NCBI GenBank assembly: GCA_016937215.1
Contig: JAFGWI010000033.1
Span: forward strand, 16,266 to 80,265
Reading direction: 5' to 3'
Length of the DNA: 64,000 bases
DNA from: Spirochaetales bacterium
Lineage (GTDB): Bacteria; Spirochaetota; Spirochaetia; SZUA-6; JAFGRV01
Under the pieces are notes generated by a model, which was not told the origin of the DNA, did no database searches, and saw only the letters and a program-made list of their open reading frames with translations. Numbering within the stretch: the first letter of the stretch is position 1; the number at the start of each line of letters is the position of its first letter. This document shows, piece after piece, positions 1 to 64,000 of this stretch. The position numbers and the translations under genes were made by a program.

Positions 1-37
1 AGATAGCAAGTGCAAATGTTTTCTTAATTAAATAAAT

Positions 38-334
38 TGTACTAGTTTAACTAAATGGGGGCCTTTGTTTTAAACACGCATTAGGGATAGAAGGCATGAC
101 TGGCTTGCTATTTTTTAAGAAATAGCAAGCCAAAGCGTTTTCTGCCGAATAATTTCCGATAGAAAACCTTCATAGTAACAGCGAAGTTAGGATTCAGACT
201 TATAGTGAATGCCAATGAGCATCCACCCCATCGAGCAATAAATGCGGAGCATTTATGACCAGAGGCTGGATAAACCGGCCTGCCATGCCTCTGGGTAGCA
301 AGTAAGGCCTGGAGTATTCTGCTTAACAAATACA
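38..334 (-). repeat. Structured repeat family A (Flavo-1-like), copy R1, with flanking inverted repeats
   Basis: Minus-strand core 77-310 ends TTCTATCCCTAATGCG and has hairpins GTTTTCTATCGGA-AATTA-TTCGGCAGAAAAC and TGGCTTGCTATTT..AAATAGCAAGCCA. Flanks are TGTACTAGTTTAAC (38-51) and GCTTAACAAATACA (321-334). Confidence 0.75.
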
Positions 335-343
335 ATAATTTAC

Positions 344-474
344 TAGAACTAATTTTAACAGTATTGACATTAGCAATTAGTACGCAACGCTATATTATTA
401 ACCTATTTTGTGCTAATAAGAATGTGCATACGCAATTTTCATTATCCTTACCAAACCGCAGTTCTGGATAAGCC
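344..474. repeat. Repeat family B, degenerate copy
   Basis: Starts TAGAACTAATTTTAACAGTATTGACATTAG and ends CTTACCAAACCGCAGTTCTGGATAAGCC, matching the ends of the copies at 3465 and 3641. Confidence 0.5.
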
Positions 475-575
475 AAATTAACACAAACTTGTAAAGATAA
501 TCATATAAAATTCAGGTTTTGTAACCACCCATTGTTAAATATTTTTTGTTCAAAAAATATTTAACAGAATAGAGA

Positions 576-1907
576 TTAATCAACCACAGAATCATAGGCT
601 TCCGTAAAATCACAGACCCATTGGTACAATTCTTTAGAATTACGTCGCTCGATTACCAATTCATCTTTGGGTTTTTTAGCAAACTTCTCTTTCAAACTCT
701 TAAAAACCAAGGATAATATTGTGGGAATTGTCATAAAAATAATTTTCAGATCGAAAAACGGACTCATGCGACGTCCATAGGTAATATCCAATCGTATCAT
801 CTGTTTAAAAGTCAAATCATTTTTCCCACTAACTTGCCACAATCCGGTTAAACCAGGCACATAGTCAAAACGCCCCTGATGCCAGCGCAAATACTCCTTT
901 GCTTCATATGGTATACATGGCCGCGGCCCTACCAGGCTCATATGACCAAAAAATATGTTCAAAAGTTGTGGTAATTCATCAATACATGTTTTTCTTAATA
1001 TATTTCCACCAGGAATAATTCGTTTATCATTTTTATCATCCAGTTTCGTAATCTTGCTACCAGAAGCAATGACATTCTTCATCAAGTTCATATGTTCGTT
1101 TTCATCATTATTAACCTTCATGGTACGGAATTTATATAAGGTGAATATTTTACCCTTATGACCGACTCTCTTCTGAGTGAAAAAAACAGGACCGGGTGAC
1201 ACAATTTTTATATAAATCCCCACAAGCAATAGAAGAGGCAAACTGATTAAAATACTAAAACCCGACACCACAATATCCATAGTTCTTTTCCATAAAGGCA
1301 TTTTTTTAGAGATAATCGACTTAAATTGGTCGGAACTTTGTAGAATATTATTTCCATAGTCAATTGATGAGGCATTTTTATCATTCAATAGAGTACCGAG
1401 GTTCATAACAGTAAGGTTTTCATCAGGCTTTCCCCTTTTACTATCTTTCTGATCATCAAAATCCGATTTCTGAATCCAATGATCAGGATAAATGAAGACA
1501 GTAAAGGGAGGAGGCGCTTGAGAAACAAATATTTCCGCGCTGACGTCAACAGCAAGATGCCAAGCTCCTCTTAATGAAGAACCATGCAGGATGACACCGA
1601 TTATATTTTTATCAAACCATCCGATTATATCCACTTTTCGAATACGATCATATAAATGATGTATGAATTTTTTCAAAATCTTTTTATGCTTAATGTTTTG
1701 CAATTCAAACAAAACCAAAGCAAATTGAGATTCATTTCTATCAGAACGAGCACGCTCTATTTTAAGATTGTAGTGGAAATGCGCAGTATCGAGTATCCCA
1801 ATATTGTTCTGGCTAATCTGGGATATTAACTTGATTCTTTCTTTAATACTTGGCATATTCATCCCCTTTAATAAATAATCTAATTTTTTATTCAAAATAT
1901 CAGTCAT
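576..1907 (-). CDS. Priming sugar transferase (Bac_transf, WcaJ/WbaP-like C-terminus) with an N-terminal degenerate GGDEF-like domain
   Basis: C-terminal motifs KRTMDI, KFRTM, DELPQLLN, MSLVGPRP and PGLTGLWQV. N-terminus has ERARSDR...RKVDIIGWFDKN. Confidence 0.9.
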   Translation of the reverse strand: MTDILNKKLDYLLKGMNMPSIKERIKLISQISQNNIGILDTAHFHYNLKIERARSDRNESQFALVLFELQNIKHKKILKKFIHHLYDRIRKVDIIGWFDKNIIGVILHGSSLRGAWHLAVDVSAEIFVSQAPPPFTVFIYPDHWIQKSDFDDQKDSKRGKPDENLTVMNLGTLLNDKNASSIDYGNNILQSSDQFKSIISKKMPLWKRTMDIVVSGFSILISLPLLLLVGIYIKIVSPGPVFFTQKRVGHKGKIFTLYKFRTMKVNNDENEHMNLMKNVIASGSKITKLDDKNDKRIIPGGNILRKTCIDELPQLLNIFFGHMSLVGPRPCIPYEAKEYLRWHQGRFDYVPGLTGLWQVSGKNDLTFKQMIRLDITYGRRMSPFFDLKIIFMTIPTILSLVFKSLKEKFAKKPKDELVIERRNSKELYQWVCDFTEAYDSVVD

Positions 1908-2016
1908 TTTTATTTTTTATAAATCTGAATCCATTTTAAGAATTTTATATAGAGAATAGTACCACTTCAAAATAGAAATAACCATAATACGAAAGTATGA
2001 TTTTGCTGTTATCCAT

Positions 2017-2281
2017 ATGTATTTGTTTAGCAATGGCTTATTTGGGCGTTTCCCCATTCCGCTTTTTTATGAGCGGTTTATCATTTGAGTACAAAGGAAC
2101 AAACCCTGCCTGGCTTCATGGGGTCGGGCTTTTCGCTTCAACTCCTCGCAGAACCTGTATCCGCTGCTGTAATTGTCCAAAGAAATGGCAAATGATTAAA
2201 ATACAACGGTCTGCTGCGGGGTTTTCGCTGCAATCCCTAACGCGGTAAAAGCTGAAAAATGAATTAGCTAAACAAATACAT
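2017..2281 (+). repeat. Structured repeat family A, copy R2, with a perfect 15 bp terminal inverted repeat
   Basis: Core 2044-2244 reads GGGCGTTTCCCC...GGGGTCGGGCTTTTCGCT...GCAATCCCTAACGCG. Flanks are ATGTATTTGTTTAGC (2017-2031) and GCTAAACAAATACAT (2267-2281). Confidence 0.85.
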
Positions 2282-2707
2282 CCATATTATCATTGTCTTG
2301 ATTTTACGTAATATCATAGTTTAATCATGCAAAATCATTAGATCGAAAGCCCTTATACAAATATTATAGCCAACCTTAATGAATAAAAAAACAAAGCCTT
2401 TTTCTTTATCTTTTGGAAAAGTAAAAATATAGCTTCCTTTAAAATAAATGTCTAAAACCTCAAAGAAATTGAACTAATCCCATAAAACAAAGAAACATCT
2501 CGCATTCAGCAATGAATTAAGGTAATATTAATATTATTTAGACTTAAAGAATTGTGATTTTAGTACAAAAAGCAGAATAATTGCAGCTCGTTAAAAAAAA
2601 TATATAGGGTGCCTCAGCCCCACAAAATGCGAATTATGTGTTGATGTGAATAATAGAAAACACTCATTTCTGAATTTATAGTTTTATAATAAATAGACAA
2701 TCAGATT

Positions 2708-3406
2708 TCAAAGGTATTTAACTGCCCACAGGGCTGCTTGAAGACGATTTTTGACCTTGATTTTTTTATAAATGTTATACAAATGTGTTTTAACAGTATT
2801 AGGTGTAATAAACATTTTGTCGGCTATTTCCTCATTATTCACACCAAGTGAAATCATTTGCAAAATTTCAATTTCCCGTTCAGTAAGATTGGTTTGCTTT
2901 TGAATATAGAATATTTTTTGCTTAAAGCCGTTAAAGGCACATTTTAATAAAATATCTCTAGCAACCCAAAATTCCCCCTTTATCACTGTTTGGACACCAC
3001 GTAGAAACAAATTTAACTTATCGTCGGTATAAAAAAACCCCTTAATTTTTTTTCCTAAAGCTTTGTGCTCCAAACCTGATCCGATATGTAAATTAAACAA
3101 TGCCAAAATAAATGAATCATCATCTGGAGTATTTGTTGAGATAAATTTAATGACATATTCAAAACTGGCATCTCTATTATTGATTAAAAAGAGCTTTTTT
3201 TTATAGTTTTTAACTAAATCATAGTTTAAATTGCCAATATCCTGTAATAAATCACATTGACAATTAAATTCCTTTGAAACCACATATTGAATCAATTCAT
3301 TTTTTAGATTTGGCGAGCCTAAGACAAATGATATTAGCTCCTTTTGCCCCATGCCCTCTTTGGTATTCAAAATCGACTTGGAATTACCGAGCTTAAAATC
3401 TGACAA
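2708..3406 (-). CDS. LuxR-family regulator, CsgD/VpsT-like (atypical receiver plus LuxR HTH)
   Basis: C-terminal LTEREIEIL...NEEIADKMFITPNTVKTHLYNIYKKI...NRLQA. GEFWVAR lies at the position of the VpsT W-x-x-R motif. Start codon uncertain. Confidence 0.88.
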   Translation of the reverse strand: MSDFKLGNSKSILNTKEGMGQKELISFVLGSPNLKNELIQYVVSKEFNCQCDLLQDIGNLNYDLVKNYKKKLFLINNRDASFEYVIKFISTNTPDDDSFILALFNLHIGSGLEHKALGKKIKGFFYTDDKLNLFLRGVQTVIKGEFWVARDILLKCAFNGFKQKIFYIQKQTNLTEREIEILQMISLGVNNEEIADKMFITPNTVKTHLYNIYKKIKVKNRLQAALWAVKYL

Positions 3407-3464
3407 AAAATACCCCTTTTTCGTTCAATATAAAATCATTATCGTAAAAAAATGTTGAAAATAT

Positions 3465-3571
3465 TAGAGCTAATTGCAATAGTCCTGACATAGTCATTAG
3501 CGGGCAATTGCAAATGGATAACTTGTCCGCAATCTTCATGATTCTTGCCAAACCTCAGCATTGCAAGAGCC
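3465..3571. repeat. Repeat family B copy
   Basis: AGAGCTAATTGCAATAGTCCTGACA ... CTTGCCAAAC-CTCA-GCATTGCAAGAGCC. Confidence 0.65.
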
Positions 3572-3640
3572 TTATTAATAAATAAGAATTAATTATAGGC
3601 AAACAAAATTAGTTTAGCAAGAAAAATAATGCTTCAGAAC

Positions 3641-3763
3641 AAAGCTAATCGCAAAAGTCCTGACATTAACAAATAGCCTCAAAGATATAACTATTTATCC
3701 AGTAAAAAAATAATTTATCCGAAATCCTTAAAACTTTTACAAAACCTCAGTTTTGTAAAAGCC
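3641..3763. repeat. Repeat family B copy
   Basis: AAAGCTAATCGCAAAAGTCCTGACA ... CTTTTACAAAAC-CTCA-GTTTTGTAAAAGCC, a perfect 12 bp stem. Confidence 0.65.
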
Positions 3764-3957
3764 TCTTAACTCTAAATAATATAACAAATTCCCTAAATTC
3801 ACTGCAAAATATGGGCAAGATTGTTTAAAAACAATATAAATTATATCAATCTATGGTTCTAATACCCCCCACAAAAAAGCACAATTAACTTAGCTTTAAA
3901 TCTCAGATTACTTATTAATTCAAAAAGCAATCTTAATTTTATTCCATCATTCAATTA

Positions 3958-5448
3958 TCAATCAGTAGAATTTCCAAACAAATTAACAAAAGCAATTACA
4001 GTTGTAATCATGGCTAAAATAGAAGTTATGACAGGCGCATATTCACCAAAACTGAAAGAAAAAGAATTTTTCAATACGATAATAGTATCACCTGCTTCAA
4101 TCACATCTTCAGGGCTTTTATTTTTTCCATCCTTACCTCGCACTACAAATTGAAAATTAGTATTCAATTCTGTATCAATTCCTCCTGCTTGAATAATATA
4201 ATACATGGCCGTTTTTCCCCGGACATAGGAAAACACACCTTCAGAATAAACAGCGCCAATAACATTAACCCTAAATTCAATTTCAGGAATGACAATTATG
4301 TCAAATGGGTGTAACAACCGGTCTTTTTCACTGCTATATTGAAACAATAAAGAAGCACAATCAACATAATGGAGCTCTGTTGAATTTTCCTCGATTATGT
4401 AAACCGATTTCAGATCTGCATAGGTGGATATTCTAGAAATATTATTCTGAAGCACATCATATAAAGTAATACCAGGATTAAATGAATAGGATATCCTATT
4501 TACTTGATTTTGAAGAGTATTTAATTCATCAATTTCATCTGTTTGCTGAGAAGAAATGGCTCCTTCAATATATACAACCTTTTGAATACGCGAAACAGAA
4601 AAAAGCTCAATAATATCACCATTTTTTGGAATATAATTTGCGAAATCGGATTTGTTTTCACTATCCAAATAAGTAATATTATAATCATCCAGAGTATTAT
4701 GAGTAATTTTGATACGCTTCAAATTAGCATCTTCAGTAAAACCTCTTCCATAATAATTAATTACTTTAATCAAAGAATCATCAGATAAAATTTGATATTC
4801 ACCTGGCCTGTGAACCTGCCCCACTAATCGAATATTTTTTACACTCTTATCAACATGTATGATATCACCTGGTTTCAACAAAGGATCTTGATCCAAATCC
4901 CCTTCAAATATTGATTTGTACAAATCAAATTGCTCGATCTCACCAGAGGAGTGATGAATCTGAATGTTTCTTATTGAGGAATAGGATTGAAGCAGTCCAC
5001 TAATTGCTTGGCTCAATCGGGTTAACCCCCACACTGTAATACGTTGAGACATATCAAGCTCACCTACAATAAAAACCTGAAAAATTCCTACCGACTCAAT
5101 GGATACAAAAGGAATGCTACCCGGATAAGCATCAATAACTTTAGCTTCAATTTCTTTCTTTAATTCAGGAAAACTTTTATTATAGCCGTTAATATGGCCA
5201 AAAACATTCAATTCAACATTATAGTCGCTTTCCACAACAATCTCGTAAGTAGCTAATGTTCCAGCAGATAAATAAGATAATTGATAAACATCACCTGGTG
5301 TTACTGGGTATTCAATGGTTGATATGGCTAATTGTAGCCGGTCATGCTCCAATGCATACCTGTCATTACCAAGGAAAACAGGCAATTCTTGGGAAAAAAC
5401 CGTAAAAAGCAAATTTATAAAAAACAATAAAAAAATGAATTTCTTCAT
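3958..5448 (-). CDS. Polysaccharide export protein (Wza/KpsD-like, SLBB repeats)
   Basis: Signal peptide, YPVTPGD, and repeated SLBB motifs (VGQVHRPGEY, VIGAVYSEG, AGG...GDTIIV). Adjacent to a Wzz-like gene. Confidence 0.85.
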   Translation of the reverse strand: MKKFIFLLFFINLLFTVFSQELPVFLGNDRYALEHDRLQLAISTIEYPVTPGDVYQLSYLSAGTLATYEIVVESDYNVELNVFGHINGYNKSFPELKKEIEAKVIDAYPGSIPFVSIESVGIFQVFIVGELDMSQRITVWGLTRLSQAISGLLQSYSSIRNIQIHHSSGEIEQFDLYKSIFEGDLDQDPLLKPGDIIHVDKSVKNIRLVGQVHRPGEYQILSDDSLIKVINYYGRGFTEDANLKRIKITHNTLDDYNITYLDSENKSDFANYIPKNGDIIELFSVSRIQKVVYIEGAISSQQTDEIDELNTLQNQVNRISYSFNPGITLYDVLQNNISRISTYADLKSVYIIEENSTELHYVDCASLLFQYSSEKDRLLHPFDIIVIPEIEFRVNVIGAVYSEGVFSYVRGKTAMYYIIQAGGIDTELNTNFQFVVRGKDGKNKSPEDVIEAGDTIIVLKNSFSFSFGEYAPVITSILAMITTVIAFVNLFGNSTD

Positions 5449-5451
5449 AAA

Positions 5452-6660
5452 CTAAAATTCCTTCTTTCTCTTTATCCTGTCTACAAGATTACGAATGTAA
5501 TAACTGATCAGCACAATCAACGAAGACAGCACAAAAACAATCGCAATACCCGCAACAATGATCAGCGAACGTGAAGGGGCGTCCCGTTCATCTGGGGTTT
5601 CAGCCCATTCTATGATATTAAAAACGTTTTCAGATTCTACAGACAGTTTTACAAGCTCATATTGCTCTGAAAGATGTTGATAAATAGCTCTCTGAATATC
5701 AAGATTCAAGTTCATTCGGTTGAATTCCAAGGCCAAATCAGGAAGTTGATTCATGGAAGGAATTTTATCTCCTAATGAAGAACCTGATTCAATCTCGCGT
5801 ATGGATGTAATCAGATTATCTCTTTCGCTTTTCAGACGGCGCAAATTGGGATCTTCGATTTTTGAAAACTCTTCGTAATTTTTAATTTGCAACTCAATAA
5901 TTATCAGATTGGATCTTAATTCCGACAACATACCCGTCTGAAAACTTGCCAGATCCTGAATCGAAAAAACACCGTAGGTTTTCTGAAAATTTTTAATCTG
6001 CACTTCATATTCAGCAATTTTGGGAAATACCTCTGTTAGTTTCTTCTCCAACAAATTTTTATATTTTTGCCTTTGTGATAATCCATATTCAGAAAACCAA
6101 GTGTCCAGTTCCTCAACAACAATATTCGCCATGACCTTTGATCTTTCTGGCTGGATATCAAGAAAACTGATTATCAGTGTTCTAAAATTGGGATCGTAGG
6201 ACACTTCAATTTTTGAAGATAAGAATTGACGAAGATCTGTTTGAGAAGCTTTGGGGTCCAGGTTGTTTTCAAAGGATTCCTTGAAAATATCCTTTTTTAT
6301 AATTCTATCCAAAAACCCTCTTGTTCTAATTATTCCGAGAGCTGTAACACCAAAATCAACCGCTGTATCATCATTTGTAAAAGGTTGTTCGGCGCCAATC
6401 GCTGAATAAACGCTTGACTGAGATTCATTTCCTGAAATCAGTATCAAACAATTGGCACGATAGATATTAGGCAAAGGGCTTTGTTCTGGTGGTAACTGCA
6501 TGGATATATACATAAAAACCGATAGCAAAACCCCGACAACAACAGTCGGGATAATAATAAACCATTTTTTAGTGAATAAAATATTTAAAAAATACAAAAG
6601 GCCTTCGATTAAGCCTCTTTCATTACTAGTTTCGTTAAGATTTTGATCACTCATAGGCAA
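5452..6660 (-). CDS. Polysaccharide chain-length determinant (Wzz/GumC-like)
   Basis: Two terminal TM helices around a coiled-coil periplasmic region, with AETPDERDAPSR before the last TM. Confidence 0.85.
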   Translation of the reverse strand: MPMSDQNLNETSNERGLIEGLLYFLNILFTKKWFIIIPTVVVGVLLSVFMYISMQLPPEQSPLPNIYRANCLILISGNESQSSVYSAIGAEQPFTNDDTAVDFGVTALGIIRTRGFLDRIIKKDIFKESFENNLDPKASQTDLRQFLSSKIEVSYDPNFRTLIISFLDIQPERSKVMANIVVEELDTWFSEYGLSQRQKYKNLLEKKLTEVFPKIAEYEVQIKNFQKTYGVFSIQDLASFQTGMLSELRSNLIIIELQIKNYEEFSKIEDPNLRRLKSERDNLITSIREIESGSSLGDKIPSMNQLPDLALEFNRMNLNLDIQRAIYQHLSEQYELVKLSVESENVFNIIEWAETPDERDAPSRSLIIVAGIAIVFVLSSLIVLISYYIRNLVDRIKRKKEF

Positions 6661-6804
6661 AAGCTTATCCTAATTATGTAGAAAAGTAAAGTATGGTATC
6701 ATCAGGGTCTTTAAATCTCAATCTGAATTTTCATAATCAGCGGCTTGTAATTGGTTCCAGACAACAACTTGACACAAGCCATCACAGTTGTTATTTAATT
6801 AAAC

Positions 6805-7329
6805 ATGATAAGCATTCAAGACCTTACAATCTGGCTGACAAGCTTCCACATCCCCATTCTAGTCGCCCTGATTCTGATACCTATAGCAGCGTTTTTAAAC
6901 GGGCAGGTCTTCATTAAAGGGCTTAAAAAAAACAAAGGGGGTGCTGTTATTTATTCCATTCTCACTTATCTCACAGTTATTCCCGGAATTTGCGCCAGTA
7001 TTACCATAGCTTATTTGCTGTTTTTTACTCGCGTCAATCTTGTACAGCAACTGGATGTGATTATCCACATCGGCCCGGTTTTGTCCATGATCGCGACTCT
7101 AACCATCACAGGGCATTTCATGGATTTTGCCATTATCCCCGGATTTCACCGTTTAAGCGGATTAATGCTGGTTACTGGCGCCAGTTTTGTTTTTGTGCTC
7201 ATTTTGCACCGCATGCGTATTCTCATCGGTTTTTTTGCCGGCGCCGAGGTTTTGGCCATCATATTTATTGTTGTTTTTTTGCTCTTCAAATTCGGCTGGG
7301 AAAATTTGATCGGCAAAAAAAGGAAATAA
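6805..7329 (+). CDS. Hypothetical integral membrane protein
   Basis: 174 aa with about 5 hydrophobic segments. TTGACA lies upstream at ~6768. Confidence 0.75.
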   Translation: MISIQDLTIWLTSFHIPILVALILIPIAAFLNGQVFIKGLKKNKGGAVIYSILTYLTVIPGICASITIAYLLFFTRVNLVQQLDVIIHIGPVLSMIATLTITGHFMDFAIIPGFHRLSGLMLVTGASFVFVLILHRMRILIGFFAGAEVLAIIFIVVFLLFKFGWENLIGKKRK

Positions 7330-7357
7330 ACAAAAGCTCCCTGTACAAAACAGACGA

Positions 7358-7430
7358 AGGGGGTGGCGGAAGCTGCGCTGGAGCCAGGGGGGAGACGCTC
7401 CGGACTTCCTGAAGTCCAGGATCCCCCCTC
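7358..7430. repeat. Repeat family D (G/C-run REP-like), copy 1
   Basis: AGGGGGTGGCGGAA..TGGAGCCAGGGGGGAGAC[hairpin]TCCCCCC shares a scaffold with 31001-31100. Confidence 0.6.
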
Positions 7431-7481
7431 ATATGGAAATATCACTGCATTAAAGTAAAACCTATAAAGCCTATGTAAAAA

Positions 7482-9680
7482 CTAAAGGCCGGCTGAGGCC
7501 CCAAAGGCTTTTATACGCTTTTCATAGGATTCCAGAAGCTTCCATTCGATGATCGGTATATGCTCGAGCACGGAACCGGGAATCTGATAAACCTTGGTGG
7601 TCTCAATAACCCGGGCGCGAAAAATATGGGCAGATTTCAGCAAAATATTCTCTTCGCCGAAAAAACTGCCTCGGCTGATTTTTTCAAAAGCCTGGTCCTC
7701 AAAGACAATTTCCACCTGTCCACGCTTGATCAGATAAAGCTTGGGGTCATTGGGATCCAGCTCTTCGCCGGCTTCGTAGACACGAGTATCCATAAGCAGG
7801 GCAATTTTATTGAGGATTCTGCTTGAAATCAATTCTCCGAAAAGCCAGGTTCCCTCAAGAAACCAGATGTTTTTATGAAATTTCACAATATCCTGAAAAT
7901 TGTAATTGCGATTGATAAAGCGGACATAAAGCTCTGCCGGGATTTTAAGGACTTTCACGTAACTCTTGGCCCTATAGGTAATTTCGGAAGCTGTTTCCGT
8001 TAATCCTGAATATTCGCCAAGCATGGAACCGGCTGAGAGAACATGATTGATATGGTTTTCCGCGTCGATCAGCTCCACAACCCCGTTCAAAAGCAAATAG
8101 ATATGTTTATTCTGCTCGCTTTTCCGGATAATGTTCATACCCACGTTAAAATCCAGGCATTCGCAATTGAGCAGCATGGCAAGATCATGACTCGGGGCTT
8201 TTGGAAAAAAACTCCGCAAAAATCGGGAGGCCGATTGCATGGAATAATCCTGATGTGCCGGAATCAGGATATCGATGGCGCCGAAAGTGGCGTTTGAACC
8301 GATCTCCTTTTCCTTGGGGGACAATTCCCTGTCAATGTGAGCCAGAATAATCTTCGGCGATTTGTCTTCAATAAAATCCAGAGCAGAGCCGTGAATCATG
8401 CCCCCTCCGGAATCGATTTTCTTGAGATTCACAAAGGCATTATAAATATCCCGGGTGCGGTAGAAAACCCGCGGATGCACTCCTTTAGGATTCTCCTTGG
8501 AGCGCACCATTTTTTTTAAGCCATCCAATGAAATAATGTCCGCCAGGTGACCATATTTTTTATAGCCCCCTTCCCAGAAGGTTCGAAAGAAAAAGGCATT
8601 GTTTTCCACCGGATGGGGTGTAAAAACAGGCATAACCTCGAGCCCTTCAATATTGTTCCATTTGTTAAACTCCAGATCACAGACTTCAAAGTATTTGCTG
8701 AAACTGGATTCAGGAAAACCCATGAGGGCTGATAATTTTTTGGTTACGCTTGAACGCACCAAAGGAGTAGCATAATACTTTATCATGTGGTCGGAACGCA
8801 CCAGGGTTGTTAAGCCGGCAAAATGGTCATCATGAGCATGGGTATGAAAAACACCCTCTATTTCGTTGATACTGATGCCAAGGGCAACCAAAGTGGCAGT
8901 AATATTAGGTCCTGTATCAATCAAATAAATCTTGCCTTGAAACACCAGGATGCTGGCCATACAGGGGTTATTAATGTCCCAACCATTTCCTTCTCCCGTA
9001 TGAATCACAGAAAAATATTCACGCTTGATACGGTGGAAATCGAGGCGCACCGCAGGCTTGTATTCTTCGCTGGGTTCCAGGTTCATATCCACATCAATGA
9101 TCTTGCCGGCGCAATTAAAGCGGTATTTATTCAGACCCAATCGTTCAAGTTTAACTCCGTTGCGAAGCTCCACAGGGTCGGTTTCGATCACGCGAAAATC
9201 GAGAAGCTCTTCGGTTTTTTTAATTTTACCAAAGGCAAAGGCCCGCTTGAGCTTCAGAATATCCCTGGCCATTTCCTGGGTCACCCCGGTTGCCAGAAGC
9301 TCCTTTTCCGAAAGCAGCCCATAGGTCCCGCGGTAAATATACTGACTCTGAGCCATTACCTGATTGGGAATTCCTGCCAGAATGGGTTTTACCCCCCGGT
9401 TATTGGGGTGCCCGGGAATCAACATTCCCTGGCGGTAAAACATCTGTAGCACAGGGAATTCAGCCAAATTCGAAAAACTGCCGTTTTGGACCGATACATC
9501 AGAAAGCAGAATCGCGTTAGGACCAGTTTCATAGGTGTAGCCATCGGTTTCCCGGGCCACAATCAAACCCCTCAGCATCAAATGCTTCACCACATCAGCC
9601 GGACAACCGCAAAGCACAAAAAGCCCGGCTTCGGGCATAGAGAGATAATACACACCATTGGTTACCTTAATTTTTTCCAT
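7482..9680 (-). CDS. Metallo-beta-lactamase-fold protein with two C-terminal cNMP-binding domains
   Basis: Motifs LIDTG, HTHAHDDH and HPVE, then LLLNGVVE..GSMLGE and LIKRGQVE..GSFFGE (cNMP). Confidence 0.85.
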   Translation of the reverse strand: MEKIKVTNGVYYLSMPEAGLFVLCGCPADVVKHLMLRGLIVARETDGYTYETGPNAILLSDVSVQNGSFSNLAEFPVLQMFYRQGMLIPGHPNNRGVKPILAGIPNQVMAQSQYIYRGTYGLLSEKELLATGVTQEMARDILKLKRAFAFGKIKKTEELLDFRVIETDPVELRNGVKLERLGLNKYRFNCAGKIIDVDMNLEPSEEYKPAVRLDFHRIKREYFSVIHTGEGNGWDINNPCMASILVFQGKIYLIDTGPNITATLVALGISINEIEGVFHTHAHDDHFAGLTTLVRSDHMIKYYATPLVRSSVTKKLSALMGFPESSFSKYFEVCDLEFNKWNNIEGLEVMPVFTPHPVENNAFFFRTFWEGGYKKYGHLADIISLDGLKKMVRSKENPKGVHPRVFYRTRDIYNAFVNLKKIDSGGGMIHGSALDFIEDKSPKIILAHIDRELSPKEKEIGSNATFGAIDILIPAHQDYSMQSASRFLRSFFPKAPSHDLAMLLNCECLDFNVGMNIIRKSEQNKHIYLLLNGVVELIDAENHINHVLSAGSMLGEYSGLTETASEITYRAKSYVKVLKIPAELYVRFINRNYNFQDIVKFHKNIWFLEGTWLFGELISSRILNKIALLMDTRVYEAGEELDPNDPKLYLIKRGQVEIVFEDQAFEKISRGSFFGEENILLKSAHIFRARVIETTKVYQIPGSVLEHIPIIEWKLLESYEKRIKAFGASAGL

Positions 9681-10033
9681 AACACCGGCCTATACACAAA
9701 TAATACTTCATTATTTTGCTACTTCCACTATATTTTTTGGCTGTTTCCCCGGACAAAAAATAAGGGTCCTCTGATTCCATTATCGGGCAGAAAAACCATA
9801 AAAACCACTAAAAAGCAGCAATTCCTGGTCTCATTACTTCTTCGTTAACATGCCCAATAATGCTTATTTTATTTAATTATTTATAGTGTCAGGAATTGCC
9901 ATAGCCAACACTTCGGCCGCATGCAATTTCCGGTAACTTTTTCACTATTTTTTGTACAATAACTGAAAAACACAATATCCTATATTATAAACAGACAAGG
10001 TTGTTACCGGAAATTGCTGACCAAAATAATTTA

Positions 10034-10165
10034 CACGGCTGGTCCGGGGCCGGGCTTTTCCGCAGCTCCGCTTTTGCTCCGACCAAAGCTTTCGCGAAAA
10101 AAGCGCGAAAGCTTTGTTGCTTTGCTTTTTTTGAAAAAAAAGCAAAGCCTGCTCCAATCCCTAAC
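10034..10165 (+). repeat. Structured repeat family A, copy R3 (5' end degenerate)
   Basis: GGGGCCGGGCTTTTCCGCAGCTCCG...CAAAGCTTTCGCG/CGCGAAAGCTTTG...GCTTTGCTTTT/AAAAGCAAAGC...CTCCAATCCCTAAC. Confidence 0.8.
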
Positions 10166-10284
10166 AGTTGCTAAACCACCGTCAAATATTGTAAAAAAAT
10201 ATCAATAAATATTGCTTATCTGCTGATGTTTTCACAATTCTGTGATATTATTTAAAACAATTATTTATGAAAAGGGAGAAAAAA

Positions 10285-10542
10285 ATGAATAAAAAAATTG
10301 CACTAATCCTTTTAATCGTTATTGCAGGCCTATTTATGGTATCATCATTACATGCCACTGATCTAAGTTCAACCATAAAAAAAATTGAATCTGATCAGGA
10401 AACAATAAGAAACGCGCGAACCAGCGCGAGTACGGCCTTCCAGAATTTTGACCAGAAAGCAAATCAGTTATATAATTTACTTTCAACTGTCCTGAAAACG
10501 ATGAAAGAAATGAGATCTGGTACAATACGAAACATGTTATAA
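10285..10542 (+). CDS. Small exported helical protein (85 aa) with a C-terminus resembling T3SS needle subunits
   Basis: RBS AGGGAG, Sec signal MNKKIALILLIVIAGLFMVSSLHA, C-terminal QKANQLYNLLSTVLKTMKEMRSGTIRNML. Confidence 0.75.
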   Translation: MNKKIALILLIVIAGLFMVSSLHATDLSSTIKKIESDQETIRNARTSASTAFQNFDQKANQLYNLLSTVLKTMKEMRSGTIRNML

Positions 10543-10559
10543 TTTTTGATTATACCCTT

Positions 10560-10598
10560 CTTCAGCCAGGGCACTGTGACCTATCCCTGGCTGAAGGA
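10560..10598 (+). terminator. Strong hairpin after the small exported-protein gene (no U-tract)
   Basis: CTTCAGCCAGGG...CCCTGGCTGAAG. Confidence 0.5.
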
Positions 10599-10742
10599 TC
10601 ATTTATCCACTGAAAACCATCGATACTATTGCCCGGCACAATTTTATAATAATTCCAGGCTATAGTTCCTTTTGTATTTGCAAATATCATGGTTCACATT
10701 TGGAATTGTAGTCTTGCCTATTTCACGATTTAACGGCATGAT

Positions 10743-11465
10743 GTGATCATGATTAAAGCAGTTATCTTCGACAAAGACGGAACCATTATCAATTTTGATT
10801 CATTCTGGGTGGGAATAACCCGGAGCGTGATCCACGATTTACTGGATAACCAGGGTTTGGAAAAAAATGTCATAGACCGATGGCTCGAGGTTGTAGGAAT
10901 TCACGGCGAAGTGATAGACCCTCACGGCATTTTGGCTGCCCAAACCGGTCACGACGCGGCTAAAGCCTGGTACAACCTGATAGAGAACCCGAGCATGGAT
11001 TTCACCTCTTTTGCTGAATTCACAGTCAGCCGCTTTGATCACCACAGCATTAACCAGAAGCACGAAACCCATCTTTTTCCCGGCCTTAAGCAAGCTATAG
11101 CGCAATTAAAGGCGCGGAACATGATCATAGGCGTGGTTACAGCCGACACTTTTCCATCCACCCGGGCCGCTTTGAAAAACACAGGGCTCATCGATTTTGT
11201 GGATTATATCGGCGCTGATGACGGGCACAGCCCTATCAAACCCCATCCCTTTTGGGGCGAAAAATTTTGCAGGCAATTCTTTCTTTCGCCAGAAGAAGTC
11301 ATTATGGTAGGCGACACACCCACGGACATGCAATTTGCCAAAAACTGCGGTTTTTATGCCATTGGGGTGTCCTCAGGCACATCGGGCGATTCATTACTGG
11401 CCCCATTGGCTGATGAAATATTGCCTTGGGCAGCGGAAATATTGAAAAGCAAGGTGCTTGCCTAA
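10743..11465 (+). CDS. HAD-superfamily hydrolase (phosphoglycolate phosphatase-like)
   Basis: FDKDGT motif I, KPHP, and MVGDTPTD motif IV. Confidence 0.9.
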   Translation: MIMIKAVIFDKDGTIINFDSFWVGITRSVIHDLLDNQGLEKNVIDRWLEVVGIHGEVIDPHGILAAQTGHDAAKAWYNLIENPSMDFTSFAEFTVSRFDHHSINQKHETHLFPGLKQAIAQLKARNMIIGVVTADTFPSTRAALKNTGLIDFVDYIGADDGHSPIKPHPFWGEKFCRQFFLSPEEVIMVGDTPTDMQFAKNCGFYAIGVSSGTSGDSLLAPLADEILPWAAEILKSKVLA

Positions 11466-11547
11466 CCCTCTTCAGACTTTTTGCCTAGGTATTTTTAAAC
11501 AGACCCCTATTTTATCCACAACCAGAACAATTCTCCCTTTATTGAAT

Positions 11548-12333
11548 CTAAAAAAGCGGAAATTCAGGTTTTAAAATAATCTGATAGGAAATTTTAATGT
11601 CTGAATTAATGTGGTTCTCGGCAAATTCAATCTTAAAAAAAGGCGTAGAACTTGAATCAATATAAAACTCATGGCCGCAGCAATCAAGATTCAAGGCAAG
11701 GCCTTCATATACCAGGCGTAAATCCTTGATAGCAGGGTTTTTCTCGGGAAAAGTAATGATGAGTGAATATATACCGCTGTTTTCACGTACACGATAAATA
11801 TCGCTATCCTGAATTTGCCCTTCATTCAATTTGTAAATCAGGGCATTATGCTCTCCTGGTTCAAGTTGCCAGGATTCTTTATAATGATTATTCGGTTCAA
11901 AATTATCGCCAAGACTGCTGAATATGGCAGGAACAAATTGATTGGTCATTTCAGTAATGGCACCTGCTTTTATAAAAGCAAGGCGATAATAATAGATTCG
12001 GTTGGGAAGGGCTGTTTTATCCACAAAACTGGAAGTATTGATATCAGGAAAAGAGGTGTCCAGGTTGTTTTCATGGGCTGATGTATAGCGATAAATTCGG
12101 TAGCCATCAACACCTGGGTTAAGATTCCACCAAAGACAAATCCCTTCGGTACATTCAAAGGGAATACTATATAATTCATTATCATCTTCCAGGTTAGCGC
12201 TTTTATCAAGCAACACATTATCATACCCTTCTGGTTCAATCTCCTCGGGATTCATGACCGGGCAACCGCCCAAAAAGCCCACACAATTGGCCAAAACCAA
12301 AAATAACCAAAATTTATTCATCCTTTTGTTCAT
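11548..12333 (-). CDS. Putative lipoprotein with an FN3-like domain and a DxFEPN (PPC-like) domain
   Basis: Lipobox LGGC, then GYRIYR...FVDKTALPNRIYYYRL and DNFEPNN. Confidence 0.7.
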   Translation of the reverse strand: MNKRMNKFWLFLVLANCVGFLGGCPVMNPEEIEPEGYDNVLLDKSANLEDDNELYSIPFECTEGICLWWNLNPGVDGYRIYRYTSAHENNLDTSFPDINTSSFVDKTALPNRIYYYRLAFIKAGAITEMTNQFVPAIFSSLGDNFEPNNHYKESWQLEPGEHNALIYKLNEGQIQDSDIYRVRENSGIYSLIITFPEKNPAIKDLRLVYEGLALNLDCCGHEFYIDSSSTPFFKIEFAENHINSDIKISYQIILKPEFPLF

Positions 12334-12437
12334 AATACGATCCTTTTTTAAATACCCTTTCAACAGCCATCTCTTTTAAGAAAGGCTAGAATAATTAATT
12401 GTCTCTGAATTTTTTAATATTGCTCTTTAATATTTAC

Positions 12438-12454
12438 TGCAATTTTTATGCCAA
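12438..12454 (-). promoter_or_regulatory. Sigma54 (-24/-12) promoter for the lipoprotein gene
   Basis: Minus strand TTGGCATAAAAATTGCA fits TGGCA(C)-N5-TTGC spacing. Confidence 0.7.
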
Positions 12455-12537
12455 GTTTATGAAAGCAAAATATCTTCTTTACAGAACAGTAAATAAAAGA
12501 TTTTTTTCAGGAATCACCATTGTTTTTTAAAGGGTTC

Positions 12538-12642
12538 GAGCTATGCAAAATGCATAGCTCAGCTGTTTTTTTAACATAATTTTAATTATCATAAGGAATT
12601 ATCACATTATGCAAAATGCATAGACCTATGAAATTTGCATAG
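12538..12642. promoter_or_regulatory. Three palindromic TATGCA-N3-TGCATA sites (putative bEBP enhancer)
   Basis: GAGCTATGCA-AAA-TGCATAGCTC (12538-12560), TATGCA-AAA-TGCATA (12608-12622) and CTATGAA-ATT-TGCATAG (12626-12642). Confidence 0.65.
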
Positions 12643-12950
12643 AAAAATTGAAAAAAACCTTTGGAATTGAGCCATTTATCTGGAATTCTAAAAATTTTGT
12701 GCTATATTTCGGAAAATTTTTAGAAATTATTTTTTTTTGCATAACAAATCTCTTTTTTTGCCATTAATAAATTAGAGACAGAAGGTATGGTCGTTAATTT
12801 TTTCAAAAATTGTCGACCAAAACACTTTTTGCATAAAAACAGAGATTCTTGTACAAAATCAAAATAAAAAATTGTGGACTAAGAACTTTCGCGGACTCGG
12901 CAGGCATGTTGAAATACCCAAAATGATGGTTATGCCACCATTTCAGCAGT

Positions 12951-14102
12951 CTATAGCAGTTTGTTTTGTTTTAAATAGGCAAGGAGATAATCCTGGGACA
13001 CATGTTCCTGTTCCAGACGCCCTTTTTGAGGATGGTCCAGTAAATATTGGCACATTTTTTTTTCATGGGGGTTCAGATACTGCGGAAGCCCGGTCATGGA
13101 AACACCGGGAAGGGGAACCGCGAATTGCTGAAAGCTCTCGTAACACTGAAAGTCCATGAGCATAGATCGGGTTTGGGGAAAAATCGAACGAACGAGGGAC
13201 AAAATTCCAAAACCAGGGGGATCAAGATCGCCCCAATAAAAAAGGGATTTATTGCAAAGCCATTGTACCTTTTTCAATATACCTGCCCGAAATCCGCTTC
13301 CCCACATCACAACAGAATCACTCAGCAAAGGAAAACTGAGAAAATTGGTTTTGTTTTCTATAATGAAAACACGTTGTCCCTGAAGTTCCTTGTTACAGAA
13401 AATTCCCAATGGTTTTGAAACATCAACTTCCGTGGTATTTTCGATGTACCGGCAGCGAATAAGGGGTTCATCATATTTTAATTTATAACGTTTTGAAAAA
13501 TCGCTTTCAGCCCATTCAATGCGATTAGGGGGAAGTAAAAAATCCAGCAGAGAACGAAGGATTTTCCGGTTTTCCTCGACAAATTTGCTGTGAATCTCCA
13601 GGGGGATTTCACGAAGATAAATATCGGGCTCAGGATTGTTCATAAACCAATGGCAGACCAACAAAAGATTCGGCCAATGCCGCGGATCTGTTTCAAGAAG
13701 ACTGATGTTTTTTTCAAACCACTCTTCGAGTTCCGGCAGGGATTGCCTTATCAGCTCCACATTGCAAACAAAACGCTTAAAATCCGCTGTTTTTTCTATG
13801 AAACGAAGAAAATGGCTTTCCTGGGAGAAATAGATTCGTTTTATACGGCTTTGAAGGCCGTATTTTTTGGAATTCACTGTTTCCCAGTCTATGGAATATC
13901 CAAAACCCCTTTTTTCCAAGGAACGGCTCAATAAAAGTTCGATGGATTTTTTTCGTTCCACAAAGGGATCGGTGAGTTTTCCTTTATTGCAGGATATTTC
14001 AAGGGGGAAAAAATCTTCTTTTTTTAAAAAAGCCCTGCAAAAAGCCAGATACTTTGCCCTGGCTTTTTTCTTAACTTCCTGTGGGCTGACCATTTTGCTC
14101 AA
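12951..14102 (-). CDS. jetD: Wadjet nuclease JetD (DUF3322 plus DUF2220 Toprim)
   Basis: YLREIPLEIHSKFVE, IIENKTNF, YWGDLDPPG and RLEQE. Last gene of a 4-gene overlapping operon. Confidence 0.9.
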   Translation of the reverse strand: MSKMVSPQEVKKKARAKYLAFCRAFLKKEDFFPLEISCNKGKLTDPFVERKKSIELLLSRSLEKRGFGYSIDWETVNSKKYGLQSRIKRIYFSQESHFLRFIEKTADFKRFVCNVELIRQSLPELEEWFEKNISLLETDPRHWPNLLLVCHWFMNNPEPDIYLREIPLEIHSKFVEENRKILRSLLDFLLPPNRIEWAESDFSKRYKLKYDEPLIRCRYIENTTEVDVSKPLGIFCNKELQGQRVFIIENKTNFLSFPLLSDSVVMWGSGFRAGILKKVQWLCNKSLFYWGDLDPPGFGILSLVRSIFPQTRSMLMDFQCYESFQQFAVPLPGVSMTGLPQYLNPHEKKMCQYLLDHPQKGRLEQEHVSQDYLLAYLKQNKLL

Positions 14103-17100
14103 TTATCGCGAATTCCTTTTTTTTCTCACGGTATTCTTCAAGAGTCATGTTATAAAGACTGGATCGTTGGCCGTCACTTTCAACAAAATGCACTGCCTTT
14201 ATATAATCCTCAACTATGTTGATTTTATCAAGGGGTGTAACAACCATTAACTGCAGTTCCAGCTTTTTAAAGAGGTCCATGGCATAAACCGAGTTTTCAG
14301 GATCCACCTTGCTGAAGGCTTCATCAACAATGGCAAATCGGAAAGAGCGATGGTGGCTGCCTTCACCGGAAATATTAAATTGATAGGCAATGGCTGAGGC
14401 CAATATAGTGTAGGCCAGCTTGGCTTTCTCGCCTCCGGAAAGGCTTTGGGAATCCTGATAAAACTGTTTTTCCTTATCATCTTCGCGAAAACGCTCGATA
14501 GCGGAAAAATTCAGCCAGTTTCTCACATCAAGCAGTTTTTTGCGCTTATAATTGTCCTCCTGGAGTTGAAGAATAAACCTTTGCATGTTTGAAAAAAGCT
14601 TTTCCAGGGCCCCTTCGTCGCGGTTGGCCAAATCCAGGACATTGCCCAAAATGTTTTTAAGCTGGCCTTTGAAAGTCAAAATCGCGTTGTCTCTGGCTGG
14701 TTCATAATGCAAAATAATGTAAGTTGAAGGGGATTTGTTATATTCAATTTCGCCCAGGGCGCTGTTAAGTTCGTCGATGCTCTTTTTAATCTCGTTTTCC
14801 GCGTCCTCCAGGCTTTGACGGAAATTGACCAGATCTTCAATCATTTTTTCGTTTAAAAATTCCTTGAAGTCCTTTTTATAACGGGGCAGATCATCATGGT
14901 TCAAAACCTCGAATATCCGCTTGTATTCATCTTTAAATTCAACGTCAGCCGCCAGTTCAATGGTCAATTCCTCCCAGCCTGGATATTCCCGCAAAATATC
15001 ACCGCCCGGCGACTTAAATTTTGTCATGGTTTTTACCAGCTTTTTTTCCACAGCGTGGAATTTTTCTTCAGCTTCGTTTAGCAAAACCTCTATTTTTTCA
15101 AAACTATCAAGTCGCGCGTTTTTCAATCCTTCTAAAGATAATGAAGACAAGCCTTCCATGGTTTTCCCGATTAAACGGCAAATTTTTTGCTCATCAAACA
15201 CAATTCCGGCAAAATGTTCCAGAAGCTGTGAATAACTTTCTTTTTCCGATAACAGGTTTTTCATCACCTCTTCCAGGCTGCCGATATACTGATCAGTATC
15301 CTTTATTTCATTCCGCAATTTTTTTATTTCTGCTTCCAGGTTTTCCAGCTTTTTCTGAAGCTGCTGAAGCTCTTTTGAAGCCGCGGCCAGCTCCTTTTTA
15401 TCATTCTCCAGTTTAAGCACGCGTTCCTGGGATTCCCACCAATTCAGTTCATTGAAATTCCTGAATTCGTTAAAACGGGTCAAATCAGCTTTGATTTGAT
15501 GATACTCATCCTGCCGTCCGCGTAATTGTTCAAAGGTTTTTTGGCTTTCACTTAAATCTTCGGACAATTGACGAACTTGCTCCCGAAGCATGGAAATTTT
15601 ATTATAATTGTCCCAACCCAGAACAAAATTCTCGCGGCCCCTGTCGGCTTTCCGGTCATCCTTTTCATGCCGTTCGCCCGATTTTACCAAACCCTCAGGG
15701 GTTACAGCTTTGTTAAAATGAGAAAAATCATCGACCTTTTCAACACAGCGATAATCAAAATGATTATGAAGATGATTTTCCACCCAATGAAAAAAGGGAG
15801 ATTCCTTTTTGATTTCCAGTTTATAAATAAGGCTTTCAGCATCTATATCCCTGTCATGAGTCCAGAATGCTTCCTGACCTGTCCGGTAATAAATCAAGCG
15901 CCCCTTTAAATTATTCTTGTTTACAAAACGGTTCACCTTTAGGTAATGCTCTTCATTCACCAGCAAACAAAGAGCGAAGTTGTGAAGAATCCTTTCAGCG
16001 GCAAGTTCCCACTGAAGCTCGCTATCCTTAACCTGAATAAGCTCACCAGCAAAGGGTAATTCCTTTTCCGTAAGCCCAAGGGCTTCAAGAATGGCATGAC
16101 GCATTTCAATATTTGTTCGGGGTATATTATTCTTCCGTTTCATGAGGGAAAGAATATCTGCTTCGCGGTTTTCCTTTTCTTCAACGATTCGACTGATTTT
16201 CTGACGATTCAAAAACAAACGTTCTTCAAGTTCATGATATTTATCATCGATTTCCTTTTCTTTCTGCCTGGCCCATTGCTTGTTTTCCAGGTAATCAGCC
16301 TCTTTTTTCAGTTCACCGATTTTCAGCCTTTGCGCCACTTGGTTATAACGTTTAAAATTGTTCAGTTTGCTAGTCTTGATTTCTTCGTTGTGACGGATTT
16401 CATCTTCAATGCGTAATATCTGTTGGGCCGCGTCATTCTTGTCAATGGCATTCTGTAAATCGCGCCTCTCCCTGTCATAATCATCATGTTTTTTTTCAAG
16501 CCCCTGTCTTTTTTCCTGCCCGAGATTCAATTCTTCGGTTTTAAGATCCAATTCAAAATCAACCCGCTGGCAAATCATGGACGCGAAAAAACCGGGTACA
16601 AGCTGTTTGTTTTCCCTGTACTCGGTAATTTTCAGATGGGATTTCTCAAACTCTTCGATGCAATCGATAACCGGTTCAAGGTACTCAAGCTGCTTTCCCG
16701 CCAGTTCGATTTTCCGATGGGCATTGAACAATTGCTGATAATTGGAATGGAGCCCCTGAAATTCGTTTTCCATATCCGGCGTGTCCAGCATATTGTCCCT
16801 GATAAATTCATTCAAATTACCAAGAACCTTGACACCGACAATATGAGAAAAAAGATTTAATGCTTTTTCAGAGCGAAGACCAAGGATGGGCAGAAAATAC
16901 CTCGCGTATAGAGAAAAACTTTCATAAAAATTGATTCCATGATTCAAATGCCAGTTTTTTCTGAAATTGCTGTTAAAATCCAGGGGCAGCAAATGCTCTT
17001 TTAATGAAAGTTCCATGGGGCTGGAAAAATAAAGCTGAGACAAGCCTCCTGATGTGAATCGCCGGATTTGCCCAAGACAGAGCTCTCGCTGAAGAGCTTC

Positions 17101-17463
17101 GTTTTTAAACACACCAAGCAGCACGGAATAATCTTTTTTATCGCGAAGATATTCGGCAACAGCACTGGTCTGCTCTTCACTTCGGCGACTACCAATCGCG
17201 CCCAGCACATAGGAACGCTCTGTTCGCTCTCGCTTACGGTCCGCGCCGGAAGACTGATTATAATGGCGTTTGGACGAGGGCACCAGCAAGGTAATAAGCG
17301 CGTCCACAAGGGTTGTTTTTCCGGAACCATTGGCGCCTGTCAACAAGGAGGATTCACCCCCTGGCGCCAGTTGATAGATTTTTCCGTCAAAGCAACCCCA
17401 ATTGTAAAACTCAAAACGATGCAGTTTATAACCGCCTTGTCCCAAATCAAAGAGCATTGACAT
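14071..17463 (-). CDS. jetC: Wadjet SMC-like ATPase JetC
   Basis: YNWGCF, Walker A GANGSGKT, long coiled coil, signature LSGGEK and Walker B FAIVDEAF. Confidence 0.92.
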   Translation of the reverse strand: MSMLFDLGQGGYKLHRFEFYNWGCFDGKIYQLAPGGESSLLTGANGSGKTTLVDALITLLVPSSKRHYNQSSGADRKRERTERSYVLGAIGSRRSEEQTSAVAEYLRDKKDYSVLLGVFKNEALQRELCLGQIRRFTSGGLSQLYFSSPMELSLKEHLLPLDFNSNFRKNWHLNHGINFYESFSLYARYFLPILGLRSEKALNLFSHIVGVKVLGNLNEFIRDNMLDTPDMENEFQGLHSNYQQLFNAHRKIELAGKQLEYLEPVIDCIEEFEKSHLKITEYRENKQLVPGFFASMICQRVDFELDLKTEELNLGQEKRQGLEKKHDDYDRERRDLQNAIDKNDAAQQILRIEDEIRHNEEIKTSKLNNFKRYNQVAQRLKIGELKKEADYLENKQWARQKEKEIDDKYHELEERLFLNRQKISRIVEEKENREADILSLMKRKNNIPRTNIEMRHAILEALGLTEKELPFAGELIQVKDSELQWELAAERILHNFALCLLVNEEHYLKVNRFVNKNNLKGRLIYYRTGQEAFWTHDRDIDAESLIYKLEIKKESPFFHWVENHLHNHFDYRCVEKVDDFSHFNKAVTPEGLVKSGERHEKDDRKADRGRENFVLGWDNYNKISMLREQVRQLSEDLSESQKTFEQLRGRQDEYHQIKADLTRFNEFRNFNELNWWESQERVLKLENDKKELAAASKELQQLQKKLENLEAEIKKLRNEIKDTDQYIGSLEEVMKNLLSEKESYSQLLEHFAGIVFDEQKICRLIGKTMEGLSSLSLEGLKNARLDSFEKIEVLLNEAEEKFHAVEKKLVKTMTKFKSPGGDILREYPGWEELTIELAADVEFKDEYKRIFEVLNHDDLPRYKKDFKEFLNEKMIEDLVNFRQSLEDAENEIKKSIDELNSALGEIEYNKSPSTYIILHYEPARDNAILTFKGQLKNILGNVLDLANRDEGALEKLFSNMQRFILQLQEDNYKRKKLLDVRNWLNFSAIERFREDDKEKQFYQDSQSLSGGEKAKLAYTILASAIAYQFNISGEGSHHRSFRFAIVDEAFSKVDPENSVYAMDLFKKLELQLMVVTPLDKINIVEDYIKAVHFVESDGQRSSLYNMTLEEYREKKKEFAIIEQNGQPTGS

Positions 17464-18049
17464 ATATTTCCAACCTTTTTTTAAAATCATTCAAGAATTC
17501 GGGGTCGACCTTGGCCTTAATAATGCGGCGGACTTCATAGACATCTTCGTTATCCTGGGACCCGGTTAAATTTATTTGCTTTAAAAAACCCAGAGATTCC
17601 ACTTGATGTATATATTTATCTAGCTCACGGAAAAGACTGGTTTCATCGGTTTTTTCCTTAAAATAAATCCTGATTCGTTCGCGAATTTCCTTCTTTCGAA
17701 TAAAAAGGCGAGTACTCTCGCTGCTGGATGTGTCAAAACGCTCGAGTTCTTCCCTAAGAATAACACACAACAGGGTCGCTTCAAAGGTAATTCTTCGACG
17801 GGTTACAAGGCGGGGAATGCGGCTTTCCGGGCTGTCTTCCTGAGCCTCCATCTGCCGTAAATAACAAAAACCTTCGGCTTCCTGCAAATCGATTTCAAGA
17901 CCTATAAGCCCTAAATAATCGGTCACCTTGTTCCGCATTACCAGCAACAAGGACCAGTCGCTGTCCTCTTCATAAACAGGTCCGCGTAACAGTTTTATAA
18001 CAAGAGCAGCCAAATCCACATCAATGTCTTTTTTTCCATCCATTATCAT
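17447..18049 (-). CDS. jetB: Wadjet JetB (DUF4194)
   Basis: 200 aa with KLLRGPVY, YLGLIGLE..EAEGFCYLRQ and YEVRRIIKA. Lies between jetA and jetC. Confidence 0.88.
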   Translation of the reverse strand: MIMDGKKDIDVDLAALVIKLLRGPVYEEDSDWSLLLVMRNKVTDYLGLIGLEIDLQEAEGFCYLRQMEAQEDSPESRIPRLVTRRRITFEATLLCVILREELERFDTSSSESTRLFIRKKEIRERIRIYFKEKTDETSLFRELDKYIHQVESLGFLKQINLTGSQDNEDVYEVRRIIKAKVDPEFLNDFKKRLEIYVNAL

Positions 18050-19488
18050 CGTAAAAATATCACCTCCGGTGCCCTTAAACTCTTTCTGATATTATTAAAC
18101 ACATAATCGATTGTAACCGATGTCTCATCCATAATTCGGCTGCTTCGGGAGCTTGAGGCAATTTCGTAATAAACCAGTATCTCGGACAAACCTTTTTCCG
18201 GGGGAAAAGCCTCTAACACATCTTTGATGCGGACTTCCGGTTTTTCCATAAGGAGCTTGCGGATATTTGCTTCCAGTTTGCGGCGGTCCACATAAAATTG
18301 ATTAAACAGACCCGCGACCTGGCCCAAATTCATGGTATCATCGCTTAAATCTATATTTTTATAAACCGTTTCTTCTTCAGGAAAACGCAAGGGCCGCTCC
18401 ATGGGCATGGTGATTTCTGCGTCTCCATCAAGCTCCATAAAAAAATCATCCCCCGGCGGGGTGTCCTTGGCCGCGAACACAAGCTGTTTGATCTCCTGCA
18501 TGAGCTCCTTGATACGACGGCGCTGCAACAAAGTGTTCTCAGAAAGAAGCCGGTTGATTTTATCACCCAACCTGTGATTGGAATCGATAATCCGTTTTCC
18601 TGCCCGATGGAGGTAGGTTTTGAGATTTTTAAGAAAACTGTCTTCGCTTGAAAGCGATTTAGCTTCGAGAACATCATAAACCTTTTCCACCAAACGGCTA
18701 ATACTGTCTGTCCCCGAGTCGGTAATCAGAAAAGACCAAAAGGAGTGAAATGTTTTTCCCTGGGGCGATTGCTTTAAATCCTGATGGGCATCCAGTGTGG
18801 CGCCAAGGATATCGCCTCGGCTCAGACCCATATTGGCCTCTTCTTTGTAAATCTGGTCCACGATGAATTTAAAATTCTCTTCAACTTCCTTAAAATCGGC
18901 CAGCAGGTCCCGGGAGCTTCGGCTGATTTCCTCAAAGCGCTCCTTGATTTGCCAATTATCAAAACTACGCACCATTCCTGATTTTTCAATCTCCTTCATT
19001 TCCTGATCAATGGCCTTTCGTTTTTCTTTAAGTTCCTTGATTTTTTCTTCAGGATTTTCAAGACTCTTTGAAACCAGTTCTTCAAGACGCCTTAAAATAT
19101 CATAAAACCGAGATTCCGTTCCCACTGATTCGCGAGGTTTTAAATCCTCGAGCCAGCGGAACACACGTTCAATATAGCCTGTCAATTCGTGAACAATCAC
19201 ACCGCGTTCATTCACATATTTTCTCAAATAGCGGTTTTCTTCGCGGCACCAGGAATCGATCATCCTGGCCGCATTATCCAGATATTCGGGTATTTCATCG
19301 TCCGCTTCATCATGATTTTCCAGAAAAGCGCTCAGGGAAATGATTAATTCCTCGGCTGGAATTGTAATTTTTTGCCGACTTTTAAACTCCTGCCATAAAA
19401 AAGCCAGGATCTGGGGGGCTTTTTGAGCTCTGAGAATTTTTAAAGCTGGATTATCCTTGATCATGATGGACAATTCCTGAACAGTCAT
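18046..19488 (-). CDS. jetA: Wadjet JetA (DUF3375)
   Basis: VGTESRF, LLADFKEVEENF, SPQGKTFHSFWSFL and GLSEILVY. Confidence 0.88.
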   Translation of the reverse strand: MTVQELSIMIKDNPALKILRAQKAPQILAFLWQEFKSRQKITIPAEELIISLSAFLENHDEADDEIPEYLDNAARMIDSWCREENRYLRKYVNERGVIVHELTGYIERVFRWLEDLKPRESVGTESRFYDILRRLEELVSKSLENPEEKIKELKEKRKAIDQEMKEIEKSGMVRSFDNWQIKERFEEISRSSRDLLADFKEVEENFKFIVDQIYKEEANMGLSRGDILGATLDAHQDLKQSPQGKTFHSFWSFLITDSGTDSISRLVEKVYDVLEAKSLSSEDSFLKNLKTYLHRAGKRIIDSNHRLGDKINRLLSENTLLQRRRIKELMQEIKQLVFAAKDTPPGDDFFMELDGDAEITMPMERPLRFPEEETVYKNIDLSDDTMNLGQVAGLFNQFYVDRRKLEANIRKLLMEKPEVRIKDVLEAFPPEKGLSEILVYYEIASSSRSSRIMDETSVTIDYVFNNIRKSLRAPEVIFLR

Positions 19489-19517
19489 CGCTTATATCCT
19501 TTTTTTAAAAAAACAGC

Positions 19518-19897
19518 TGTATTTGTTTAGCAGAAATTTTCAGGGCATTGCCTGATATATCCAGGGGCTTTCAGGCCAGGCTTTACTCGACTTTGTTTTG
19601 CTCCCAAAGCCCCAGGCCGCAAAGCTTGTTGCGTAACCTCGAGATACGAAACTATTGTGCTATACCTGGAGGGCCCATGCGTATATACCCCCCTATATAG
19701 TGTCACAATAGTTAACCTATCGGTCGCGTAACCATTTTGGCATGGGCAAGCAATCAATATCAAGCGTTTATGACCAGCAGCGCCTGCCGGCTTAAACAGA
19801 TTTAGGATTTCAGAAAGCCATTTTCAAAAAAATGGCTTTCTGCCGCTCCAATCCCCAAGGCTTGTCCTTGCAATTGAGCATATAGCTAAACAAGTAC
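19518..19897 (+). repeat. Structured repeat family A, copy R4, enlarged by an internal insert and flanked by inverted repeats
   Basis: TGTATTTGTTTAGC (19518-19531), GGGCATTGCCTG...CAGGCCAGGCTTT, CAGAAAGCCATTTT/AAAATGGCTTTCTG, GCTCCAATCCCCAAGG, and GCTAAACAAGTAC (19885-19897). Confidence 0.75.
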
Positions 19898-19978
19898 TGA
19901 CAGATTATTATTGAAGAAAATATAGCATCATTTTCCGAAAGAACGCAATACATTTACCCATGAAGAAGCCGCTTATTA

Positions 19979-19995
19979 GCGCTAGGGATAGAAGC
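19979..19995 (-). repeat. Solo 3' end of a family A element
   Basis: Minus strand GCTTCTATCCCTAGCGC. Confidence 0.45.
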
Positions 19996-20460
19996 TATGG
20001 CCGATAATTTTTTATTCGCGGTAATTTCTCAAGTTAAACCAATATCTGATACATGAAGATGATTGTTATTCTAGCTATGCCTAAAACGGCTCACCCATGA
20101 AATTTTCACTTCGCTGAATGAGAATTAACAGCTGCTATAAAATGTTACTCCTCGAATCGAGAAATAAACGCCATTCTGCAAGCCGAGTCTCTTTTATAAG
20201 GGCTGATTTATTGGATATTATGAAAACAAGGTGTATAATAAAGAGCAGCATTGGAAACAATTCATTTTAGAGAAATCCCTTTTTTTTGAACGGCAAATCA
20301 AGCTCCTGCTTTATTTACAAACGGTTGACAAGGTTTGAAGACAAAAAAGGATTGCTTTTCTCGAAAATAACCATTGGGGCTCAAGAAAAATTGAGTTTCT
20401 CTTAATAGCCCTTGATAGGGCAATTAAGAACTGTCTATAATCAGATTTTCATTTATTTAG

Positions 20461-20880
20461 ATGGAGGCAATTTTGAACACAAACACCAAAAATCATCCTG
20501 TGATCATGATCATTACTTTTCTGGCAATTATATTTTTCAGCACGCTTCCTTCCATTCAGCCAGACATGGGAATACAAAACAGTGATAAATTTTTTCACGG
20601 CCTGGCCTATTTCATACTTGCCTTGAGCATTATTCTATCCTTTGATCAGCTCAAATATATGATACTCTTCATGGTCATTGGTTTGTTACTCAGCATATCA
20701 CTGGAATTCCTTCAGGAAATGATACCAAGAAGGCATTTCTCAGTTTTTGATATGTTAGCTAATGGTATTGGTCTTTTTTTGGGATCAATGGTAGGTTTGG
20801 TTTTTAAAAAAACCCTTCATGGTTTACTAGAAAAATTAAAGCTCATGAAATTTTTTAATGGCACTTCCAAAAATCCATGA
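20461..20880 (+). CDS. VanZ-like membrane protein
   Basis: DKFFHGLAY, EFLQEMIPRRHFSVFDMLANGIG. Confidence 0.88.
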   Translation: MEAILNTNTKNHPVIMIITFLAIIFFSTLPSIQPDMGIQNSDKFFHGLAYFILALSIILSFDQLKYMILFMVIGLLLSISLEFLQEMIPRRHFSVFDMLANGIGLFLGSMVGLVFKKTLHGLLEKLKLMKFFNGTSKNP

Positions 20881-21196
20881 TAATGAATTTTGAGAACTAG
20901 AAAAACATTAGCCTATACTGGCCAATGGCAAAAATATATTTATGGCCCTTAAAATAAGCTGTCATTTTTGTGACTTTACAAATATTTATTTTTTAGTTAG
21001 CCTGAATCTTTATAAGAAGTAAATTCTATTTCATCCAATAAAAACAACAGTATTTTACCTTAAACAACATAAAAAATAATATTCATTATTACTCCTATTT
21101 GAATCGTGTTCAAAAAAGGCGATAGAATGGATTTCCATTTCAATAAACCGGGTTTTCCGAAAGGTCATCCCAAGCTAAAAAACCAGGAGGTATGAG

Positions 21197-21340
21197 ATGA
21201 TAGAAAAAACAGCTTCTCAGCTTGGCCGAAAAGATGAGGAGCCAAACATCCAGCTGGCATTGGAACTCATTCGCGATAACGGACAAGGTATTGAAGAAAT
21301 TATTGATGGTTTTAAACAAACTGATAAAAACAATTTCAAA
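21197..21340 (+). pseudogene. Truncated 5' remnant of a conserved hypothetical gene
   Basis: Strong RBS AGGAGG. MIEKTASQLGRKDEEPNIQLALEL resembles the N-terminus of a longer conserved family (from memory). The frame then runs into the cimA promoter and leader. Confidence 0.4.
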
Positions 21341-21413
21341 CAATTAAAGCGGGCTTGGCCCACATCCGAGCCTAAACAACAGATTTATTTTGACAATACA
21401 AAGCAAATCGACC

Positions 21414-21442
21414 TTGACACAATAGGATTTCAAAGCTATTAT
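21414..21442 (+). promoter_or_regulatory. Sigma70 promoter of the cimA leader
   Basis: TTGACA (21414-19)-N17-TATTAT (21437-42). Confidence 0.8.
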
Positions 21443-21448
21443 AAATTC

Positions 21449-21523
21449 ATGTTTAATATTTTTAGCCGAGGAATCATAATTATTATTAGTATTCTCAATT
21501 TCGGGAACAGCCCCTCGGTCTAA
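21449..21523 (+). CDS. Ile-rich attenuator leader peptide MFNIFSRGIIIIISILNFGNSPSV
   Basis: 7 Ile in 24 codons, 5 of them consecutive. Directly upstream of a terminator and cimA. Confidence 0.8.
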   Translation: MFNIFSRGIIIIISILNFGNSPSV

Positions 21524-21546
21524 GGGATTTTAATTTTAAAATAACG

Positions 21547-21577
21547 AGCCGTGGGTTAAAAGCCACGGCTTTTTTTT
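21547..21577 (+). terminator. Attenuator terminator
   Basis: AGCCGTGG-GTTAAAAG-CCACGGCT followed by a T-run, ending just before the cimA RBS. Confidence 0.88.
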
Positions 21578-21600
21578 GCGGTCAAACCAAGGAGGACAGA

Positions 21601-23118
21601 ATGATAGAATTCATGGACACAACCTTACGTGATGGCGAACAAATGCGGGATGTGAGCTATAATGCCAAGGAAAAACTGACTATTACCAAAATGCTGCTGG
21701 AAGATTTAAAAGTCAGCCGCGTTGAAATTACAAGCGCCAGAGTAAGCGAGGGAGAGCAGGAAAGCTTATCACAAATTATTCAATGGGCAAAAAAACATGG
21801 GTACATTGATAATATTGAAATCCTGGGTTTCACTGATAAAAACAAATCCATTGACTGGCTTGACCAAGCCGGAGGCAAGGTCATCAATCTTTTAGCCAAA
21901 GGCTCACTGCGTCACTGCGAAATTCAGCTTCGCAAAACACCAGCCGAACACTTCAAGGACATCATGGAAACAATCGATTACGCTTCCTCCAAGGGAATAG
22001 CCTGCAATATTTATCTGGAAACCTGGTCCAATGGAATGATTGAATCCTTGGATTATGTTTACCAAATGATCGACACTTTAAAAAATAGCTCTATCAAACG
22101 CTTTATGCTGCCGGACACACTGGGCATTCTGGACCCTGTGGCCACTTATGAGCACATGAGCAAGCTGGTGCAGCGTTATCCTGATTTGCACTTTGACTAC
22201 CACGGCCATAATGATTACGGACTGGCTACCGCCAATACCCTGGCTGCCGTTCGAGCCGGGGCCAAGGGGGTCCATTGCACCATCAACGGCATGGGTGAAA
22301 GAACAGGAAACACATCTTTAGATGAAGTTGCTGTAGGAATTCGTGATTTTCTGAATATGGATATCGCGATTAATGAAAAAAAGCTTTTTTCAGTAAGCGA
22401 AACCGTTGAAGCCTTTAGCGGCAAACGAATTCCCTTTAACAAACCTGTTGTCGGTTCAAATGTTTTTACCCAAACAGCCGGTATTCACGCTGACGGCGAC
22501 AGCAAAGGCGATTTATACGCCAACCGCTTGCTACCCGAACGTTTTAACAGAAAGCGACATTATGCTTTGGGGAAATTATCGGGCCGTTCCAATCTGGATT
22601 ATAATTTGAAAGAATTGGGAATTGAATTAACAGCAGATCAGAAAAAGCAGGTACTCAACAGAATCATCGAATTAGGCGACAAGAAAGCCGCCATCACCCA
22701 GGATGATCTTCCCTATATCATCAGCGATGTGTTGGAACAATCGGAACATAAGCTTTTTTCAATCGACTCGCTGATTGTCGTGACAAGCAAAGGCGTAAAG
22801 TCCATGGCTACTATCAAGGTGCGTCACCGCGAACAAACAGGCGAAGACTACAGTGAACATGAAGAAATTGGAAAAGGCGATGGCGGCTACGATGCCATTA
22901 TGGATGCAGTGGGGAAAATTACCAGCCAGCTTGGATACCAACTTCCCCAACTGGTGGATTATCAGATTACCATTCCGCCCGGGGGTAAAACAGATGCCCT
23001 TGTTCAATGTTCCATTACATGGCGTTCTTCACGCACCTTTGTAACCAAAGGAGTGAACCCGGACCAGGTATTAGCCGCGGCAGAGGCCACGGAAAAGATG
23101 CTTAATTCATTAGCTTAA
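21601..23118 (+). CDS. cimA: (R)-citramalate synthase (Leptospira/Bacteroidetes-type)
   Basis: DTTLRDGEQ, VEITSARVS, HGHNDYGL, GMGERTGN, AGIHADG, C-terminal LeuA-type regulatory domain (IPPGGKTDALV), and an Ile leader upstream. Confidence 0.88.
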   Translation: MIEFMDTTLRDGEQMRDVSYNAKEKLTITKMLLEDLKVSRVEITSARVSEGEQESLSQIIQWAKKHGYIDNIEILGFTDKNKSIDWLDQAGGKVINLLAKGSLRHCEIQLRKTPAEHFKDIMETIDYASSKGIACNIYLETWSNGMIESLDYVYQMIDTLKNSSIKRFMLPDTLGILDPVATYEHMSKLVQRYPDLHFDYHGHNDYGLATANTLAAVRAGAKGVHCTINGMGERTGNTSLDEVAVGIRDFLNMDIAINEKKLFSVSETVEAFSGKRIPFNKPVVGSNVFTQTAGIHADGDSKGDLYANRLLPERFNRKRHYALGKLSGRSNLDYNLKELGIELTADQKKQVLNRIIELGDKKAAITQDDLPYIISDVLEQSEHKLFSIDSLIVVTSKGVKSMATIKVRHREQTGEDYSEHEEIGKGDGGYDAIMDAVGKITSQLGYQLPQLVDYQITIPPGGKTDALVQCSITWRSSRTFVTKGVNPDQVLAAAEATEKMLNSLA

Positions 23119-23138
23119 CGGCAATATATAATTTCCTT

Positions 23139-23173
23139 GGGGTTCTGACTATAATAAAGTGGAACCCCTTTTT
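23139..23173. terminator. Likely bidirectional terminator between cimA and the radical SAM gene
   Basis: GGGTTC...GAACCC followed by TTTTT. Confidence 0.55.
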
Positions 23174-24446
23174 AAGCCGGATAATCATAGTCAGGCTTTT
23201 CATTATTACCAAGCGGTTTTATATTGCTTTGCCATGAATCGGGGTTTAATTCCGGAAAAAGCCAGCGCTGAAAATAACCGGGAGTCAAATCCGAATCCTT
23301 TTTGCCTGAAAACATAACATAAGCTTCAGCCCATGAAACAAAAGCCCCTGTTTTTTTAAGATCATTCAAACCACGAAAAAGAGTTGTCTCACGTTCCTTG
23401 ACAATGCGTCGGGCAGATCGCAAACCAATTCCCGGCACTTTTAAAAGTTGATTCTCTGACGCCGCATTAACATCCACAGGAAATAATTCAGGATGATGAA
23501 TCGCGTAGGCTGTTTTTGGATCAACATGAATCGGCAGGTTTCCGCTTTGGTCAAAAACCAGATCCTTCAAGCGAAAGCCATAACCCCGAAGCAGAAAATC
23601 ACATTGATATAAACGATGTTCCCTGATCAACCTTTGGGATACTTCTTCTCTGGCAACAAGATTTTTTTCAAGTGGCTGGTAGGCAGAAAAATAGGAACGA
23701 AAAACAAAGAGTTTTCTGTATATCCAGTCAACACATCTCAGTATGTCCAGATCCAGTTCGTTTCCGGCACCAATCACAAACTGGGTACTTTGGTTTTTTG
23801 CCCTGAAACCAGGCTTTCTTAAAACAGAAGCCCTGCGTTGCATGGTAGGGATTAATTCATCCACCAGATTTTTATCAGGTGCTATAGCCTTGAGAAAATC
23901 CCTGCCCGGCGCTTCCAGATTCAGAGAAACCCGGTCTGCGTATAAAGCTGCATTCTCAATTAGATGTTGAGGTGTGCCAGGAAGCAGTTTTAAATGAATA
24001 TAACCTTCAAAATAGTATTTTTTCCGCAAAATTTCGGCTGTAGCGATCATGTTTTCCATGGCCCCGCCTTTGGCATCATCAACCCCGGAGGATATAAAAA
24101 CCCCCTGCACCAGTTTTTTGTAATAAAGCTCAATAAACAATCGGGCTAATTCTTCTGACCCTAGACGCTCTCTTGCCGTGTTCTTTTGCATTGCAGAAAA
24201 AGCACAATAGGAACAGCGGTTTTTACAAAAATTACTTTGGAGAACCTTCAAAATATGCATGGTTCCTTGTCCCGGAAGAGCTGTGGGATAAATCCAGGCA
24301 TTTAAGGAATCATGAGAATCCCTGACCCGGCCTGCTCCACCTTCAGGGTTTGAATTGCATGAAGACAAGCATACATCATATTGAGCTGCTTGAGTCAGAA
24401 TATCCAGGCGCTCTTCTTTTGAAGGGCGAATGATTCCAGCTACCAT
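23172..24446 (-). CDS. Putative DNA modification/repair radical SAM protein with a helix-hairpin-helix (TIGR03916-like)
   Basis: CKNRCSYC, QSTQFVIGA, REHRLYQCDFLLR and LLKVPGIGLRSA. Confidence 0.88.
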   Translation of the reverse strand: MVAGIIRPSKEERLDILTQAAQYDVCLSSCNSNPEGGAGRVRDSHDSLNAWIYPTALPGQGTMHILKVLQSNFCKNRCSYCAFSAMQKNTARERLGSEELARLFIELYYKKLVQGVFISSGVDDAKGGAMENMIATAEILRKKYYFEGYIHLKLLPGTPQHLIENAALYADRVSLNLEAPGRDFLKAIAPDKNLVDELIPTMQRRASVLRKPGFRAKNQSTQFVIGAGNELDLDILRCVDWIYRKLFVFRSYFSAYQPLEKNLVAREEVSQRLIREHRLYQCDFLLRGYGFRLKDLVFDQSGNLPIHVDPKTAYAIHHPELFPVDVNAASENQLLKVPGIGLRSARRIVKERETTLFRGLNDLKKTGAFVSWAEAYVMFSGKKDSDLTPGYFQRWLFPELNPDSWQSNIKPLGNNEKPDYDYPA

Positions 24447-24459
24447 ATCTCCATATTAT

Positions 24460-24477
24460 ACTAAACATTTGTTGAGT
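24460..24477. promoter_or_regulatory. Palindromic operator, SOS-box-like (AAC-N4-GTT)
   Basis: ACTAAAC-ATTT-GTTGAGT, 14 bp upstream of the radical SAM start codon. Confidence 0.5.
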
Positions 24478-24573
24478 GCAAGTGATAATGACAAATGCAT
24501 AATTTGAAATTAAAATAAATGCAAAGAAGAAGTCCTGACTCTTTCAAAATCAGGGCTCCTTTTTAATTCAAAA

Positions 24574-25863
24574 TCATTCAAAAAGACGGTTCAAATCGCG
24601 TAATGCTTTATACAAACTCACCAATGCCAGGTATTGCCTGCGGCCCGCGGCTGATACTTCAAGTTTAGCCTGAGAAATTTCAAAAGTGCTCCTTTCGCCA
24701 ATTGTTGCCAAATATTCAATTTCCATCTGGTTCGTCAGCGACTTCTCCAGATCAAGCCTGGCTGATTCAATCTCATCACGGGCCATTTCAATGTTCTGCA
24801 TCGTAAGCGCAGTCTGTTTTTGCAAGCTTGATTTTACAAGAGCAATTTCTTTTTCCTTTAAAATGATTTTCTTACTCAACTGACTTCGTTCATCTAATTT
24901 AATCTGGTTCTTTTCAAGTGTGATCGAGGCATTCACATTAATAGCTCCGGTGTTGAAAGAATAATCAGAGCTTAAATTTAAAGAAGGTTCTATAATCGGT
25001 GTTTGATCAAGCTGCCGCTTCAATGCTTTTAATTCAATTTCCAAAGTTTCCAGATTCTGATTAATCGGTAATTTATTTTCATAATCCGGCTCTGCAAAGA
25101 GGGAAATATATTTCTGAATCATATCATTATCCACCAGATGTAAATCTGTTTCATCATAATCGGGGCCAAGCACTGACAATAACTGTTGTTGAATTTTAAT
25201 CAACTCAACTTCGCTGTTATAATAATTTTGCCGGGCACTTAATAATTGCTCTTTACCAGAAAAATATTCATCATAGCCAATCGCATCTGCCTTATATTGT
25301 TTTTGAAGAACATCGCTCGCAGTCACCTGCCAATTGTAATAGGCCTCATAATAATCTTTACTTACAACTACCGCATTCCAGCTCAAGATAACATCTTCAA
25401 CCTGATCTTTCAAATCAAATTCCTGGTACTTTAGAGCAAGAAGCGCTTTTTGATAAGCCGACTCACTATTAATAGAGTTAAGATCATTCAGAAAGGGCGA
25501 ATAGGAAATACCAATGTTTGCTGAATTATCCAGACTATAGGATGCAGACATCTGCAATTGAGTAAATAATGGAACAATCACTTTTACAGAACCTGATTCT
25601 GGTAAATGGTTTGCGCCAGGCTGGACTTGCTCCTGTTGAGTGAATCGATAGCTGCCACTCACAGTCACTTTAGTCTGATCAAGTTTCCAAAATCGCTGTA
25701 AAGAATCTTCAGCTGATTGAGTTTCCATTATTTTGTATTGAAGGCTGATATTTGAATCTTTGGCAGAATCCACAATCCCGGCCCATTCATCTGAAATGTC
25801 TCCAAAACAGAAAATTCCTGATATCAGAAACAGAACAATAAAAATTCCATCTTTATTCATCAT
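24574..25863 (-). CDS. TolC-family outer membrane efflux protein
   Basis: Signal peptide and two repeated helical/beta units. Last gene of the ABC exporter operon. Confidence 0.75.
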   Translation of the reverse strand: MMNKDGIFIVLFLISGIFCFGDISDEWAGIVDSAKDSNISLQYKIMETQSAEDSLQRFWKLDQTKVTVSGSYRFTQQEQVQPGANHLPESGSVKVIVPLFTQLQMSASYSLDNSANIGISYSPFLNDLNSINSESAYQKALLALKYQEFDLKDQVEDVILSWNAVVVSKDYYEAYYNWQVTASDVLQKQYKADAIGYDEYFSGKEQLLSARQNYYNSEVELIKIQQQLLSVLGPDYDETDLHLVDNDMIQKYISLFAEPDYENKLPINQNLETLEIELKALKRQLDQTPIIEPSLNLSSDYSFNTGAINVNASITLEKNQIKLDERSQLSKKIILKEKEIALVKSSLQKQTALTMQNIEMARDEIESARLDLEKSLTNQMEIEYLATIGERSTFEISQAKLEVSAAGRRQYLALVSLYKALRDLNRLFE

Positions 25864-27179
25864 CCCTCCTTGATTTCCTCGGCGATGTTATTACGCAACA
25901 CTGAAAAAATCGGAAAAACTCCAAACACGCCGCCAATCACAATCGTGGATGTCAAAGTAATAAATATGGCTTTTGGATAAATAAGCAGTTCAGTATAAGT
26001 ATCAATATTCGATACAATCGGAAGAATTACTTTCTGAATCGGATTAACAAAAACAAAACTAAGAATGAGTCCGATTACGATACTAATGAATACGACAACC
26101 TGGGAGTGCATGATATACTCAGCAATAATCATTCTTTTAGCCGCGCCAAGGGCCCGTTCAATAGCAATATCGTGACTTTTACCCAAAACTTCAACTAACA
26201 TAATACTCAATATTCCGATAGATCCGGTTATCAACAACAAAAAACCAAGAAGATTAACCACAATAGTAAAAGTTGTAATGCTCTGTCGTGTTTCCGCTAA
26301 TACAGTTCCCTGGCCGTCTGAAGAACCTTCCCAAACATAAATATCAAGATCGTCTCCATATTGCCCTTTTAATGCAGTAACTATTTGTGATTCAGTTTTC
26401 TCAAAACTCAAGCCTTTGACTTTTAGCAAATAGCTTGAATTCAAAAACATTCTCGCCATTTGACTGTTCATTTCTAATGGCAGTATACTTGTATAAGGAA
26501 CTACAAAATCTGCAAGTCCATAGGCTTTTCGTTTTAATTCGCTAAAGTCATGAAAAATGCCAGTTATAGTAAAACCCTGAGACTGGCGTACTTCTCTCGT
26601 AGCCGAGTTATTGGAATGACCATTTTCTCTCATACGAATAGCCATAGATGGCGGACGAATGGTCTGTTGCAATGCACTCTCAGCTGAACCGAACAGTAAT
26701 TTGGCAAGTGATTCTGATATCACAACAGCCTTTATTCCTTTTTCAACATCTTCCTCTGAGAAAAAAGTTCCTAGAATCATTTTCATTCCTGTGATATCAT
26801 CATATTCACAGTTTGTAGCAATGGCATTACGAATACGATAATGTTTACTGTCAACCAAAACTTCCTGCCAGAAGGGATGGGCCAAAGGGCTGACACCCAG
26901 CACACCACTTACATCGGTTTTCAAAATGGATAAGGCGCTCTCATTCCATTGAGGAGGACGGGTTACCTCCAGCTCACCACTGTCTGAAAACTTTCCATTC
27001 ATAACAGAAACCAATAATCCTTCCTGCTCAAGTTCATTATGTAAAATATTGGAAAAAAACTGACTGATGCTCAATACAATAATTAATACTCCCACACCCA
27101 GCCCAAGAGTGAACAAGGTTAAAAATGATTTTACAGGAGATTTTCCCAAACTACTTAAAACACTCATGATAATTTTCAT
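25860..27179 (-). CDS. ABC transporter permease (MacB-PCD plus FtsX)
   Basis: N-terminal TM, periplasmic domain, IAIERALGA and three C-terminal TMs. Confidence 0.9.
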   Translation of the reverse strand: MKIIMSVLSSLGKSPVKSFLTLFTLGLGVGVLIIVLSISQFFSNILHNELEQEGLLVSVMNGKFSDSGELEVTRPPQWNESALSILKTDVSGVLGVSPLAHPFWQEVLVDSKHYRIRNAIATNCEYDDITGMKMILGTFFSEEDVEKGIKAVVISESLAKLLFGSAESALQQTIRPPSMAIRMRENGHSNNSATREVRQSQGFTITGIFHDFSELKRKAYGLADFVVPYTSILPLEMNSQMARMFLNSSYLLKVKGLSFEKTESQIVTALKGQYGDDLDIYVWEGSSDGQGTVLAETRQSITTFTIVVNLLGFLLLITGSIGILSIMLVEVLGKSHDIAIERALGAAKRMIIAEYIMHSQVVVFISIVIGLILSFVFVNPIQKVILPIVSNIDTYTELLIYPKAIFITLTSTIVIGGVFGVFPIFSVLRNNIAEEIKEG

Positions 27180-27190
27180 TTTAAATCTCC

Positions 27191-28609
27191 TTATTCATAT
27201 CTTATAGCTTCAGAAGGCGCGATCTTTGAGATCTGAAAAGCCGGAATACCGGTTACAACCATAGTAAATATCCATGAAATAAAAACTCCAAGAACCAAAA
27301 TCAATGCATTATAACCTGATGTACCCAAACTGTTTTTTATGATCTCCGAAAGAACCACGGCAATAACCGTCCCTGTCAAAGCCCCGCATACCCCAATAAA
27401 AAGCGCTTCATACTCCAAGGATATCAGAATTTTATTAGTACTTGCCCCAAGGGCTTTTAAAATCCCCAATGATTTTCGGCGACGCTCCATCCGGCTTACC
27501 AAAATATTGGTCACATTCACAATGGCAATAAGCAGTCCCGAAATTGATAAAATCAGAATAACAGTTATCAAGCGAAGATTTCTGTCAGAAACAGCTTCAG
27601 CCTCAACTTTCGGAATACTAATATCCACATTTCCCTCACCATATTCCTTGTCAAAATAAGTCGCGATTTGTGCTTTAACAGAAGTAAGGCGTGATAAATC
27701 CTGCACAATGAATCTGAGAGTTGTTCCCCAGGCTTCAAAACGGCGAAAATCATTTCCTGATAAATCAGGAACAACAGCCGGTATAAAAGCTTCGTTATCA
27801 AAAGCCGTTCCTGTTTCTGCAAGAACACCAGTAATTGTGTATAAATCCCGCATCACCTGAATTTTCCTACCATAGGCTATTGCATCTTCAAAAATCTTTT
27901 TGGCCAATTTACTGCCCAAAATTAAAGACGGAGTATCTGATTTAATATCCTGCTCACTAAACACACTACCTGAAACAGCATTCAGACCATAGGCTGAAAA
28001 AAATTCAGGTGTAACCCTATAAGCATCTGCTTCCTCAACCTGAGGTTCTTCCAGACTGGTTAATTCATCTGCATCAATATTTGTATGAAAAGGATCAAAT
28101 CCATCATCAGAAGGAGGTCCAGGCATAGCTTCTGTATTTGTGTTTCCTGTCGCATCTCTTGGCTGGAAATTGCCAGTCACAATAGTTCTGTTATTCTGAT
28201 TATTGACCGACCCTTGTGTGCTTGTATTTGTTCCATTATTGTCAGAGCCAGGCAGCCTCATATTACCAAAACGCAAATGAGTCCGGTTCATAACATAAGC
28301 ATATTTCACATCAGGAACCTCTTTTCTTGCTGCCAAATCATTTACCGTTAAAATCAGATTATTATCATCACTTACCAGACTTGCCGCTATATCCATGCCA
28401 TCTGAATTTTGACGAGTACCAACAACAATCTCGTGGTAATAAGTAGAGCTTAATAATTTATCTGCTTCACTCAAGGATTGGTTCACAAGAGCAAAACCTG
28501 AAACTGTGGCCCCAATCCCCAGGGCTATTCCTAAAATCAATAAAATCGATTCAACAGGCCGCCCTTTTATGGACCGAATCATCAATAATTGATCTTCCTT
28601 TATGCGCAT
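27191..28609 (-). CDS. ABC transporter permease (MacB-PCD plus FtsX)
   Basis: ILGIALGIG, RRRKSLGILKALGA and PSEAIRYE. Confidence 0.9.
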   Translation of the reverse strand: MRIKEDQLLMIRSIKGRPVESILLILGIALGIGATVSGFALVNQSLSEADKLLSSTYYHEIVVGTRQNSDGMDIAASLVSDDNNLILTVNDLAARKEVPDVKYAYVMNRTHLRFGNMRLPGSDNNGTNTSTQGSVNNQNNRTIVTGNFQPRDATGNTNTEAMPGPPSDDGFDPFHTNIDADELTSLEEPQVEEADAYRVTPEFFSAYGLNAVSGSVFSEQDIKSDTPSLILGSKLAKKIFEDAIAYGRKIQVMRDLYTITGVLAETGTAFDNEAFIPAVVPDLSGNDFRRFEAWGTTLRFIVQDLSRLTSVKAQIATYFDKEYGEGNVDISIPKVEAEAVSDRNLRLITVILILSISGLLIAIVNVTNILVSRMERRRKSLGILKALGASTNKILISLEYEALFIGVCGALTGTVIAVVLSEIIKNSLGTSGYNALILVLGVFISWIFTMVVTGIPAFQISKIAPSEAIRYE

Positions 28610-29277
28610 ACCTTCCTCCACTCAATTTTGCCATCTTTGATATGAATGCGTTTATGCGCCCTATCACCCTGAGCATCATTATGGGTTACCATAACAATGG
28701 TCACGCCATTACTATTCAGCTTTTCCAGAGTCTCAAGTATTTCCTCACCCTTATCACTTGGAAGATTACCAGTCGGCTCATCAGCCAGAATCAAATCAGG
28801 ATCATTACTTAAAGCCCTGGCAATAGCAACCCGCTGCTGTTCACCACCGCTCAACATACTGGGAAGATGATAAAGCCTGTCATTTAACCCAAGCCAATCC
28901 AGAAGCTCGCCAGCTCGTTTTTTTCTGGCATTATATTTAACACCTGCATAGGACATTGGCAGCATAACATTTTCTATTGCGCTTAATTCTGAAAACAAAT
29001 TAAAGCTTTGAAAAACAAAGCCAAAATGCTTGTTACGAATCCTGGCTTGTTCCTTATCAGGCAGGCTTGAAATTTCATAATCTTCCAAAAAATACTGCCC
29101 ACTGGTTGAAAAATCCAGAATACCCAGAATATTCAAAAAGGTTGATTTACCTGAACCCGAAGGCCCCATCACAGCAAGATAGTCGCCCCGGTTAATGGTT
29201 AAATTGATATTATCCAATGCCTTGATCTTAATCTGCCCCAGATCAAATTCTTTTTCAATATTTTCCAAACGAATCAT
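28600..29277 (-). CDS. ABC transporter ATP-binding protein (MacB/LolD-like)
   Basis: [16 protein letters not shown] and LADEPTGNL. Confidence 0.95.
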
Positions 29278-29278
29278 A

Positions 29279-30595
29279 TCATTCTCCTTGTAATAAAATT
29301 TCTTTATGGTCAATAAAATTCTGGTAACCGCTGGCGATAATCACATCACCTTCATTCAAACCTTCAAGCACCTCCACTCTGTTGGTTTGAGTCTCTCCAA
29401 AGGACACCTCAATCCTCTCTGCCTTAACCCCCGACACTTTGTAAACAAAACGCTGGCTACCCGTAGTAAGATAAGGTCCACGTGGAAGAAATAATGCATT
29501 TTCTTTTTTATTTATTTCAATGGTTCCAACAGCTGTTGAACCAAGCAGCAATGACTGGCCAGTATCAGGCTTGACCTTGACCAAAACAGTGGCCCCCAAA
29601 CCATCGGACGACATTTCTGCTACTTTACCAATGTTCAAAATTATTCCATACATTTCAATACCGGAAATAGTCAACACTATTTTCTGGCCTTCCTGAATAA
29701 CGCCCGCATAATCCTCCAAAACCTCAAGTTCCACAATAGCGCTTACAGGATCACTGATGGTGAATAACACAGAATTGGCGGTAATTAAACTTCCCGGCAC
29801 ACTTAACGAAGATTCCATAGACAAAATTTCTCCATTCATAGGGCTGGTCACTCTTAAATCCTTGATATTCTCGTTGGTTCTTTCTATTTTCGTTTCATAC
29901 TGTTTGATTTCAGCTGCCCTGATTTCAGAATCAATCTTCTGAAGCTCAATTTCCTGATTCAGGGAAATCTGGGTTTCATATCTGCTCTGCTTGAGTTCAT
30001 TCAATTTATCAATCGCAGCATCCAGATCAGACTGACGCCCGGCATTAATAGCCGCCAAATCCTGGTACTTCCCGACCTCTTCTTCAGCCTCCTTAATGTC
30101 CGCGTCAAACTTGGCCACATCCCTTTGCAATTTATCTAAATTGAATTTATTCTGGGCTATCGTTTTTTTAGAATTCAATTCAGCATTCTGGGTATTAATC
30201 TTCAAATCTTCAAGCTGCTCTTCCAGATCAGGCGCATATAACTGCGCCAGCAATTGGCCCTTGTAAACCGAATCACCCTCATCAGCAAAAAGCGATTCGG
30301 CATAAGCCTGCACAGAACTAATCACTTTAAACTGTGTGGGAATCACCACACTTCCCGAAGCCTGTACTGATTGAAGAAACTCTCCTTTCTGGACCTTGGC
30401 TGTCTGATAATTTTTTAAAACAAAACTATTCTGCTTTGGTAAAATGGTAAAATAAGCCACAATCCCCCCAAGAATGATCACAGCCATAATGAGCAAAAGC
30501 ATCTTCAGCTGTTTCTTCTGCTTTGGCGATTTAAAGGCTGTTATATTGGCATTCACAATCGAAACTTTATGCTCTCGTTCCCGCACTTGTTCCAT
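29279..30595 (-). CDS. Efflux periplasmic adaptor (MacA/HlyD-like)
   Basis: TM anchor, EGDSVYKGQLL lipoyl half, coiled coil, SPMNG and GLNEGDVII. Confidence 0.9.
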   Translation of the reverse strand: MEQVREREHKVSIVNANITAFKSPKQKKQLKMLLLIMAVIILGGIVAYFTILPKQNSFVLKNYQTAKVQKGEFLQSVQASGSVVIPTQFKVISSVQAYAESLFADEGDSVYKGQLLAQLYAPDLEEQLEDLKINTQNAELNSKKTIAQNKFNLDKLQRDVAKFDADIKEAEEEVGKYQDLAAINAGRQSDLDAAIDKLNELKQSRYETQISLNQEIELQKIDSEIRAAEIKQYETKIERTNENIKDLRVTSPMNGEILSMESSLSVPGSLITANSVLFTISDPVSAIVELEVLEDYAGVIQEGQKIVLTISGIEMYGIILNIGKVAEMSSDGLGATVLVKVKPDTGQSLLLGSTAVGTIEINKKENALFLPRGPYLTTGSQRFVYKVSGVKAERIEVSFGETQTNRVEVLEGLNEGDVIIASGYQNFIDHKEILLQGE

Positions 30596-30666
30596 ACTCT
30601 CCCCCTAAAAAATTAAATACTTTTCACTCAGTTCACATTGGACATTTTAAAAATACGACATTCCAA

Positions 30667-30712
30667 GGTAAAATGGGTTAAGGCTGTGTAAAAGCAATGT
30701 TAACTATGTAAA
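30667..30712. promoter_or_regulatory. Direct-repeat operator, OmpR/PhoB-type
   Basis: (T/G)GT(A/T)AA half-sites at 30667, 30676, 30687, 30698 and 30707; the middle three have 11 bp spacing. Confidence 0.5.
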
Positions 30713-30777
30713 ATTTTGCAGCTTTTAAACAAATATTCTTTATAATGGATTGTTCAAATGTTATAATTATAACAGAA

Positions 30778-30949
30778 GTATTTATTCAGCTTTTTTGGGC
30801 GTTACCCTATTCCGCTCCGCTCCAAAGGGCCCGGGCTTTGCGCTGCTCCGCTGTCGCTCCGAAATCCTCGCCTGCCAAATAGGCAGGCTGCGGGTTTCAT
30901 AAAAGCTTTTTTGAAAAAAAGCTTTTATGCCGCTCCAATCCCTAACGCG
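30778..30949 (+). repeat. Structured repeat family A, copy R5
   Basis: GTATTTATTCAGC, then GGGCGTTACCCT...CCGGGCTTTGCG...CATAAAAGCTTTT/AAAAGCTTTTATG...CCAATCCCTAACGCG. Confidence 0.85.
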
Positions 30950-31000
30950 TTACGCAAGGCAGCTTTTAAATAAGCAGATAATGCACTTTATGAATATAAC

Positions 31001-31100
31001 GGGGGTTTGGGGGCAGAGCCACCAGGAGAGGGGGCAGCGGAATAATCACAGCCACGGTGAAACCTGGTTGTGATTATGGAGCGAGGGGGAGACTTCCCCC
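31001..31100. repeat. Repeat family D, copy 2
   Basis: GGGGGTTTGGGGGCAGAGCC..AGGGGGCAGCGGAA[TAATCACAGCCA..TGGTTGTGATTA]TGGAGCGAGGGGGAGACTTCCCCC. Confidence 0.6.
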
Positions 31101-31140
31101 GACCTGAAACATTTTACCAATTCGGAAAAGAGACAAGGAA

Positions 31141-32868
31141 ATGAAAAACCATTTTGTAATTTATGTTATGGGTATTCTTTTATTTATAGCTGTCATTACT
31201 TTGGCCATACTGCAATCGGGTTGGGTTGATCAGGCGGCAGAAGCCAAAAAAGAAAACATCTATCGCAACATGCAAAACCGGACCAACCAGGCTAGTGACC
31301 AAATCAGGAGGGATTTCCGGCTCATCGAATCCATGTTGTCAATCGAACCTCAAATATATAAAAACAAGGACTGGTCTGGTTTTTATAAAAACATTCAGTT
31401 TCTACTGGATGACACTAATCTGAAGGAATATCTTCAGGATTTATATTTACTTCCTTTCAATCAATCAGAAGCTCCCTATCAATACAATTACGATACCGGC
31501 AAATTTGAAGTCATCACCATTCCGCCGAACTTTATCAAAATAAAGGAAATTGATACCAATGCCTGGATACCTTTCCCAATGCATTACAATAATAAATTTT
31601 ATATTATTCCCATAAACGAACATCTCCAGAACAGGCGGCCCGACCGGGCAGGCAGCACACTGGCTGTTATATTAATCAAATTCGATCTGGACTTTTTTTA
31701 TTCAACCATAATGCCTGCTTACTTAAACCAGATCTTCCCGGAATATGCCTTTTCCATTACAGATGGTGCTAAAATTTATTTTAAAACAGCTTCACTAAAC
31801 AATTCCCACAGCCGTAAGCCCGACTTTGTATTTCCTTTATATGATACCAACCGGGTAAAAATTGAAGCACCACCGCCTGACCCGACAACTTTAGAGGGTC
31901 AAAACTCAGAACATCCTGAATCAGAAATACGAAAGAATTTCCTTTTTTTCCGTTATTTTCAAAACATCGACAATCCGGCTCAAGCCATTGTCCTTGAAAT
32001 ATTTTATCCGGATATGTCCTTTGAAGATTCCATTAACCAGCAAACATTGACCAACAGAATACTAAGCATAAGTATTTTAACTCTACTGTTTTTCAGCTCG
32101 CTTTTTTTATACTGGCTCTATTCCAGGCTTACCAGAATCAGAAGCCAGGAACAGGAATTCGTCGCTTCCATCAGTCATGAACTCCGAACACCACTTGCAG
32201 TTATCACTTCCACATCGGACAATCTTCTGAGCGGGATTATCAATGATCAGGAGCAGATTAAAAAATACGGCAATGTTATCAATGGCCAGGCCAAGCGCTT
32301 GTCCCAGATGGTGGAAAATATTCTTTTTTATTCGGGCCTTGAAAAAACACAAAGGCATTTTGATTCAAAAAGCGCTACTGATATTATTAATTTAGCTGAT
32401 CAATTAATAAATATTCACAGGGATTTTTACCCGGCCATCAATTTTCAACATGAATACTCTCTGCACCATTCAATGGTCCAGGTCGATCCAAAAGCCCTTA
32501 ATTTGATAATGGAAAATCTGTTCATTAACGCCATTCGACACGGTACAATCAATAAATCTGGTATAGTACGAATCATTTTACGACCCAATATTCCCAAAGG
32601 AATCAAAATAATTATTGAAGACGAAGGGCCTGGCATTCTACAGAAGGATCAAAAACGAATTTTCCAGGCTTTTATCCGTGGTGAAAGAACCGTCAAAAAC
32701 CAGACACCCGGTAATGGACTCGGGCTTCATCTTGTAAAGCGAATATGCGATTTACTGAGCGGAACTATTAAAATCGAAAGCCCCTATTATAATATTACTA
32801 ATAGCAAAATCAAGGGCAGCCGGTTTATAGTCACCCTTCCCATAGAGGCCATAGAAAATGAATCCTAA
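31141..32868 (+). CDS. Sensor histidine kinase
   Basis: Two TMs, ISHELRTPL, ENLFINAIRH, EDEGPGI and GNGLGL. Confidence 0.95.
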   Translation: MKNHFVIYVMGILLFIAVITLAILQSGWVDQAAEAKKENIYRNMQNRTNQASDQIRRDFRLIESMLSIEPQIYKNKDWSGFYKNIQFLLDDTNLKEYLQDLYLLPFNQSEAPYQYNYDTGKFEVITIPPNFIKIKEIDTNAWIPFPMHYNNKFYIIPINEHLQNRRPDRAGSTLAVILIKFDLDFFYSTIMPAYLNQIFPEYAFSITDGAKIYFKTASLNNSHSRKPDFVFPLYDTNRVKIEAPPPDPTTLEGQNSEHPESEIRKNFLFFRYFQNIDNPAQAIVLEIFYPDMSFEDSINQQTLTNRILSISILTLLFFSSLFLYWLYSRLTRIRSQEQEFVASISHELRTPLAVITSTSDNLLSGIINDQEQIKKYGNVINGQAKRLSQMVENILFYSGLEKTQRHFDSKSATDIINLADQLINIHRDFYPAINFQHEYSLHHSMVQVDPKALNLIMENLFINAIRHGTINKSGIVRIILRPNIPKGIKIIIEDEGPGILQKDQKRIFQAFIRGERTVKNQTPGNGLGLHLVKRICDLLSGTIKIESPYYNITNSKIKGSRFIVTLPIEAIENES

Positions 32869-33550
32869 AAAAATACTAGTAATTGAAGATGAAGAAGGTT
32901 TGGTGCTTTCTCTGGAAGACCGTTTAAAAACCGAAGGATTTGAGATAACATCCTGTAGCGATGGTAATTCAGGAGAAACAGAAGCACTCTCAGGAAAATA
33001 CGATTTGATTCTTCTGGACATCATGCTTCCTGAAAAGGACGGTTATCAGATTTGCGAATCCATTCGAAAAGCAGAACTCCTGGTCCCTATTCTTATGCTG
33101 ACGGCCCGAAGCACCAATCTTGACCAGGTATTAGGATTACGAATAGGCGCTGATGATTATCTGCCCAAGCCCTTTGACATGCAGGTATTACTGGCTCATG
33201 TCAATGCCCTTCTCAGACGCGCGTCATATAACAACAAAGAACATGGTGTGAATATTATCAGCTTCGGTCATTTCACATTGGATATTTCAAAACACATTCT
33301 TAAGAAAAAAAACAAAGCTGTTCCCTTGAATGCACAGGAATATCGATTACTGGAGTTCTTAGTCAAAAACCCGGACCGGATTTTTTCCCGAGATGAGCTT
33401 CTGGATAGTGTGTGGGATTATGACAGCGTACTTACTACTCGGACAGTAGACGTACATATTGCCTGGTTGAGACAAAAACTGGAAGAGAAGGAAATTCCCC
33501 GGCATATAAAGACGATCCGGGGTTATGGTTATAAATTTAATCTAAAATAG
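32858..33550 (+). CDS. OmpR/PhoB-family response regulator
   Basis: ILVIEDE, LLDIMLP, GADDYLPKPF, RTVDVHI and IRGYGY. Confidence 0.95.
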   Translation: MNPKKILVIEDEEGLVLSLEDRLKTEGFEITSCSDGNSGETEALSGKYDLILLDIMLPEKDGYQICESIRKAELLVPILMLTARSTNLDQVLGLRIGADDYLPKPFDMQVLLAHVNALLRRASYNNKEHGVNIISFGHFTLDISKHILKKKNKAVPLNAQEYRLLEFLVKNPDRIFSRDELLDSVWDYDSVLTTRTVDVHIAWLRQKLEEKEIPRHIKTIRGYGYKFNLK

Positions 33551-33745
33551 CTTTTTACGAATAAATTAAATATATTTTAGAAGAATTATAATTATAATCT
33601 AACCTGAAGATACGCGAAGTTTCGCAGGCTGTTGAAAAAACCCTTGTTTTAAATATTTTCTCTTCCTCTTATTTTCTAAAATTCATGAAATAAATCTTAT
33701 TATGTTGCTGTAATTTATAATGCGCCTTAATTATAGACCTGACAT

Positions 33746-33900
33746 TCATTCTGAACGCGGCGAAGCGAAGAATCTCAGTTGACGATGAGCATGTTGATTC
33801 TCCAGTTGATTCTCTAATAGAGTGGTTGCGAGTAGGAAGGAAGCAATGCAGGATGAGAATCTTGTAGATTCTTCGTCGTACCTCCTCAGAATGACATCGG
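33746..33900. repeat. REP-doublet-like element (family C)
   Basis: TCATTCTGA..GAAGAATCT is inverted against AGATTCTTC..TCAGAATGA. The right arm is identical over 37 bp to 55358-55394. Confidence 0.75.
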
Positions 33901-34023
33901 TAACCATTTTTTAGTCCTGCTAGATGTTAAATATAAATCCAAAAAAAATGGGGGCAAAAAATCATGTGTAAATGCTTCAGATTTTACACCCCAGGGCAAC
34001 GCCCAAAACTGGGATCATTAATC

Positions 34024-34066
34024 GGGAAATTTTTTCCCATATTTCCAGTTTGAGTGATTTTTTCCC
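34024..34066. promoter_or_regulatory. Paired putative enhancer sites for an NtrC-family regulator
   Basis: GGGAAA-TTT-TTTCCC (34024-38) and GAGTGA-TTT-TTTCCC (34052-66), about 170-210 bp upstream of a sigma54 promoter. Confidence 0.5.
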
Positions 34067-34234
34067 ACTTTACAAAGCGTAATTTTTTATTCGCGCTCCA
34101 GCAATTTGAAAAAACTCGACGCGGAATCATTCCAGTTTTTTTATCCCGAATAATATTTCCTTCCAGTAAAACAAATTAACATAAGATTCCAGATTCTGAA
34201 TCCACGCGCGAACATTTAAGCCCGCCAAGGCACC

Positions 34235-34251
34235 TTGGCACATTTATTGCA
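34235..34251 (+). promoter_or_regulatory. Sigma54 promoter
   Basis: TTGGCACATTTATTGCA, a consensus TGGCAC-N5-TTGC. Confidence 0.85.
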
Positions 34252-34298
34252 ATACTAAAGATAACAGAAATTATTATGATCCAATAGGAGGAATCATT

Positions 34299-34820
34299 AT
34301 GAAAAGAACACTTTTAATCAGCCTTTTAATTATTGTCAGTTTGGTGACCTTTGCCAATGGCGATTCAGAATCACAAAACAATTCTGACAATACCCGCCCA
34401 ATACATGATAGCATTTTACAAGATGAAGCGATCATAACACTCACCGGTTCTGTTGCATTCGAAAACAGGATTCATCCGGAATTGACTGTGGGCGGCCAAA
34501 AATACCTTCTCATGGTTGGGCCTGCTATGCGCGATTATCCTGACACCTTAAAAGAGGGCCAGCAAGTCACAGTAGAGGGCTATGTTCTAACAGAGGAGCT
34601 AATCAAAAAACTGGAGGACGCTCGCGCTGATTATCAATCCAACCGAGGCAAAGGAAACATGATGGGCCCCTTGTACAACAGCACCGGCGATGAAAAAACA
34701 GTGATTGTTGAAGCAGTAACCATCGATGGCAAGCGTTATGAAATTGATTATGACAATTCCCGAAGAGGCAATATGCGCGGCAAATTCAACCGGGGCAAGG
34801 GTATGGGAAGAATGATGTAA
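34299..34820 (+). CDS. Exported protein with Gly/Met/Arg-rich segments
   Basis: RBS AGGAGG, signal ending FANG, C-terminal RGNMRGKFNRGKGMGRMM. Confidence 0.85.
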   Translation: MKRTLLISLLIIVSLVTFANGDSESQNNSDNTRPIHDSILQDEAIITLTGSVAFENRIHPELTVGGQKYLLMVGPAMRDYPDTLKEGQQVTVEGYVLTEELIKKLEDARADYQSNRGKGNMMGPLYNSTGDEKTVIVEAVTIDGKRYEIDYDNSRRGNMRGKFNRGKGMGRMM

Positions 34821-34837
34821 AAGAGCATTTATTTTAC

Positions 34838-34870
34838 AGGCCGAATATTTTATTATTCGGCCTTTTTTTT
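34838..34870 (+). terminator. Rho-independent terminator
   Basis: AGGCCGAATA...TATTCGGCCT followed by a T-run. Confidence 0.85.
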
Positions 34871-34911
34871 ACTGGAGCAATGGATCAAATCCTATTATGA
34901 TTTGAGGAATC

Positions 34912-36141
34912 ATGATGTCAAAGCTTAAAGATTTTGGGATATATTTTGTTTTTATTATCATCTATGCAATTCTCCTTGGAACCATTACCTTTTTATTTCA
35001 CAATGTCAAAACCAGGGATTCTGTTCTTTATGAATATGAAGCCTTTAGAAATGCTTTTGGCCTGCTGGAGGCCGCGCGTCAGAATATTCTCGATAGTGAT
35101 TACCTTGAAGAAAGGGGAGTCATCGGCTTCGGGGTTTATAATTTAAAGGGACAGATGATTTTCCAGTGGGGCAACGCGCCGGCCTTTATTGATACCAGCA
35201 AACCTATCATGAGCGAAAATCAGCTGCGACGAAATTCCCCGAGCAGAATTTATCAGTTTATCCAAGCAATCGGAAATATGCAGCCTTTTTTCAACCGCAT
35301 GGAAAGACGAATGATGAACATGGAGCGCCTGCCTGCTTATCTGTTCATGAATATTGATGCCAAAGAATATTTCAGGGGCCTTGATAAATTAAATATCACT
35401 GAATTCATTCTTCTAACATTAATCACTTGCATCATGGGGGCAGCCGCCTTTTTTTACCACAAACTAAAGCGCTCACAGCAAATACTCGCTCAAAAAGAAG
35501 AATTGGCGCGTCTTGGTGAAATATCAAGGACCCTTTCGCATGAAATCAAGAACCCTTTGGGGGCCATGCGAATCCAGACCGGGCTTTTAAAAAAAACAAC
35601 AGATCCCAAGCATCACCAGGATATTCTGCTGATAGAAGAGGAAATTGACCGTTTAAGCTTGTTAACCCGGAGAATAGGCGACTTTGTCAGAGATCCTTTA
35701 GGTCAGAATGACAAAATTGATCTGCCCGCTTTTTTAACACAAACACTAAAAAAACGAAATTCTTCAGTAAATTACCAGAATCATTTAAATGACAATGTTT
35801 ATGTTGTATTTGACAGGGAACGACTACGTTCAGTTATCGAAAACCTGGTTCAAAACGCCATTGAAAGCCACGAGCTAAAACAGGAACACACCAGCGTTCC
35901 TGAACTTCTTCTTCATAAAGATAATAATCATTATATTATATCCATACTCGACAGAGGCATAGGATTGCCCGAGGGCCAGGAAAACAGGATATTTGACCCG
36001 GCTTTTTCAAGTAAATCCTTTGGCTCCGGAATAGGCCTGTCCATTGCCAAACGCTTTATTGAAGCGCGTGACGGAAAAATCATTCTTCATCCCCGTGAAG
36101 GGGGAGGCACTGAAGCTCATGTGTATCTCAAAATTATTTAA
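34912..36141 (+). CDS. Sensor histidine kinase (NtrB/ZraS-like)
   Basis: LSHEIKNPL, NLVQNAIE, DRGIG and GSGIGL. Confidence 0.93.
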   Translation: MMSKLKDFGIYFVFIIIYAILLGTITFLFHNVKTRDSVLYEYEAFRNAFGLLEAARQNILDSDYLEERGVIGFGVYNLKGQMIFQWGNAPAFIDTSKPIMSENQLRRNSPSRIYQFIQAIGNMQPFFNRMERRMMNMERLPAYLFMNIDAKEYFRGLDKLNITEFILLTLITCIMGAAAFFYHKLKRSQQILAQKEELARLGEISRTLSHEIKNPLGAMRIQTGLLKKTTDPKHHQDILLIEEEIDRLSLLTRRIGDFVRDPLGQNDKIDLPAFLTQTLKKRNSSVNYQNHLNDNVYVVFDRERLRSVIENLVQNAIESHELKQEHTSVPELLLHKDNNHYIISILDRGIGLPEGQENRIFDPAFSSKSFGSGIGLSIAKRFIEARDGKIILHPREGGGTEAHVYLKII

Positions 36142-36151
36142 AGGTTGACCC

Positions 36152-37477
36152 ATGAAAATACTGGTTGTTGATGATGAAAAAAACATAAGGGAATCCATTG
36201 TTCGCTATCTGAAACTTGAAAAAATAGAGGCGTTATCCGCTGAAAACGGCTTATCAGCAAAAAGAATGCTGGAAGAAGATTCTTTTGATGCCGCGGTGAT
36301 TGATCTTAAAATGCCGGGCATGAACGGCCTTGAATTGCTTGCATGGATCAAGGAACAAGGCCCCAGCATTCCTGTTATCATGATATCCGCTTTTGGCGAG
36401 ATCAACGACGCGGTTGAAGCCATGAAAAAGGGAGCAAAGGATTATCTGGTAAAACCATTTGACCCTGAAGAATTGATGATACGCATTAAACGCCTGGTCA
36501 TGGAAAAAGTGAATCAGGACAGAGTGAACCTGGGCATGTCGGACAGCAATCCTAAGCTGGAATTATACGACAATAGCAGTTTGAGTAAAAAGCTGATGCA
36601 TTTAATCAATAAGGTAGCGCCCACTGATTCGACAGTATTGATAACTGGCGAAAGCGGTACCGGCAAAGAGGTTACAGCACGATTGATTCACAGCAAATCT
36701 CTCAGAGCAGACCGGGCTTTTGTGCCAATCAACATTGGAGGCATGCCAGAAAACCTTCTGGAAAGCGAACTCTTTGGCTATGAAAAAGGCGCCTTTACCT
36801 CAGCCAACACACAAAAAAAGGGAATCGTGGAAATGGCCTCAAGGGGCACACTTTTTCTTGATGAAATCGGCGACATGCCCCTCAGCCTTCAGGTGAAATT
36901 ATTGCGTTTTCTGCAGGATAAAAAAATTCAACGCCTGGGCGGAACTCAAAGCATACCCATTGACCTGAGAATCATCGCTGCCACCAACAAAAATCTGAAA
37001 AAGCTGATCGAGCAAAATCTCTTCAGGGAAGACCTTTATTTCAGGCTGAATATTATCTCCATTGAACTCCCTCCTCTTCGAGAAAAAATTGAAGAAATCG
37101 ATCAGCTTACAGGAATTTTCATAAAAAAATTCAACAAAACAATGGGAAGGTCCATTACCGGAATCACGCAAAAAGCCTTAAAAAAACTCAAGGACTATCA
37201 TTATCCCGGCAACATTCGAGAGCTGGAGAATATCATCGAAAGAGCCTTTATCCTCGCTGATACAAACGAGATCAGCGAAGGGGATATTGATTTATCATCA
37301 GACAATAAGCGAAAAATAACCATAACAGGCACCCTTGCCGAGCTAGAAAAAGAAACCATCCTTCAAGCACTCAATCGCTGGGAAGGAAATCGAACCAAAG
37401 CCGCTGAAGAACTGGGTATCACGCGGCGAACCCTTTTCAACAAGATCAAGGAATATCATCTTGATCCTGAGCCCTAA
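36152..37477 (+). CDS. Sigma54-dependent response regulator (NtrC/ZraR-like)
   Basis: Receiver domain, GESGTGKE, ESELFGYEKGAFTSA, FLDEIG and a Fis HTH. Confidence 0.96.
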   Translation: MKILVVDDEKNIRESIVRYLKLEKIEALSAENGLSAKRMLEEDSFDAAVIDLKMPGMNGLELLAWIKEQGPSIPVIMISAFGEINDAVEAMKKGAKDYLVKPFDPEELMIRIKRLVMEKVNQDRVNLGMSDSNPKLELYDNSSLSKKLMHLINKVAPTDSTVLITGESGTGKEVTARLIHSKSLRADRAFVPINIGGMPENLLESELFGYEKGAFTSANTQKKGIVEMASRGTLFLDEIGDMPLSLQVKLLRFLQDKKIQRLGGTQSIPIDLRIIAATNKNLKKLIEQNLFREDLYFRLNIISIELPPLREKIEEIDQLTGIFIKKFNKTMGRSITGITQKALKKLKDYHYPGNIRELENIIERAFILADTNEISEGDIDLSSDNKRKITITGTLAELEKETILQALNRWEGNRTKAAEELGITRRTLFNKIKEYHLDPEP

Positions 37478-37589
37478 GCATTTAAAAACCAAATGATAGG
37501 CCTTCCCATTACAAGATAAGCTATAGACAATTCGTATGATTCTGTCAAAGCCTCCATTCCGCAAAAGCCCCATTCAATTGAATATCAAC

Positions 37590-37741
37590 GGGAGGTTGCC
37601 CCAGCCCTGGAGGGCTCGGGCCGGGCTCTCCACCACTCCGCTATCGCTCCGAAGGTTTTCGCGCTGAAATAATCAGCGCGAAAACGCTTTGGCAAGGCAT
37701 TTTTAAAAAAATGCCTTGCCATGGCTTCGATCCCTAACCCC
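37590..37741 (+). repeat. Structured repeat family A, copy R6
   Basis: GGGAGGTTGCCC...GGGCCGGGCT...GTTTTCGCGCTGA-AATAA-TCAGCGCGAAAAC...TGGCAAGGCATTTT/AAAATGCCTTGCCA...TCGATCCCTAAC. Confidence 0.82.
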
Positions 37742-37835
37742 TTAATACGCTGCCGCAGCCCTTGGTGGAATAGCGACAAATAAATTTATTTCTTGACAAT
37801 TACCAAAAACATTGTATATTAAAGAGAGGACAAAA

Positions 37836-38525
37836 ATGACCAATAACGGACAAACAGGAAACGAACAAATCTATACCCTTACTGAAATAGCCCAATTTTT
37901 CAAAGTAGCAGAAAAAACCATTATCCGCATGATTCAACGGGGCGAAATACCTGCCATTAAAATCGGCTCACAATGGCGCTTTATCAAAGAAGAAATCGAC
38001 CAATGGCTGCATCAGCAAGGTTCTTCAAATAAAAAAGATCCCCTTGTACAGCTTCTTGAAAACAGCCCGGAAGAACTTCCTGTATCCCGATTAATCAAAC
38101 CGGAACATATCATCCTCAACCTTAAAGCGGGCTCAAAAGAGGATATTTTAATTCAGCTCACAGAAAGCCTTGTCAAGGAAGGCCTGGTTGAAGACCGCGA
38201 CTGGTTTGTAGAAAAATTACTGGCCAGGGAAGAAATGGCTTCCACAGCCATTAATATGGGTGTAGCGGTTCCACACTTCAGGCATCCCCAGGAAAACCGG
38301 ATTCTGGCCCCATTAGTGGTGCTTGGAATTTGCCCTGAAGGCACTGATTTTCAATCCCGGGATGGCGAAAAAAGCACAGTTTTTTTTCTGATTTGCACAT
38401 CCAGCGAAATTGCCCATTTGCGTATTTTATCCAAAATCGCGACATTTATCCAATCGAAAGAAAATTTACAACCGCTGATTGAATGTAAAACAAAAGAAGA
38501 GGTTATCAGCTTTTTTCTTTCATAA
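37836..38525 (+). CDS. HTH_17 (excisionase-like) fused to PTS EIIA (PtsN-like)
   Basis: YTLTEIAQFFKVAEKTI..IPAIKIGSQWRF, REEMASTAINMGVAVPH and HLRILSKIA. Confidence 0.9.
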   Translation: MTNNGQTGNEQIYTLTEIAQFFKVAEKTIIRMIQRGEIPAIKIGSQWRFIKEEIDQWLHQQGSSNKKDPLVQLLENSPEELPVSRLIKPEHIILNLKAGSKEDILIQLTESLVKEGLVEDRDWFVEKLLAREEMASTAINMGVAVPHFRHPQENRILAPLVVLGICPEGTDFQSRDGEKSTVFFLICTSSEIAHLRILSKIATFIQSKENLQPLIECKTKEEVISFFLS

Positions 38526-38594
38526 GCGCAGCTTTGTGTACTTTCCTTTATCATGATTATTTTGGACTAGCATCAAGAAAGGCTCAAAAAAAAT

Positions 38595-38668
<74 letters not shown>

Positions 38669-38799
38669 AATAGATGCAAAGTTTAGCCTGTTGAGTCATG
38701 GATGTCAACGGGGGCTTTAAAAAAATATTGAGTCCTCTTTATCCGTCGAAAACCATTCTAAAATAGAAGGACCACTAGAGCAGTCCCAGTCAATCACAT

Positions 38800-40368
38800 T
38801 CAGTAGGTTTTTTTCTCGGCAGCCTTCATGGCTCTGAAAACCTCAATTTTTTCATCAATAATGGCTCGCGCGCCTAGATCCATATACTCAACGACCAATT
38901 TATCATAGACCTTATCAAAATTATCCGGCTCGGCTGTAATGGATTTAATGAAAATCTCAACAGACTTTGATTTCAAATTGGAGCTATACTTGGCTTCCGA
39001 TTCAATCACAACATCAAAATAAGGGGCCAGAAAAGCATCGGTGTAAGCAATTTCCATGGCTCTCACGATGTATTTTTCAAAACCCGGATAATTCATGGCC
39101 TGAGCCTTCATGTTCAAAGCATCATCACCATAATCAAAAGCGCCGGTAGATATTATGGCAAAATCATGCCAGTTGATTTTATACTCCAGCGGCAGGTCAT
39201 CGTTTGAAACCTTTTGAATGGGAATCCCATCTGCATTAACGGTTTTATAATGAATACCAATTTCTCCATTTTGAAGAATCTTGAGAATTTCCTTATCAGA
39301 GGCCATCCAATCGAGATATTTAATGACTGCTTCAAGCTGATTTTTATTAAAACTCGGCACAAACATATGCAGACCCGCGGGAGAATACTTCATTTTCACA
39401 TGCTTCCCTTCATAATTTTCAAAGGGATCAAAGGGAATAATTTCCCCATCAGCCACATTTTTTTTCAACTCAGGAAACACACCATCCGAACGATAGGGCA
39501 GATCATAATTGCCGATCCATGCTCCAACAAGCCCTTGTATTTGATGCCGCCGCAACAAATCTCCAGTTTTATCTGTATCAAAATCAAGATTAATTAATTT
39601 TTCATGATAAAGCCTGTTTAGAAAACGGAACCCTTCTTTATAGCCCGGCATCACCCAACGTCCTTGATCATATTTTGAAGCGAATTCTTCTTCCGACATT
39701 TTTTCCACAAAAGACCAAACCAGAGTGTGCACATTCCAGTCAATAATATTCTCATAAATCTGAATCCCGAAGGGTATAGGATTTTCGACCTTTCCCGGAT
39801 TTTTATCCCGGAAAGCCACGAGGGCTTCGTAAAATTCCTGCTTTGTTGTCGGAATACCCAAGCCCAGTTTATCAAGCCAGTCCTTTCGTATGAAGGAACT
39901 GAAAGCCGGTGTCAAGGGGCGTTTAGCCGGAATCGTATACTGAATACCATTCCAGCATCCATATTTCAAAAGATCCTCACCCAGATATTCCTTTAAATGG
40001 CTTCCGTATTTTTTCAATGCCGGCCCAAGATCAGCCAGACTCTCCGATTTGATATAATTGGAAATTGTTGGAATATCATAGAGAAAACACAAATCCGGCG
40101 CTTTTTGAGCGGTCATTAAGGCATTTAGTTTCGGGACCTCCTCCCAACGGGGGACCGGAACAAAAGAAAGCGAGATATTTTGACTTTTTTTAATTTTCTT
40201 CATTATATAATGAGCCTGATATCCGTCATCTATAGCTAATCCCGGTGTATCACGATCAAATAATTCCACAGACAAATTCTGCTGAGGTCCAAAGTGATCA
40301 TAACATCCGGAGAGTAGAAGCAATAAGCTTACTGCCCACAAAACAGGACTCCTCGAATTTGACTTCAT
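38800..40368 (-). CDS. ABC sugar-binding lipoprotein (SBP family 1, LplA-like), no adjacent permease
   Basis: Lipobox LSGC, IRKDWLDKLGL and PTTKQEFYEALVAFRDKNP. Confidence 0.9.
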   Translation of the reverse strand: MKSNSRSPVLWAVSLLLLLSGCYDHFGPQQNLSVELFDRDTPGLAIDDGYQAHYIMKKIKKSQNISLSFVPVPRWEEVPKLNALMTAQKAPDLCFLYDIPTISNYIKSESLADLGPALKKYGSHLKEYLGEDLLKYGCWNGIQYTIPAKRPLTPAFSSFIRKDWLDKLGLGIPTTKQEFYEALVAFRDKNPGKVENPIPFGIQIYENIIDWNVHTLVWSFVEKMSEEEFASKYDQGRWVMPGYKEGFRFLNRLYHEKLINLDFDTDKTGDLLRRHQIQGLVGAWIGNYDLPYRSDGVFPELKKNVADGEIIPFDPFENYEGKHVKMKYSPAGLHMFVPSFNKNQLEAVIKYLDWMASDKEILKILQNGEIGIHYKTVNADGIPIQKVSNDDLPLEYKINWHDFAIISTGAFDYGDDALNMKAQAMNYPGFEKYIVRAMEIAYTDAFLAPYFDVVIESEAKYSSNLKSKSVEIFIKSITAEPDNFDKVYDKLVVEYMDLGARAIIDEKIEVFRAMKAAEKKTY

Positions 40369-40726
40369 TTATTTCTCCTTAGCTTTTTATTGTTTATAAC
40401 TCAAATATAGTCAATAGTGCTATTGTTTTTTCACAACCCGTCTATTTTCTCTAGGTTTTTATAATCACCCTCTGATTATAGCTAAACAAAAACCACAAAA
40501 ATCAAAGAAACAGGCAATCCTATTGAAAAATTTATGAAATTTTACCCTCCAGCAAATAGACATTTCGCTTTACAGATATCAAAGTTTATGTCATTATATT
40601 AAACCTTTCTTTGTTTATTAAACCAGAATAAAGAAATGACTGACTCAGAAATATTCTGTTCATACCATGAATATCAAAATATCCAGGGCTAGACAATGTG
40701 TAGCCTCTTCTGCTTAGGAGCTAAAA

Positions 40727-41251
40727 ATGAAACCTAGAACTCATAATCGATTGGACAAACCACGATCATTCAAAAAAAACAAGGATTTCTCAAAACCAAC
40801 CTTCTTTAAGGCTGTTTGTGATCAGTGCGGAGCCAATTGTGAAATTCCTTTTAAACCGACCCAGGGGAAACCCGTTCTGTGCAGCAATTGTTTTGAGCAT
40901 AAACCAAGGGATAATTCGGGCGAAAGAAGAACAAGCAACAGAGAAACAAGTAAATACCAGGCAATTTGCGACAGCTGCGGAAATGAATGCGAAGTACCTT
41001 TCAAACCGACCAAGGGTAAACCCATTTTTTGCGACGCTTGCTTTGAAAGTAAAAAAGTTAACGAAATGGATGAATTAAAAATGGAGATAGCCATTTTAAA
41101 CACCAAAGTTGACAAGGTTTTGGAAATTCTAAAAACCCTCTTTGCCGTAAAAAAATACAAAAGTGAAATAAAGGAAGAATTGGAGATTCCCAAGAAACGT
41201 AAAGTTGTTGTGAATAGAGACGACGAAGATGAAGAATCCGATGATATATAA
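40727..41251 (+). CDS. Tandem CxxC-x17-CxxC zinc-ribbon protein
   Basis: CDQCGANCEIPFKPTQGKPVLCSNC and CDSCGNECEVPFKPTKGKPIFCDAC. Confidence 0.9.
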   Translation: MKPRTHNRLDKPRSFKKNKDFSKPTFFKAVCDQCGANCEIPFKPTQGKPVLCSNCFEHKPRDNSGERRTSNRETSKYQAICDSCGNECEVPFKPTKGKPIFCDACFESKKVNEMDELKMEIAILNTKVDKVLEILKTLFAVKKYKSEIKEELEIPKKRKVVVNRDDEDEESDDI

Positions 41252-41715
41252 TCAGGGGCGTTTTTATCTTTTGACTTGTTGATAAATTCCTTACTTCATG
41301 ATAATATTTAATGAAGTGTCATCTTCTTCAGTGAATCGAGGTAATTTTCCATATTATTTTGATTCAAGTAAGCGCGATTTGTAAAATCGCCTTTTCTGTT
41401 TCTTTGTAATAGAAGAAAAAAATTTCGTTGCGCGGGAAGCTGGCTACATATATTTTTAGCATTGATTAAACCATTGAATAATGAGCACAATGCGTAAAAC
41501 CTTTTGAATCACGATTTTAACAGCCCTTTTTATCAAAATCGGCTGTTAAAGCGTTTTTAACTGGATAATTTTCATCATAATGCTTCAAAAACAAAAGTCG
41601 AAACAGGTCACCACTACAGAGCGATCCATTTGAATCATTTATGACCAAAGAATAAAAATTGTGGTCTCTTGGAATAAAACCAGGTGAAAAAACGCTAAAA
41701 GGAATTTGTATAGAA

Positions 41716-42495
41716 ATGAAGTTCATTTTATTGCCTATTCTAATTTGTTTTTCTGTTAATTTTTACGGGCTTCCATATGATAAATCCTGTTTACTGATTC
41801 AGTTCGAAATTTCGGCCGATTCATTTATCCGGGCAGATATCGTCTCATCAGCCAATTGGTATTCAACAATCATGCCGGCTTATACACTGGGAATCAGTAC
41901 CTATATTCCCCAAAAAGAAATGTTGCTCCATGAAATTAGCTTGGCTCTCTATTATTTTGAAAGTAACAGCTTTAATTTTAATACAGAAACCTTGGATGTC
42001 GGCACAATAAGGCTTCTATTATTCAAGAGCCCCATCAATTACTTATGCCATTTGTCGTTAAATCCCATTTTTTCTCTCATTGTCGGCGGAAAAATAATCC
42101 CTCAATATGAATCTATTAGCAATATAGTCACTTATTCGAATTACATGACCCACGAAGATTTCTCGATCAACCTGTGTCCTACATTCGGTTTTTCTATTGC
42201 GGCTCCAAAATCCTTTAATTTTCAAACGGAATTTTCTCCTGGCCTGGCATTACCGGTTATAAATAAACTCACATTCCCCAATGCTCCAGCTGACACCTTT
42301 GAGGCTATTCATGGTTCACTACAAATAGGCAGTTTTTTCGCTATCCACATAAGTCAATTTCGTATCAAGGCTTCCTACAACTACACTCTCAATGCCGATA
42401 TATATTTTATATCGGAAAAGTATAACAGTCATTTATTGAATGCTAAAATACAACATTATAATTCCTTTGGCATAAGTATTGGATATCATTTGTAA
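41716..42495 (+). CDS. Hypothetical exported protein, possible outer-membrane beta-barrel
   Basis: Signal-like N-terminus and amphipathic strands ending FGISIGYHL. Confidence 0.6.
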   Translation: MKFILLPILICFSVNFYGLPYDKSCLLIQFEISADSFIRADIVSSANWYSTIMPAYTLGISTYIPQKEMLLHEISLALYYFESNSFNFNTETLDVGTIRLLLFKSPINYLCHLSLNPIFSLIVGGKIIPQYESISNIVTYSNYMTHEDFSINLCPTFGFSIAAPKSFNFQTEFSPGLALPVINKLTFPNAPADTFEAIHGSLQIGSFFAIHISQFRIKASYNYTLNADIYFISEKYNSHLLNAKIQHYNSFGISIGYHL

Positions 42496-42496
42496 A

Positions 42497-43216
42497 ATGA
42501 AATACCTTATCTTTTTTTATTTATCTGTGATTTATTCATGCTCAATTTTATCTCCTATTAAGCCCTATGAAATTCTTTCGAGTGATCACTGTATGATTAC
42601 TGTTTCTGATGAAAAAATTTCCCGGAATCAATTTAAGCGCATTCTTGATAATGCCGAGACAGCATTCCTCAAGGTAACAAACGAAACAGGTTTAAAATAC
42701 TCGCTAAAAATACCAATCATCTATGATGAAAATCGCACAGAACTTTCTATCCCTTCATCAGCTTATGTTCATTTTAATACTATTTATATTCAGTCGGTCT
42801 TATTCAATCAATCTGATAATCAATTGATTGAAACTTTATGCCACGAAATAACTCATGTTTTGATGATCGGAATATTCGGAATTTCAGATAGCTTCCTCAC
42901 CACCGAAGGCTCTGCCATGTTCTGGAATAAACCTAAAAACACCAGGGAAGTCCAAAATCTTTCACTCAAAAATCTCGTCGAATTATCCTATTATCAGTTA
43001 TTCCTTGACAACACACGTCAAAAAAATCCTGACTATATTTACTATTGCTATCAATTAAGCGGTTTATTTGCAGTATACTGGATAAATGAATTTGGCTGGG
43101 ACCATCTGTTTAAATTGTATCGGGAATTAACACCTCAAAACGCGATTCAAAAAATAGCTGAACTTAGCGGCAAGCCCTTTATTGAAATTGAAAACATCAT
43201 AAAAGAAAGGTTTTAA
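42497..43216 (+). CDS. Putative lipoprotein zinc metallopeptidase (peptidase MA-like)
   Basis: Lipobox IYSC, HEITH followed by downstream EGSA (gluzincin pattern). Confidence 0.7.
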   Translation: MKYLIFFYLSVIYSCSILSPIKPYEILSSDHCMITVSDEKISRNQFKRILDNAETAFLKVTNETGLKYSLKIPIIYDENRTELSIPSSAYVHFNTIYIQSVLFNQSDNQLIETLCHEITHVLMIGIFGISDSFLTTEGSAMFWNKPKNTREVQNLSLKNLVELSYYQLFLDNTRQKNPDYIYYCYQLSGLFAVYWINEFGWDHLFKLYRELTPQNAIQKIAELSGKPFIEIENIIKERF

Positions 43217-43217
43217 T

Positions 43218-44651
43218 ATGCGTCGAATTTTTTCATTCTTAAAAGCACTAGCAAAACCAAAGTTTTACAAAAATCATGGAAATTACGGAAAAATTATCTT
43301 ATTACCGGATGTTAAATTAATATTTCACAACACTCTGCGATCTTTTAATTTCAAGACTTTCGCGATTATCTCGTTAATTTGTTTTTTTATGAGCTGCCTT
43401 CCTTTAAACATACCGCCAGAGAACAAAGCACCTGTTAACAATGCAGGTGAACCTGTTATCAAGACTATCTTGCTGACAACAGAAACAAAAAAGGAAATCC
43501 AGTTTTTAAAAGGCGAATTATCAAACCATATTTTACAGCTTCCTGAATTAATCGAAGGCAAATTCTACAGCATCAACCTTGTCGCGCTCAACTATGACAG
43601 CAATGAAATTCTTTATCCAGCTGATAAAGACGAAACAGGTTTCACTCTTAAATATTCATTAAAAGATAATGATAGCGACATCCCCTATTTCACCGAAAAT
43701 TACTCAGATGATGAAAATCACCGCTGTATTTACATCGCTTTTAAAGCCTATAATCAAACTAGAGCTTACTTATCATTAAAATACCTGTTTAACAATAATT
43801 ATCGGAACTCCAATATAATCATTCAAGCTGGACTCTCCATAGTTACCCTCAACTATCCAGAGCAGGACTTACCCGGCATATTGGAAATTAGCAGGCCTTA
43901 CACAGGCTTTTTCACTGAAAAAAAGGATAACTCAAGTGTATCTTTTAATTTTCAGACCTTGGATGAAAATACTTGGTATAAAGCCAGGATAGAAGCTGAT
44001 TTCTCGAATAGTATTTTCCCTAATTGTCTGAACCTGAATTTCCGTTCTTCTCTTAATATCAATTCCGATGCTATTGAATTCCAAAATTCATATACCAGTC
44101 TATATTATTTTAAAGTTAATCATTCTACCCCTTCACTCCATATAAAAGGAGACATTGGCACGAGGTACACGATATTAATGAGCGAAGCCTCATATTCATT
44201 TGTTACTGATTCATACGAACCCGATGATGGTCCGCTATCATCAAATATTGACTCTATTTCGGGAACCGATATTCAAAGCGCCTCGCATACACTCATTAAA
44301 CAATACGAATCCGACTGGATTCAATTTACGCCAACAGAGTCGGGTTATTATTCACTGGACTTTATAATTGAAGACAGTTTTACCGAGGCTGATCTGGATT
44401 TAATCGATACTCCCTATATCGATATAAAAATAATTCACCCTAACGGCTCTACTATAATAAAACAAGCAATGGCAAAGCCGGATCAAAAATGGATAATGCC
44501 TGTAAATATGACAAACATCTTATCCTGGAATATCAGCGCGGAAAACCTTTCCTCGCCCTGGTTTATTCATTTGCTTAATTCAAGCTACGGTAATAATCCA
44601 ATTCCAATAGAGTATTCAATTCGCATCCATTTGGAGTCATCACCTTATTAA
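43218..44651 (+). CDS. Hypothetical beta-rich putative lipoprotein (DSYEPDD motif)
   Basis: Long ORF with an internal hydrophobic stretch ending FMSC. True start uncertain. Confidence 0.65.
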   Translation: MRRIFSFLKALAKPKFYKNHGNYGKIILLPDVKLIFHNTLRSFNFKTFAIISLICFFMSCLPLNIPPENKAPVNNAGEPVIKTILLTTETKKEIQFLKGELSNHILQLPELIEGKFYSINLVALNYDSNEILYPADKDETGFTLKYSLKDNDSDIPYFTENYSDDENHRCIYIAFKAYNQTRAYLSLKYLFNNNYRNSNIIIQAGLSIVTLNYPEQDLPGILEISRPYTGFFTEKKDNSSVSFNFQTLDENTWYKARIEADFSNSIFPNCLNLNFRSSLNINSDAIEFQNSYTSLYYFKVNHSTPSLHIKGDIGTRYTILMSEASYSFVTDSYEPDDGPLSSNIDSISGTDIQSASHTLIKQYESDWIQFTPTESGYYSLDFIIEDSFTEADLDLIDTPYIDIKIIHPNGSTIIKQAMAKPDQKWIMPVNMTNILSWNISAENLSSPWFIHLLNSSYGNNPIPIEYSIRIHLESSPY

Positions 44652-44887
44652 GGTTTTCCGGGCTTGAATTCGGGTGCGGGAAATGGGAACTTACCAATTT
44701 CAACTATCAGGTACGACTTCAAAAGGCGCGCACAAGCAAATGCTTATTCTCAGTTTTAGAGGATCACTGTTATGGGAATCATCATGATACAAAGACCTAA
44801 ATTTTGTTTCAGGGAAATTCAAAAACCCTTAATGTCAACTCCTTTCGTCCTATTTTATTTTTTTCACAGATAAGATAGGATAAAGCC

Positions 44888-45889
44888 ATGGCACAACACG
44901 AAATAAGACAAAACAAAATTTCCCGGGAATGGGTTATCTATTCCACAGGACGGGGAAAACGCCCCCATGATTTTATCAAGCAAGAAGAATTTCACTTAGC
45001 CTCGGAACCGGACAAAAAGTGCCCTTTTTGTCCGGGAAATGAAGAAATTCTGGGTCCGATTTTATACCAGTTACCTGGAGAAAATCAATATACCTGGGCT
45101 GCAAGATGCGTTCCAAACAAGTACCCGATTCTGGATTCCTCATCATCATCAAAAAGAATTCACGAAGGAATCTATCTCAAAACCCAAGGTTACGGTGAGC
45201 ACGAACTCATTATCGAAAGTCCTTTTCACAATAAAGATTTGGCAGATTTTTCACAACAGGAAATGGAAATAATCATCGAATGCTACCATAGCCGAACCTT
45301 AACGCTTTTTGAACATCCTCAAAATCAGATGGTACAGATTTTCAGGAACCGCGGGCCAAAGGCTGGCGCTTCACTGATTCATCCCCACTCGCAAATTATC
45401 GCATCCTCCATCGCGCCTCATTATATGCGTTACAGAGAAGAGATCGCGCAAAGCTATTATGATGATCACGGCTGCTGCATATTCTGTGAACTTTTAGAAT
45501 ATGAAATCAAAGCTGAACAACGAATGGTATACCAAAACAAGCATTTCACAACCCTCGTTCCCTATGCCGCTGAGGTTCCCTATGAAATGTGGATTATTCC
45601 CCATCATCACGATGCCAGCTTTGCCGCCCTGGCTTCAGATCATAAGCCATATCTGGCGGAATCCATCTCTCAATCGATAAAAAGGCTTTACGCCTGCTAT
45701 GAAAAGCCGAACTACAATATGGTAATTCACTCCTGCATGCGCTACAAACAGGATGAACCACAGCTGCATTGGTACATACAGATCATGCCGCGGCTCAGCA
45801 CTCCCGCGGGTTTTGAAATCGGATCCCGAATACCCATCAATTCGCATATTCCCGAAGAAGATGCTCTTGAACTAAGGCAAAAATTCTAA
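44888..45889 (+). CDS. galT: Galactose-1-phosphate uridylyltransferase
   Basis: RGKRP, CPFCPGNE, GASLIHPHSQ and AGFEIGS. Confidence 0.93.
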   Translation: MAQHEIRQNKISREWVIYSTGRGKRPHDFIKQEEFHLASEPDKKCPFCPGNEEILGPILYQLPGENQYTWAARCVPNKYPILDSSSSSKRIHEGIYLKTQGYGEHELIIESPFHNKDLADFSQQEMEIIIECYHSRTLTLFEHPQNQMVQIFRNRGPKAGASLIHPHSQIIASSIAPHYMRYREEIAQSYYDDHGCCIFCELLEYEIKAEQRMVYQNKHFTTLVPYAAEVPYEMWIIPHHHDASFAALASDHKPYLAESISQSIKRLYACYEKPNYNMVIHSCMRYKQDEPQLHWYIQIMPRLSTPAGFEIGSRIPINSHIPEEDALELRQKF

Positions 45890-45948
45890 AAAAAGGGGCT
45901 GTGAATATTCTTCACCAGCCCCTGATTCTTTAAGGTATTAAAAAAAAA

Positions 45949-46149
45949 TAACTTGTTCAGTTAAATCGATTTCCCGCTCTTAGCGCGTTAGGGATTGGAG
46001 CCATGTTCAGTCATTTTTTTAAAAATGACTGAACAAAGCGTTTTTGGGCGGATAATTTCCGCCCGAAAACCTTCAAAGTGGCGCAAAGCCCGGCCTGCTG
46101 AAATGTAATGAAAGCAGGCAACGCCCGAAAAATCAGACCAAACAAATAG
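45949..46149 (-). repeat. Structured repeat family A, copy R7, with degenerate inverted-repeat flanks
   Basis: Core 45984-46126 (minus: GGGCGTTGCCTGC...GCAGGCCGGGCTTTGCG...CCAATCCCTAACGCG). Flanks are TAACTTGTTCAGT and ACCAAACAAATAG. Confidence 0.85.
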
Positions 46150-46156
46150 AAACGAT

Positions 46157-48415
46157 TTATTTTACAAACTGGAGCTCAGCCAGATTAATTCCCTGCCAGC
46201 AGTCATTAAAACCGAAAACAGGATACTGCTGCGATTCACGGCTTTCAGTGCCATCATTATCAGCAAGAGCGATGTTAAAACCGATAATGCCCAATTCTTT
46301 TGCATCTGCTGTTAATCCAATTGAAAACTCAAGAACAGTGCCATCAGCGCTCCATACCGCTTTATGAGCTGGTTCATAGGAACTTTCGTCCCAATCCTTG
46401 CCCACAAGGGTTCTCAATTGTATAAAATTATTATTCATATCGAGGAAAACCTCAACATTGTCATTTTCCCATACATTAGGCGCCTCTGTATAGGTGATAT
46501 CATCAGACCGAAGAACATAACCGTAAATTGTATTACCATTATAAACTATTCCCCATTCGCCGCGGAAATCCTTGTAATCCCCCGTATAAACAAGATTATC
46601 TTCGGAGAGTTGATTGAAAATCAATGGGTACTTCACAGCTTTGGTCCATTCACCATCGCTGATTTTACCATCAACTTTAACGATAGAGGATTCATTGGCA
46701 TGAAAAGGAATCACCACTCTTGGCGGCTCAGGAGGACGAGGTGAAGTTCCTTCAAATTTAAGGCTGCCGAGGTTCACGCCCTGCCAGCTGTCATTCTGGC
46801 CAGTTATAGAATAAAGCTGCCATTTCCTGCTTTCACCATCATTATCGCTGAGCGCGATATTCCATCCTGCAATAAGATTGGCTAAATTGGCATCAGGCAA
46901 TTCAATACTCAATTCAAGCACTGTTCCATCCTTGTTCCAGACAGCTTTATGCGCTCCCGCGTAGGAGGAGTCTTCAAAATCGCTTCCGATTAATGTTCTG
47001 AGCTGGACAAAGGTCCCGTTCAGATCAAAAAAAACTTCAACATTATCGCTTTCATAGGAATTGGCTGCTTTTGTGAAAGTTACATTATCCACGCGTTTCA
47101 AAAAAACATAAACTGTATTTCCCTTGTACAACACAGACCATTCACCTGATAATTCAGCAGGATCCTTAGGCGGTCTAAGATCATCAACATTAAGTTGATT
47201 AAACCCTAAAGGATAGTTAACAGCATTGGCCCATTCATCAGCGTTGATAACACCATCAACAACAGGAGCTGTCTTTGCTTCGCGAGCCACAAAAGGCGGA
47301 ATAGCACGTCGGCTATTATCAGCCGAATCGCTCATATTTTCATAACCTGTTTCAACAGGACCAGCAACCAAAGCATCACGCACCGCGTAAAAAGAAGGCT
47401 TTGGATTATAATCGTGGTCAAAAAGCAATGAATCGCCATAACCCGGAGAAAAACCCGGAATCCATGAAACAGCATCGGTAAAACCCCAGGTAATAAAAGT
47501 ATCACACTCGGGAAAAGCCAGCATTATTTGCGTCAACTTTTGGTACATTTCCGCCTGAAGCTGATAATCTTCAGGAGTAAAGGGTTCCTGCATTTTGATA
47601 TCCAGTTCAGTAATATCCACTTTCAAACCAAGATCAACAAAACGCTTGATGTTTTTATAAAAACTGTCAAAGGGCCAGCTCTTCGCCACAGTTAAATGGC
47701 ACTGAAGACCAACACCATGAATGGGAACACCTTGATCCAGCAATTCCTTAACCATTTTGTACATGGCATTAGATTTCGCGTTAACAGTTTCCACACCATA
47801 ATCATTGTAATACAACAAGGCATCGGGTACTGCCGCGTGAGCCATACGGAAAACCGCGGGAATAAAATCCTTGCCAAGGGTATCATAAAAAACCGATTTT
47901 CGGTAATTTGAACCATCAAGGGCTTCATTCACCACATCCCAGGCATAAACCTTAGCGGCATAACGGCCGGCTACATTATCAATATGGTATTTTAACGCGG
48001 CCAAAAGCTCCTCTTTTCCCCAAGGAGTTTTGGGCGTTAACAGCCAGTCAGGTGCTTGGCTGTGCCATACAAGGGTATGACCCCGCACTTTCATGTCATT
48101 GGCCATGGCAAATTCCACAATTTTATCAGCATCTTCAAAGGCAAAGCCCTCAGGCTCAGGATGAAGGCTCGACCATTTCATCGCGTTTTCAGCTGTTACA
48201 TAATTAAAATGCATGCTTAAAGTATCAGCATATTGTTTATTATCAAGCTGCACCGGATCAACAGCAGAACCGACAAACATATTCTGCTTCACCGCCGCTT
48301 CCCTCAAACTGAGACCTTCAATTTTGGCAGCACTGCTTTTCTCCGCCGACTTCTCGGTGGAAATACAGCCAAACAGAACAATCATGCAGATAAATAAAAT
48401 ACTGAATTTTTTCAT
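46157..48415 (-). CDS. Lipoprotein GH10 endo-1,4-beta-xylanase with two tandem CBM9-like domains
   Basis: Lipobox LFGC, TAENAMK, RGHTLVWH, WDVVNE and ITELD, plus a duplicated VDG..EW..DNVEVF..NIAL.DNDG module. Confidence 0.92.
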   Translation of the reverse strand: MKKFSILFICMIVLFGCISTEKSAEKSSAAKIEGLSLREAAVKQNMFVGSAVDPVQLDNKQYADTLSMHFNYVTAENAMKWSSLHPEPEGFAFEDADKIVEFAMANDMKVRGHTLVWHSQAPDWLLTPKTPWGKEELLAALKYHIDNVAGRYAAKVYAWDVVNEALDGSNYRKSVFYDTLGKDFIPAVFRMAHAAVPDALLYYNDYGVETVNAKSNAMYKMVKELLDQGVPIHGVGLQCHLTVAKSWPFDSFYKNIKRFVDLGLKVDITELDIKMQEPFTPEDYQLQAEMYQKLTQIMLAFPECDTFITWGFTDAVSWIPGFSPGYGDSLLFDHDYNPKPSFYAVRDALVAGPVETGYENMSDSADNSRRAIPPFVAREAKTAPVVDGVINADEWANAVNYPLGFNQLNVDDLRPPKDPAELSGEWSVLYKGNTVYVFLKRVDNVTFTKAANSYESDNVEVFFDLNGTFVQLRTLIGSDFEDSSYAGAHKAVWNKDGTVLELSIELPDANLANLIAGWNIALSDNDGESRKWQLYSITGQNDSWQGVNLGSLKFEGTSPRPPEPPRVVIPFHANESSIVKVDGKISDGEWTKAVKYPLIFNQLSEDNLVYTGDYKDFRGEWGIVYNGNTIYGYVLRSDDITYTEAPNVWENDNVEVFLDMNNNFIQLRTLVGKDWDESSYEPAHKAVWSADGTVLEFSIGLTADAKELGIIGFNIALADNDGTESRESQQYPVFGFNDCWQGINLAELQFVK

Positions 48416-48773
48416 TCTACCTCTCCTAAAAAAAATTATCATAAAATACATTTTTATCCCATAGCAATGAAAATATCAACAATAGATTATGAGATAAAAT
48501 GGAAACAAATCAATCATCATTATAAAATATCTATAATCCTGGGTGTGTCCGCAAAGGTTCATTGCCGTGAAGTTTACTGTAACGTGAAAAACTGTAACTT
48601 ATCAATTAAATTATTTTGTATTCACCCGGTTTTCATGATTATTCAAAAAAATATAGTTGAAATTACAATATTACCGCGTTATGATAATACAGAATGGATT
48701 AATTAACCATCAAAAAGTGAGAAACAGAAACCCCCGCTTTATTCAGAGGATTAATAAAAACAAGGAGTCTGTG

Positions 48774-49661
48774 ATGGTAAAAGTGGAGCATTTGACAGGA
48801 ATTTTTCAAGCTGATGAAGATATCAAATTGCAATCCTACACATGGAAACCTGCCAACAAAAAAATCAAAGCCATATGCCTTGCAATACACGGGGGCTTAA
48901 CCTATTCCGAAGACTGGGCCATTCTTTCACCTGCCTTCGCGCAAAAACACATCGCCTTGATGTCCATCGACCTGCGTTATCACGGCCGTTACGCCCAACA
49001 TAATCCTGGCCAAAAAGTATATTTTCATATTGAATCCTATGAACAATACATAGAGGACATCCATCATTATTATCTTCACATAAAAAAGCAATATCCCGAC
49101 ACACCCATTTTTATTTTAGGCCATTCAAACGGCGGCTTAATTTCGCTCTATTATGGATTAACCCGGGCCCCGCAGGAAATCAAGGGCTTTCTGATATCAT
49201 CTCCCTGGTTAAAAAACAAGGTGTTGGTGCCTCCCCTTTTATTAAAACTTCTGAAAATAATCGCCTTTGTCCACCCCAAATTCGAAGTAACACCAGCTGA
49301 TATTTCAGAACACTTAACACACGATCGAAAAATCATGGAACATCATGTGGAAGCCAGTGCAAAAGGACTCCGTGGAAAAACAGCCACAGCCAAACTTGGC
49401 CTTGAATCCATGAAAACACAACAATATGTAATCGAACACATCAAGGAATGGAAAAAATTTCCCCTTTGGGCGGTAATCGCGGGCGATGATTATCTGGCCG
49501 ATGCAGAGACTAGCCTAAAAGCCCTATCCCAGGTACCCAAAAACCTGATCACCACGGAATTCTACGAAAATAATTACCATGAAAATTTCAACGAATTAAA
49601 CAGAGAAGAAATATTCGAAAAAATGCTGAACTGGATAGAACAACGACTTAAAAATAAATAG
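48774..49661 (+). CDS. Alpha/beta hydrolase (lysophospholipase/monoacylglycerol lipase-like)
   Basis: IHGG, DLRYHG, GHSNGG and YHENFNE. Confidence 0.9.
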   Translation: MVKVEHLTGIFQADEDIKLQSYTWKPANKKIKAICLAIHGGLTYSEDWAILSPAFAQKHIALMSIDLRYHGRYAQHNPGQKVYFHIESYEQYIEDIHHYYLHIKKQYPDTPIFILGHSNGGLISLYYGLTRAPQEIKGFLISSPWLKNKVLVPPLLLKLLKIIAFVHPKFEVTPADISEHLTHDRKIMEHHVEASAKGLRGKTATAKLGLESMKTQQYVIEHIKEWKKFPLWAVIAGDDYLADAETSLKALSQVPKNLITTEFYENNYHENFNELNREEIFEKMLNWIEQRLKNK

Positions 49662-49815
49662 AAAGCCAGAATCCAAGCACGAACATCAAATTAATCATTC
49701 TTTAGACCTCACAAGAAGCTAATCACAATTCTTGACTTTTCACCTGCAATCTGATATTGATTGATACAAGCTATTTTATGCTCTCAAAAGACAATAAGCC
49801 GGGATTGGATGGATT

Positions 49816-51111
49816 ATGCCAAAGGAATTAGAAAATATCGAGGACTATATTCCCTATATTCAACACAGAATAGACCATAAATATATAGAAGAATCCAGAA
49901 TATACATGCGCATTATCGAATATCTTTTTGATAAAAAAAACATCAGCGTTAACGGCGACATGACCCGGATAAACGGAGAATCCTGCCACGCGGTATACTC
50001 CGAAATCCTAGTCAAAGGAGCCAAGGTCCACCAGGAATTGGCCAAAAACAACAAAGCCGTTGAAGTCATCATGCCGCGGCATCGCAGCTTGTTCGACTAT
50101 TCGGTTGAACAGCCAGTTCATCATCGCCTTATCAATCCCAATGTCATGCTTGTCGCAGGAGACAATCTTTTTGTCGGTCAATTCAATCACTTTATGCGCA
50201 AATACGGCGCCTTCAAATTCCTTCGCAAGGACGTAACCCTTAAATATCCGGGCTTGCCACCGGTATTCCTGTCGCAAAGTCGCTATATGGATGAATTGTT
50301 TCCCTGCTACCTGAAACACGAAATGATAGAAGCCAAAGGCTGGGACAAAAAACACATGGACATGATTGTTTACGCGGAGCAGGAAAAACACCCAAGCACT
50401 AAAAAAAGGGGCGGAGGCCGAAGCAAAACAGGCAAATTACGCGATCTCAATTTTTCCTTTTTTGACAAATTCCGCGCTATTTCCAGGGATTCCGGCATTC
50501 AGCTGTATATCGTACCAGTCAATGGAGGGCTTTCAAAGGTACCTGAAGTCCCCTATATTGTCGACCCTCCACCGGCAAAGGGAATCATGCGTGCAGTGCG
50601 CTATGCCCTGGAACAGTATTTCTGTTTCATTTCTTATCCCAAATTTGCCATAAAAAAACCCAAGGCCAAATTAAAAGCCATTGTGCAATACGGAGACCCC
50701 ATCCCCCTGGAAACCAATTTCAAATCTATGCGCGACTTGTTCATTTATTCCACGGAAATTCGCGATAAAATAGGCAAACTTGAAAGCATTTTTCCCGTTA
50801 CCTTGATATACAGAGCCATGGAAAACGAAGAAAAGGTGAATCTGAAAAAACTCGAAGAACGAATGAAGCAATTACTGGAAAAATATCAAAAACAGGACAT
50901 TATCGTAAGCCCCTGCGTGGATAAACAAGGCAATTTACTCCCTGTAAAGGAAATGACCGAGGAAGCTGTGGAGCACCTTAATCTGAACCCCAATTACTAT
51001 ATCAAAGAAGCCAAAAACGGAAAGTTTCTGAAATTAAAGGGCGACCAGATAATTTCACTCCACCCCGCTGTGCAGCAATGGTATTACAATAACGTCATTC
51101 ATCTTGATTAA
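49816..51111 (+). CDS. PlsB/PlsC-like acyltransferase-domain protein
   Basis: HRSLFD (HX4D), AGDNL and GGRSKTG. Confidence 0.7.
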   Translation: MPKELENIEDYIPYIQHRIDHKYIEESRIYMRIIEYLFDKKNISVNGDMTRINGESCHAVYSEILVKGAKVHQELAKNNKAVEVIMPRHRSLFDYSVEQPVHHRLINPNVMLVAGDNLFVGQFNHFMRKYGAFKFLRKDVTLKYPGLPPVFLSQSRYMDELFPCYLKHEMIEAKGWDKKHMDMIVYAEQEKHPSTKKRGGGRSKTGKLRDLNFSFFDKFRAISRDSGIQLYIVPVNGGLSKVPEVPYIVDPPPAKGIMRAVRYALEQYFCFISYPKFAIKKPKAKLKAIVQYGDPIPLETNFKSMRDLFIYSTEIRDKIGKLESIFPVTLIYRAMENEEKVNLKKLEERMKQLLEKYQKQDIIVSPCVDKQGNLLPVKEMTEEAVEHLNLNPNYYIKEAKNGKFLKLKGDQIISLHPAVQQWYYNNVIHLD

Positions 51112-51129
51112 GGGGCAATCCTGACCTGA

Positions 51130-51471
51130 TCAATGATCAACCGTGCCAATAGAAAATTCCCCTATTTTTTTAGCCAACTCCTGGCCCAGGCCCAGGAATT
51201 CAATACCATTATCATAAAGCTTTTCACCCCCACTTTTTGCCTCGCGAACCCACACAACCCGCCCCTTCACCTGCAGGGGTTCCAATTCTCCGGGTAAAGT
51301 AAAATTAAAGGCATAACAACTGTCTTTTTCCAGCGGATACGCGATAGTGGTAATACACAAACCGCCCTGGCTGATATCCTTACTCTGGCAAAAATGGCTC
51401 TCATCCTCACCCTCAATCCTATGCTCAATATCAACCACCAATAAATACCGATGATATTTTCGTTTTTCCAT
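51130..51471 (-). CDS. Stand-alone PilZ domain protein
   Basis: RKYHR (RxxxR), DISQGG (DxSxxG) and GRVVW. Confidence 0.9.
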   Translation of the reverse strand: MEKRKYHRYLLVVDIEHRIEGEDESHFCQSKDISQGGLCITTIAYPLEKDSCYAFNFTLPGELEPLQVKGRVVWVREAKSGGEKLYDNGIEFLGLGQELAKKIGEFSIGTVDH

Positions 51472-51567
51472 GTTAAATTAAATTGTAATGCTTTTCAGTC
51501 AAAAGTCAAAATTTTTTAATCCAAAAAATTTCCAAACAGAGCGTGAATATCAAAATAAAAATATCCT

Positions 51568-51722
51568 GGGCGTTCCCCTGTTCCGCTCCTCTTCACAGGG
51601 TCGGGCTATGCGTTACTCCGGCTTTGCCTCCGAAGGTTTTGGCACGGAAATTATCCGCGCCAAAACGCTTTACCTGGCAGGTTTTGAAAAACCTGCCAGG
51701 TATAACTCCTATCCCTAACGCG
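51568..51722 (+). repeat. Structured repeat family A, copy R8
   Basis: GGGCGTTCCCCTG...CAGGGTCGGGCTATGCG...GTTTTGGCACGGA-AATTA-TCCGCGCCAAAAC...TACCTGGCAGGTTTT/AAAACCTGCCAGGTA...CTATCCCTAACGCG. Confidence 0.88.
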
Positions 51723-51904
51723 AAGAAATATCAGCCCATTTTCTTTTGAACAATGCGGATAGTTGAATAAAAAGCAGAGCTTTCCTGTGCCCAAAAAAAT
51801 CACTAAAACTTTCCTCCCATACTCGAACCAGACCCAAGAAGCAATAGCTGTTCCGGAAACCGTGAAAACACGGGCTATCGCACTTTATCAATAACAATTC
51901 TGTC

Positions 51905-51940
51905 AAAAAAAAAGCAGGAACGAAATAACTTCGTTCCTGC
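51905..51940 (-). terminator. Terminator of the GH10-dockerin gene
   Basis: A-run followed by GCAGGAACGAA-ATAAC-TTCGTTCCTGC. Confidence 0.85.
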
Positions 51941-51971
51941 CGAATATGACTCCTATTTTTAACACATTAAA

Positions 51972-53288
51972 CTAGCATTGGAAAGCTGGCACAAGATTAA
52001 CATAATACTGAGCGATCAAAAGAGCGTCAACAATATCAACAGCGCCATTACAATTAACATCAGCGCTTTCCTGATAGAAATTCTGTACTGGCAAGCTCAC
52101 ATAATTCTGAGCAATCAAAAGGGCATCCACAATATTTATCGCATTATCATGATTGCAATCTCCCAAATCAAAGGGTTCAGCTGTTGGAACAGGTGTCGGG
52201 GTCGGAGTTTCCGATAATTCCTCGATTTTTTCCTGCATGGCTCGCTGAATTCCATAATACGCGGGTTTTTTCTGACCATTGTCATTGAAAATAAGAGGCG
52301 CGACAGCTTTGTCCTCCGGTGCGTCAGGATTAATTCGCCAATTCTGACTGTCCCGGATACCCCATACCTGCAAAACCTTAAACATCGGCTGATCAAGAGC
52401 CACTTTGGTTATCCAGTAATAAATATCGCCTTGAGCCTCAAGCCCGCTTGTGGATGTATTGGGAGCTCCCCCATCCATTTCAGTAATATAACTTTCAAGG
52501 CCAATATCAGCGAGTTTCTGAAGTTTTTCACCAAAGCTCCTTGCCATGGCTTCGGTAAAATCAGGGTTCAAATGCATCTGAAAACCTACACCAGTAATTG
52601 GAATTCCTCGTTGCATATAATCCTTCATGGCAGTGTACATACCGTTAAATTTGGCATCGAGAGTTGAAATAGAATAATCATTGTAAATCAACCTGGCATT
52701 GGGATCAACACGATGGGCGATTTTAAAGGCGTCTTCAATATATTGCTTACCTTGTCGTTGGCCAAAAACAGAAGCGCCATCCTGACCATTTGACCCAATG
52801 GCATTGATACGAAAAGTTCCATCACGGTGAAAAGCTTCGTTAACAACATCCCAGCCCCAGATTTGACCTTTGAAATGGTTGCCAACCGCAGTAATGTATT
52901 CTTCCATCATGCTTTTGGTTCCATCCACCCAGCCAGGATTATATTTATGCCACACAAAGGCATGGCCATGAACCAGCATATTATTTTGTCGTGCCAGATT
53001 CACAACCCGGTCACCGCCACTGTAATTATATTGGCCTCTATTTGGTGAAATGGTTCCGATTTTCATATCATTTTCGCATGTCATGATGTCAAATTCGGTA
53101 GTAACTATATTCTGGTCACTTCCACCAAGATTCGAAGGCACAGCGGCCCCGATATAAAATTCCCTTCCCAAATCCCTGAGCTGCTTTGATAAGCTTTTAA
53201 GGGATTGAGCTGATGCTGTAACACTCAAACCTCCCAATAAAAGAACAGCCAGAACAATAACAGAAATTACTTTTCTTTTTTTACCCAC
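51972..53288 (-). CDS. Secreted GH10 xylanase with a Pro/Thr linker and C-terminal dockerin
   Basis: TCENDMK, HGHAFVWH, WDVVNE and ITEMD, then GDCNHDNAINIVDALLIAQ..ADVNCNGAVDIVDALLIAQYY. Confidence 0.92.
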   Translation of the reverse strand: MGKKRKVISVIVLAVLLLGGLSVTASAQSLKSLSKQLRDLGREFYIGAAVPSNLGGSDQNIVTTEFDIMTCENDMKIGTISPNRGQYNYSGGDRVVNLARQNNMLVHGHAFVWHKYNPGWVDGTKSMMEEYITAVGNHFKGQIWGWDVVNEAFHRDGTFRINAIGSNGQDGASVFGQRQGKQYIEDAFKIAHRVDPNARLIYNDYSISTLDAKFNGMYTAMKDYMQRGIPITGVGFQMHLNPDFTEAMARSFGEKLQKLADIGLESYITEMDGGAPNTSTSGLEAQGDIYYWITKVALDQPMFKVLQVWGIRDSQNWRINPDAPEDKAVAPLIFNDNGQKKPAYYGIQRAMQEKIEELSETPTPTPVPTAEPFDLGDCNHDNAINIVDALLIAQNYVSLPVQNFYQESADVNCNGAVDIVDALLIAQYYVNLVPAFQC

Positions 53289-53483
53289 TTACTTCTCCTT
53301 GAATTATCAATTTTATTTTATGGTTTCGTTTCAATTAATTTATCACAAAAAATGGGAAAACAATATAAGGGTTTCCCAAGTAATATACATAAGATGAATT
53401 CCAGTATGGTCCTTAAGTGATTACTGCTATTATTGTAACAATACGGTAATAAATCCTATTCCCGACATCACATAGCACCAACG

Positions 53484-53520
53484 AAAAAGAGGCCGCATCA
53501 GGCAATACGGCCTCTTTTTT
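53484..53520. terminator. Bidirectional terminator
   Basis: AAAAAGAGGCCG...CGGCCTCTTTTT. Confidence 0.8.
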
Positions 53521-53600
53521 ATTTCGTGAAATCCATCAATGGAGGCCGGTCATGGGCAATTCAGAAAAAATCGCTCACTCCAGCGCATCCAAAAATTCTA

Positions 53601-54746
53601 TCAGGGCAGATTCTTGGAAGCCATTTCCCAGGCAGAATCCCGGCAGATGTTACAGGTCGAACCAACAAGAAAACCCTTGCCTGTTGCGCTCATATCGTCT
53701 TTTAGCCACCAGTTTAGCCAGGCTAAAGTGACCTGACCGAATAATCCACCATTGTCGTCATTCAGAGTGCCGCCATGACCGACATTCCTGCTAACAAACA
53801 TCGCGGGAACAGCACCGTTTTTAATCGCTTGAAAATCTCTTTTGCCGTTAGCGTAAGCCATATCACTGGTGCCGCCTTCGAGAAAAAGAACCGGCGTTTG
53901 AAAGGAATCGATGACCGACTGATTCGCGCTTGTCATGCCGCTGCTCACGGGCATGAAAGTGGTTAAAACAGGATCCTTCATGGAGCCTGCGCCCTCGGCC
54001 ATAATGCCACCGCAGGAAAATCCGAATGCCGCGGTCTTTGTTGCATCAAGACTCTGGTAGTACTGACTGCAGGGGTTGTCGTTCTCTCTGATCGCCCATT
54101 TGATAGCATCGAGCAGACACACTCCACCCCTTAAATCCATACTGTAAGCAGTACCACAACCGCCGCCGCTGCCATTGGGTGTGCCATCGGCGATCACCAG
54201 GTAGCCATGAGAGGCAAGCTGCCCACAGTACTCAGTATTGGATAATCCATCAGTAGAACAAGCCCCCTGGCCCCAGGAAGCAATGGGATATTTTTTTCCA
54301 GGCGCCAAATCGGATGGTCTGAAAATGGTGAATTTGGGCAAACCAGGATCAGTTTCAACCACAACCTGATGAGAGCCGGTAAAAGAGCTGCCGGTAAAAT
54401 TGACATTTACCTTCTGCGGAGTTGGATTGGGAGTACAATTCGGTGCCTGTGGTGTTGGCGTTGGCGTATTAGGACAATTTAGCCCGTTTATCAGATTGAT
54501 ATAATACCTTGCGATTTGTAACGCGTCCACAATATTGATTTCATTATCCCCATTTACATCGGCAACCGATGTCACAAACCCTGTTGGATCCAGCTGGACA
54601 TAATACTGAGCGATGAGCAATGCGTCCACGATGTCAACCGTGCCGTTTGAATTAACATCACCGCATTCCTGCGCGAATCCCTGGGCAATGCTGAATAAAA
54701 ACATCAGCAAAACCAGTACTGCGAATTTCTTTTTCTTTTTTTCCAT
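53601..54746 (-). CDS. Secreted N-terminal dockerin plus alpha/beta hydrolase (cutinase/polyesterase-like esterase)
   Basis: CGDVNSNGTVDIVDALLIAQYY..ADVNGDNEINIVDALQIARYY, PTPTP linker, GFSCGG nucleophile motif, GGTSD and GHGG. Confidence 0.85.
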   Translation of the reverse strand: MEKKKKKFAVLVLLMFLFSIAQGFAQECGDVNSNGTVDIVDALLIAQYYVQLDPTGFVTSVADVNGDNEINIVDALQIARYYINLINGLNCPNTPTPTPQAPNCTPNPTPQKVNVNFTGSSFTGSHQVVVETDPGLPKFTIFRPSDLAPGKKYPIASWGQGACSTDGLSNTEYCGQLASHGYLVIADGTPNGSGGGCGTAYSMDLRGGVCLLDAIKWAIRENDNPCSQYYQSLDATKTAAFGFSCGGIMAEGAGSMKDPVLTTFMPVSSGMTSANQSVIDSFQTPVLFLEGGTSDMAYANGKRDFQAIKNGAVPAMFVSRNVGHGGTLNDDNGGLFGQVTLAWLNWWLKDDMSATGKGFLVGSTCNICRDSAWEMASKNLP

Positions 54747-55357
54747 TAAAAATCTCCTTATGAAATAATATTAATAATCGCCTGATTCAGGCGTTTTGAC
54801 AGCGGATAAAAAAGTATAAAAAAAGAACCATTTCTTTATCATCACCTCAACAAATTTATAAATCTATACAGGAGAATAAATAAAAAAACAAATTTGATTG
54901 ATGATCAGTAATTACTTTTCAATTATTAAAATTTCTAACTTCGTTTTTTTGATAGATTTTCTTGTTCTAAAAGAACCTTTATCTCCATTTTCCGAATGAT
55001 CACTTCCACTTTAAAAAAAATAATATTTCCACAAAACAGATCTTTTTGTAAATAAATCTGCTTATTTATCATATCATAAAATCAGTGATAATTGTTGAAT
55101 TTCAGATTATTTTTTTTAAATTCCAAATGCCAGACAGTTGAAGATTTCCCAGATTGATGGGAGCTTTTTTATAAGTGATTTCACTGAATGTAATAAGCTA
55201 ATAGAAATACCTGGTCCAGGATTTGGTAAAATACTTTTAAGTGAGCAACAGGTACGCCGCTGTCATCCCAGCCATTCTCAATTTGAGTACAAATTGTACG
55301 AATTGCGCACGATTTTCAACGAATTAGCTGCAATTCTAAATGTGACCGATTATAAGA

Positions 55358-55394
55358 GTAGATTCTTCGTCGTACCTCCTCAGAATGACATCGG
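55358..55394. repeat. Family C REP arm
   Basis: GTAGATTCTTCGTCGTACCTCCTCAGAATGACATCGG, identical to 33864-33900. Confidence 0.85.
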
Positions 55395-55532
55395 AAAACA
55401 TTTTTTACATCTACTGAATAGTTAAAATTCCTTTAAGTGAGCAGCGGGTATTTGAAATGATTGTAACCAGGGTGATACACATTCTATTGGAAAAATGGCA
55501 TTTCATTAGCCTAAAACAGGCTTCGGATTTTA

Positions 55533-55684
55533 CGCGTTAGGGATTGGAACGACAGAAAGCCCTTTTTTCAAAAAGGGCTTTCTGAAAAACCTGGGCACGA
55601 CAATTCCGTGCCCAGGTTTTTCACAGCGGAGCGGAGTCGTGTAAAGCCCGGACCTGCTGGAATGGAATGAAAGCAGGTAACGCC
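55533..55684 (-). repeat. Structured repeat family A, copy R9
   Basis: Minus: GGCGTTACCTGC...GCAGGTCCGGGCTTT...AAAACCTGGGCACG/CGTGCCCAGGTTTT...CAGAAAGCCCTTTT/AAAAGGGCTTTCTG...CCAATCCCTAACGCG. Confidence 0.88.
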
Positions 55685-55717
55685 AATACTAGAACTCAAC
55701 AATAAAAAATCCGCAAA

Positions 55718-56533
55718 TCAGATTTCCTTCAGCAATCCAAGAGTTTTTCGAGGCAGCCAGGTTCGTCGGCCGTCATTCAGCTCAATCTGAAGCCAGTCCT
55801 GGCGTTCTTCCACGATTATAAACTCTGTTCCGCTGTGTAAGGGTTCCTGAAAGCTTGGTTCAAAGGAAGCGCTGTCACCCTTTCTTGCCACAACCTCTTC
55901 TGCCAGAATAACCCCCTGGGTCTGATTAGCGCGGGCCCATTGGTCCACTGTCATGGAAACAAAGAAAAAGCACGAGACCAAGGCACAGCCAATCAATATA
56001 TTCAAAAAAACTTTTTTGTGTATAAAAATCATCAGAGCCGCTAAAACCCATACTCCAACAAAACTGATGACAAATATCAGTGTTTTTACATCACTGGACA
56101 GATCAAAATGAAAAAACAACAGGGTTTTCAGTATTTTGACCTCTTCCTTATCCTGAATCGAATCGATTCGTTTGGAACGCGCGTAGGTCAGATTCTGAAG
56201 GAGGTTGGCATCGCCGGGAGAAAATTCCAGGGCTTTTTTGTAATATAAAATAGCTTTTCCCAGATCATTTATCCTGAAGTAAGCATTCCCCATATTATAG
56301 TAGATAGCGCCATTTTTTATTCCCGCGTCCACTATCCCTTGAAAAAACTGGATGGAACGTTTGAACAAATCATCGGCCTTCCATGGTTCGTCTGTCGAGA
56401 TTTCAAGAGCGCTCTGGTAAGCTCGTGTCGCTTCCTCAAGCAAATGATCAACATCCTTTTGTTCAGATACAATTTCCTGAGCAGATAAATTCAAAGCCAC
56501 GAGCACAAGAAAGAAAAATAGCAGTCTTTTCAT
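55718..56533 (-). CDS. BatE-like TPR plus SH3-like protein
   Basis: YYNMGNAYFR..GKAILYYKKA, two TMs, and LHSGTEF..DWLQIEL.DGRRTWL. Confidence 0.85.
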   Translation of the reverse strand: MKRLLFFFLVLVALNLSAQEIVSEQKDVDHLLEEATRAYQSALEISTDEPWKADDLFKRSIQFFQGIVDAGIKNGAIYYNMGNAYFRINDLGKAILYYKKALEFSPGDANLLQNLTYARSKRIDSIQDKEEVKILKTLLFFHFDLSSDVKTLIFVISFVGVWVLAALMIFIHKKVFLNILIGCALVSCFFFVSMTVDQWARANQTQGVILAEEVVARKGDSASFEPSFQEPLHSGTEFIIVEERQDWLQIELNDGRRTWLPRKTLGLLKEI

Positions 56534-58356
56534 TAGAGCCCCCTTTCCAGTTGATTGATCAAGTTGATGACCCGGGTTTTCATTTCTTCCACCCCGACTT
56601 TACCCTGATTAGCATAACGAGCCGCTTCGCAAACCTCATAAATTGACCTGACTTCGTCGATAAGTTCCTGTGGTGTTTTTTCGGATTGCAGTATTGGTTT
56701 AAGATCGGCAAAGGTCAAGGCCCCTGCTTTTTTACTGAACTTCGCTCCAAAATAATATTTCAGCTGTTCCAAAAGCACATTATACTGGTCTGCTGAGGAA
56801 AGGGATTCATCCCAATTTCCAAGATTTTTTAAAACCTGCTGCAGGGCTAATTTAACCGGATTCCGACGAGCTTCAATAAGCGGCCGCAACCTAAACATAT
56901 AAAGCAAAACCAGATATGCCAAAGGAAGAATTATCAGAAAAAGGAGCATGGCAGGATGGGTCAAACCGGACAAACCCGCGTTTTGCGATCGCAAAACACT
57001 GGGACCAGTGTAATTATAGGCAATGCCCTCTTTCCATGATTCAACGTCCTTTTTTATTTCCTCGGGGTCTTCTCCCTGAACATCGAGATAAGTAAGAGTA
57101 GCTGTTGGTTCCACTTCAATCGGAATGGCTGGGGCCACTATTTTTTCATATTTCCCAGTTTTTGTGTTAAAACAGGGTATTTCAAGAGACGGGATTTCTT
57201 TCACATCCTTATTTGAAGCGCGAATGGTATGAAGAAAAAGCTTCTCGCTTCCCTGGATTTTTCCAGGCGCGCGGTCTTTTGGAATCTTGAAGTTTTCATT
57301 AAAGGCCGAAAGCTCGTTGAGATCGGGAATATCGTCATACTGCATATACAAGCCGCCGGACAATTTTACCGTATAGGTAATCGGATCACCTACTTTTACT
57401 TCCAAAGGATAGGCTTCAGCCGCGACCTTGTATTCACCCACCAAACCGCTGAAACCAGGAGGCCTATTAGCGCGGGGCAGTTCCAAAGATGTCAGCCGTG
57501 CTTGATTTGAGGGAACCACAAATTTTGAATACTGTTCCTTACGTACTGTCCGGCCAAAAAAATCCTGAACATTCCTGTAGCCAGACACCCCGTCAAAACT
57601 GACCGTAGCTTTATCCAGGACCAAATCACCACTAACCCGGGGAATCACGATCATGGAAAAACTCAGAGTATTGTATTTCTGACCATTTAAAGTTCCCTGG
57701 GCGATTTTCATGATCATCTCTTCATCATTCACCTGTATATTGACTAGATCATCCTTTTGGGTGCTTTTTGATTGGTCAACCGGTATAAAATGAAAACGAT
57801 CATCATTCAACAAGGGAACTGAAAAAATCGGGGATTGTATATTTGCCCCAAAATAAAGCGTAACTGAAAGGTAGATCTGTTCGCCTATATAGCATGAACT
57901 TTTAGATAAACTAACCCGGGCTTTAAAATTATCAACTTCAACGGGTTCCTGAATATAAACAGAGCTTGCCCCGGTTCGGAAAATTCGTCCATTTACTTTT
58001 ACGTCTATGGAAGGAACTGTCAAATTCCCGGCCCCTTTTGGAATCAATTTGTATTGAAAAACATATCCTTTGTTTTCATAACGAGTGGTTTGCCCATTAA
58101 CGGTCATCTGAAAGGTCTGGTTCGTATTCTGACCACCCATAAAGGATACGTTAAAATCGGTAAAACCGCTTAAATCAGGCTGGTCCGGGCTATCAGACCC
58201 GGTAACCTGAATCTGATAAACTATGGCTTCACCAACATAGGCATTTCTCTGACTAAGCTGAGCTTGAACGGAAATGTCTTCAGCAAAAAGCGACGTTGCC
58301 AAGAAAAAAAAGCAAAGCCCGAAAAGAATGATGAATCCCCTTGTCTGTTTCTTCAT
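56533..58356 (-). CDS. BatD-family protein
   Basis: Signal peptide, repeated VGE/IGE/VGD beta domains, FSGLVG and a C-terminal TM. Start reassigned to MKKQTRG. Confidence 0.85.
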   Translation of the reverse strand: MKKQTRGFIILFGLCFFFLATSLFAEDISVQAQLSQRNAYVGEAIVYQIQVTGSDSPDQPDLSGFTDFNVSFMGGQNTNQTFQMTVNGQTTRYENKGYVFQYKLIPKGAGNLTVPSIDVKVNGRIFRTGASSVYIQEPVEVDNFKARVSLSKSSCYIGEQIYLSVTLYFGANIQSPIFSVPLLNDDRFHFIPVDQSKSTQKDDLVNIQVNDEEMIMKIAQGTLNGQKYNTLSFSMIVIPRVSGDLVLDKATVSFDGVSGYRNVQDFFGRTVRKEQYSKFVVPSNQARLTSLELPRANRPPGFSGLVGEYKVAAEAYPLEVKVGDPITYTVKLSGGLYMQYDDIPDLNELSAFNENFKIPKDRAPGKIQGSEKLFLHTIRASNKDVKEIPSLEIPCFNTKTGKYEKIVAPAIPIEVEPTATLTYLDVQGEDPEEIKKDVESWKEGIAYNYTGPSVLRSQNAGLSGLTHPAMLLFLIILPLAYLVLLYMFRLRPLIEARRNPVKLALQQVLKNLGNWDESLSSADQYNVLLEQLKYYFGAKFSKKAGALTFADLKPILQSEKTPQELIDEVRSIYEVCEAARYANQGKVGVEEMKTRVINLINQLERGL

Positions 58357-58357
58357 T

Positions 58358-59548
58358 TTACCAATCCTTTTGTACATCCGAATAGGAACCGCGTATTTGG
58401 GCTTCCCTTTCCTCCTGCTGCTCTCGCTCTTCGTCCAAAATATCATCAGGTTTTTCCGCAAGAGAGGCCTGCTGCTTTTCATCCTCTTCAGCCTGGTTTT
58501 GATTATCCTGATTCTGCTGGTCCTGATCATTGGGTTGATCTTTATCCTGCTGGTTTTGTTGATCATCCTGAGACTTCTGGTCCTGCTGCTGATCTTGCGG
58601 CTGGTTCTGATCATCCCCCTGAGTCAGCAGCTCCAGGGCTTTAACCAGCAAATCCCGGGCTTTAATCTGGTTCTGCTGAGCAGGCTCCAGTGCCTGGCTT
58701 CGAAGCTCATCAGCCGCCTGGTTCTGAATCGGATCACTCTGGTCTATCAATTCCTTGGCTTGAGCTACCCCACCGGCTAACTGAGCGGCCATGGCACCCT
58801 TTTGCTGTTGTTCCTGAATAAGCTGTGCCATTTGCTGTGACAGATTCTGAGTATTGCTTCGATTAGCCCTCTGATCCTGTTCAAGCTTGGTCACTAAAGC
58901 CTGCCAGTTTCGGTCTTTGCTGTTATTCTTCAGATAAGCCTGAAGCTGAGCATTGGCCTTTACCTCGCGATCCTCTTCCTTTATCAGTTTTTGAAGTTCC
59001 TCAACAATTTTCTTTACCTTATCCTGGAATTCCTTGTCCTTTTCAGCCTGATCTTTTAATTGATCAATCAAATCCTTCATGATTAAACGGGCCAATTCAA
59101 TATTCCTTGACGCATCCTCGCTGAGCGATTTATCAAGGTCCATGGCTTCTTCATAATTAACAATGCTCTGTCTGAAAAGGTCAATAGCTTCTTTGAGTTT
59201 TTGCGCTTGCGCGTTCTGCTGGGCATCCATAAAAAAACTATTACCCATGTTAAAACGTGATTTTCCTTCAAGAGAAAGCTTAGTCGTTTGATTGATGGCC
59301 TTTTCATAGGCCTTACGGGCTTCTTCAAATTCGCCTAAGCGAAAATAACTGTTCCCTTTATTAAAATAGGCTTCTGGCAACTCGGGAGAGGTTACCAAGG
59401 CCGCGTCATACTGATCAATAGCAGCCTGATAATCGCCCTGGTGATAGACCTCGTTTCCTTTATGCATATCCTCATTTCCGCCCATGGCAAAAAGAGGAAG
59501 TGAAAAACAGATAAAAACAAAAAGCAATAACATATAAAACTTTTTCAT
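58358..59548 (-). CDS. BatC-like TPR protein with a Gln/Asp-rich low-complexity region
   Basis: GNEVYHQGDY, YFNKGNSYFR, a Q/D/N-rich tract and terminal KDW. Confidence 0.85.
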   Translation of the reverse strand: MKKFYMLLLFVFICFSLPLFAMGGNEDMHKGNEVYHQGDYQAAIDQYDAALVTSPELPEAYFNKGNSYFRLGEFEEARKAYEKAINQTTKLSLEGKSRFNMGNSFFMDAQQNAQAQKLKEAIDLFRQSIVNYEEAMDLDKSLSEDASRNIELARLIMKDLIDQLKDQAEKDKEFQDKVKKIVEELQKLIKEEDREVKANAQLQAYLKNNSKDRNWQALVTKLEQDQRANRSNTQNLSQQMAQLIQEQQQKGAMAAQLAGGVAQAKELIDQSDPIQNQAADELRSQALEPAQQNQIKARDLLVKALELLTQGDDQNQPQDQQQDQKSQDDQQNQQDKDQPNDQDQQNQDNQNQAEEDEKQQASLAEKPDDILDEEREQQEEREAQIRGSYSDVQKDW

Positions 59549-60570
59549 GTTGCAGACCTCTTGGCTCTCTCATTCAGCATGGTTTCAGCTACCAGCAATA
59601 ACAAAGCAATAATCAGAAAAACCTGAAACTGCTCTTCATAACGCTTGATAGTCCGACTTTCCATTTCCTTTTTTTCAGCGCTGGCAACCAGTTTGATATA
59701 AATGCTGCCCAGATCAAAATTATTTGTTCCCACAGGGAGATATCGGCCGCCTGTCACATTAGCCATCTGGGTCAAGGTATCAGCATCCAGCTTGGTCAAA
59801 ACTTCCAGCTCCTGACCATTTTCATTTTTGGTGGTCAGGAATCCTCCGCCTTCTAAAGGAATTCGCTGTGCCTCGTTTTCATCACCCAGGCCAATGGTAA
59901 TAATTCGAACGCCGCGGTTCCCGGCATCCTCGGCTGCCTGGACGGGAAAGCTGTCATGATCTTCACCGTCTGTTATCAAAATAATATCCTTGAAGCGTTT
60001 TTCCTTGTCCTGAAAAACATCATCCATGGCTTTACGAACAGCATCGCCGATCAATGTCCCGCCGCGGGACACACTGTTTACTGAAATGGTATCGACCATA
60101 TAACGGAAAAAACCGTAATCCAGCGTTAAGGGGCATTTAACCACCGAGGTCCCGGCAAAGGCAATAAGGGCCACTCTGTCGCCTTGCAAGCGATCAACCG
60201 TATCAATAATGGCCAGCTTGGCGCGTTCCAATCGGTTTGGCGCCAAATCGGCAGCCAGCATACTCTTTGAAACATCCACGATAAACACAACATCCCTGCC
60301 GTAGCTCTGGATCTGCTGGGGCTTGGGGTTCCACCCCGGCCTGGCCAATCCGATTGTCATGAATATCACAGCCAGTGAAAACAAATACAGCTTCTGCCGC
60401 CTTCTCGCCGGAATAATGAAGGAATTAATCTTCTGAATAATCGCGGCATCAGCAAAGGCGTCCAGGGCCTTTTTTCTCTGAATTTGTTCATAAACAAAAA
60501 ATCCGATTACCAGGGGAATGGTCCATAAAAAGAAAAATCCCTGAACAAAACTAAAATGGATTCCGCTCAT
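59545..60570 (-). CDS. BatB-like VWA domain protein
   Basis: LARP, DVSKSM (MIDAS), PNRLERAK, PLTLD and ITDGED. Confidence 0.9.
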   Translation of the reverse strand: MSGIHFSFVQGFFFLWTIPLVIGFFVYEQIQRKKALDAFADAAIIQKINSFIIPARRRQKLYLFSLAVIFMTIGLARPGWNPKPQQIQSYGRDVVFIVDVSKSMLAADLAPNRLERAKLAIIDTVDRLQGDRVALIAFAGTSVVKCPLTLDYGFFRYMVDTISVNSVSRGGTLIGDAVRKAMDDVFQDKEKRFKDIILITDGEDHDSFPVQAAEDAGNRGVRIITIGLGDENEAQRIPLEGGGFLTTKNENGQELEVLTKLDADTLTQMANVTGGRYLPVGTNNFDLGSIYIKLVASAEKKEMESRTIKRYEEQFQVFLIIALLLLVAETMLNERAKRSAT

Positions 60571-61631
60571 GGTATCCTCCTGAATAGAGTCGCATTTAAT
60601 ATCCTTTCAGCGATTAACAAAGCCAAGGCAGCCATAAGGAAATACATAAAAAGTTCATAATAATCGAGAAAATGAATCGATTCGATTTCACTTTTTTCAA
60701 GATCATTGATTTCACGGTAAACATCCTGCAATGAAGCAATATCATCGGCTGTACGATAAAGCCCTCCGGTTTCTTCGGCCACGCTCTTTAATGTTGAACC
60801 TGTTAAAGGAGGCAAATAAGCCCGCTGCCGGCCAAACAAGGAATCCTGATACACATACCAGTCATCACCTGTCAAGCCAATGGAATAGATCTTAATCCCC
60901 CACTCCTTAGCCAGTTTGGCAGCAGCTAATGGTGTTCGCTTACCTATTCCCGTATCATCACCATCAGATAATAGAATAATCACCTTGCTTTTTATCTGAT
61001 AGTCAGTGTTTTTGTCAGCTGATTGTTGCTTAAGTGTTTCTTCCGCCTTGGCTAACCTGGCAGCTGCCAAAGCAATTCCATCGCCAATGGAAGTTCCATC
61101 TTCATCAGACCCTGGCACCACGGTTTTCATGTTCTTTATAAACTCATCCAAAGCACCATGAGACAAGGTAAGAGGACAAAGCGTTTCAGCATAACGGGCA
61201 AAGGCGACAAGGCCGACCAAATCATTGGGCCGGCCTTCGAGCCCCTGGTTATTCCCCATTACAAAATCACTAAAGGCTTTTTTAACCACATCAAGCCGGT
61301 CAATTTCACGCCCCTGAATCAGTTTTAAGGCCTGCATACTTGAAGAATGGTCAACTACCATTTCAATGGCCACCCCTTTTGAAATATCCCTGATAAATTC
61401 CTGTCCCGCTTGCGGCCGGGCAATGGCCAGAATGATTAAAGCCAGGGCGATTAATCGGAGAACATAGGGCAGCATAATCAAACGCTGTCGCAGCGAAGGT
61501 TCTATTTTAGGCAGGTTTTTTGTTGACGAAAATCGCAGGCCCGCGGGCTTGTGTTTCAAGCGCCTGAAAACCACAATCAAGGGAATAAGAAGCAGTAGCA
61601 GCAACGCCAGGGGTGATTCAAACTGAAACAT
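60567..61631 (-). CDS. BatA-like VWA domain protein
   Basis: FQFESP, IARPQ, DHSSSM, GTSIGDGI and LSDGD. Confidence 0.9.
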   Translation of the reverse strand: MFQFESPLALLLLLLIPLIVVFRRLKHKPAGLRFSSTKNLPKIEPSLRQRLIMLPYVLRLIALALIILAIARPQAGQEFIRDISKGVAIEMVVDHSSSMQALKLIQGREIDRLDVVKKAFSDFVMGNNQGLEGRPNDLVGLVAFARYAETLCPLTLSHGALDEFIKNMKTVVPGSDEDGTSIGDGIALAAARLAKAEETLKQQSADKNTDYQIKSKVIILLSDGDDTGIGKRTPLAAAKLAKEWGIKIYSIGLTGDDWYVYQDSLFGRQRAYLPPLTGSTLKSVAEETGGLYRTADDIASLQDVYREINDLEKSEIESIHFLDYYELFMYFLMAALALLIAERILNATLFRRIP

Positions 61632-62751
61632 CCTGTCCTCCTTCCACAACACCAGTCACTTCCTCGATGATATTAGAGTCATCAATTTCAACACGGGACT
61701 CGCTACTCTCGGTGGTTTGAATAAAATTCCTGGTGGAATTAAAGGTGTTCTGCACCTCAATATTGGAGGGCACATGCTCGGCGAATTTCACCTGATCGCA
61801 GTGGACCATGAAATCCTTGAGCAGGGCTTTTAACTCGGCATTCAAAATAGTGGAATCCTGAATCGATGCCATAAACTCTTCCGTTGTTTGCTCAGGCGCG
61901 TGGACCTGAAATCGGTTTTCGATGTAATGGCGCAGGATATCGTTGATCCGGTAATAAAACAGCTTTAATTCACCCTTTTCTATCAGATTTTCGGCCACCA
62001 AACGGCGAAGCTCTTCATATGCCAGCTCATGGGCTGCTATCGTGGGAACCGGTTTGTTCTTTTCCCTTTGATAACGCAGCCACAAAACAATAGCAACAGC
62101 CATTCCGGCACCCAGCAGCAAACCGCCAAGCACCCAGTAAAGCCAGGTCATATCAGGGGGCGGAGGATTCACCACGTCCTTGATATCAACCATCCGCATC
62201 TCTTCACGGCTTTCGGGCAATAAGGAACGAATCGTAATGTTGATAGGCTCAGTATTTAAAACATGGGCCTTTTCTTCGCCCTCTTCCTCGGTCCAGAATT
62301 TAATTTCAAGCGAAGGGATTGTGTATTCACCGGACAAAAAAGGCTCCAGCACAAAGCTCTTCACATACTCAAAACGGTCATCCTTTAAAAGCCTGGCCGT
62401 GGGTTCATCCACACTGACCAGGGTAAATTGGTTGGGATCATCCCGCCAGTCAGGAAGGTCGGCAAAATAGAGTTTATCGATTTTTAGATCCAGCTTCAAA
62501 TTCAACTTTTCCGCGATGGTGATGCTGTTTTTATCAACAAACACCTCTAACTCCGCGGGGCCTCGTTTATATGTTTTTGTAATGCTTTCAATTAACGGGG
62601 CCTTTTGCTCAGCATCAGCCTGTTCCTGCTCTTTTAAATCAGGAATATCTTCAAGTTTTTGTTCCTTTGAACAGGAGAAAAAAAGCAGAACCAGCAGCAG
62701 AACAAAACTACTGAGCCTGGGTCGGCGCTTTTTCAAAAACCAGTACATCAT
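61618..62751 (-). CDS. Bat-operon membrane/lipoprotein (BatD-like domain plus DUF4381-like TM region)
   Basis: FFSC, DIKD..PPP TM, ILRHYIE..EQTTEE and DQVKFA. Confidence 0.75.
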   Translation of the reverse strand: MMYWFLKKRRPRLSSFVLLLVLLFFSCSKEQKLEDIPDLKEQEQADAEQKAPLIESITKTYKRGPAELEVFVDKNSITIAEKLNLKLDLKIDKLYFADLPDWRDDPNQFTLVSVDEPTARLLKDDRFEYVKSFVLEPFLSGEYTIPSLEIKFWTEEEGEEKAHVLNTEPINITIRSLLPESREEMRMVDIKDVVNPPPPDMTWLYWVLGGLLLGAGMAVAIVLWLRYQREKNKPVPTIAAHELAYEELRRLVAENLIEKGELKLFYYRINDILRHYIENRFQVHAPEQTTEEFMASIQDSTILNAELKALLKDFMVHCDQVKFAEHVPSNIEVQNTFNSTRNFIQTTESSESRVEIDDSNIIEEVTGVVEGGQDVSV

Positions 62752-63742
62752 ATTCTTTCTCCAATTGTCCTAAAAAATTCTGCTGATATTCGCCTGCTTT
62801 CTGTGCTCGTAAATCCTGATAAACTTTTTCGATATTGCTCTCAAAAGAGCCATCATATTTATCGGTATTCTGATTGTAATAGGCTTCGGCGTCATCCTGG
62901 GTAATGGAAATATTTTCTTCCATTTTTTTGGCCAACAAACGCTGCCCCAGAATCTGCCGTTCCGAACTTTGCATCAAGGCTTTTGTGGCATCCTCATCGG
63001 CGATTTTTTCTTCACGCGCCCGGCGGTAAAGGACTTCTTCAACAATCATGCTGTTCAGAATTTCATAGCGATATTTATCATCGGAATACTGCTTGAATAA
63101 AAGGCGCTTTTGGTCTTCCCTCTGCTTGGGGTCCATCTTGATACCGCTCATGGTAAGCTGAAGTTCAACGAGCTGCTCGATTTTTCGGTCCACATCAGTA
63201 CGGGTAATTTTTTCAGGCCCGATTTTGGCCAGCACCTCATCGCCTGAAACCTGATCGACCATACCCACTCGCCGGGAAAGCTCTTTGCGCAGGGCCGCGA
63301 ATTTACCCATGGATTCCAGTGATTCCTGAATCCTGCGGGAGATTTCCTGAGTGATTTCCTTATTTTTATGAACCGATTCGGAAAGATAATAATGCTCCAG
63401 GGCTTTTTCATAATTACCGGCATCCTGGTAAATTTTCCCTATATTATAGAGGATATTGGCGCGCTCTTCGCGTGGCAAATCAGTACTCTGCATATAGGCC
63501 TCCCAGGCCTTCACAGCCGCGTCGTTAAGACTCTGGCTTTGAAACTTCAATGCCAAATCCTTTTGCTGACGTGAATCCAGATACGCCATGGATTCACCGG
63601 CGTCAAGCTGCTTTCCTGGAACAAGCTGCAACACCAGGGCCGCGCCGCTCAGCAAAATCAAAACCCCCAGCAGAATGATCACAACTGGCAGATTTCCCTT
63701 GTTTTTTTTGGGGGGTAAAGAAAAATCTATTTTATCGGACAT
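62708..63742 (-). CDS. Membrane-anchored TPR plus SurA/PrsA N-terminal-like protein
   Basis: TM, TPR (LYNIGKIYQDAGNYEKALEHY), VLAKIGPEKITRTD, MIVEEVLYRRA and ITQDDAEAYY. Confidence 0.7.
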   Translation of the reverse strand: MSDKIDFSLPPKKNKGNLPVVIILLGVLILLSGAALVLQLVPGKQLDAGESMAYLDSRQQKDLALKFQSQSLNDAAVKAWEAYMQSTDLPREERANILYNIGKIYQDAGNYEKALEHYYLSESVHKNKEITQEISRRIQESLESMGKFAALRKELSRRVGMVDQVSGDEVLAKIGPEKITRTDVDRKIEQLVELQLTMSGIKMDPKQREDQKRLLFKQYSDDKYRYEILNSMIVEEVLYRRAREEKIADEDATKALMQSSERQILGQRLLAKKMEENISITQDDAEAYYNQNTDKYDGSFESNIEKVYQDLRAQKAGEYQQNFLGQLEKEYDVLVFEKAPTQAQ

Positions 63743-63771
63743 GACTCTCTCCTCGACATTTTACTTTTTCA

Positions 63772-64000
63772 TTAAGCCCGCTTTTCGCGTTCCACAAAAA
63801 ACCGGGCAATGGTTTTCATATAATCTTCCTGAGTGCGGACGTCAATCTGGTCCACACCCATGGAACGGAAATTCTGCTTCAAGTCAGCGAGGCGCTGGGC
63901 TCCCTGCATGTTATAGTTTTTACGGGTCTTCATGCTGCCTGTGTCAATCATCACCAGCTCGCCTGTCTCGGCATCCTCCAGGGCAATTAAACCGCAGGGC
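63772..64000 (-). CDS. DUF58 family protein (3' part, truncated by the window)
   Basis: LEDAETGE...GVDQIDVRT..Y...RFF, the typical DUF58 C-terminus upstream of bat genes. Confidence 0.75.
   Translation of the reverse strand, partial: PCGLIALEDAETGELVMIDTGSMKTRKNYNMQGAQRLADLKQNFRSMGVDQIDVRTQEDYMKTIARFFVEREKRA

Follow-up and report, generated by a model that had tools for sequence, protein, structure and literature searches.

The dispersed repeat of the window (the whole 64,000-nucleotide stretch of DNA analysed here) is most likely a structured DNA repeat mobilized in trans. We put a probability of about one half on its belonging to the Flavo-1 superfamily, as a structured DNA repeat that is neither coding nor autonomous and was amplified in this spirochaete lineage.

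An earlier note, made from the sequence alone, had described nine cores and a solo end in the window. All nine cores are present where it placed them and were recovered (9/9) both by a profile derived from 192 genomic copies and by a covariance model (R1) built from this genome's copies and run on the window with filters off; the solo end, placed at 19979, was also found. The R1 search yielded two decayed relics absent from that list. The 3' motif ATCCCTAACGCG has nine matches in the window with up to two mismatches, compared with 2.45 expected (nine or more in 0 of 100 shuffles), and one of the nine, at 24318, is not part of an element. No long ORF of the window contains a copy. The copies are as follows.

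77–310, − strand: long copy, partly decayed (R1 83–228, 51 bits); it is recognizable in its 3' half by the middle and last hairpins and by the tail ATCCCTAATGCG, has no GGGCGTT at the 5' end and contains additional repeat modules as insertions.
2020–2278, + strand: 200-nt copy of the Flavo-1-core subtype (2044–2244; R1 2044–2150; Flavo-1 32.5 bits on the − strand, 2118–2251); hairpins P3 and P4 are missing, the centre is A-rich and unstructured, and an outer inverted repeat encloses the copy (TATTTGTTTAGC, 2020–2031, and GCTAAACAAATA, 2267–2278).
9999–10168, + strand: copy with a decayed 5' end (R1 99.5 bits); no GGGCGTT, tail CCCTAACAG, hairpins P2, P3 and P4 intact.
12768–12919, − strand: decayed relic (R1 28.2 bits, E = 1.2e-5); it still shows a mutated tail and a last hairpin whose loop is TTTTTGAAAAAA.
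19543–19860, + strand: long interrupted copy (R1 19543–19626 and 19777–19849) with ∼170 nt of foreign sequence inside, mutated termini (AGGGCATT ... ATCCCCAAGGC) and an outer inverted repeat on its flanks.
19978–19989, − strand: solo 3' end fragment (AGCGCTAGGGAT; motif match and direct reading).
30797–30949, + strand: canonical 153-nt copy (R1 131.3 bits).
37590–37741, + strand: canonical copy whose termini (GGGAGGTT ... TAACCCC) have mutated slightly (R1 37591–37741, 122.1 bits).
41518–41597, − strand: possible decayed relic with middle and last hairpins, a weak match (R1 18.6 bits, E = 0.0036).
45984–46126, − strand: canonical 143-nt copy without the mini-hairpin (R1 135 bits); either strand folds far beyond shuffles (z of −7.6 to −9.0).
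51568–51722, + strand: canonical 155-nt copy (R1 140.1 bits).
55533–55685, − strand: canonical 153-nt copy (R1 142.5 bits).

The last two form a pair 3.8 kb apart with their 3' tips face to face. Direct reading of the sequence agrees with the stem pairs quoted in the earlier note, the middle hairpins of the 45984 and 51568 copies having one A·C or C·A mismatch apiece.

The unit is ∼150 bases long and is bounded by GGGCGTT at the start and ATCCCTAACGC at the end. Terminal complementarity extends over only 5–6 bp (GCGTT/AACGC), which form the closing helix P0; this is followed by a 5' hairpin (P1) and by P2, the Flavo-1 core helix (CGGGCT.../...ATCCC). The junction carries a mini-hairpin, a 13–14-bp hairpin (P3) and P4, a 15-bp perfect palindrome with the loop T5-GA-A5. 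The junctions, the loops and the bases of the helices are conserved, part of them across two phyla. The middles of the helices are almost unique to each copy, yet are nearly all Watson–Crick paired.

What is kept is the fold and not the sequence of the stems. The compensatory changes reported earlier are highly significant in an alignment of 45 copies (five from the window and 40 random genomic copies of 140–160 nt with exact ends), in which 92.8% of the stem cells are paired versus 67.8% after shuffling (0 of 500 shuffles as high), double-changed cells number 429 versus 133 and slid controls are only 36–53% paired. Double changes are found at 28 of the 38 pairs and, among 40 copies of identical geometry, 7006 stem-pair differences are compensated versus 768 confined to a single arm. 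The last hairpins comprise 130 distinct 9-mers in 139, and the distance between copies is 3% in the scaffold versus 61% in the P4 stems. Internal mismatches number 64 alongside 4675 Watson–Crick pairs; a second method gave 144 one-by-one mismatches alongside 10,134 pairs. Distances in P3 and P4 are uncorrelated (rho = −0.005, Mantel 0.50) and some copies have an identical P4 beside a wholly different P3, which argues for module exchange. To account for the stem data, some correction of one arm by the other, or some exchange of hairpins as blocks, has to be assumed.

The Flavo-1 RNA motif (Weinberg et al. 2010; PMC2864571) is classed by Rfam as an sRNA (RF01705; gathering cut-off 42 bits). The resemblance suggested in the earlier note reflects real homology, as seen from loci with shared termini, but does not extend to formal membership, no copy reaching 42 bits. 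The Rfam model matches one of the nine window copies, at the 32.5 bits given above; of 150 candidates scored in the genome, 24 match it at E ≤ 0.001, the best at 35.7 bits and none at 42 or more. These matches run on the strand opposite to the orientation of the earlier note. At least 120 loci, chiefly from Bacteroidota plus Treponema, have identical termini. Of 20 such loci taken from named records of Bacteroidota and Treponema, eight pass Flavo-1 (42.3–69.2 bits) and all 20 match R1 (30–73 bits, on the strand opposite to Flavo-1). We therefore regard the element as an expanded Flavo-1 relative; judged from sequence, it is an enlarged member of the superfamily outside the formal Rfam family. 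Common to both are the core helix with twin internal-loop motifs GAUUGxAGCGGAAA and AGCGGAAAGCCCGA, the flank UUUU-GCGUUA-GGGAU and multi-copy, intergenic occurrence in both orientations in Bacteroidota and spirochaetes. The core-helix loops GaAGcGGAA/AgCGgAaAGC and the closing ccG/Cgg are seen in the Flavo-1 alignments on the − strand relative to the orientation of the earlier note, and canonical copies retain CGGGCT...CTCCG... and ...CTCCAATCCC. Unlike Flavo-1, the element has its single apical hairpin swapped for the junction with the mini-hairpin and the two long hairpins P3 and P4, and is present here in ∼600 copies with stems nearly unique to each. The Rfam model (76 positions) includes neither P0, the closing helix, nor the covarying hairpin P1; both are found in Bacteroidota copies too.

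Genome-wide, 443 exact 3' ends were counted, and 868 profile pieces merge into 833 loci, 603 of them of at least 100 nt. Element bases (102,413) make up 2.0% of the assembly, and 281 of 670 contig ends lie within 300 nt of an element piece, versus 10% of the genome. Full copies are located outside crude ORFs in 306 of 326 cases; their tandem, divergent and convergent spacers number 152, 74 and 48, which tracks spacer length. The copies lie between genes in either orientation, decay where they are and have other sequences nested in them. Elements from different subfamilies have a second repeat of ∼180 nt (97.8% identical) inserted at one and the same position of their P1 loop. Both arms of the outer inverted repeat TATTTGTTTAGC are found, at fixed distances, around 34 of the 326 copies. 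Of 150 further genomes from the phylum, 22 contain relatives of the element; 30 genomes related to the host, four of them from the same family, gave one weak match. Same-family relatives carry 0–2 copies versus ∼600 here: the element was massively amplified in a lineage-specific burst.

The two strands of the element are not equivalent. In the orientation of the earlier note, mismatches are A·C in 28 cases versus G·T in six (p = 2e-4), corresponding to G·T wobble on the Flavo-1 strand, and the loops are never flipped (P4 centre GA 132 versus TC 1). Up to 150 nt upstream of gene starts, as placed by crude gene calls, the Flavo-1 strand is co-directional with the gene in 129 of 189 copies and opposed in 60 (p = 6e-7). 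The wobble asymmetry and this orientation bias also fit a role at the RNA level. Small RNA genes, or 5'/3' UTR structures that act in cis, might be read from the Flavo-1 strand and selected for their fold as RNA; such a structured RNA family is a possible but unlikely explanation. The multi-helix junction, the conserved unpaired nucleotides, the covarying stems and the filing of Flavo-1 as an sRNA are consistent with it. However, even on the strand that favours them, G·U-type pairs occupy ∼0.6% of stem positions (28 versus 4675 pairs), and structured RNAs usually show far more; just downstream of stop codons there is no orientation preference (105 versus 110); and the ∼600 loci, the relics in decay and the nesting of insertions also count against it. 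A further point against it is the orientation of neighbours, a DNA-level signature: copies less than 4.5 kb apart have the same orientation in 44 cases versus the opposite in 117, and those farther apart in 117 versus 125. Among the assembled contigs listed for one metatranscriptome, none spans an element. In Flavobacterium psychrophilum, some 5' transcribed regions coincide with Flavo-1 matches, but the matches are sense or antisense to transcribed regions indiscriminately and many lie outside them, as stated in PMC9723704.

The strictly Watson–Crick pairing could instead reflect domestication, in which the copies would be folded or cruciform DNA to which a conserved host protein binds (one acting, for instance, in nucleoid organization or in the control of recombination or repair), under host-level selection; we consider this decidedly unlikely. 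In its favour, Bacteroidota and Spirochaetota have the same termini and the same junction motifs, and uncompensated stem changes (∼1.4% of pairs) fall below the 8% copy-to-copy difference at unpaired scaffold positions. That ∼40 scaffold positions are conserved in both phyla might point to a role in the host instead of selfish spread. The range from 0–2 copies in same-family relatives to ∼600 here and the commonness of decayed relics argue against domestication, as does an orientation without bias relative to local gene strand or to the sign of local GC skew (Fisher p = 0.66 for 527 loci, skew being a mere proxy in a draft assembly). No candidate protein was identified.

Two 159-aa Y1 genes of this genome match the REP-associated tyrosine transposase (78.6 and 72.7 bits), and a full element copy lies ∼200 nt downstream of one of them. 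A REPIN/REP population driven by these two RAYT-like transposases, with the GCGTTAGGGAT tip as candidate nick site, would also suit a hairpin element that has inverted pairs and no target duplication, but is very improbable. Both scores miss the NCBIfam threshold (80), a different motif (AGGTCTGTCCC) flanks the genes and, at one copy per 8 kb, chance proximity to any given gene is expected often. A RAYT-like homologue is present in two of 22 element-positive versus 47 of 128 element-negative genomes, and Pfam Y1_Tnp is found in one and missing from four of five element-positive genomes that are 99% complete. The 21 close pairs do not represent a REPIN doublet, because each joins members of different subfamilies across a spacer that is not conserved (49–895 nt, mutually unlike). 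Membership of the REP/REPIN–RAYT system was thus rejected for want of a single-copy, co-inherited RAYT gene flanked by the repeat and of an inverted doublet of like REPs with a conserved short spacer. The element resembles REP/BIME/REPIN sequences (Bertels & Rainey 2011, PMC3116915; Corneloup et al. 2021, PMC8266576) as high-copy extragenic palindromic DNA with pairing maintained, no target duplication, common inverted neighbours and RAYT-like genes in the genome, but is much larger and multi-branched, lacks a conserved doublet and does not co-occur with the RAYT-like genes.

An IS200/IS605-type single-stranded DNA element (PATE) was rejected as well, since orientation is unbiased with respect to GC skew and a Y1 partner does not co-occur. 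The bcr repeats of the Bacillus cereus group are interspersed and MITE-like, with a predicted fold backed by compensatory substitutions; the element is like them in these respects but unrelated in sequence and host, and we know of no report of stems unique to each copy or of a neighbour-orientation rule among bcr repeats. Integron attC sites conserve structure over sequence, with short conserved boxes around variable paired stems and one active strand; they run R''(RYYYAAC)...R'(GTTRRRY), i.e. AAC...GTT, and form arrays of cassettes beside intI. The element shares the short boxes, the variable paired stems and, putatively, the activity of one strand, but its terminal boxes have the reverse polarity (GTT...AAC on both strands). 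The already disfavoured origins as an ordinary MITE of a DDE insertion sequence or as an attC-like site of an integron integrase are the most doubtful and were both rejected: short, intergenic, high-copy units, the outer inverted repeat around some copies and an integron-integrase gene on contig C94 (322.6 bits, one in-frame TAA; four copies in the first 12 kb of the contig) would fit, but no direct repeat of 3–8 bp lies within 10 nt of the ends (offsets of 9 nt or less; at best 7 copies of 326), there is no long terminal repeat, the terminal inverted repeat has only 5–6 bp where a DDE-type MITE would have about 10 bp or more, and the copies are dispersed without cassette arrays or association with intI, with none in the 40 kb beside the intI of genome G095 and the integrase below cut-off in the element-positive genomes G147 and G038.

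Both options raised in the earlier note, selection on the fold or a selfish element that homogenizes its stems, still stand, and the evidence leans to a selfish DNA element. No mobilizing gene was found, and no insertion or excision event was seen; an empty site could not be compared, as the gene order is broken at the single orthologous locus examined. In a repeat mobilized in trans, a trans-acting factor would recognize the fold of one strand, probably the Rfam-modelled one opposite to the orientation of the earlier note; the conserved unpaired motifs would be read and the stems would merely have to pair. New copies would arise without target duplication, through something other than a DDE, Y1 or RAYT enzyme. 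Whole hairpin modules would be swapped between copies and single-arm mutations lost fast, as would follow either from correction of one arm on the template of the other or from the elimination of dead copies, and closely spaced direct repeats would be removed by deletion. The behaviour of the element in this spirochaete leans closer to that of a selfish DNA hairpin element than to that of an RNA gene.

All nine copies of the folded repeat that the earlier note had located in the window were recovered, both by a profile of 192 genomic copies and by R1, a covariance model built in this analysis from the copies of the same genome. The scaffold it had described, GGGCGTT-[hairpin]-CGGGCT-...-ATCCCTAACGC, and each of the stem pairs it had quoted were verified by direct reading of the copies; the finding is real and its reading sound. 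The 3′ motif has nine matches in the window against 2.45 expected, and none of 100 shuffles contained as many. R1 also matched two relics that the note did not contain:

12768–12919, minus strand, decayed relic of the element
41518–41597, minus strand, weaker relic of the element

All copies in the window lie between long ORFs, and the stretch is ordinary chromosomal DNA with an EPS cluster, a Wadjet operon, ABC transporters, two-component systems, GH10 xylanases and a Bat operon. The host is a spirochaete, in keeping with which three FlaA sheath-protein genes were found in the genome and none in 14 control genomes. The Wadjet-type operon (12951–19488, minus strand) comprises four genes, encoding a DUF3375 protein, a DUF4194/MksE-like protein, an SMC-like ATPase of 1139 residues and JetD, and is flanked by the decayed relic on one side and by a long interrupted copy (19543–19860) on the other. 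Further features of the window are as follows:

46157–48451, 51972–53288 and 53601–54746, minus strand, two GH10 xylanases, of which one carries CBM9 and the other a type I dockerin, plus a third protein that has a dockerin domain
53404–53521, plus strand, Thr operon leader, matched below threshold (30.4 bits, cut-off 55)
38595–38668, minus strand, tRNA gene (63.2 bits)

Dockerins are unusual outside the cellulosome-forming Firmicutes. The Thr-leader match lies between two dockerin-protein genes; it closes with a terminator-like hairpin and T run, and probably represents no more than a terminator. Within 55360–55424, read depth at the inserted letters 55372 and 55375 is ∼1700–2000, compared with 8–15 in neighbouring unique sequence, in both DNA runs; this segment contains CGTCGTACCTCCTCAGAATGACATCGG, presumably a motif common to many organisms of the community.

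The genome assembly (5.09 Mb, 335 contigs, 41% G+C) contains 443 exact TCCCTAACGC ends, or 666 with one mismatch allowed. The profile gave 868 pieces that merge into 833 loci; 603 of these have at least 100 nt and together occupy 102,413 bases or 2.0% of the assembly. The most frequent copy length is 140–160 nt (194 of 334 copies in which both ends are present). Contig ends fall within 300 nt of an element piece in 281 of 670 cases (42%), a zone that makes up 10% of the genome. The repeats thus break the assembly, a practical consequence in itself, and the true copy number is above that counted. DNA contigs also break at element copies in one community study.

A typical copy can be folded on either strand; in the copy at 45984 both strands fold far better than shuffled sequences, as RNA or as DNA (z of −7.6 to −9.0). 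Read with GGGCGTT first, the element is closed by helix P0 (GCGTT/AACGC), which is followed by the 5′ hairpin P1 and by the P2 helix, made up of GGG/CCC, TT/AA and four variable pairs. The junction inside P2 holds a mini-hairpin (CTCCG-GC..GC-CTTCGA), P3, which is a hairpin of 13–14 bp with a 5-nt loop, and P4, a perfect 15-bp palindrome with a 2-nt GA centre and T5/A5 as its five inner pairs. At least three types of P3 exist among the subfamilies, and a 200-nt subfamily, represented in the window by the copy at 2044, has neither P3 nor P4. In longer forms other small repeats are nested in P1 or behind CGGGCT. Another small repeat, ∼180 nt long and bounded by ACAGCAATTC...GAATTGTTGT (contigs C174, ∼3200–3500, and C252, ∼73200–73400, of the same genome) uses the same insertion point in the P1 loop in different element subfamilies, the two inserts being 97.8% identical; a related piece lies at ∼55270–55360 of the window. 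The flanks of the element are T-rich on the 5′ side, carry GTTAAAA on the 3′ side and are often repeated themselves at 80–90% identity. An outer inverted repeat, TATTTGTTTAGC ... GCTAAACAAATA, encloses about one in six copies at fixed distances, its upstream arm ending 10–13 nt before the element and its downstream arm beginning 23 nt after it. Of 326 copies, a fuzzy motif at fixed distance detected the upstream arm in 54 and the downstream arm in 59, with 34 copies having the two together; an exact-match test gave no excess (80 against 64 in re-paired flanks).

The compensatory changes that had been claimed for the stems are borne out by an alignment of 45 copies, in which 28 of the 38 predicted pairs show double changes. 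Paired cells amount to 92.8% (67.8% after shuffling) and double-changed cells to 429 (133 after shuffling), values that none of 500 shuffles reached. Sliding the partners by 1–3 columns as a control lowered pairing to 36–53%, and further pair types showed no excess in the 45 copies (78 against 77.7 in shuffles). Copies from other genomes covary also at positions that are invariant here: P0 occurs as GCGCA/TGCGC, GCGCG/CGCGC, GCGGC/GCCGC or GGAC/GTCC, and P2a as GCG/CGC or GAG/CTC.

The variability of the stems is extreme. Among 139 well-formed P4 hairpins there are 130 distinct 9-mer arms, with Hamming distances that resemble those of column-shuffled sequence, and within one subfamily of 52 copies the between-copy difference is 3.1% in the scaffold, 61% in the P4 arms and 46% in the P3 arms. 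Across 40 copies that share the same geometry, compensated stem-pair differences number 7006 and single-arm ones 768 (108 and 27, respectively, in the closest pairs), and the unpaired positions differ by 8% irrespective of the number of differing stem pairs. Only 115 of the 283 double changes among close pairs are of the transition type, so that most cannot have passed through wobble intermediates and stepwise evolution by that route is rejected. Distances in P3 and P4 are uncorrelated (rho −0.005, Mantel 0.50); distances in P4 correlate with those in the neighbouring P2 pairs (rho 0.26, a value reached in none of 500 permutations). One identical P4, GGCTTGCCA, occurs seven times, and several copies with identical P4 have a wholly different P3, a pattern that stepwise drift would be very unlikely to produce. 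Whole hairpins seem to be exchanged between copies or replaced.

Pairing in the stems is almost purely Watson–Crick: across P1, P3 and P4 in 208 copies, 64 internal mismatches stand against 4675 pairs. Folding with G.U disallowed gave 144 one-by-one mismatches against 10,134 pairs, G.T (23) being no more frequent there than A.C (29). With GGGCGTT first, the geometry-based mismatches comprise 28 A.C/C.A and 6 G.T/T.G (p 2e-4). On the opposite strand, which is that of the Rfam motif Flavo-1 (RF01705), the same mismatches read as 28 wobbles and 6 A.C; the Flavo-1 strand is therefore either tolerant of wobbles or the strand exposed to deamination. The Watson–Crick purity, the mismatch asymmetry and the uninverted loops together indicate that one folded strand is read, and point to a pairing stringency nearer to that of DNA than to that of known structured RNAs. 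A role of the element at the RNA level is the less likely reading. Flavo-1 is listed among unannotated transcribed regions of Leptospira in a passage of one study (bioRxiv 10.1101/2023.03.29.534852). In one metatranscriptome, represented by assembled contigs only, the listed pieces fall in genes and none on an element, and a passage of a study of F. psychrophilum places Flavo-1 hits indifferently sense or antisense to transcribed regions, with many outside them (PMC9723704).

As to the name, the copies had been described as Flavo-1-like; homology holds, through the shared termini and the R1 matches, and formal membership of the Rfam family fails. At its own cut-offs Rfam reports a single tRNA and no Flavo-1 in the window. 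With permissive settings the Flavo-1 model matched one window copy (2118–2251, opposite to the GGGCGTT-first orientation) with 32.5 bits, below the cut-off of 42, and genome-wide, scoring of 150 candidates gave 24 matches, all sub-threshold, the best at 35.7 bits. The pattern GGGCGTT-N(8–38)-CGGGCT-N(50–80)-ATCCCTAACG was found at no fewer than 120 loci in a species-representative collection; the matches listed are mainly from Bacteroidota (Flavobacterium including F. psychrophilum, Pedobacter, Mucilaginibacter, Lutibacter, Algibacter, Mesonia, Chitinophagaceae and Bacteroidales), with several Treponema records. When 20 of these loci, chosen to span taxa, were scored with both models, Flavo-1 passed eight (42.3–69.2 bits) and matched three more below threshold, and R1 matched all 20 (30–73 bits), always on the strand opposite to that of Flavo-1. 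P1 covaries in the short Bacteroidota and Treponema forms too (double changes in five of six pairs, 95% of cells paired). Together with the shared ends, this indicates that the 76-position Rfam model covers the inner part of the unit only; the true ends are GGGCGTT and AACGC.

One weak match, in another genus of the same family, was obtained among 30 relatives, none of which belongs to the genus of the window. Among 150 other genomes sampled evenly from the phylum, matches occur in 22: seven of ten in one family (f9), 14 of 16 in a second (f21) and one more. Loci of the f21 family and of two f9 genomes, G095 and G147, gave no match to Rfam Flavo-1 at E ≤ 0.01. G095 has copies that share identical P3 and P4; G147 has copies in which all stems differ and the loop TTTTTGAAAAA is retained, so that the hypervariable habit belongs to a part of the family and is not confined to the genome studied here. 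A protein scan of metagenomes for relatives, with the GalT-like neighbour as query, gave none. In the published record Flavo-1 was found solely as a computational motif of unassigned function, and a literature search for such repeats in spirochaetes or Flavobacterium found nothing specific. The element is most suitably classified within the known orphan Flavo-1 family, as an expanded variant of it.

Our own crude ORF calls place 306 of the 326 full copies outside ORFs, and the way these divide between tandem, divergent and convergent spacers tracks spacer length. Copies are closer to stop codons (median distance 80 nt) than to start codons (178 nt), and in tandem spacers the upstream stop is the nearer gene end for 108 of 152 copies. 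Directly after stops, orientation is random (105 against 110). Of the 189 copies that lie up to 150 nt before a start, 129 have the Flavo-1 strand co-directional with the gene (p 6e-7 with these crude calls). No bias of orientation with GC skew or local gene strand was found across 527 loci (Fisher p 0.66 and 0.43), and no target-site duplication was found at the element ends. At a sigma-54 activator locus, the orthologues in two other genomes (G001 and G003) keep the upstream kinase and lack the downstream neighbour, so that no empty site is readable there.

Neighbouring copies follow a marked rule. Successive copies less than 4.5 kb apart, measured from the 3′ tips, have the same orientation in 44 cases and opposite orientations in 117, compared with 117 and 125 at larger distances; where the gap is below 1 kb, the 21 inverted pairs all point their 3′ tips at each other, and no pair is arranged 5′ end to 5′ end. 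The rule is present in all gene contexts. Pair partners belong to different subfamilies and are separated by unrelated spacers, and are therefore independent copies rather than local duplications. Deletion between close direct repeats would account for the shortage of same-orientation neighbours; the tip-to-tip facing needs something beyond it. Short tandem arrays with a neighbouring copy lie at its 3′ tip in five of five motif-defined cases and never at the 5′ end, and in four against none by TRF, small numbers in both instances. The arrays are:

Contigs C11, C46, C117, C144, C180, C221, C301 and C303 of the genome, tandem arrays of 17–20-nt units with AGGTCTGTCCCC

Five of the AGGTCTGTCCCC arrays are 17–52 nt from the 3′ tip of a copy, and several are at contig ends. 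The motif also clusters around both RAYT-like genes (REP-associated tyrosine transposase type; C114 and C180).

The traits that point to a DNA-level, trans-mobilised element are the near-DNA pairing, the strand-specific wobble, the exchange of hairpins and the avoidance of direct orientation. Most likely, the element is a selfish, structure-dependent DNA repeat that is mobilised in trans and undergoes recombination between its copies. RAYT is rejected as the driver by its absent co-occurrence with the element: RAYT homologues occur in only two of 22 element-positive genomes, and Pfam Y1_Tnp was not found in four of five element-positive genomes, each 99% complete. The two RAYT-like genes of the genome are flanked by a motif other than that of the element. 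Two f9 genomes have integron integrases, as does this one, where an in-frame stop interrupts the gene; the element copies have the opposite polarity to attC sites, form no arrays and are not cassette sites of these integrases. The integrase gene (C94, 1260–2407; TIGR02249, 322.6 bits, above cut-off) contains a single in-frame TAA, with an N-terminal piece lying apart, and is probably broken; four element copies lie in the first 12 kb of the contig. Rolling-hairpin flip-flop is dismissed by the loops, which are not inverted (GA in 132 P4 loops and TC in one; 131 against three for P3), and copying of stems from flanking DNA by the k = 8 sharing of P4 arms with their own flanks (7, against 7.6 when re-paired).

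We put at roughly one in five the probability that Flavo-1 and its expanded relatives constitute an unrecognised class of mobile hairpins common to Bacteroidota and Spirochaetota. The enzyme of such a class would be neither DDE nor Y1/RAYT and would recognize one folded strand via the conserved junction and loop motifs. Perfect complementarity of the arms would be kept by arm-to-arm templated correction and by swaps of whole hairpin modules between copies, and the GCGTTAGGGAT tip would be the reactive end, beside which partner copies and short tandem arrays gather.

Rfam has carried Flavo-1 as an orphan ‘sRNA’ since 2010; its cut-offs miss the elements in spirochaetes, and element copies would receive a wrong annotation as sRNA genes. 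New here are the link across phyla via common termini, the unit boundaries and the strand asymmetry of mismatches, as well as the evidence for module exchange, the tests that spoke against Y1/RAYT, target duplication, flip-flop and replication bias, and the neighbour rule as now confirmed in a spirochaete. A single genome holds ∼600 natural variants of the enlarged Flavo-1 form.

Follow-up and report, generated by a model that had tools for sequence, protein, structure and literature searches.

The window analysed here, a stretch of 64,000 nucleotides (positions 16266-80265 of contig C225), belongs to the assembly of a Spirochaetales bacterium that comprises 5,088,767 bases in 335 contigs, with 41% G+C and a completeness of 87.66%. 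Between a sugar-transferase gene (576-1907, minus strand) and a LuxR-type response-regulator gene (2708-3406, minus strand), the window harbors the element R2. This element is bordered by the inverted repeat ATGTATTTGTTTAGC at 2017-2031, whose exact reverse complement is present at 2267-2281, and encloses a structured core. Related elements, among them copies with decayed terminal inverted repeats (TIRs) and one core without any TIR, are distributed over the window (Table 1).

Table 1. Elements, cores and target duplications in the window (positions are those of the window)
Feature	Position	Strand or orientation	Sequence and remarks
R2, left target duplication	2011-2018		ATCCATAT, 8/8 identical to 2280-2287
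R2, left TIR	2019-2031	+	GTATTTGTTTAGC, exact; inter-copy homology starts here
R2, spacers	2032-2043 and 2244-2266		12 nt and 23 nt
R2, core	2044-2243	+	from GGGCGTTTCC to ATCCCTAACGC; Flavo-1-like unit plus extra hairpin modules
R2, right TIR	2267-2279	-	GCTAAACAAATAC on the + strand
R2, right target duplication	2280-2287		ATCCATAT
R1	39-333 (295 bp)	core reversed	left TIR (39-51) with 3 mismatches, right TIR (321-333) with 1
R1, flanking 8-mers	31-38 and 334-341		AATAAATT and AATAATTT, match 7/8
R4	19519-19897 (379 bp)		left TIR (19519-19531) exact, right TIR (19885-19897) with 1 mismatch
R4, flanking 8-mers			AAACAGCT and TGACAGAT, match 5/8
R5	30778-30948	+	left TIR (30778-30790) with 2 mismatches; core 30797-30948
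R7	45949-46149	core reversed	old copy, decayed TIRs, 23-nt spacing kept; flanks match 4/8
R7, TIR arms	45949-45961 and 46137-46149		left 5/13 mismatches (manual reading), right 3 mismatches
Core with decayed TIR	55498-55685	-	core 55534-55685; GCATTTCATTAGC, 3 mismatches, exactly 23 nt beyond the 3' end
TIR-less core (154 nt)	51568-51721	+	from GGGCGTTCCC to ATCCCTAACGC; class of 293 complete TIR-less cores

The first-pass annotation had reported a perfect 15-bp inverted repeat at R2. Both arms are indeed exact reverse complements, but the conserved repeat comprises only 13 bp and the outer AT stems from the target duplication; since a 13-bp TIR is abutted by an 8-bp duplication at R2, the 15 bp are the TIR together with the ends of the duplication. 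The same repeat had been noted around R4 and R1 and, in degenerate form, at R7 and on the left of R5. The copy at R4 was confirmed and the one at R7 is weak; R1 has one mismatch in its right arm and three in its left, and R5 has a left arm only (Table 1). A right TIR of R5 was not found by manual reading at the expected spacing of 23 nt.

Within the window, the 15-mer ATGTATTTGTTTAGC was matched ten times with up to three mismatches (3.70 expected; ten matches were reached in 1 of 100 shuffles), and taken alone this enrichment is weak. In the whole assembly, the 13-mer TIR GTATTTGTTTAGC occurs in 216 exact copies and in 380 copies with at most one mismatch. Approximately 0.15 exact copies are expected by chance according to a uniform-base estimate, and the reversed pattern, which served as control, gave none. 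When the 380 TIR-anchored stretches were aligned all against all, the number of aligned pairs increased from about 350-400 immediately outside to 12,548 where the TIR starts, and the sequence beyond the TIRs is merely A/T-rich. The stretches fell into 81 clusters, the largest of which have 79, 50, 36 and 32 members. The TIRs are thus located at the exact edges of a repeated unit, as is typical of a MITE, with homology between copies beginning at the first TIR base.

None of 400 other genomes of the phylum contains more than five exact copies of the 13-mer. Among 40 relatives, it is absent from the four genomes of the same family, and three copies were detected in a genome of the same order (G021). 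Some matches in other genomes were rejected as element ends: five exact 13-mers in genome G371 are situated in tandem 15-nt repeats inside ORFs and are therefore unrelated, and the matches G021:C49 and G006:C326 are embedded in sequence that is conserved on both flanks, so that no element ends there.

Most TIR copies in the assembly (254 of the 380 with at most one mismatch) are located at contig ends, where the contig stops within the element, and for this reason only 17 convergent TIR pairs were found at this stringency in the whole assembly. The assembler breaks inside young, near-identical element copies. This explains the fragmentation of the metagenome-assembled genome, as over one third of all contig ends (250 of 670) lie within these elements. 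If two mismatches are allowed in each TIR, 53 convergent pairs 120-900 bp apart are obtained, 51 of which span 162-439 bp. The assembled copies are therefore about 160-440 bp long, multicopy and predicted to be non-coding, as is typical of MITEs, and their interior consists of hairpin modules.

The inverted repeat had been proposed to be associated with the cores, and this holds genome-wide, as in 329 of 379 TIR copies one end of the core is present at a fixed distance; neither core end was found in the other 50. The 3' end of the core (identified by GCGTTAGGGAT, its reverse complement) is located 23 nt from the TIR in 154 of 161 cases, and the 5' end (GGGCGTT.CC) lies 13 nt from the TIR in 119 of 168 cases and 9-14 nt away in 164 of 168. 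The spacers had been described as 6-12 and 22-26 nt long and as not conserved. Their lengths are in fact tighter and are conserved; the description is correct with regard to their sequence in so far as this is conserved only within subfamilies.

The 53 convergent pairs were also used for the analysis of target duplications. The flanking 8-mers are identical (8/8) in 7 pairs and agree in at least 7 of 8 positions in 22 pairs, compared to 1.45% if left and right flanks of different elements are combined (binomial P ~1e-26). A length of 8 bp is the only register with a signal; lengths of 3-7 and 9-12 bp gave none in these pairs. The duplicated 8-mers have an A+T content of 85%, and the second position is an A in 20 of 22. 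A target duplication of fixed length, a further feature of MITEs, is thus present. The remaining 31 pairs, in which at most six of the eight positions agree, may represent older copies.

Furthermore, two clean paralogous empty sites were identified. If the element at C29:27132-27458 is removed together with one of the duplicates, the restored sequence is collinear with further members of an unrelated repeat family. About 37 of these span the junction, and the four that were aligned each contain a single TAATTTTT. The element at C287:31395-31600, flanked by a perfect duplication (8/8, GAAGTATT), lies within a hairpin module which two aligned paralogues contain in uninterrupted form. In both cases, the boundaries of the empty site coincide precisely with the TIRs, and the 8-bp target is found once. 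The earlier expectations that empty-site boundaries would coincide with the inverted repeat, and that the mobile unit comprises inverted repeat plus core, are thereby borne out: empty sites and duplication delimit the whole unit from TIR to TIR. At R2 itself, contigs of two public DNA runs (one study) that contain the locus were inspected. Contigs of other copies diverge from the window at 2018/2019; an empty allele was not seen in these runs, and no contig joins across R2.

In genome G021 (locus L013), the exact 13-mer (3565-3577) is situated 255 nt upstream of two ORFs which match the IS66 transposase family PF03050 and cover profile positions 10-128 and 226-283. A second copy of this insertion sequence (IS) in G021 has no 13-mer. 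Metagenomic relatives of the G021 protein (87-94% identical) possess the exact 13-mer at the left end in L023, L025 and L027 and with one mismatch in L022, and in L026 the exact reverse complement is found at the right end, where it overlaps the stop codon of the transposase. In an alignment of five left ends (G021 and four metagenome contigs; four with the exact 13-mer, one with one mismatch), the sequences are homologous precisely from the G of GTA inwards; the flanks are unrelated to one another. The exact-13-mer IS has an ORF whose start is about 120-255 nt away from the left TIR and whose stop codon falls within the right TIR. In addition, some MITE ends match the right end of the IS over 28-35 nt with 86-89% identity.

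All recovered copies of this IS, a candidate autonomous partner, are degraded or partial. An 8-bp duplication of the IS itself was not seen among the recovered contigs, because each carries one IS end at most. A full-length ORF was obtained only in a more distant relative (25% identical) from genome G067, a 1507-bp element with one ORF of 469 amino acids. Its protein contains the zf-IS66 domain and reached 153 bits with PF03050 and 283.6 bits with NF033517 (cut-off 180), whereas the fragments of the exact-13-mer IS scored 106.9 and 139.8 bits with NF033517 and hence remain below this cut-off. The TIRs of the G067 element are 33 bp long and 91% complementary, start with GTAACACTTTAGC and share 9 of 13 positions with the MITE TIR. 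An element with a transposase gene and these ends, for which the first-pass annotation had asked, is thus represented by degraded or partial copies in G021 and in metagenomes; none was found in the present assembly.

The partner IS encodes a transposase of the DDE_Tnp_IS66 type (PF03050 / NF033517), and it resembles the ISBst12 group in having one ORF, in which zf-IS66 and DDE_Tnp_IS66 domains are found, and in leaving no space for tnpA or tnpB. IS66 elements produce 8-bp repeats and usually start with GTAAGCG, according to PMC11946415. The repeats of 8 bp are found on the MITEs, and at the position of the start GTAA(GCG) the MITE TIR has GTAT and the G067 relative GTAAC. ISDge4 of Deinococcus geothermalis is, according to PMC12898284, a member of the ISBst12 group of the IS66 family with a single ORF, an 8-bp direct repeat and the TIRs GTAACTGCTCAGCA/GTGACTACTCAGCA, which begin with GTAAC/GTGAC. 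The pattern GTA....T.AGC is common to the MITE (GTATTTGTTTAGC), the G067 element (GTAACACTTTAGC) and ISDge4 (GTAACTGCTCAGCA). Unlike members of the ISBst12 group, the elements of the window are predicted to encode nothing, and their fourth TIR base is T and not A. The ISBst12 group is therefore indicated by the duplication of 8 bp, by the GTA...T.AGC ends and by the presence of a single ORF, and, as judged from these sequence features, the TIR is assigned to the IS66 family of the single-ORF, ISBst12-like kind.

In the present assembly, a tblastn search for a transposase of the partner lineage gave nothing better than E=0.1, and the 26 TIR pairs 900-4000 bp apart showed no duplication above 6/8. 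Given a completeness of 87.66% and contigs that break at repeats, this absence is weak evidence. The sole IS66 fragment in the assembly (C119:12-287, C-terminal) represents another lineage (BLASTP E=0.005 over 34 residues), and there is no TIR within 1.6 kb of it. Beside this fragment, other transposase families were considered. IS1595 (PF12762) and TnpB (PF07282) had no match in the assembly, IS256 is represented by a relic with two stops, and ISL3 (C175, C142) and DDE_Tnp_1 (C235) have no TIR with fewer than three mismatches beside the gene; the one TIR match with two mismatches on C142 lies at the contig end, about 370 nt from the ISL3 fragment. No TIRs delimit any of the transposase genes and remnants in the assembly, including two Y1 genes. 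ORFs beside unclustered TIR copies look like ordinary host genes, as judged from their translations. An ORF beside the 13-mer in L014 matches no Pfam family, and an IS66 fragment in genome G125 has no TIR within 2.2 kb.

The genome G125, which belongs to another spirochaete family, contains an element of 174 bp whose TIRs are exact and whose flanks show a duplication of 7/8 (ATAATTTT/TTAATTTT), as well as a second element of 92 bp with an exact right TIR and a left TIR with one mismatch. The interiors of both are unlike the core described here. Conversely, the core is frequent in the present genome: its 3' motif ATCCCTAACGC occurs 666 times with at most one mismatch and 403 times exactly, compared to at most one exact copy in each of 40 relatives. 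The 403 complete cores have a median length of 154 nt. Of the 474 cores for which the full context was available, 336 have no TIR (up to four mismatches) at the expected place, and their similarity to other cores stops at the edge of the core.

Around the 293 complete TIR-less cores, a flanking duplication was not detected at any offset tried (largest excess 2.8%, compared to 18-23% for TIR-bearing elements as positive control), and paralogous empty sites were found for 0 of 293. According to a crude ORF map, 270 of the 293 are intergenic. The number of TIR matches declines smoothly from 13 to 8, and copies with better-preserved TIRs have closer relatives: the 75th percentile of the best identity is 93.5% with 12-13 TIR matches and decreases to 87.6% in cores devoid of TIRs. 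Such a gradient is consistent with an age series, with the TIR-less cores as old MITEs of which only the core was maintained; the TIR-less cores may also be of independent origin.

When 142 TIR-less cores were aligned, a fold of 43 pairs was predicted. These positions are Watson-Crick pairs in 91% of cases, compared to 26-43% if the partners are slid, and on average 2.5 different Watson-Crick types occur per pair; G:T (1.8%) and A:C (0.8%) are rare. The core of about 150 nt is composed of conserved single-stranded motifs and three hairpins which vary in sequence yet remain complementary. That wobble pairs are almost lacking on both strands agrees better with pairing at the DNA level or with a hairpin-correcting process than with a typical RNA, but does not settle the matter. 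Several hundred TIR-less cores are kept folded by some process. From the other cargo in G125 and the covarying TIR-less cores it follows that the core is a separable unit. The first-pass proposal of a composite MITE is in line with this, as the TIR wraps unrelated cargo in G125 and most cores of the present genome have no TIR; 'composite' is therefore a reasonable label for MITE plus core.

Taken together, the inverted repeat is most probably (probability about 0.85) the 13-bp TIR of a MITE family with IS66 (ISBst12-like)-type ends, which carries the structured core as separable cargo. An element consists of a TIR, a spacer of about 13 nt, the core, a spacer of 23 nt and a second TIR, and insertion took place in AT-rich intergenic DNA with duplication of 8 bp of the target. 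An IS66-type DDE transposase presumably binds the TIRs in trans; it would cut at the GTA/TAC ends and cleave the target with a stagger of 8 bp. It is likely that such a transposase moved the copies in this lineage, and the core would, by whichever route, have come to lie between the TIRs.

The best of the alternatives, though an improbable one, is that the cores are REP/REPIN-like units which are spread on folded single strands by an HUH tyrosine transposase (RAYT or IS200-like), with the inverted repeat as outermost stem. The genome does encode two Y1_Tnp proteins, the cores are highly structured, as described above, and TIR-less cores have no duplication. However, both Y1_Tnp genes are flanked by another repeat, GGGACAGACC, and not by cores, and the inverted repeat ends a gene for a DDE transposase (IS66 family) elsewhere. 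The units bounded by the inverted repeat are directly abutted by the 8-bp duplication; HUH single-strand transposition is not known to leave a target duplication. An HUH mechanism would consequently be confined to the TIR-less cores.

It is even less probable that the inverted repeat, instead of being a transposon end, acts as a regulatory palindrome or forms the basal stem in a family of functionally conserved ncRNA genes. This would be in accordance with the stem of 13 bp that the TIR arms would form in the predicted fold of R2, with the modest orientation bias of TIR-less cores in tandem-gene contexts (100 antisense, 59 sense) and with a match to an Rfam sRNA family. At gathering thresholds, Rfam identified only one tRNA in the window, but at E <=1 the core of R2 matches the Flavo-1 RNA motif (RF01705, Weinberg et al. 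2010, PMC2864571) from end to end on the minus strand (2118-2251), with 32.5 bits compared to the gathering score of 42. Against an RNA gene family stand the duplications and empty sites, which indicate insertion, and the near-identical copies at which so many contigs break. Moreover, the single strand of R2 does not fold unusually well given its composition (z = -1.68; an equally good fold was obtained in 9 of 200 shuffles), and most cores have no inverted repeat, which is therefore dispensable for whatever the core does.

Equally remote is the idea that the core itself is the mobile unit and inserts at the hairpin-like center of the inverted repeat as a preferred palindromic target of the host: the spacer sequences that differ among subfamilies would agree with it, as would the 336 TIR-less cores, which show that cores can exist without the inverted repeat, but it is contradicted by paralogous empty sites which lack both inverted repeat and core and by a duplication outside the inverted repeat, and spacer lengths fixed at 23 and about 13 nt, a 13-mer that ends an IS66-family IS and bounds unrelated cargo in G125, and its absence from the four same-family genomes, from which it follows that there is no resident host site, likewise speak against it.

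The genome contains 23 sub-threshold matches to Flavo-1 (best 35.7 bits), and in none of 41 genomes was the gathering score of 42 bits reached; the core hence resembles a Flavo-1-type fold below threshold and cannot be classed as a member. As in Flavo-1, two strands of the GATTG.AGCG.AAA type pair around an internal variable region. The match is however restricted to one subfamily (R2-type), and the insert is 75 nt long compared to 23 nt in the model. In Flavobacterium psychrophilum, Flavo-1 matches are found in either orientation relative to transcripts (sense or antisense) and frequently beyond them, according to PMC9723704, and the pattern reported there fits what is expected from a DNA repeat. 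The present results make it possible to ask whether TIRs and 8-bp duplications surround Flavo-1-type matches more widely.

It is conceivable, though rather doubtful, that the core is a functional structured DNA (or RNA) module for which the IS66-type MITE served as dispersal vehicle, and that Flavo-1-class 'sRNA' motifs in Bacteroidota and spirochaetes are relics of such MITE cargo. About 300 cores have lost the transposon ends or never possessed them, yet have retained their single-stranded motifs as well as Watson-Crick hairpins of differing sequence, which would imply selection or a hairpin-correcting process at each locus.

With the preferred reading, in which a MITE with IS66-type ends carries the core, the dispersal of an orphan ncRNA-like repeat would be explained by a DDE transposon, and an RNA gene family would not be required. 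The IS66/ISBst12 lineage would gain a large MITE family in which one TIR is combined with differing cargo across spirochaete families. An IS66-family source for a MITE was not found in a non-exhaustive search of the literature, which included the available text of PMC3189936 and PMC9769881.

With REP, BIME and REPIN sequences, the elements described here have in common that they are abundant intergenic repeats which form hairpins. They differ from them in being units bounded by TIRs, with 8-bp duplications and DDE-type ends; the lack of a duplication and the cognate Y1 gene flanked by the repeats, which characterize REP/REPIN sequences with a RAYT, are not found for these TIR-bounded units. 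Bacterial MITEs with structured interiors are known as Correia/NEMIS, RUP, BOX and ERIC elements. Like these, the present elements are small, non-coding, bounded by TIRs, intergenic and high in copy number, with hairpin-rich modular interiors and, presumably, mobilization in trans. Unlike in these families, the interior of the present elements is also found in about 300 copies that have no TIRs, and its hairpins vary from copy to copy and nevertheless remain complementary.

Two genes for IS200/RAYT-like Y1_Tnp transposases occur in the genome of the Spirochaetales bacterium, both outside the window. Their flanks carry a repeat containing GGGACAGACC, which is distinct from the cores of the MITEs. 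Since GGGACAGACC flanks the Y1_Tnp genes and is present in 80 copies genome-wide, the sequence data suggest that the repeat and these genes constitute a separate REP/RAYT-like system.

Coordinates of features in the window and on other contigs (C-numbers) of the same assembly.
Feature	Position	Strand	Remarks
Y1_Tnp genes	C114:3850-4571; C180:2866-3900		outside the window
Nested second element	C252:73197-73570; C113:11685; C141:6464		one cluster of TIR-anchored stretches (cluster 9)
Direct repeat, 71 nt	window 33864-33934; 55358-55428		83% identical; GTAGATTCTTCGTCGTACCTCCTCAGAATGACATCGG
Gene neighbourhood of MITE copy R2	window 576-5448		sugar transferase (PF02397), LuxR/VpsT-like regulator, SLBB-domain protein
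tRNA gene	window 38595-38668	minus	Rfam, 63.2 bits
Optional core modules	window 108-176; 233-264; 19748-19779

In some cores, the loop of the first hairpin holds another small element, whose ends resemble CAATTCCAAATATAAAC...GTTTATATTTGGAATTG. This nested element has the appearance of a second MITE family, putatively targeting core-bearing elements. The 71-nt direct repeat is, judged by sequence, a further dispersed repeat family, because it is similar to the repeat family (GTCACTCTGAGC...GTCA.TC.GAG) in which the MITE copy at C29:27132 is inserted.

Copy R2 appears to be located in an exopolysaccharide gene cluster. The tRNA was the sole Rfam match in the window over its gathering threshold.

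The exact 13-bp TIR sequences in G371, a small-genome spirochaete, were rejected as MITE ends; they lie within tandem 15-nt coding repeats (ACTAAACAAACAC...) of one ORF (loci L031-L033), which is present on several small contigs, and this looks like a coincidence unrelated to the MITE.

Optional modules, for example GAGCAATAAATGCGGAGCATTTATGACCAG or repeated GTGAATGCCAATGAGCATTCAC hairpins, recur inside the cores in the window and genome-wide. As their number is variable, the MITEs resemble BOX elements in their modular build.
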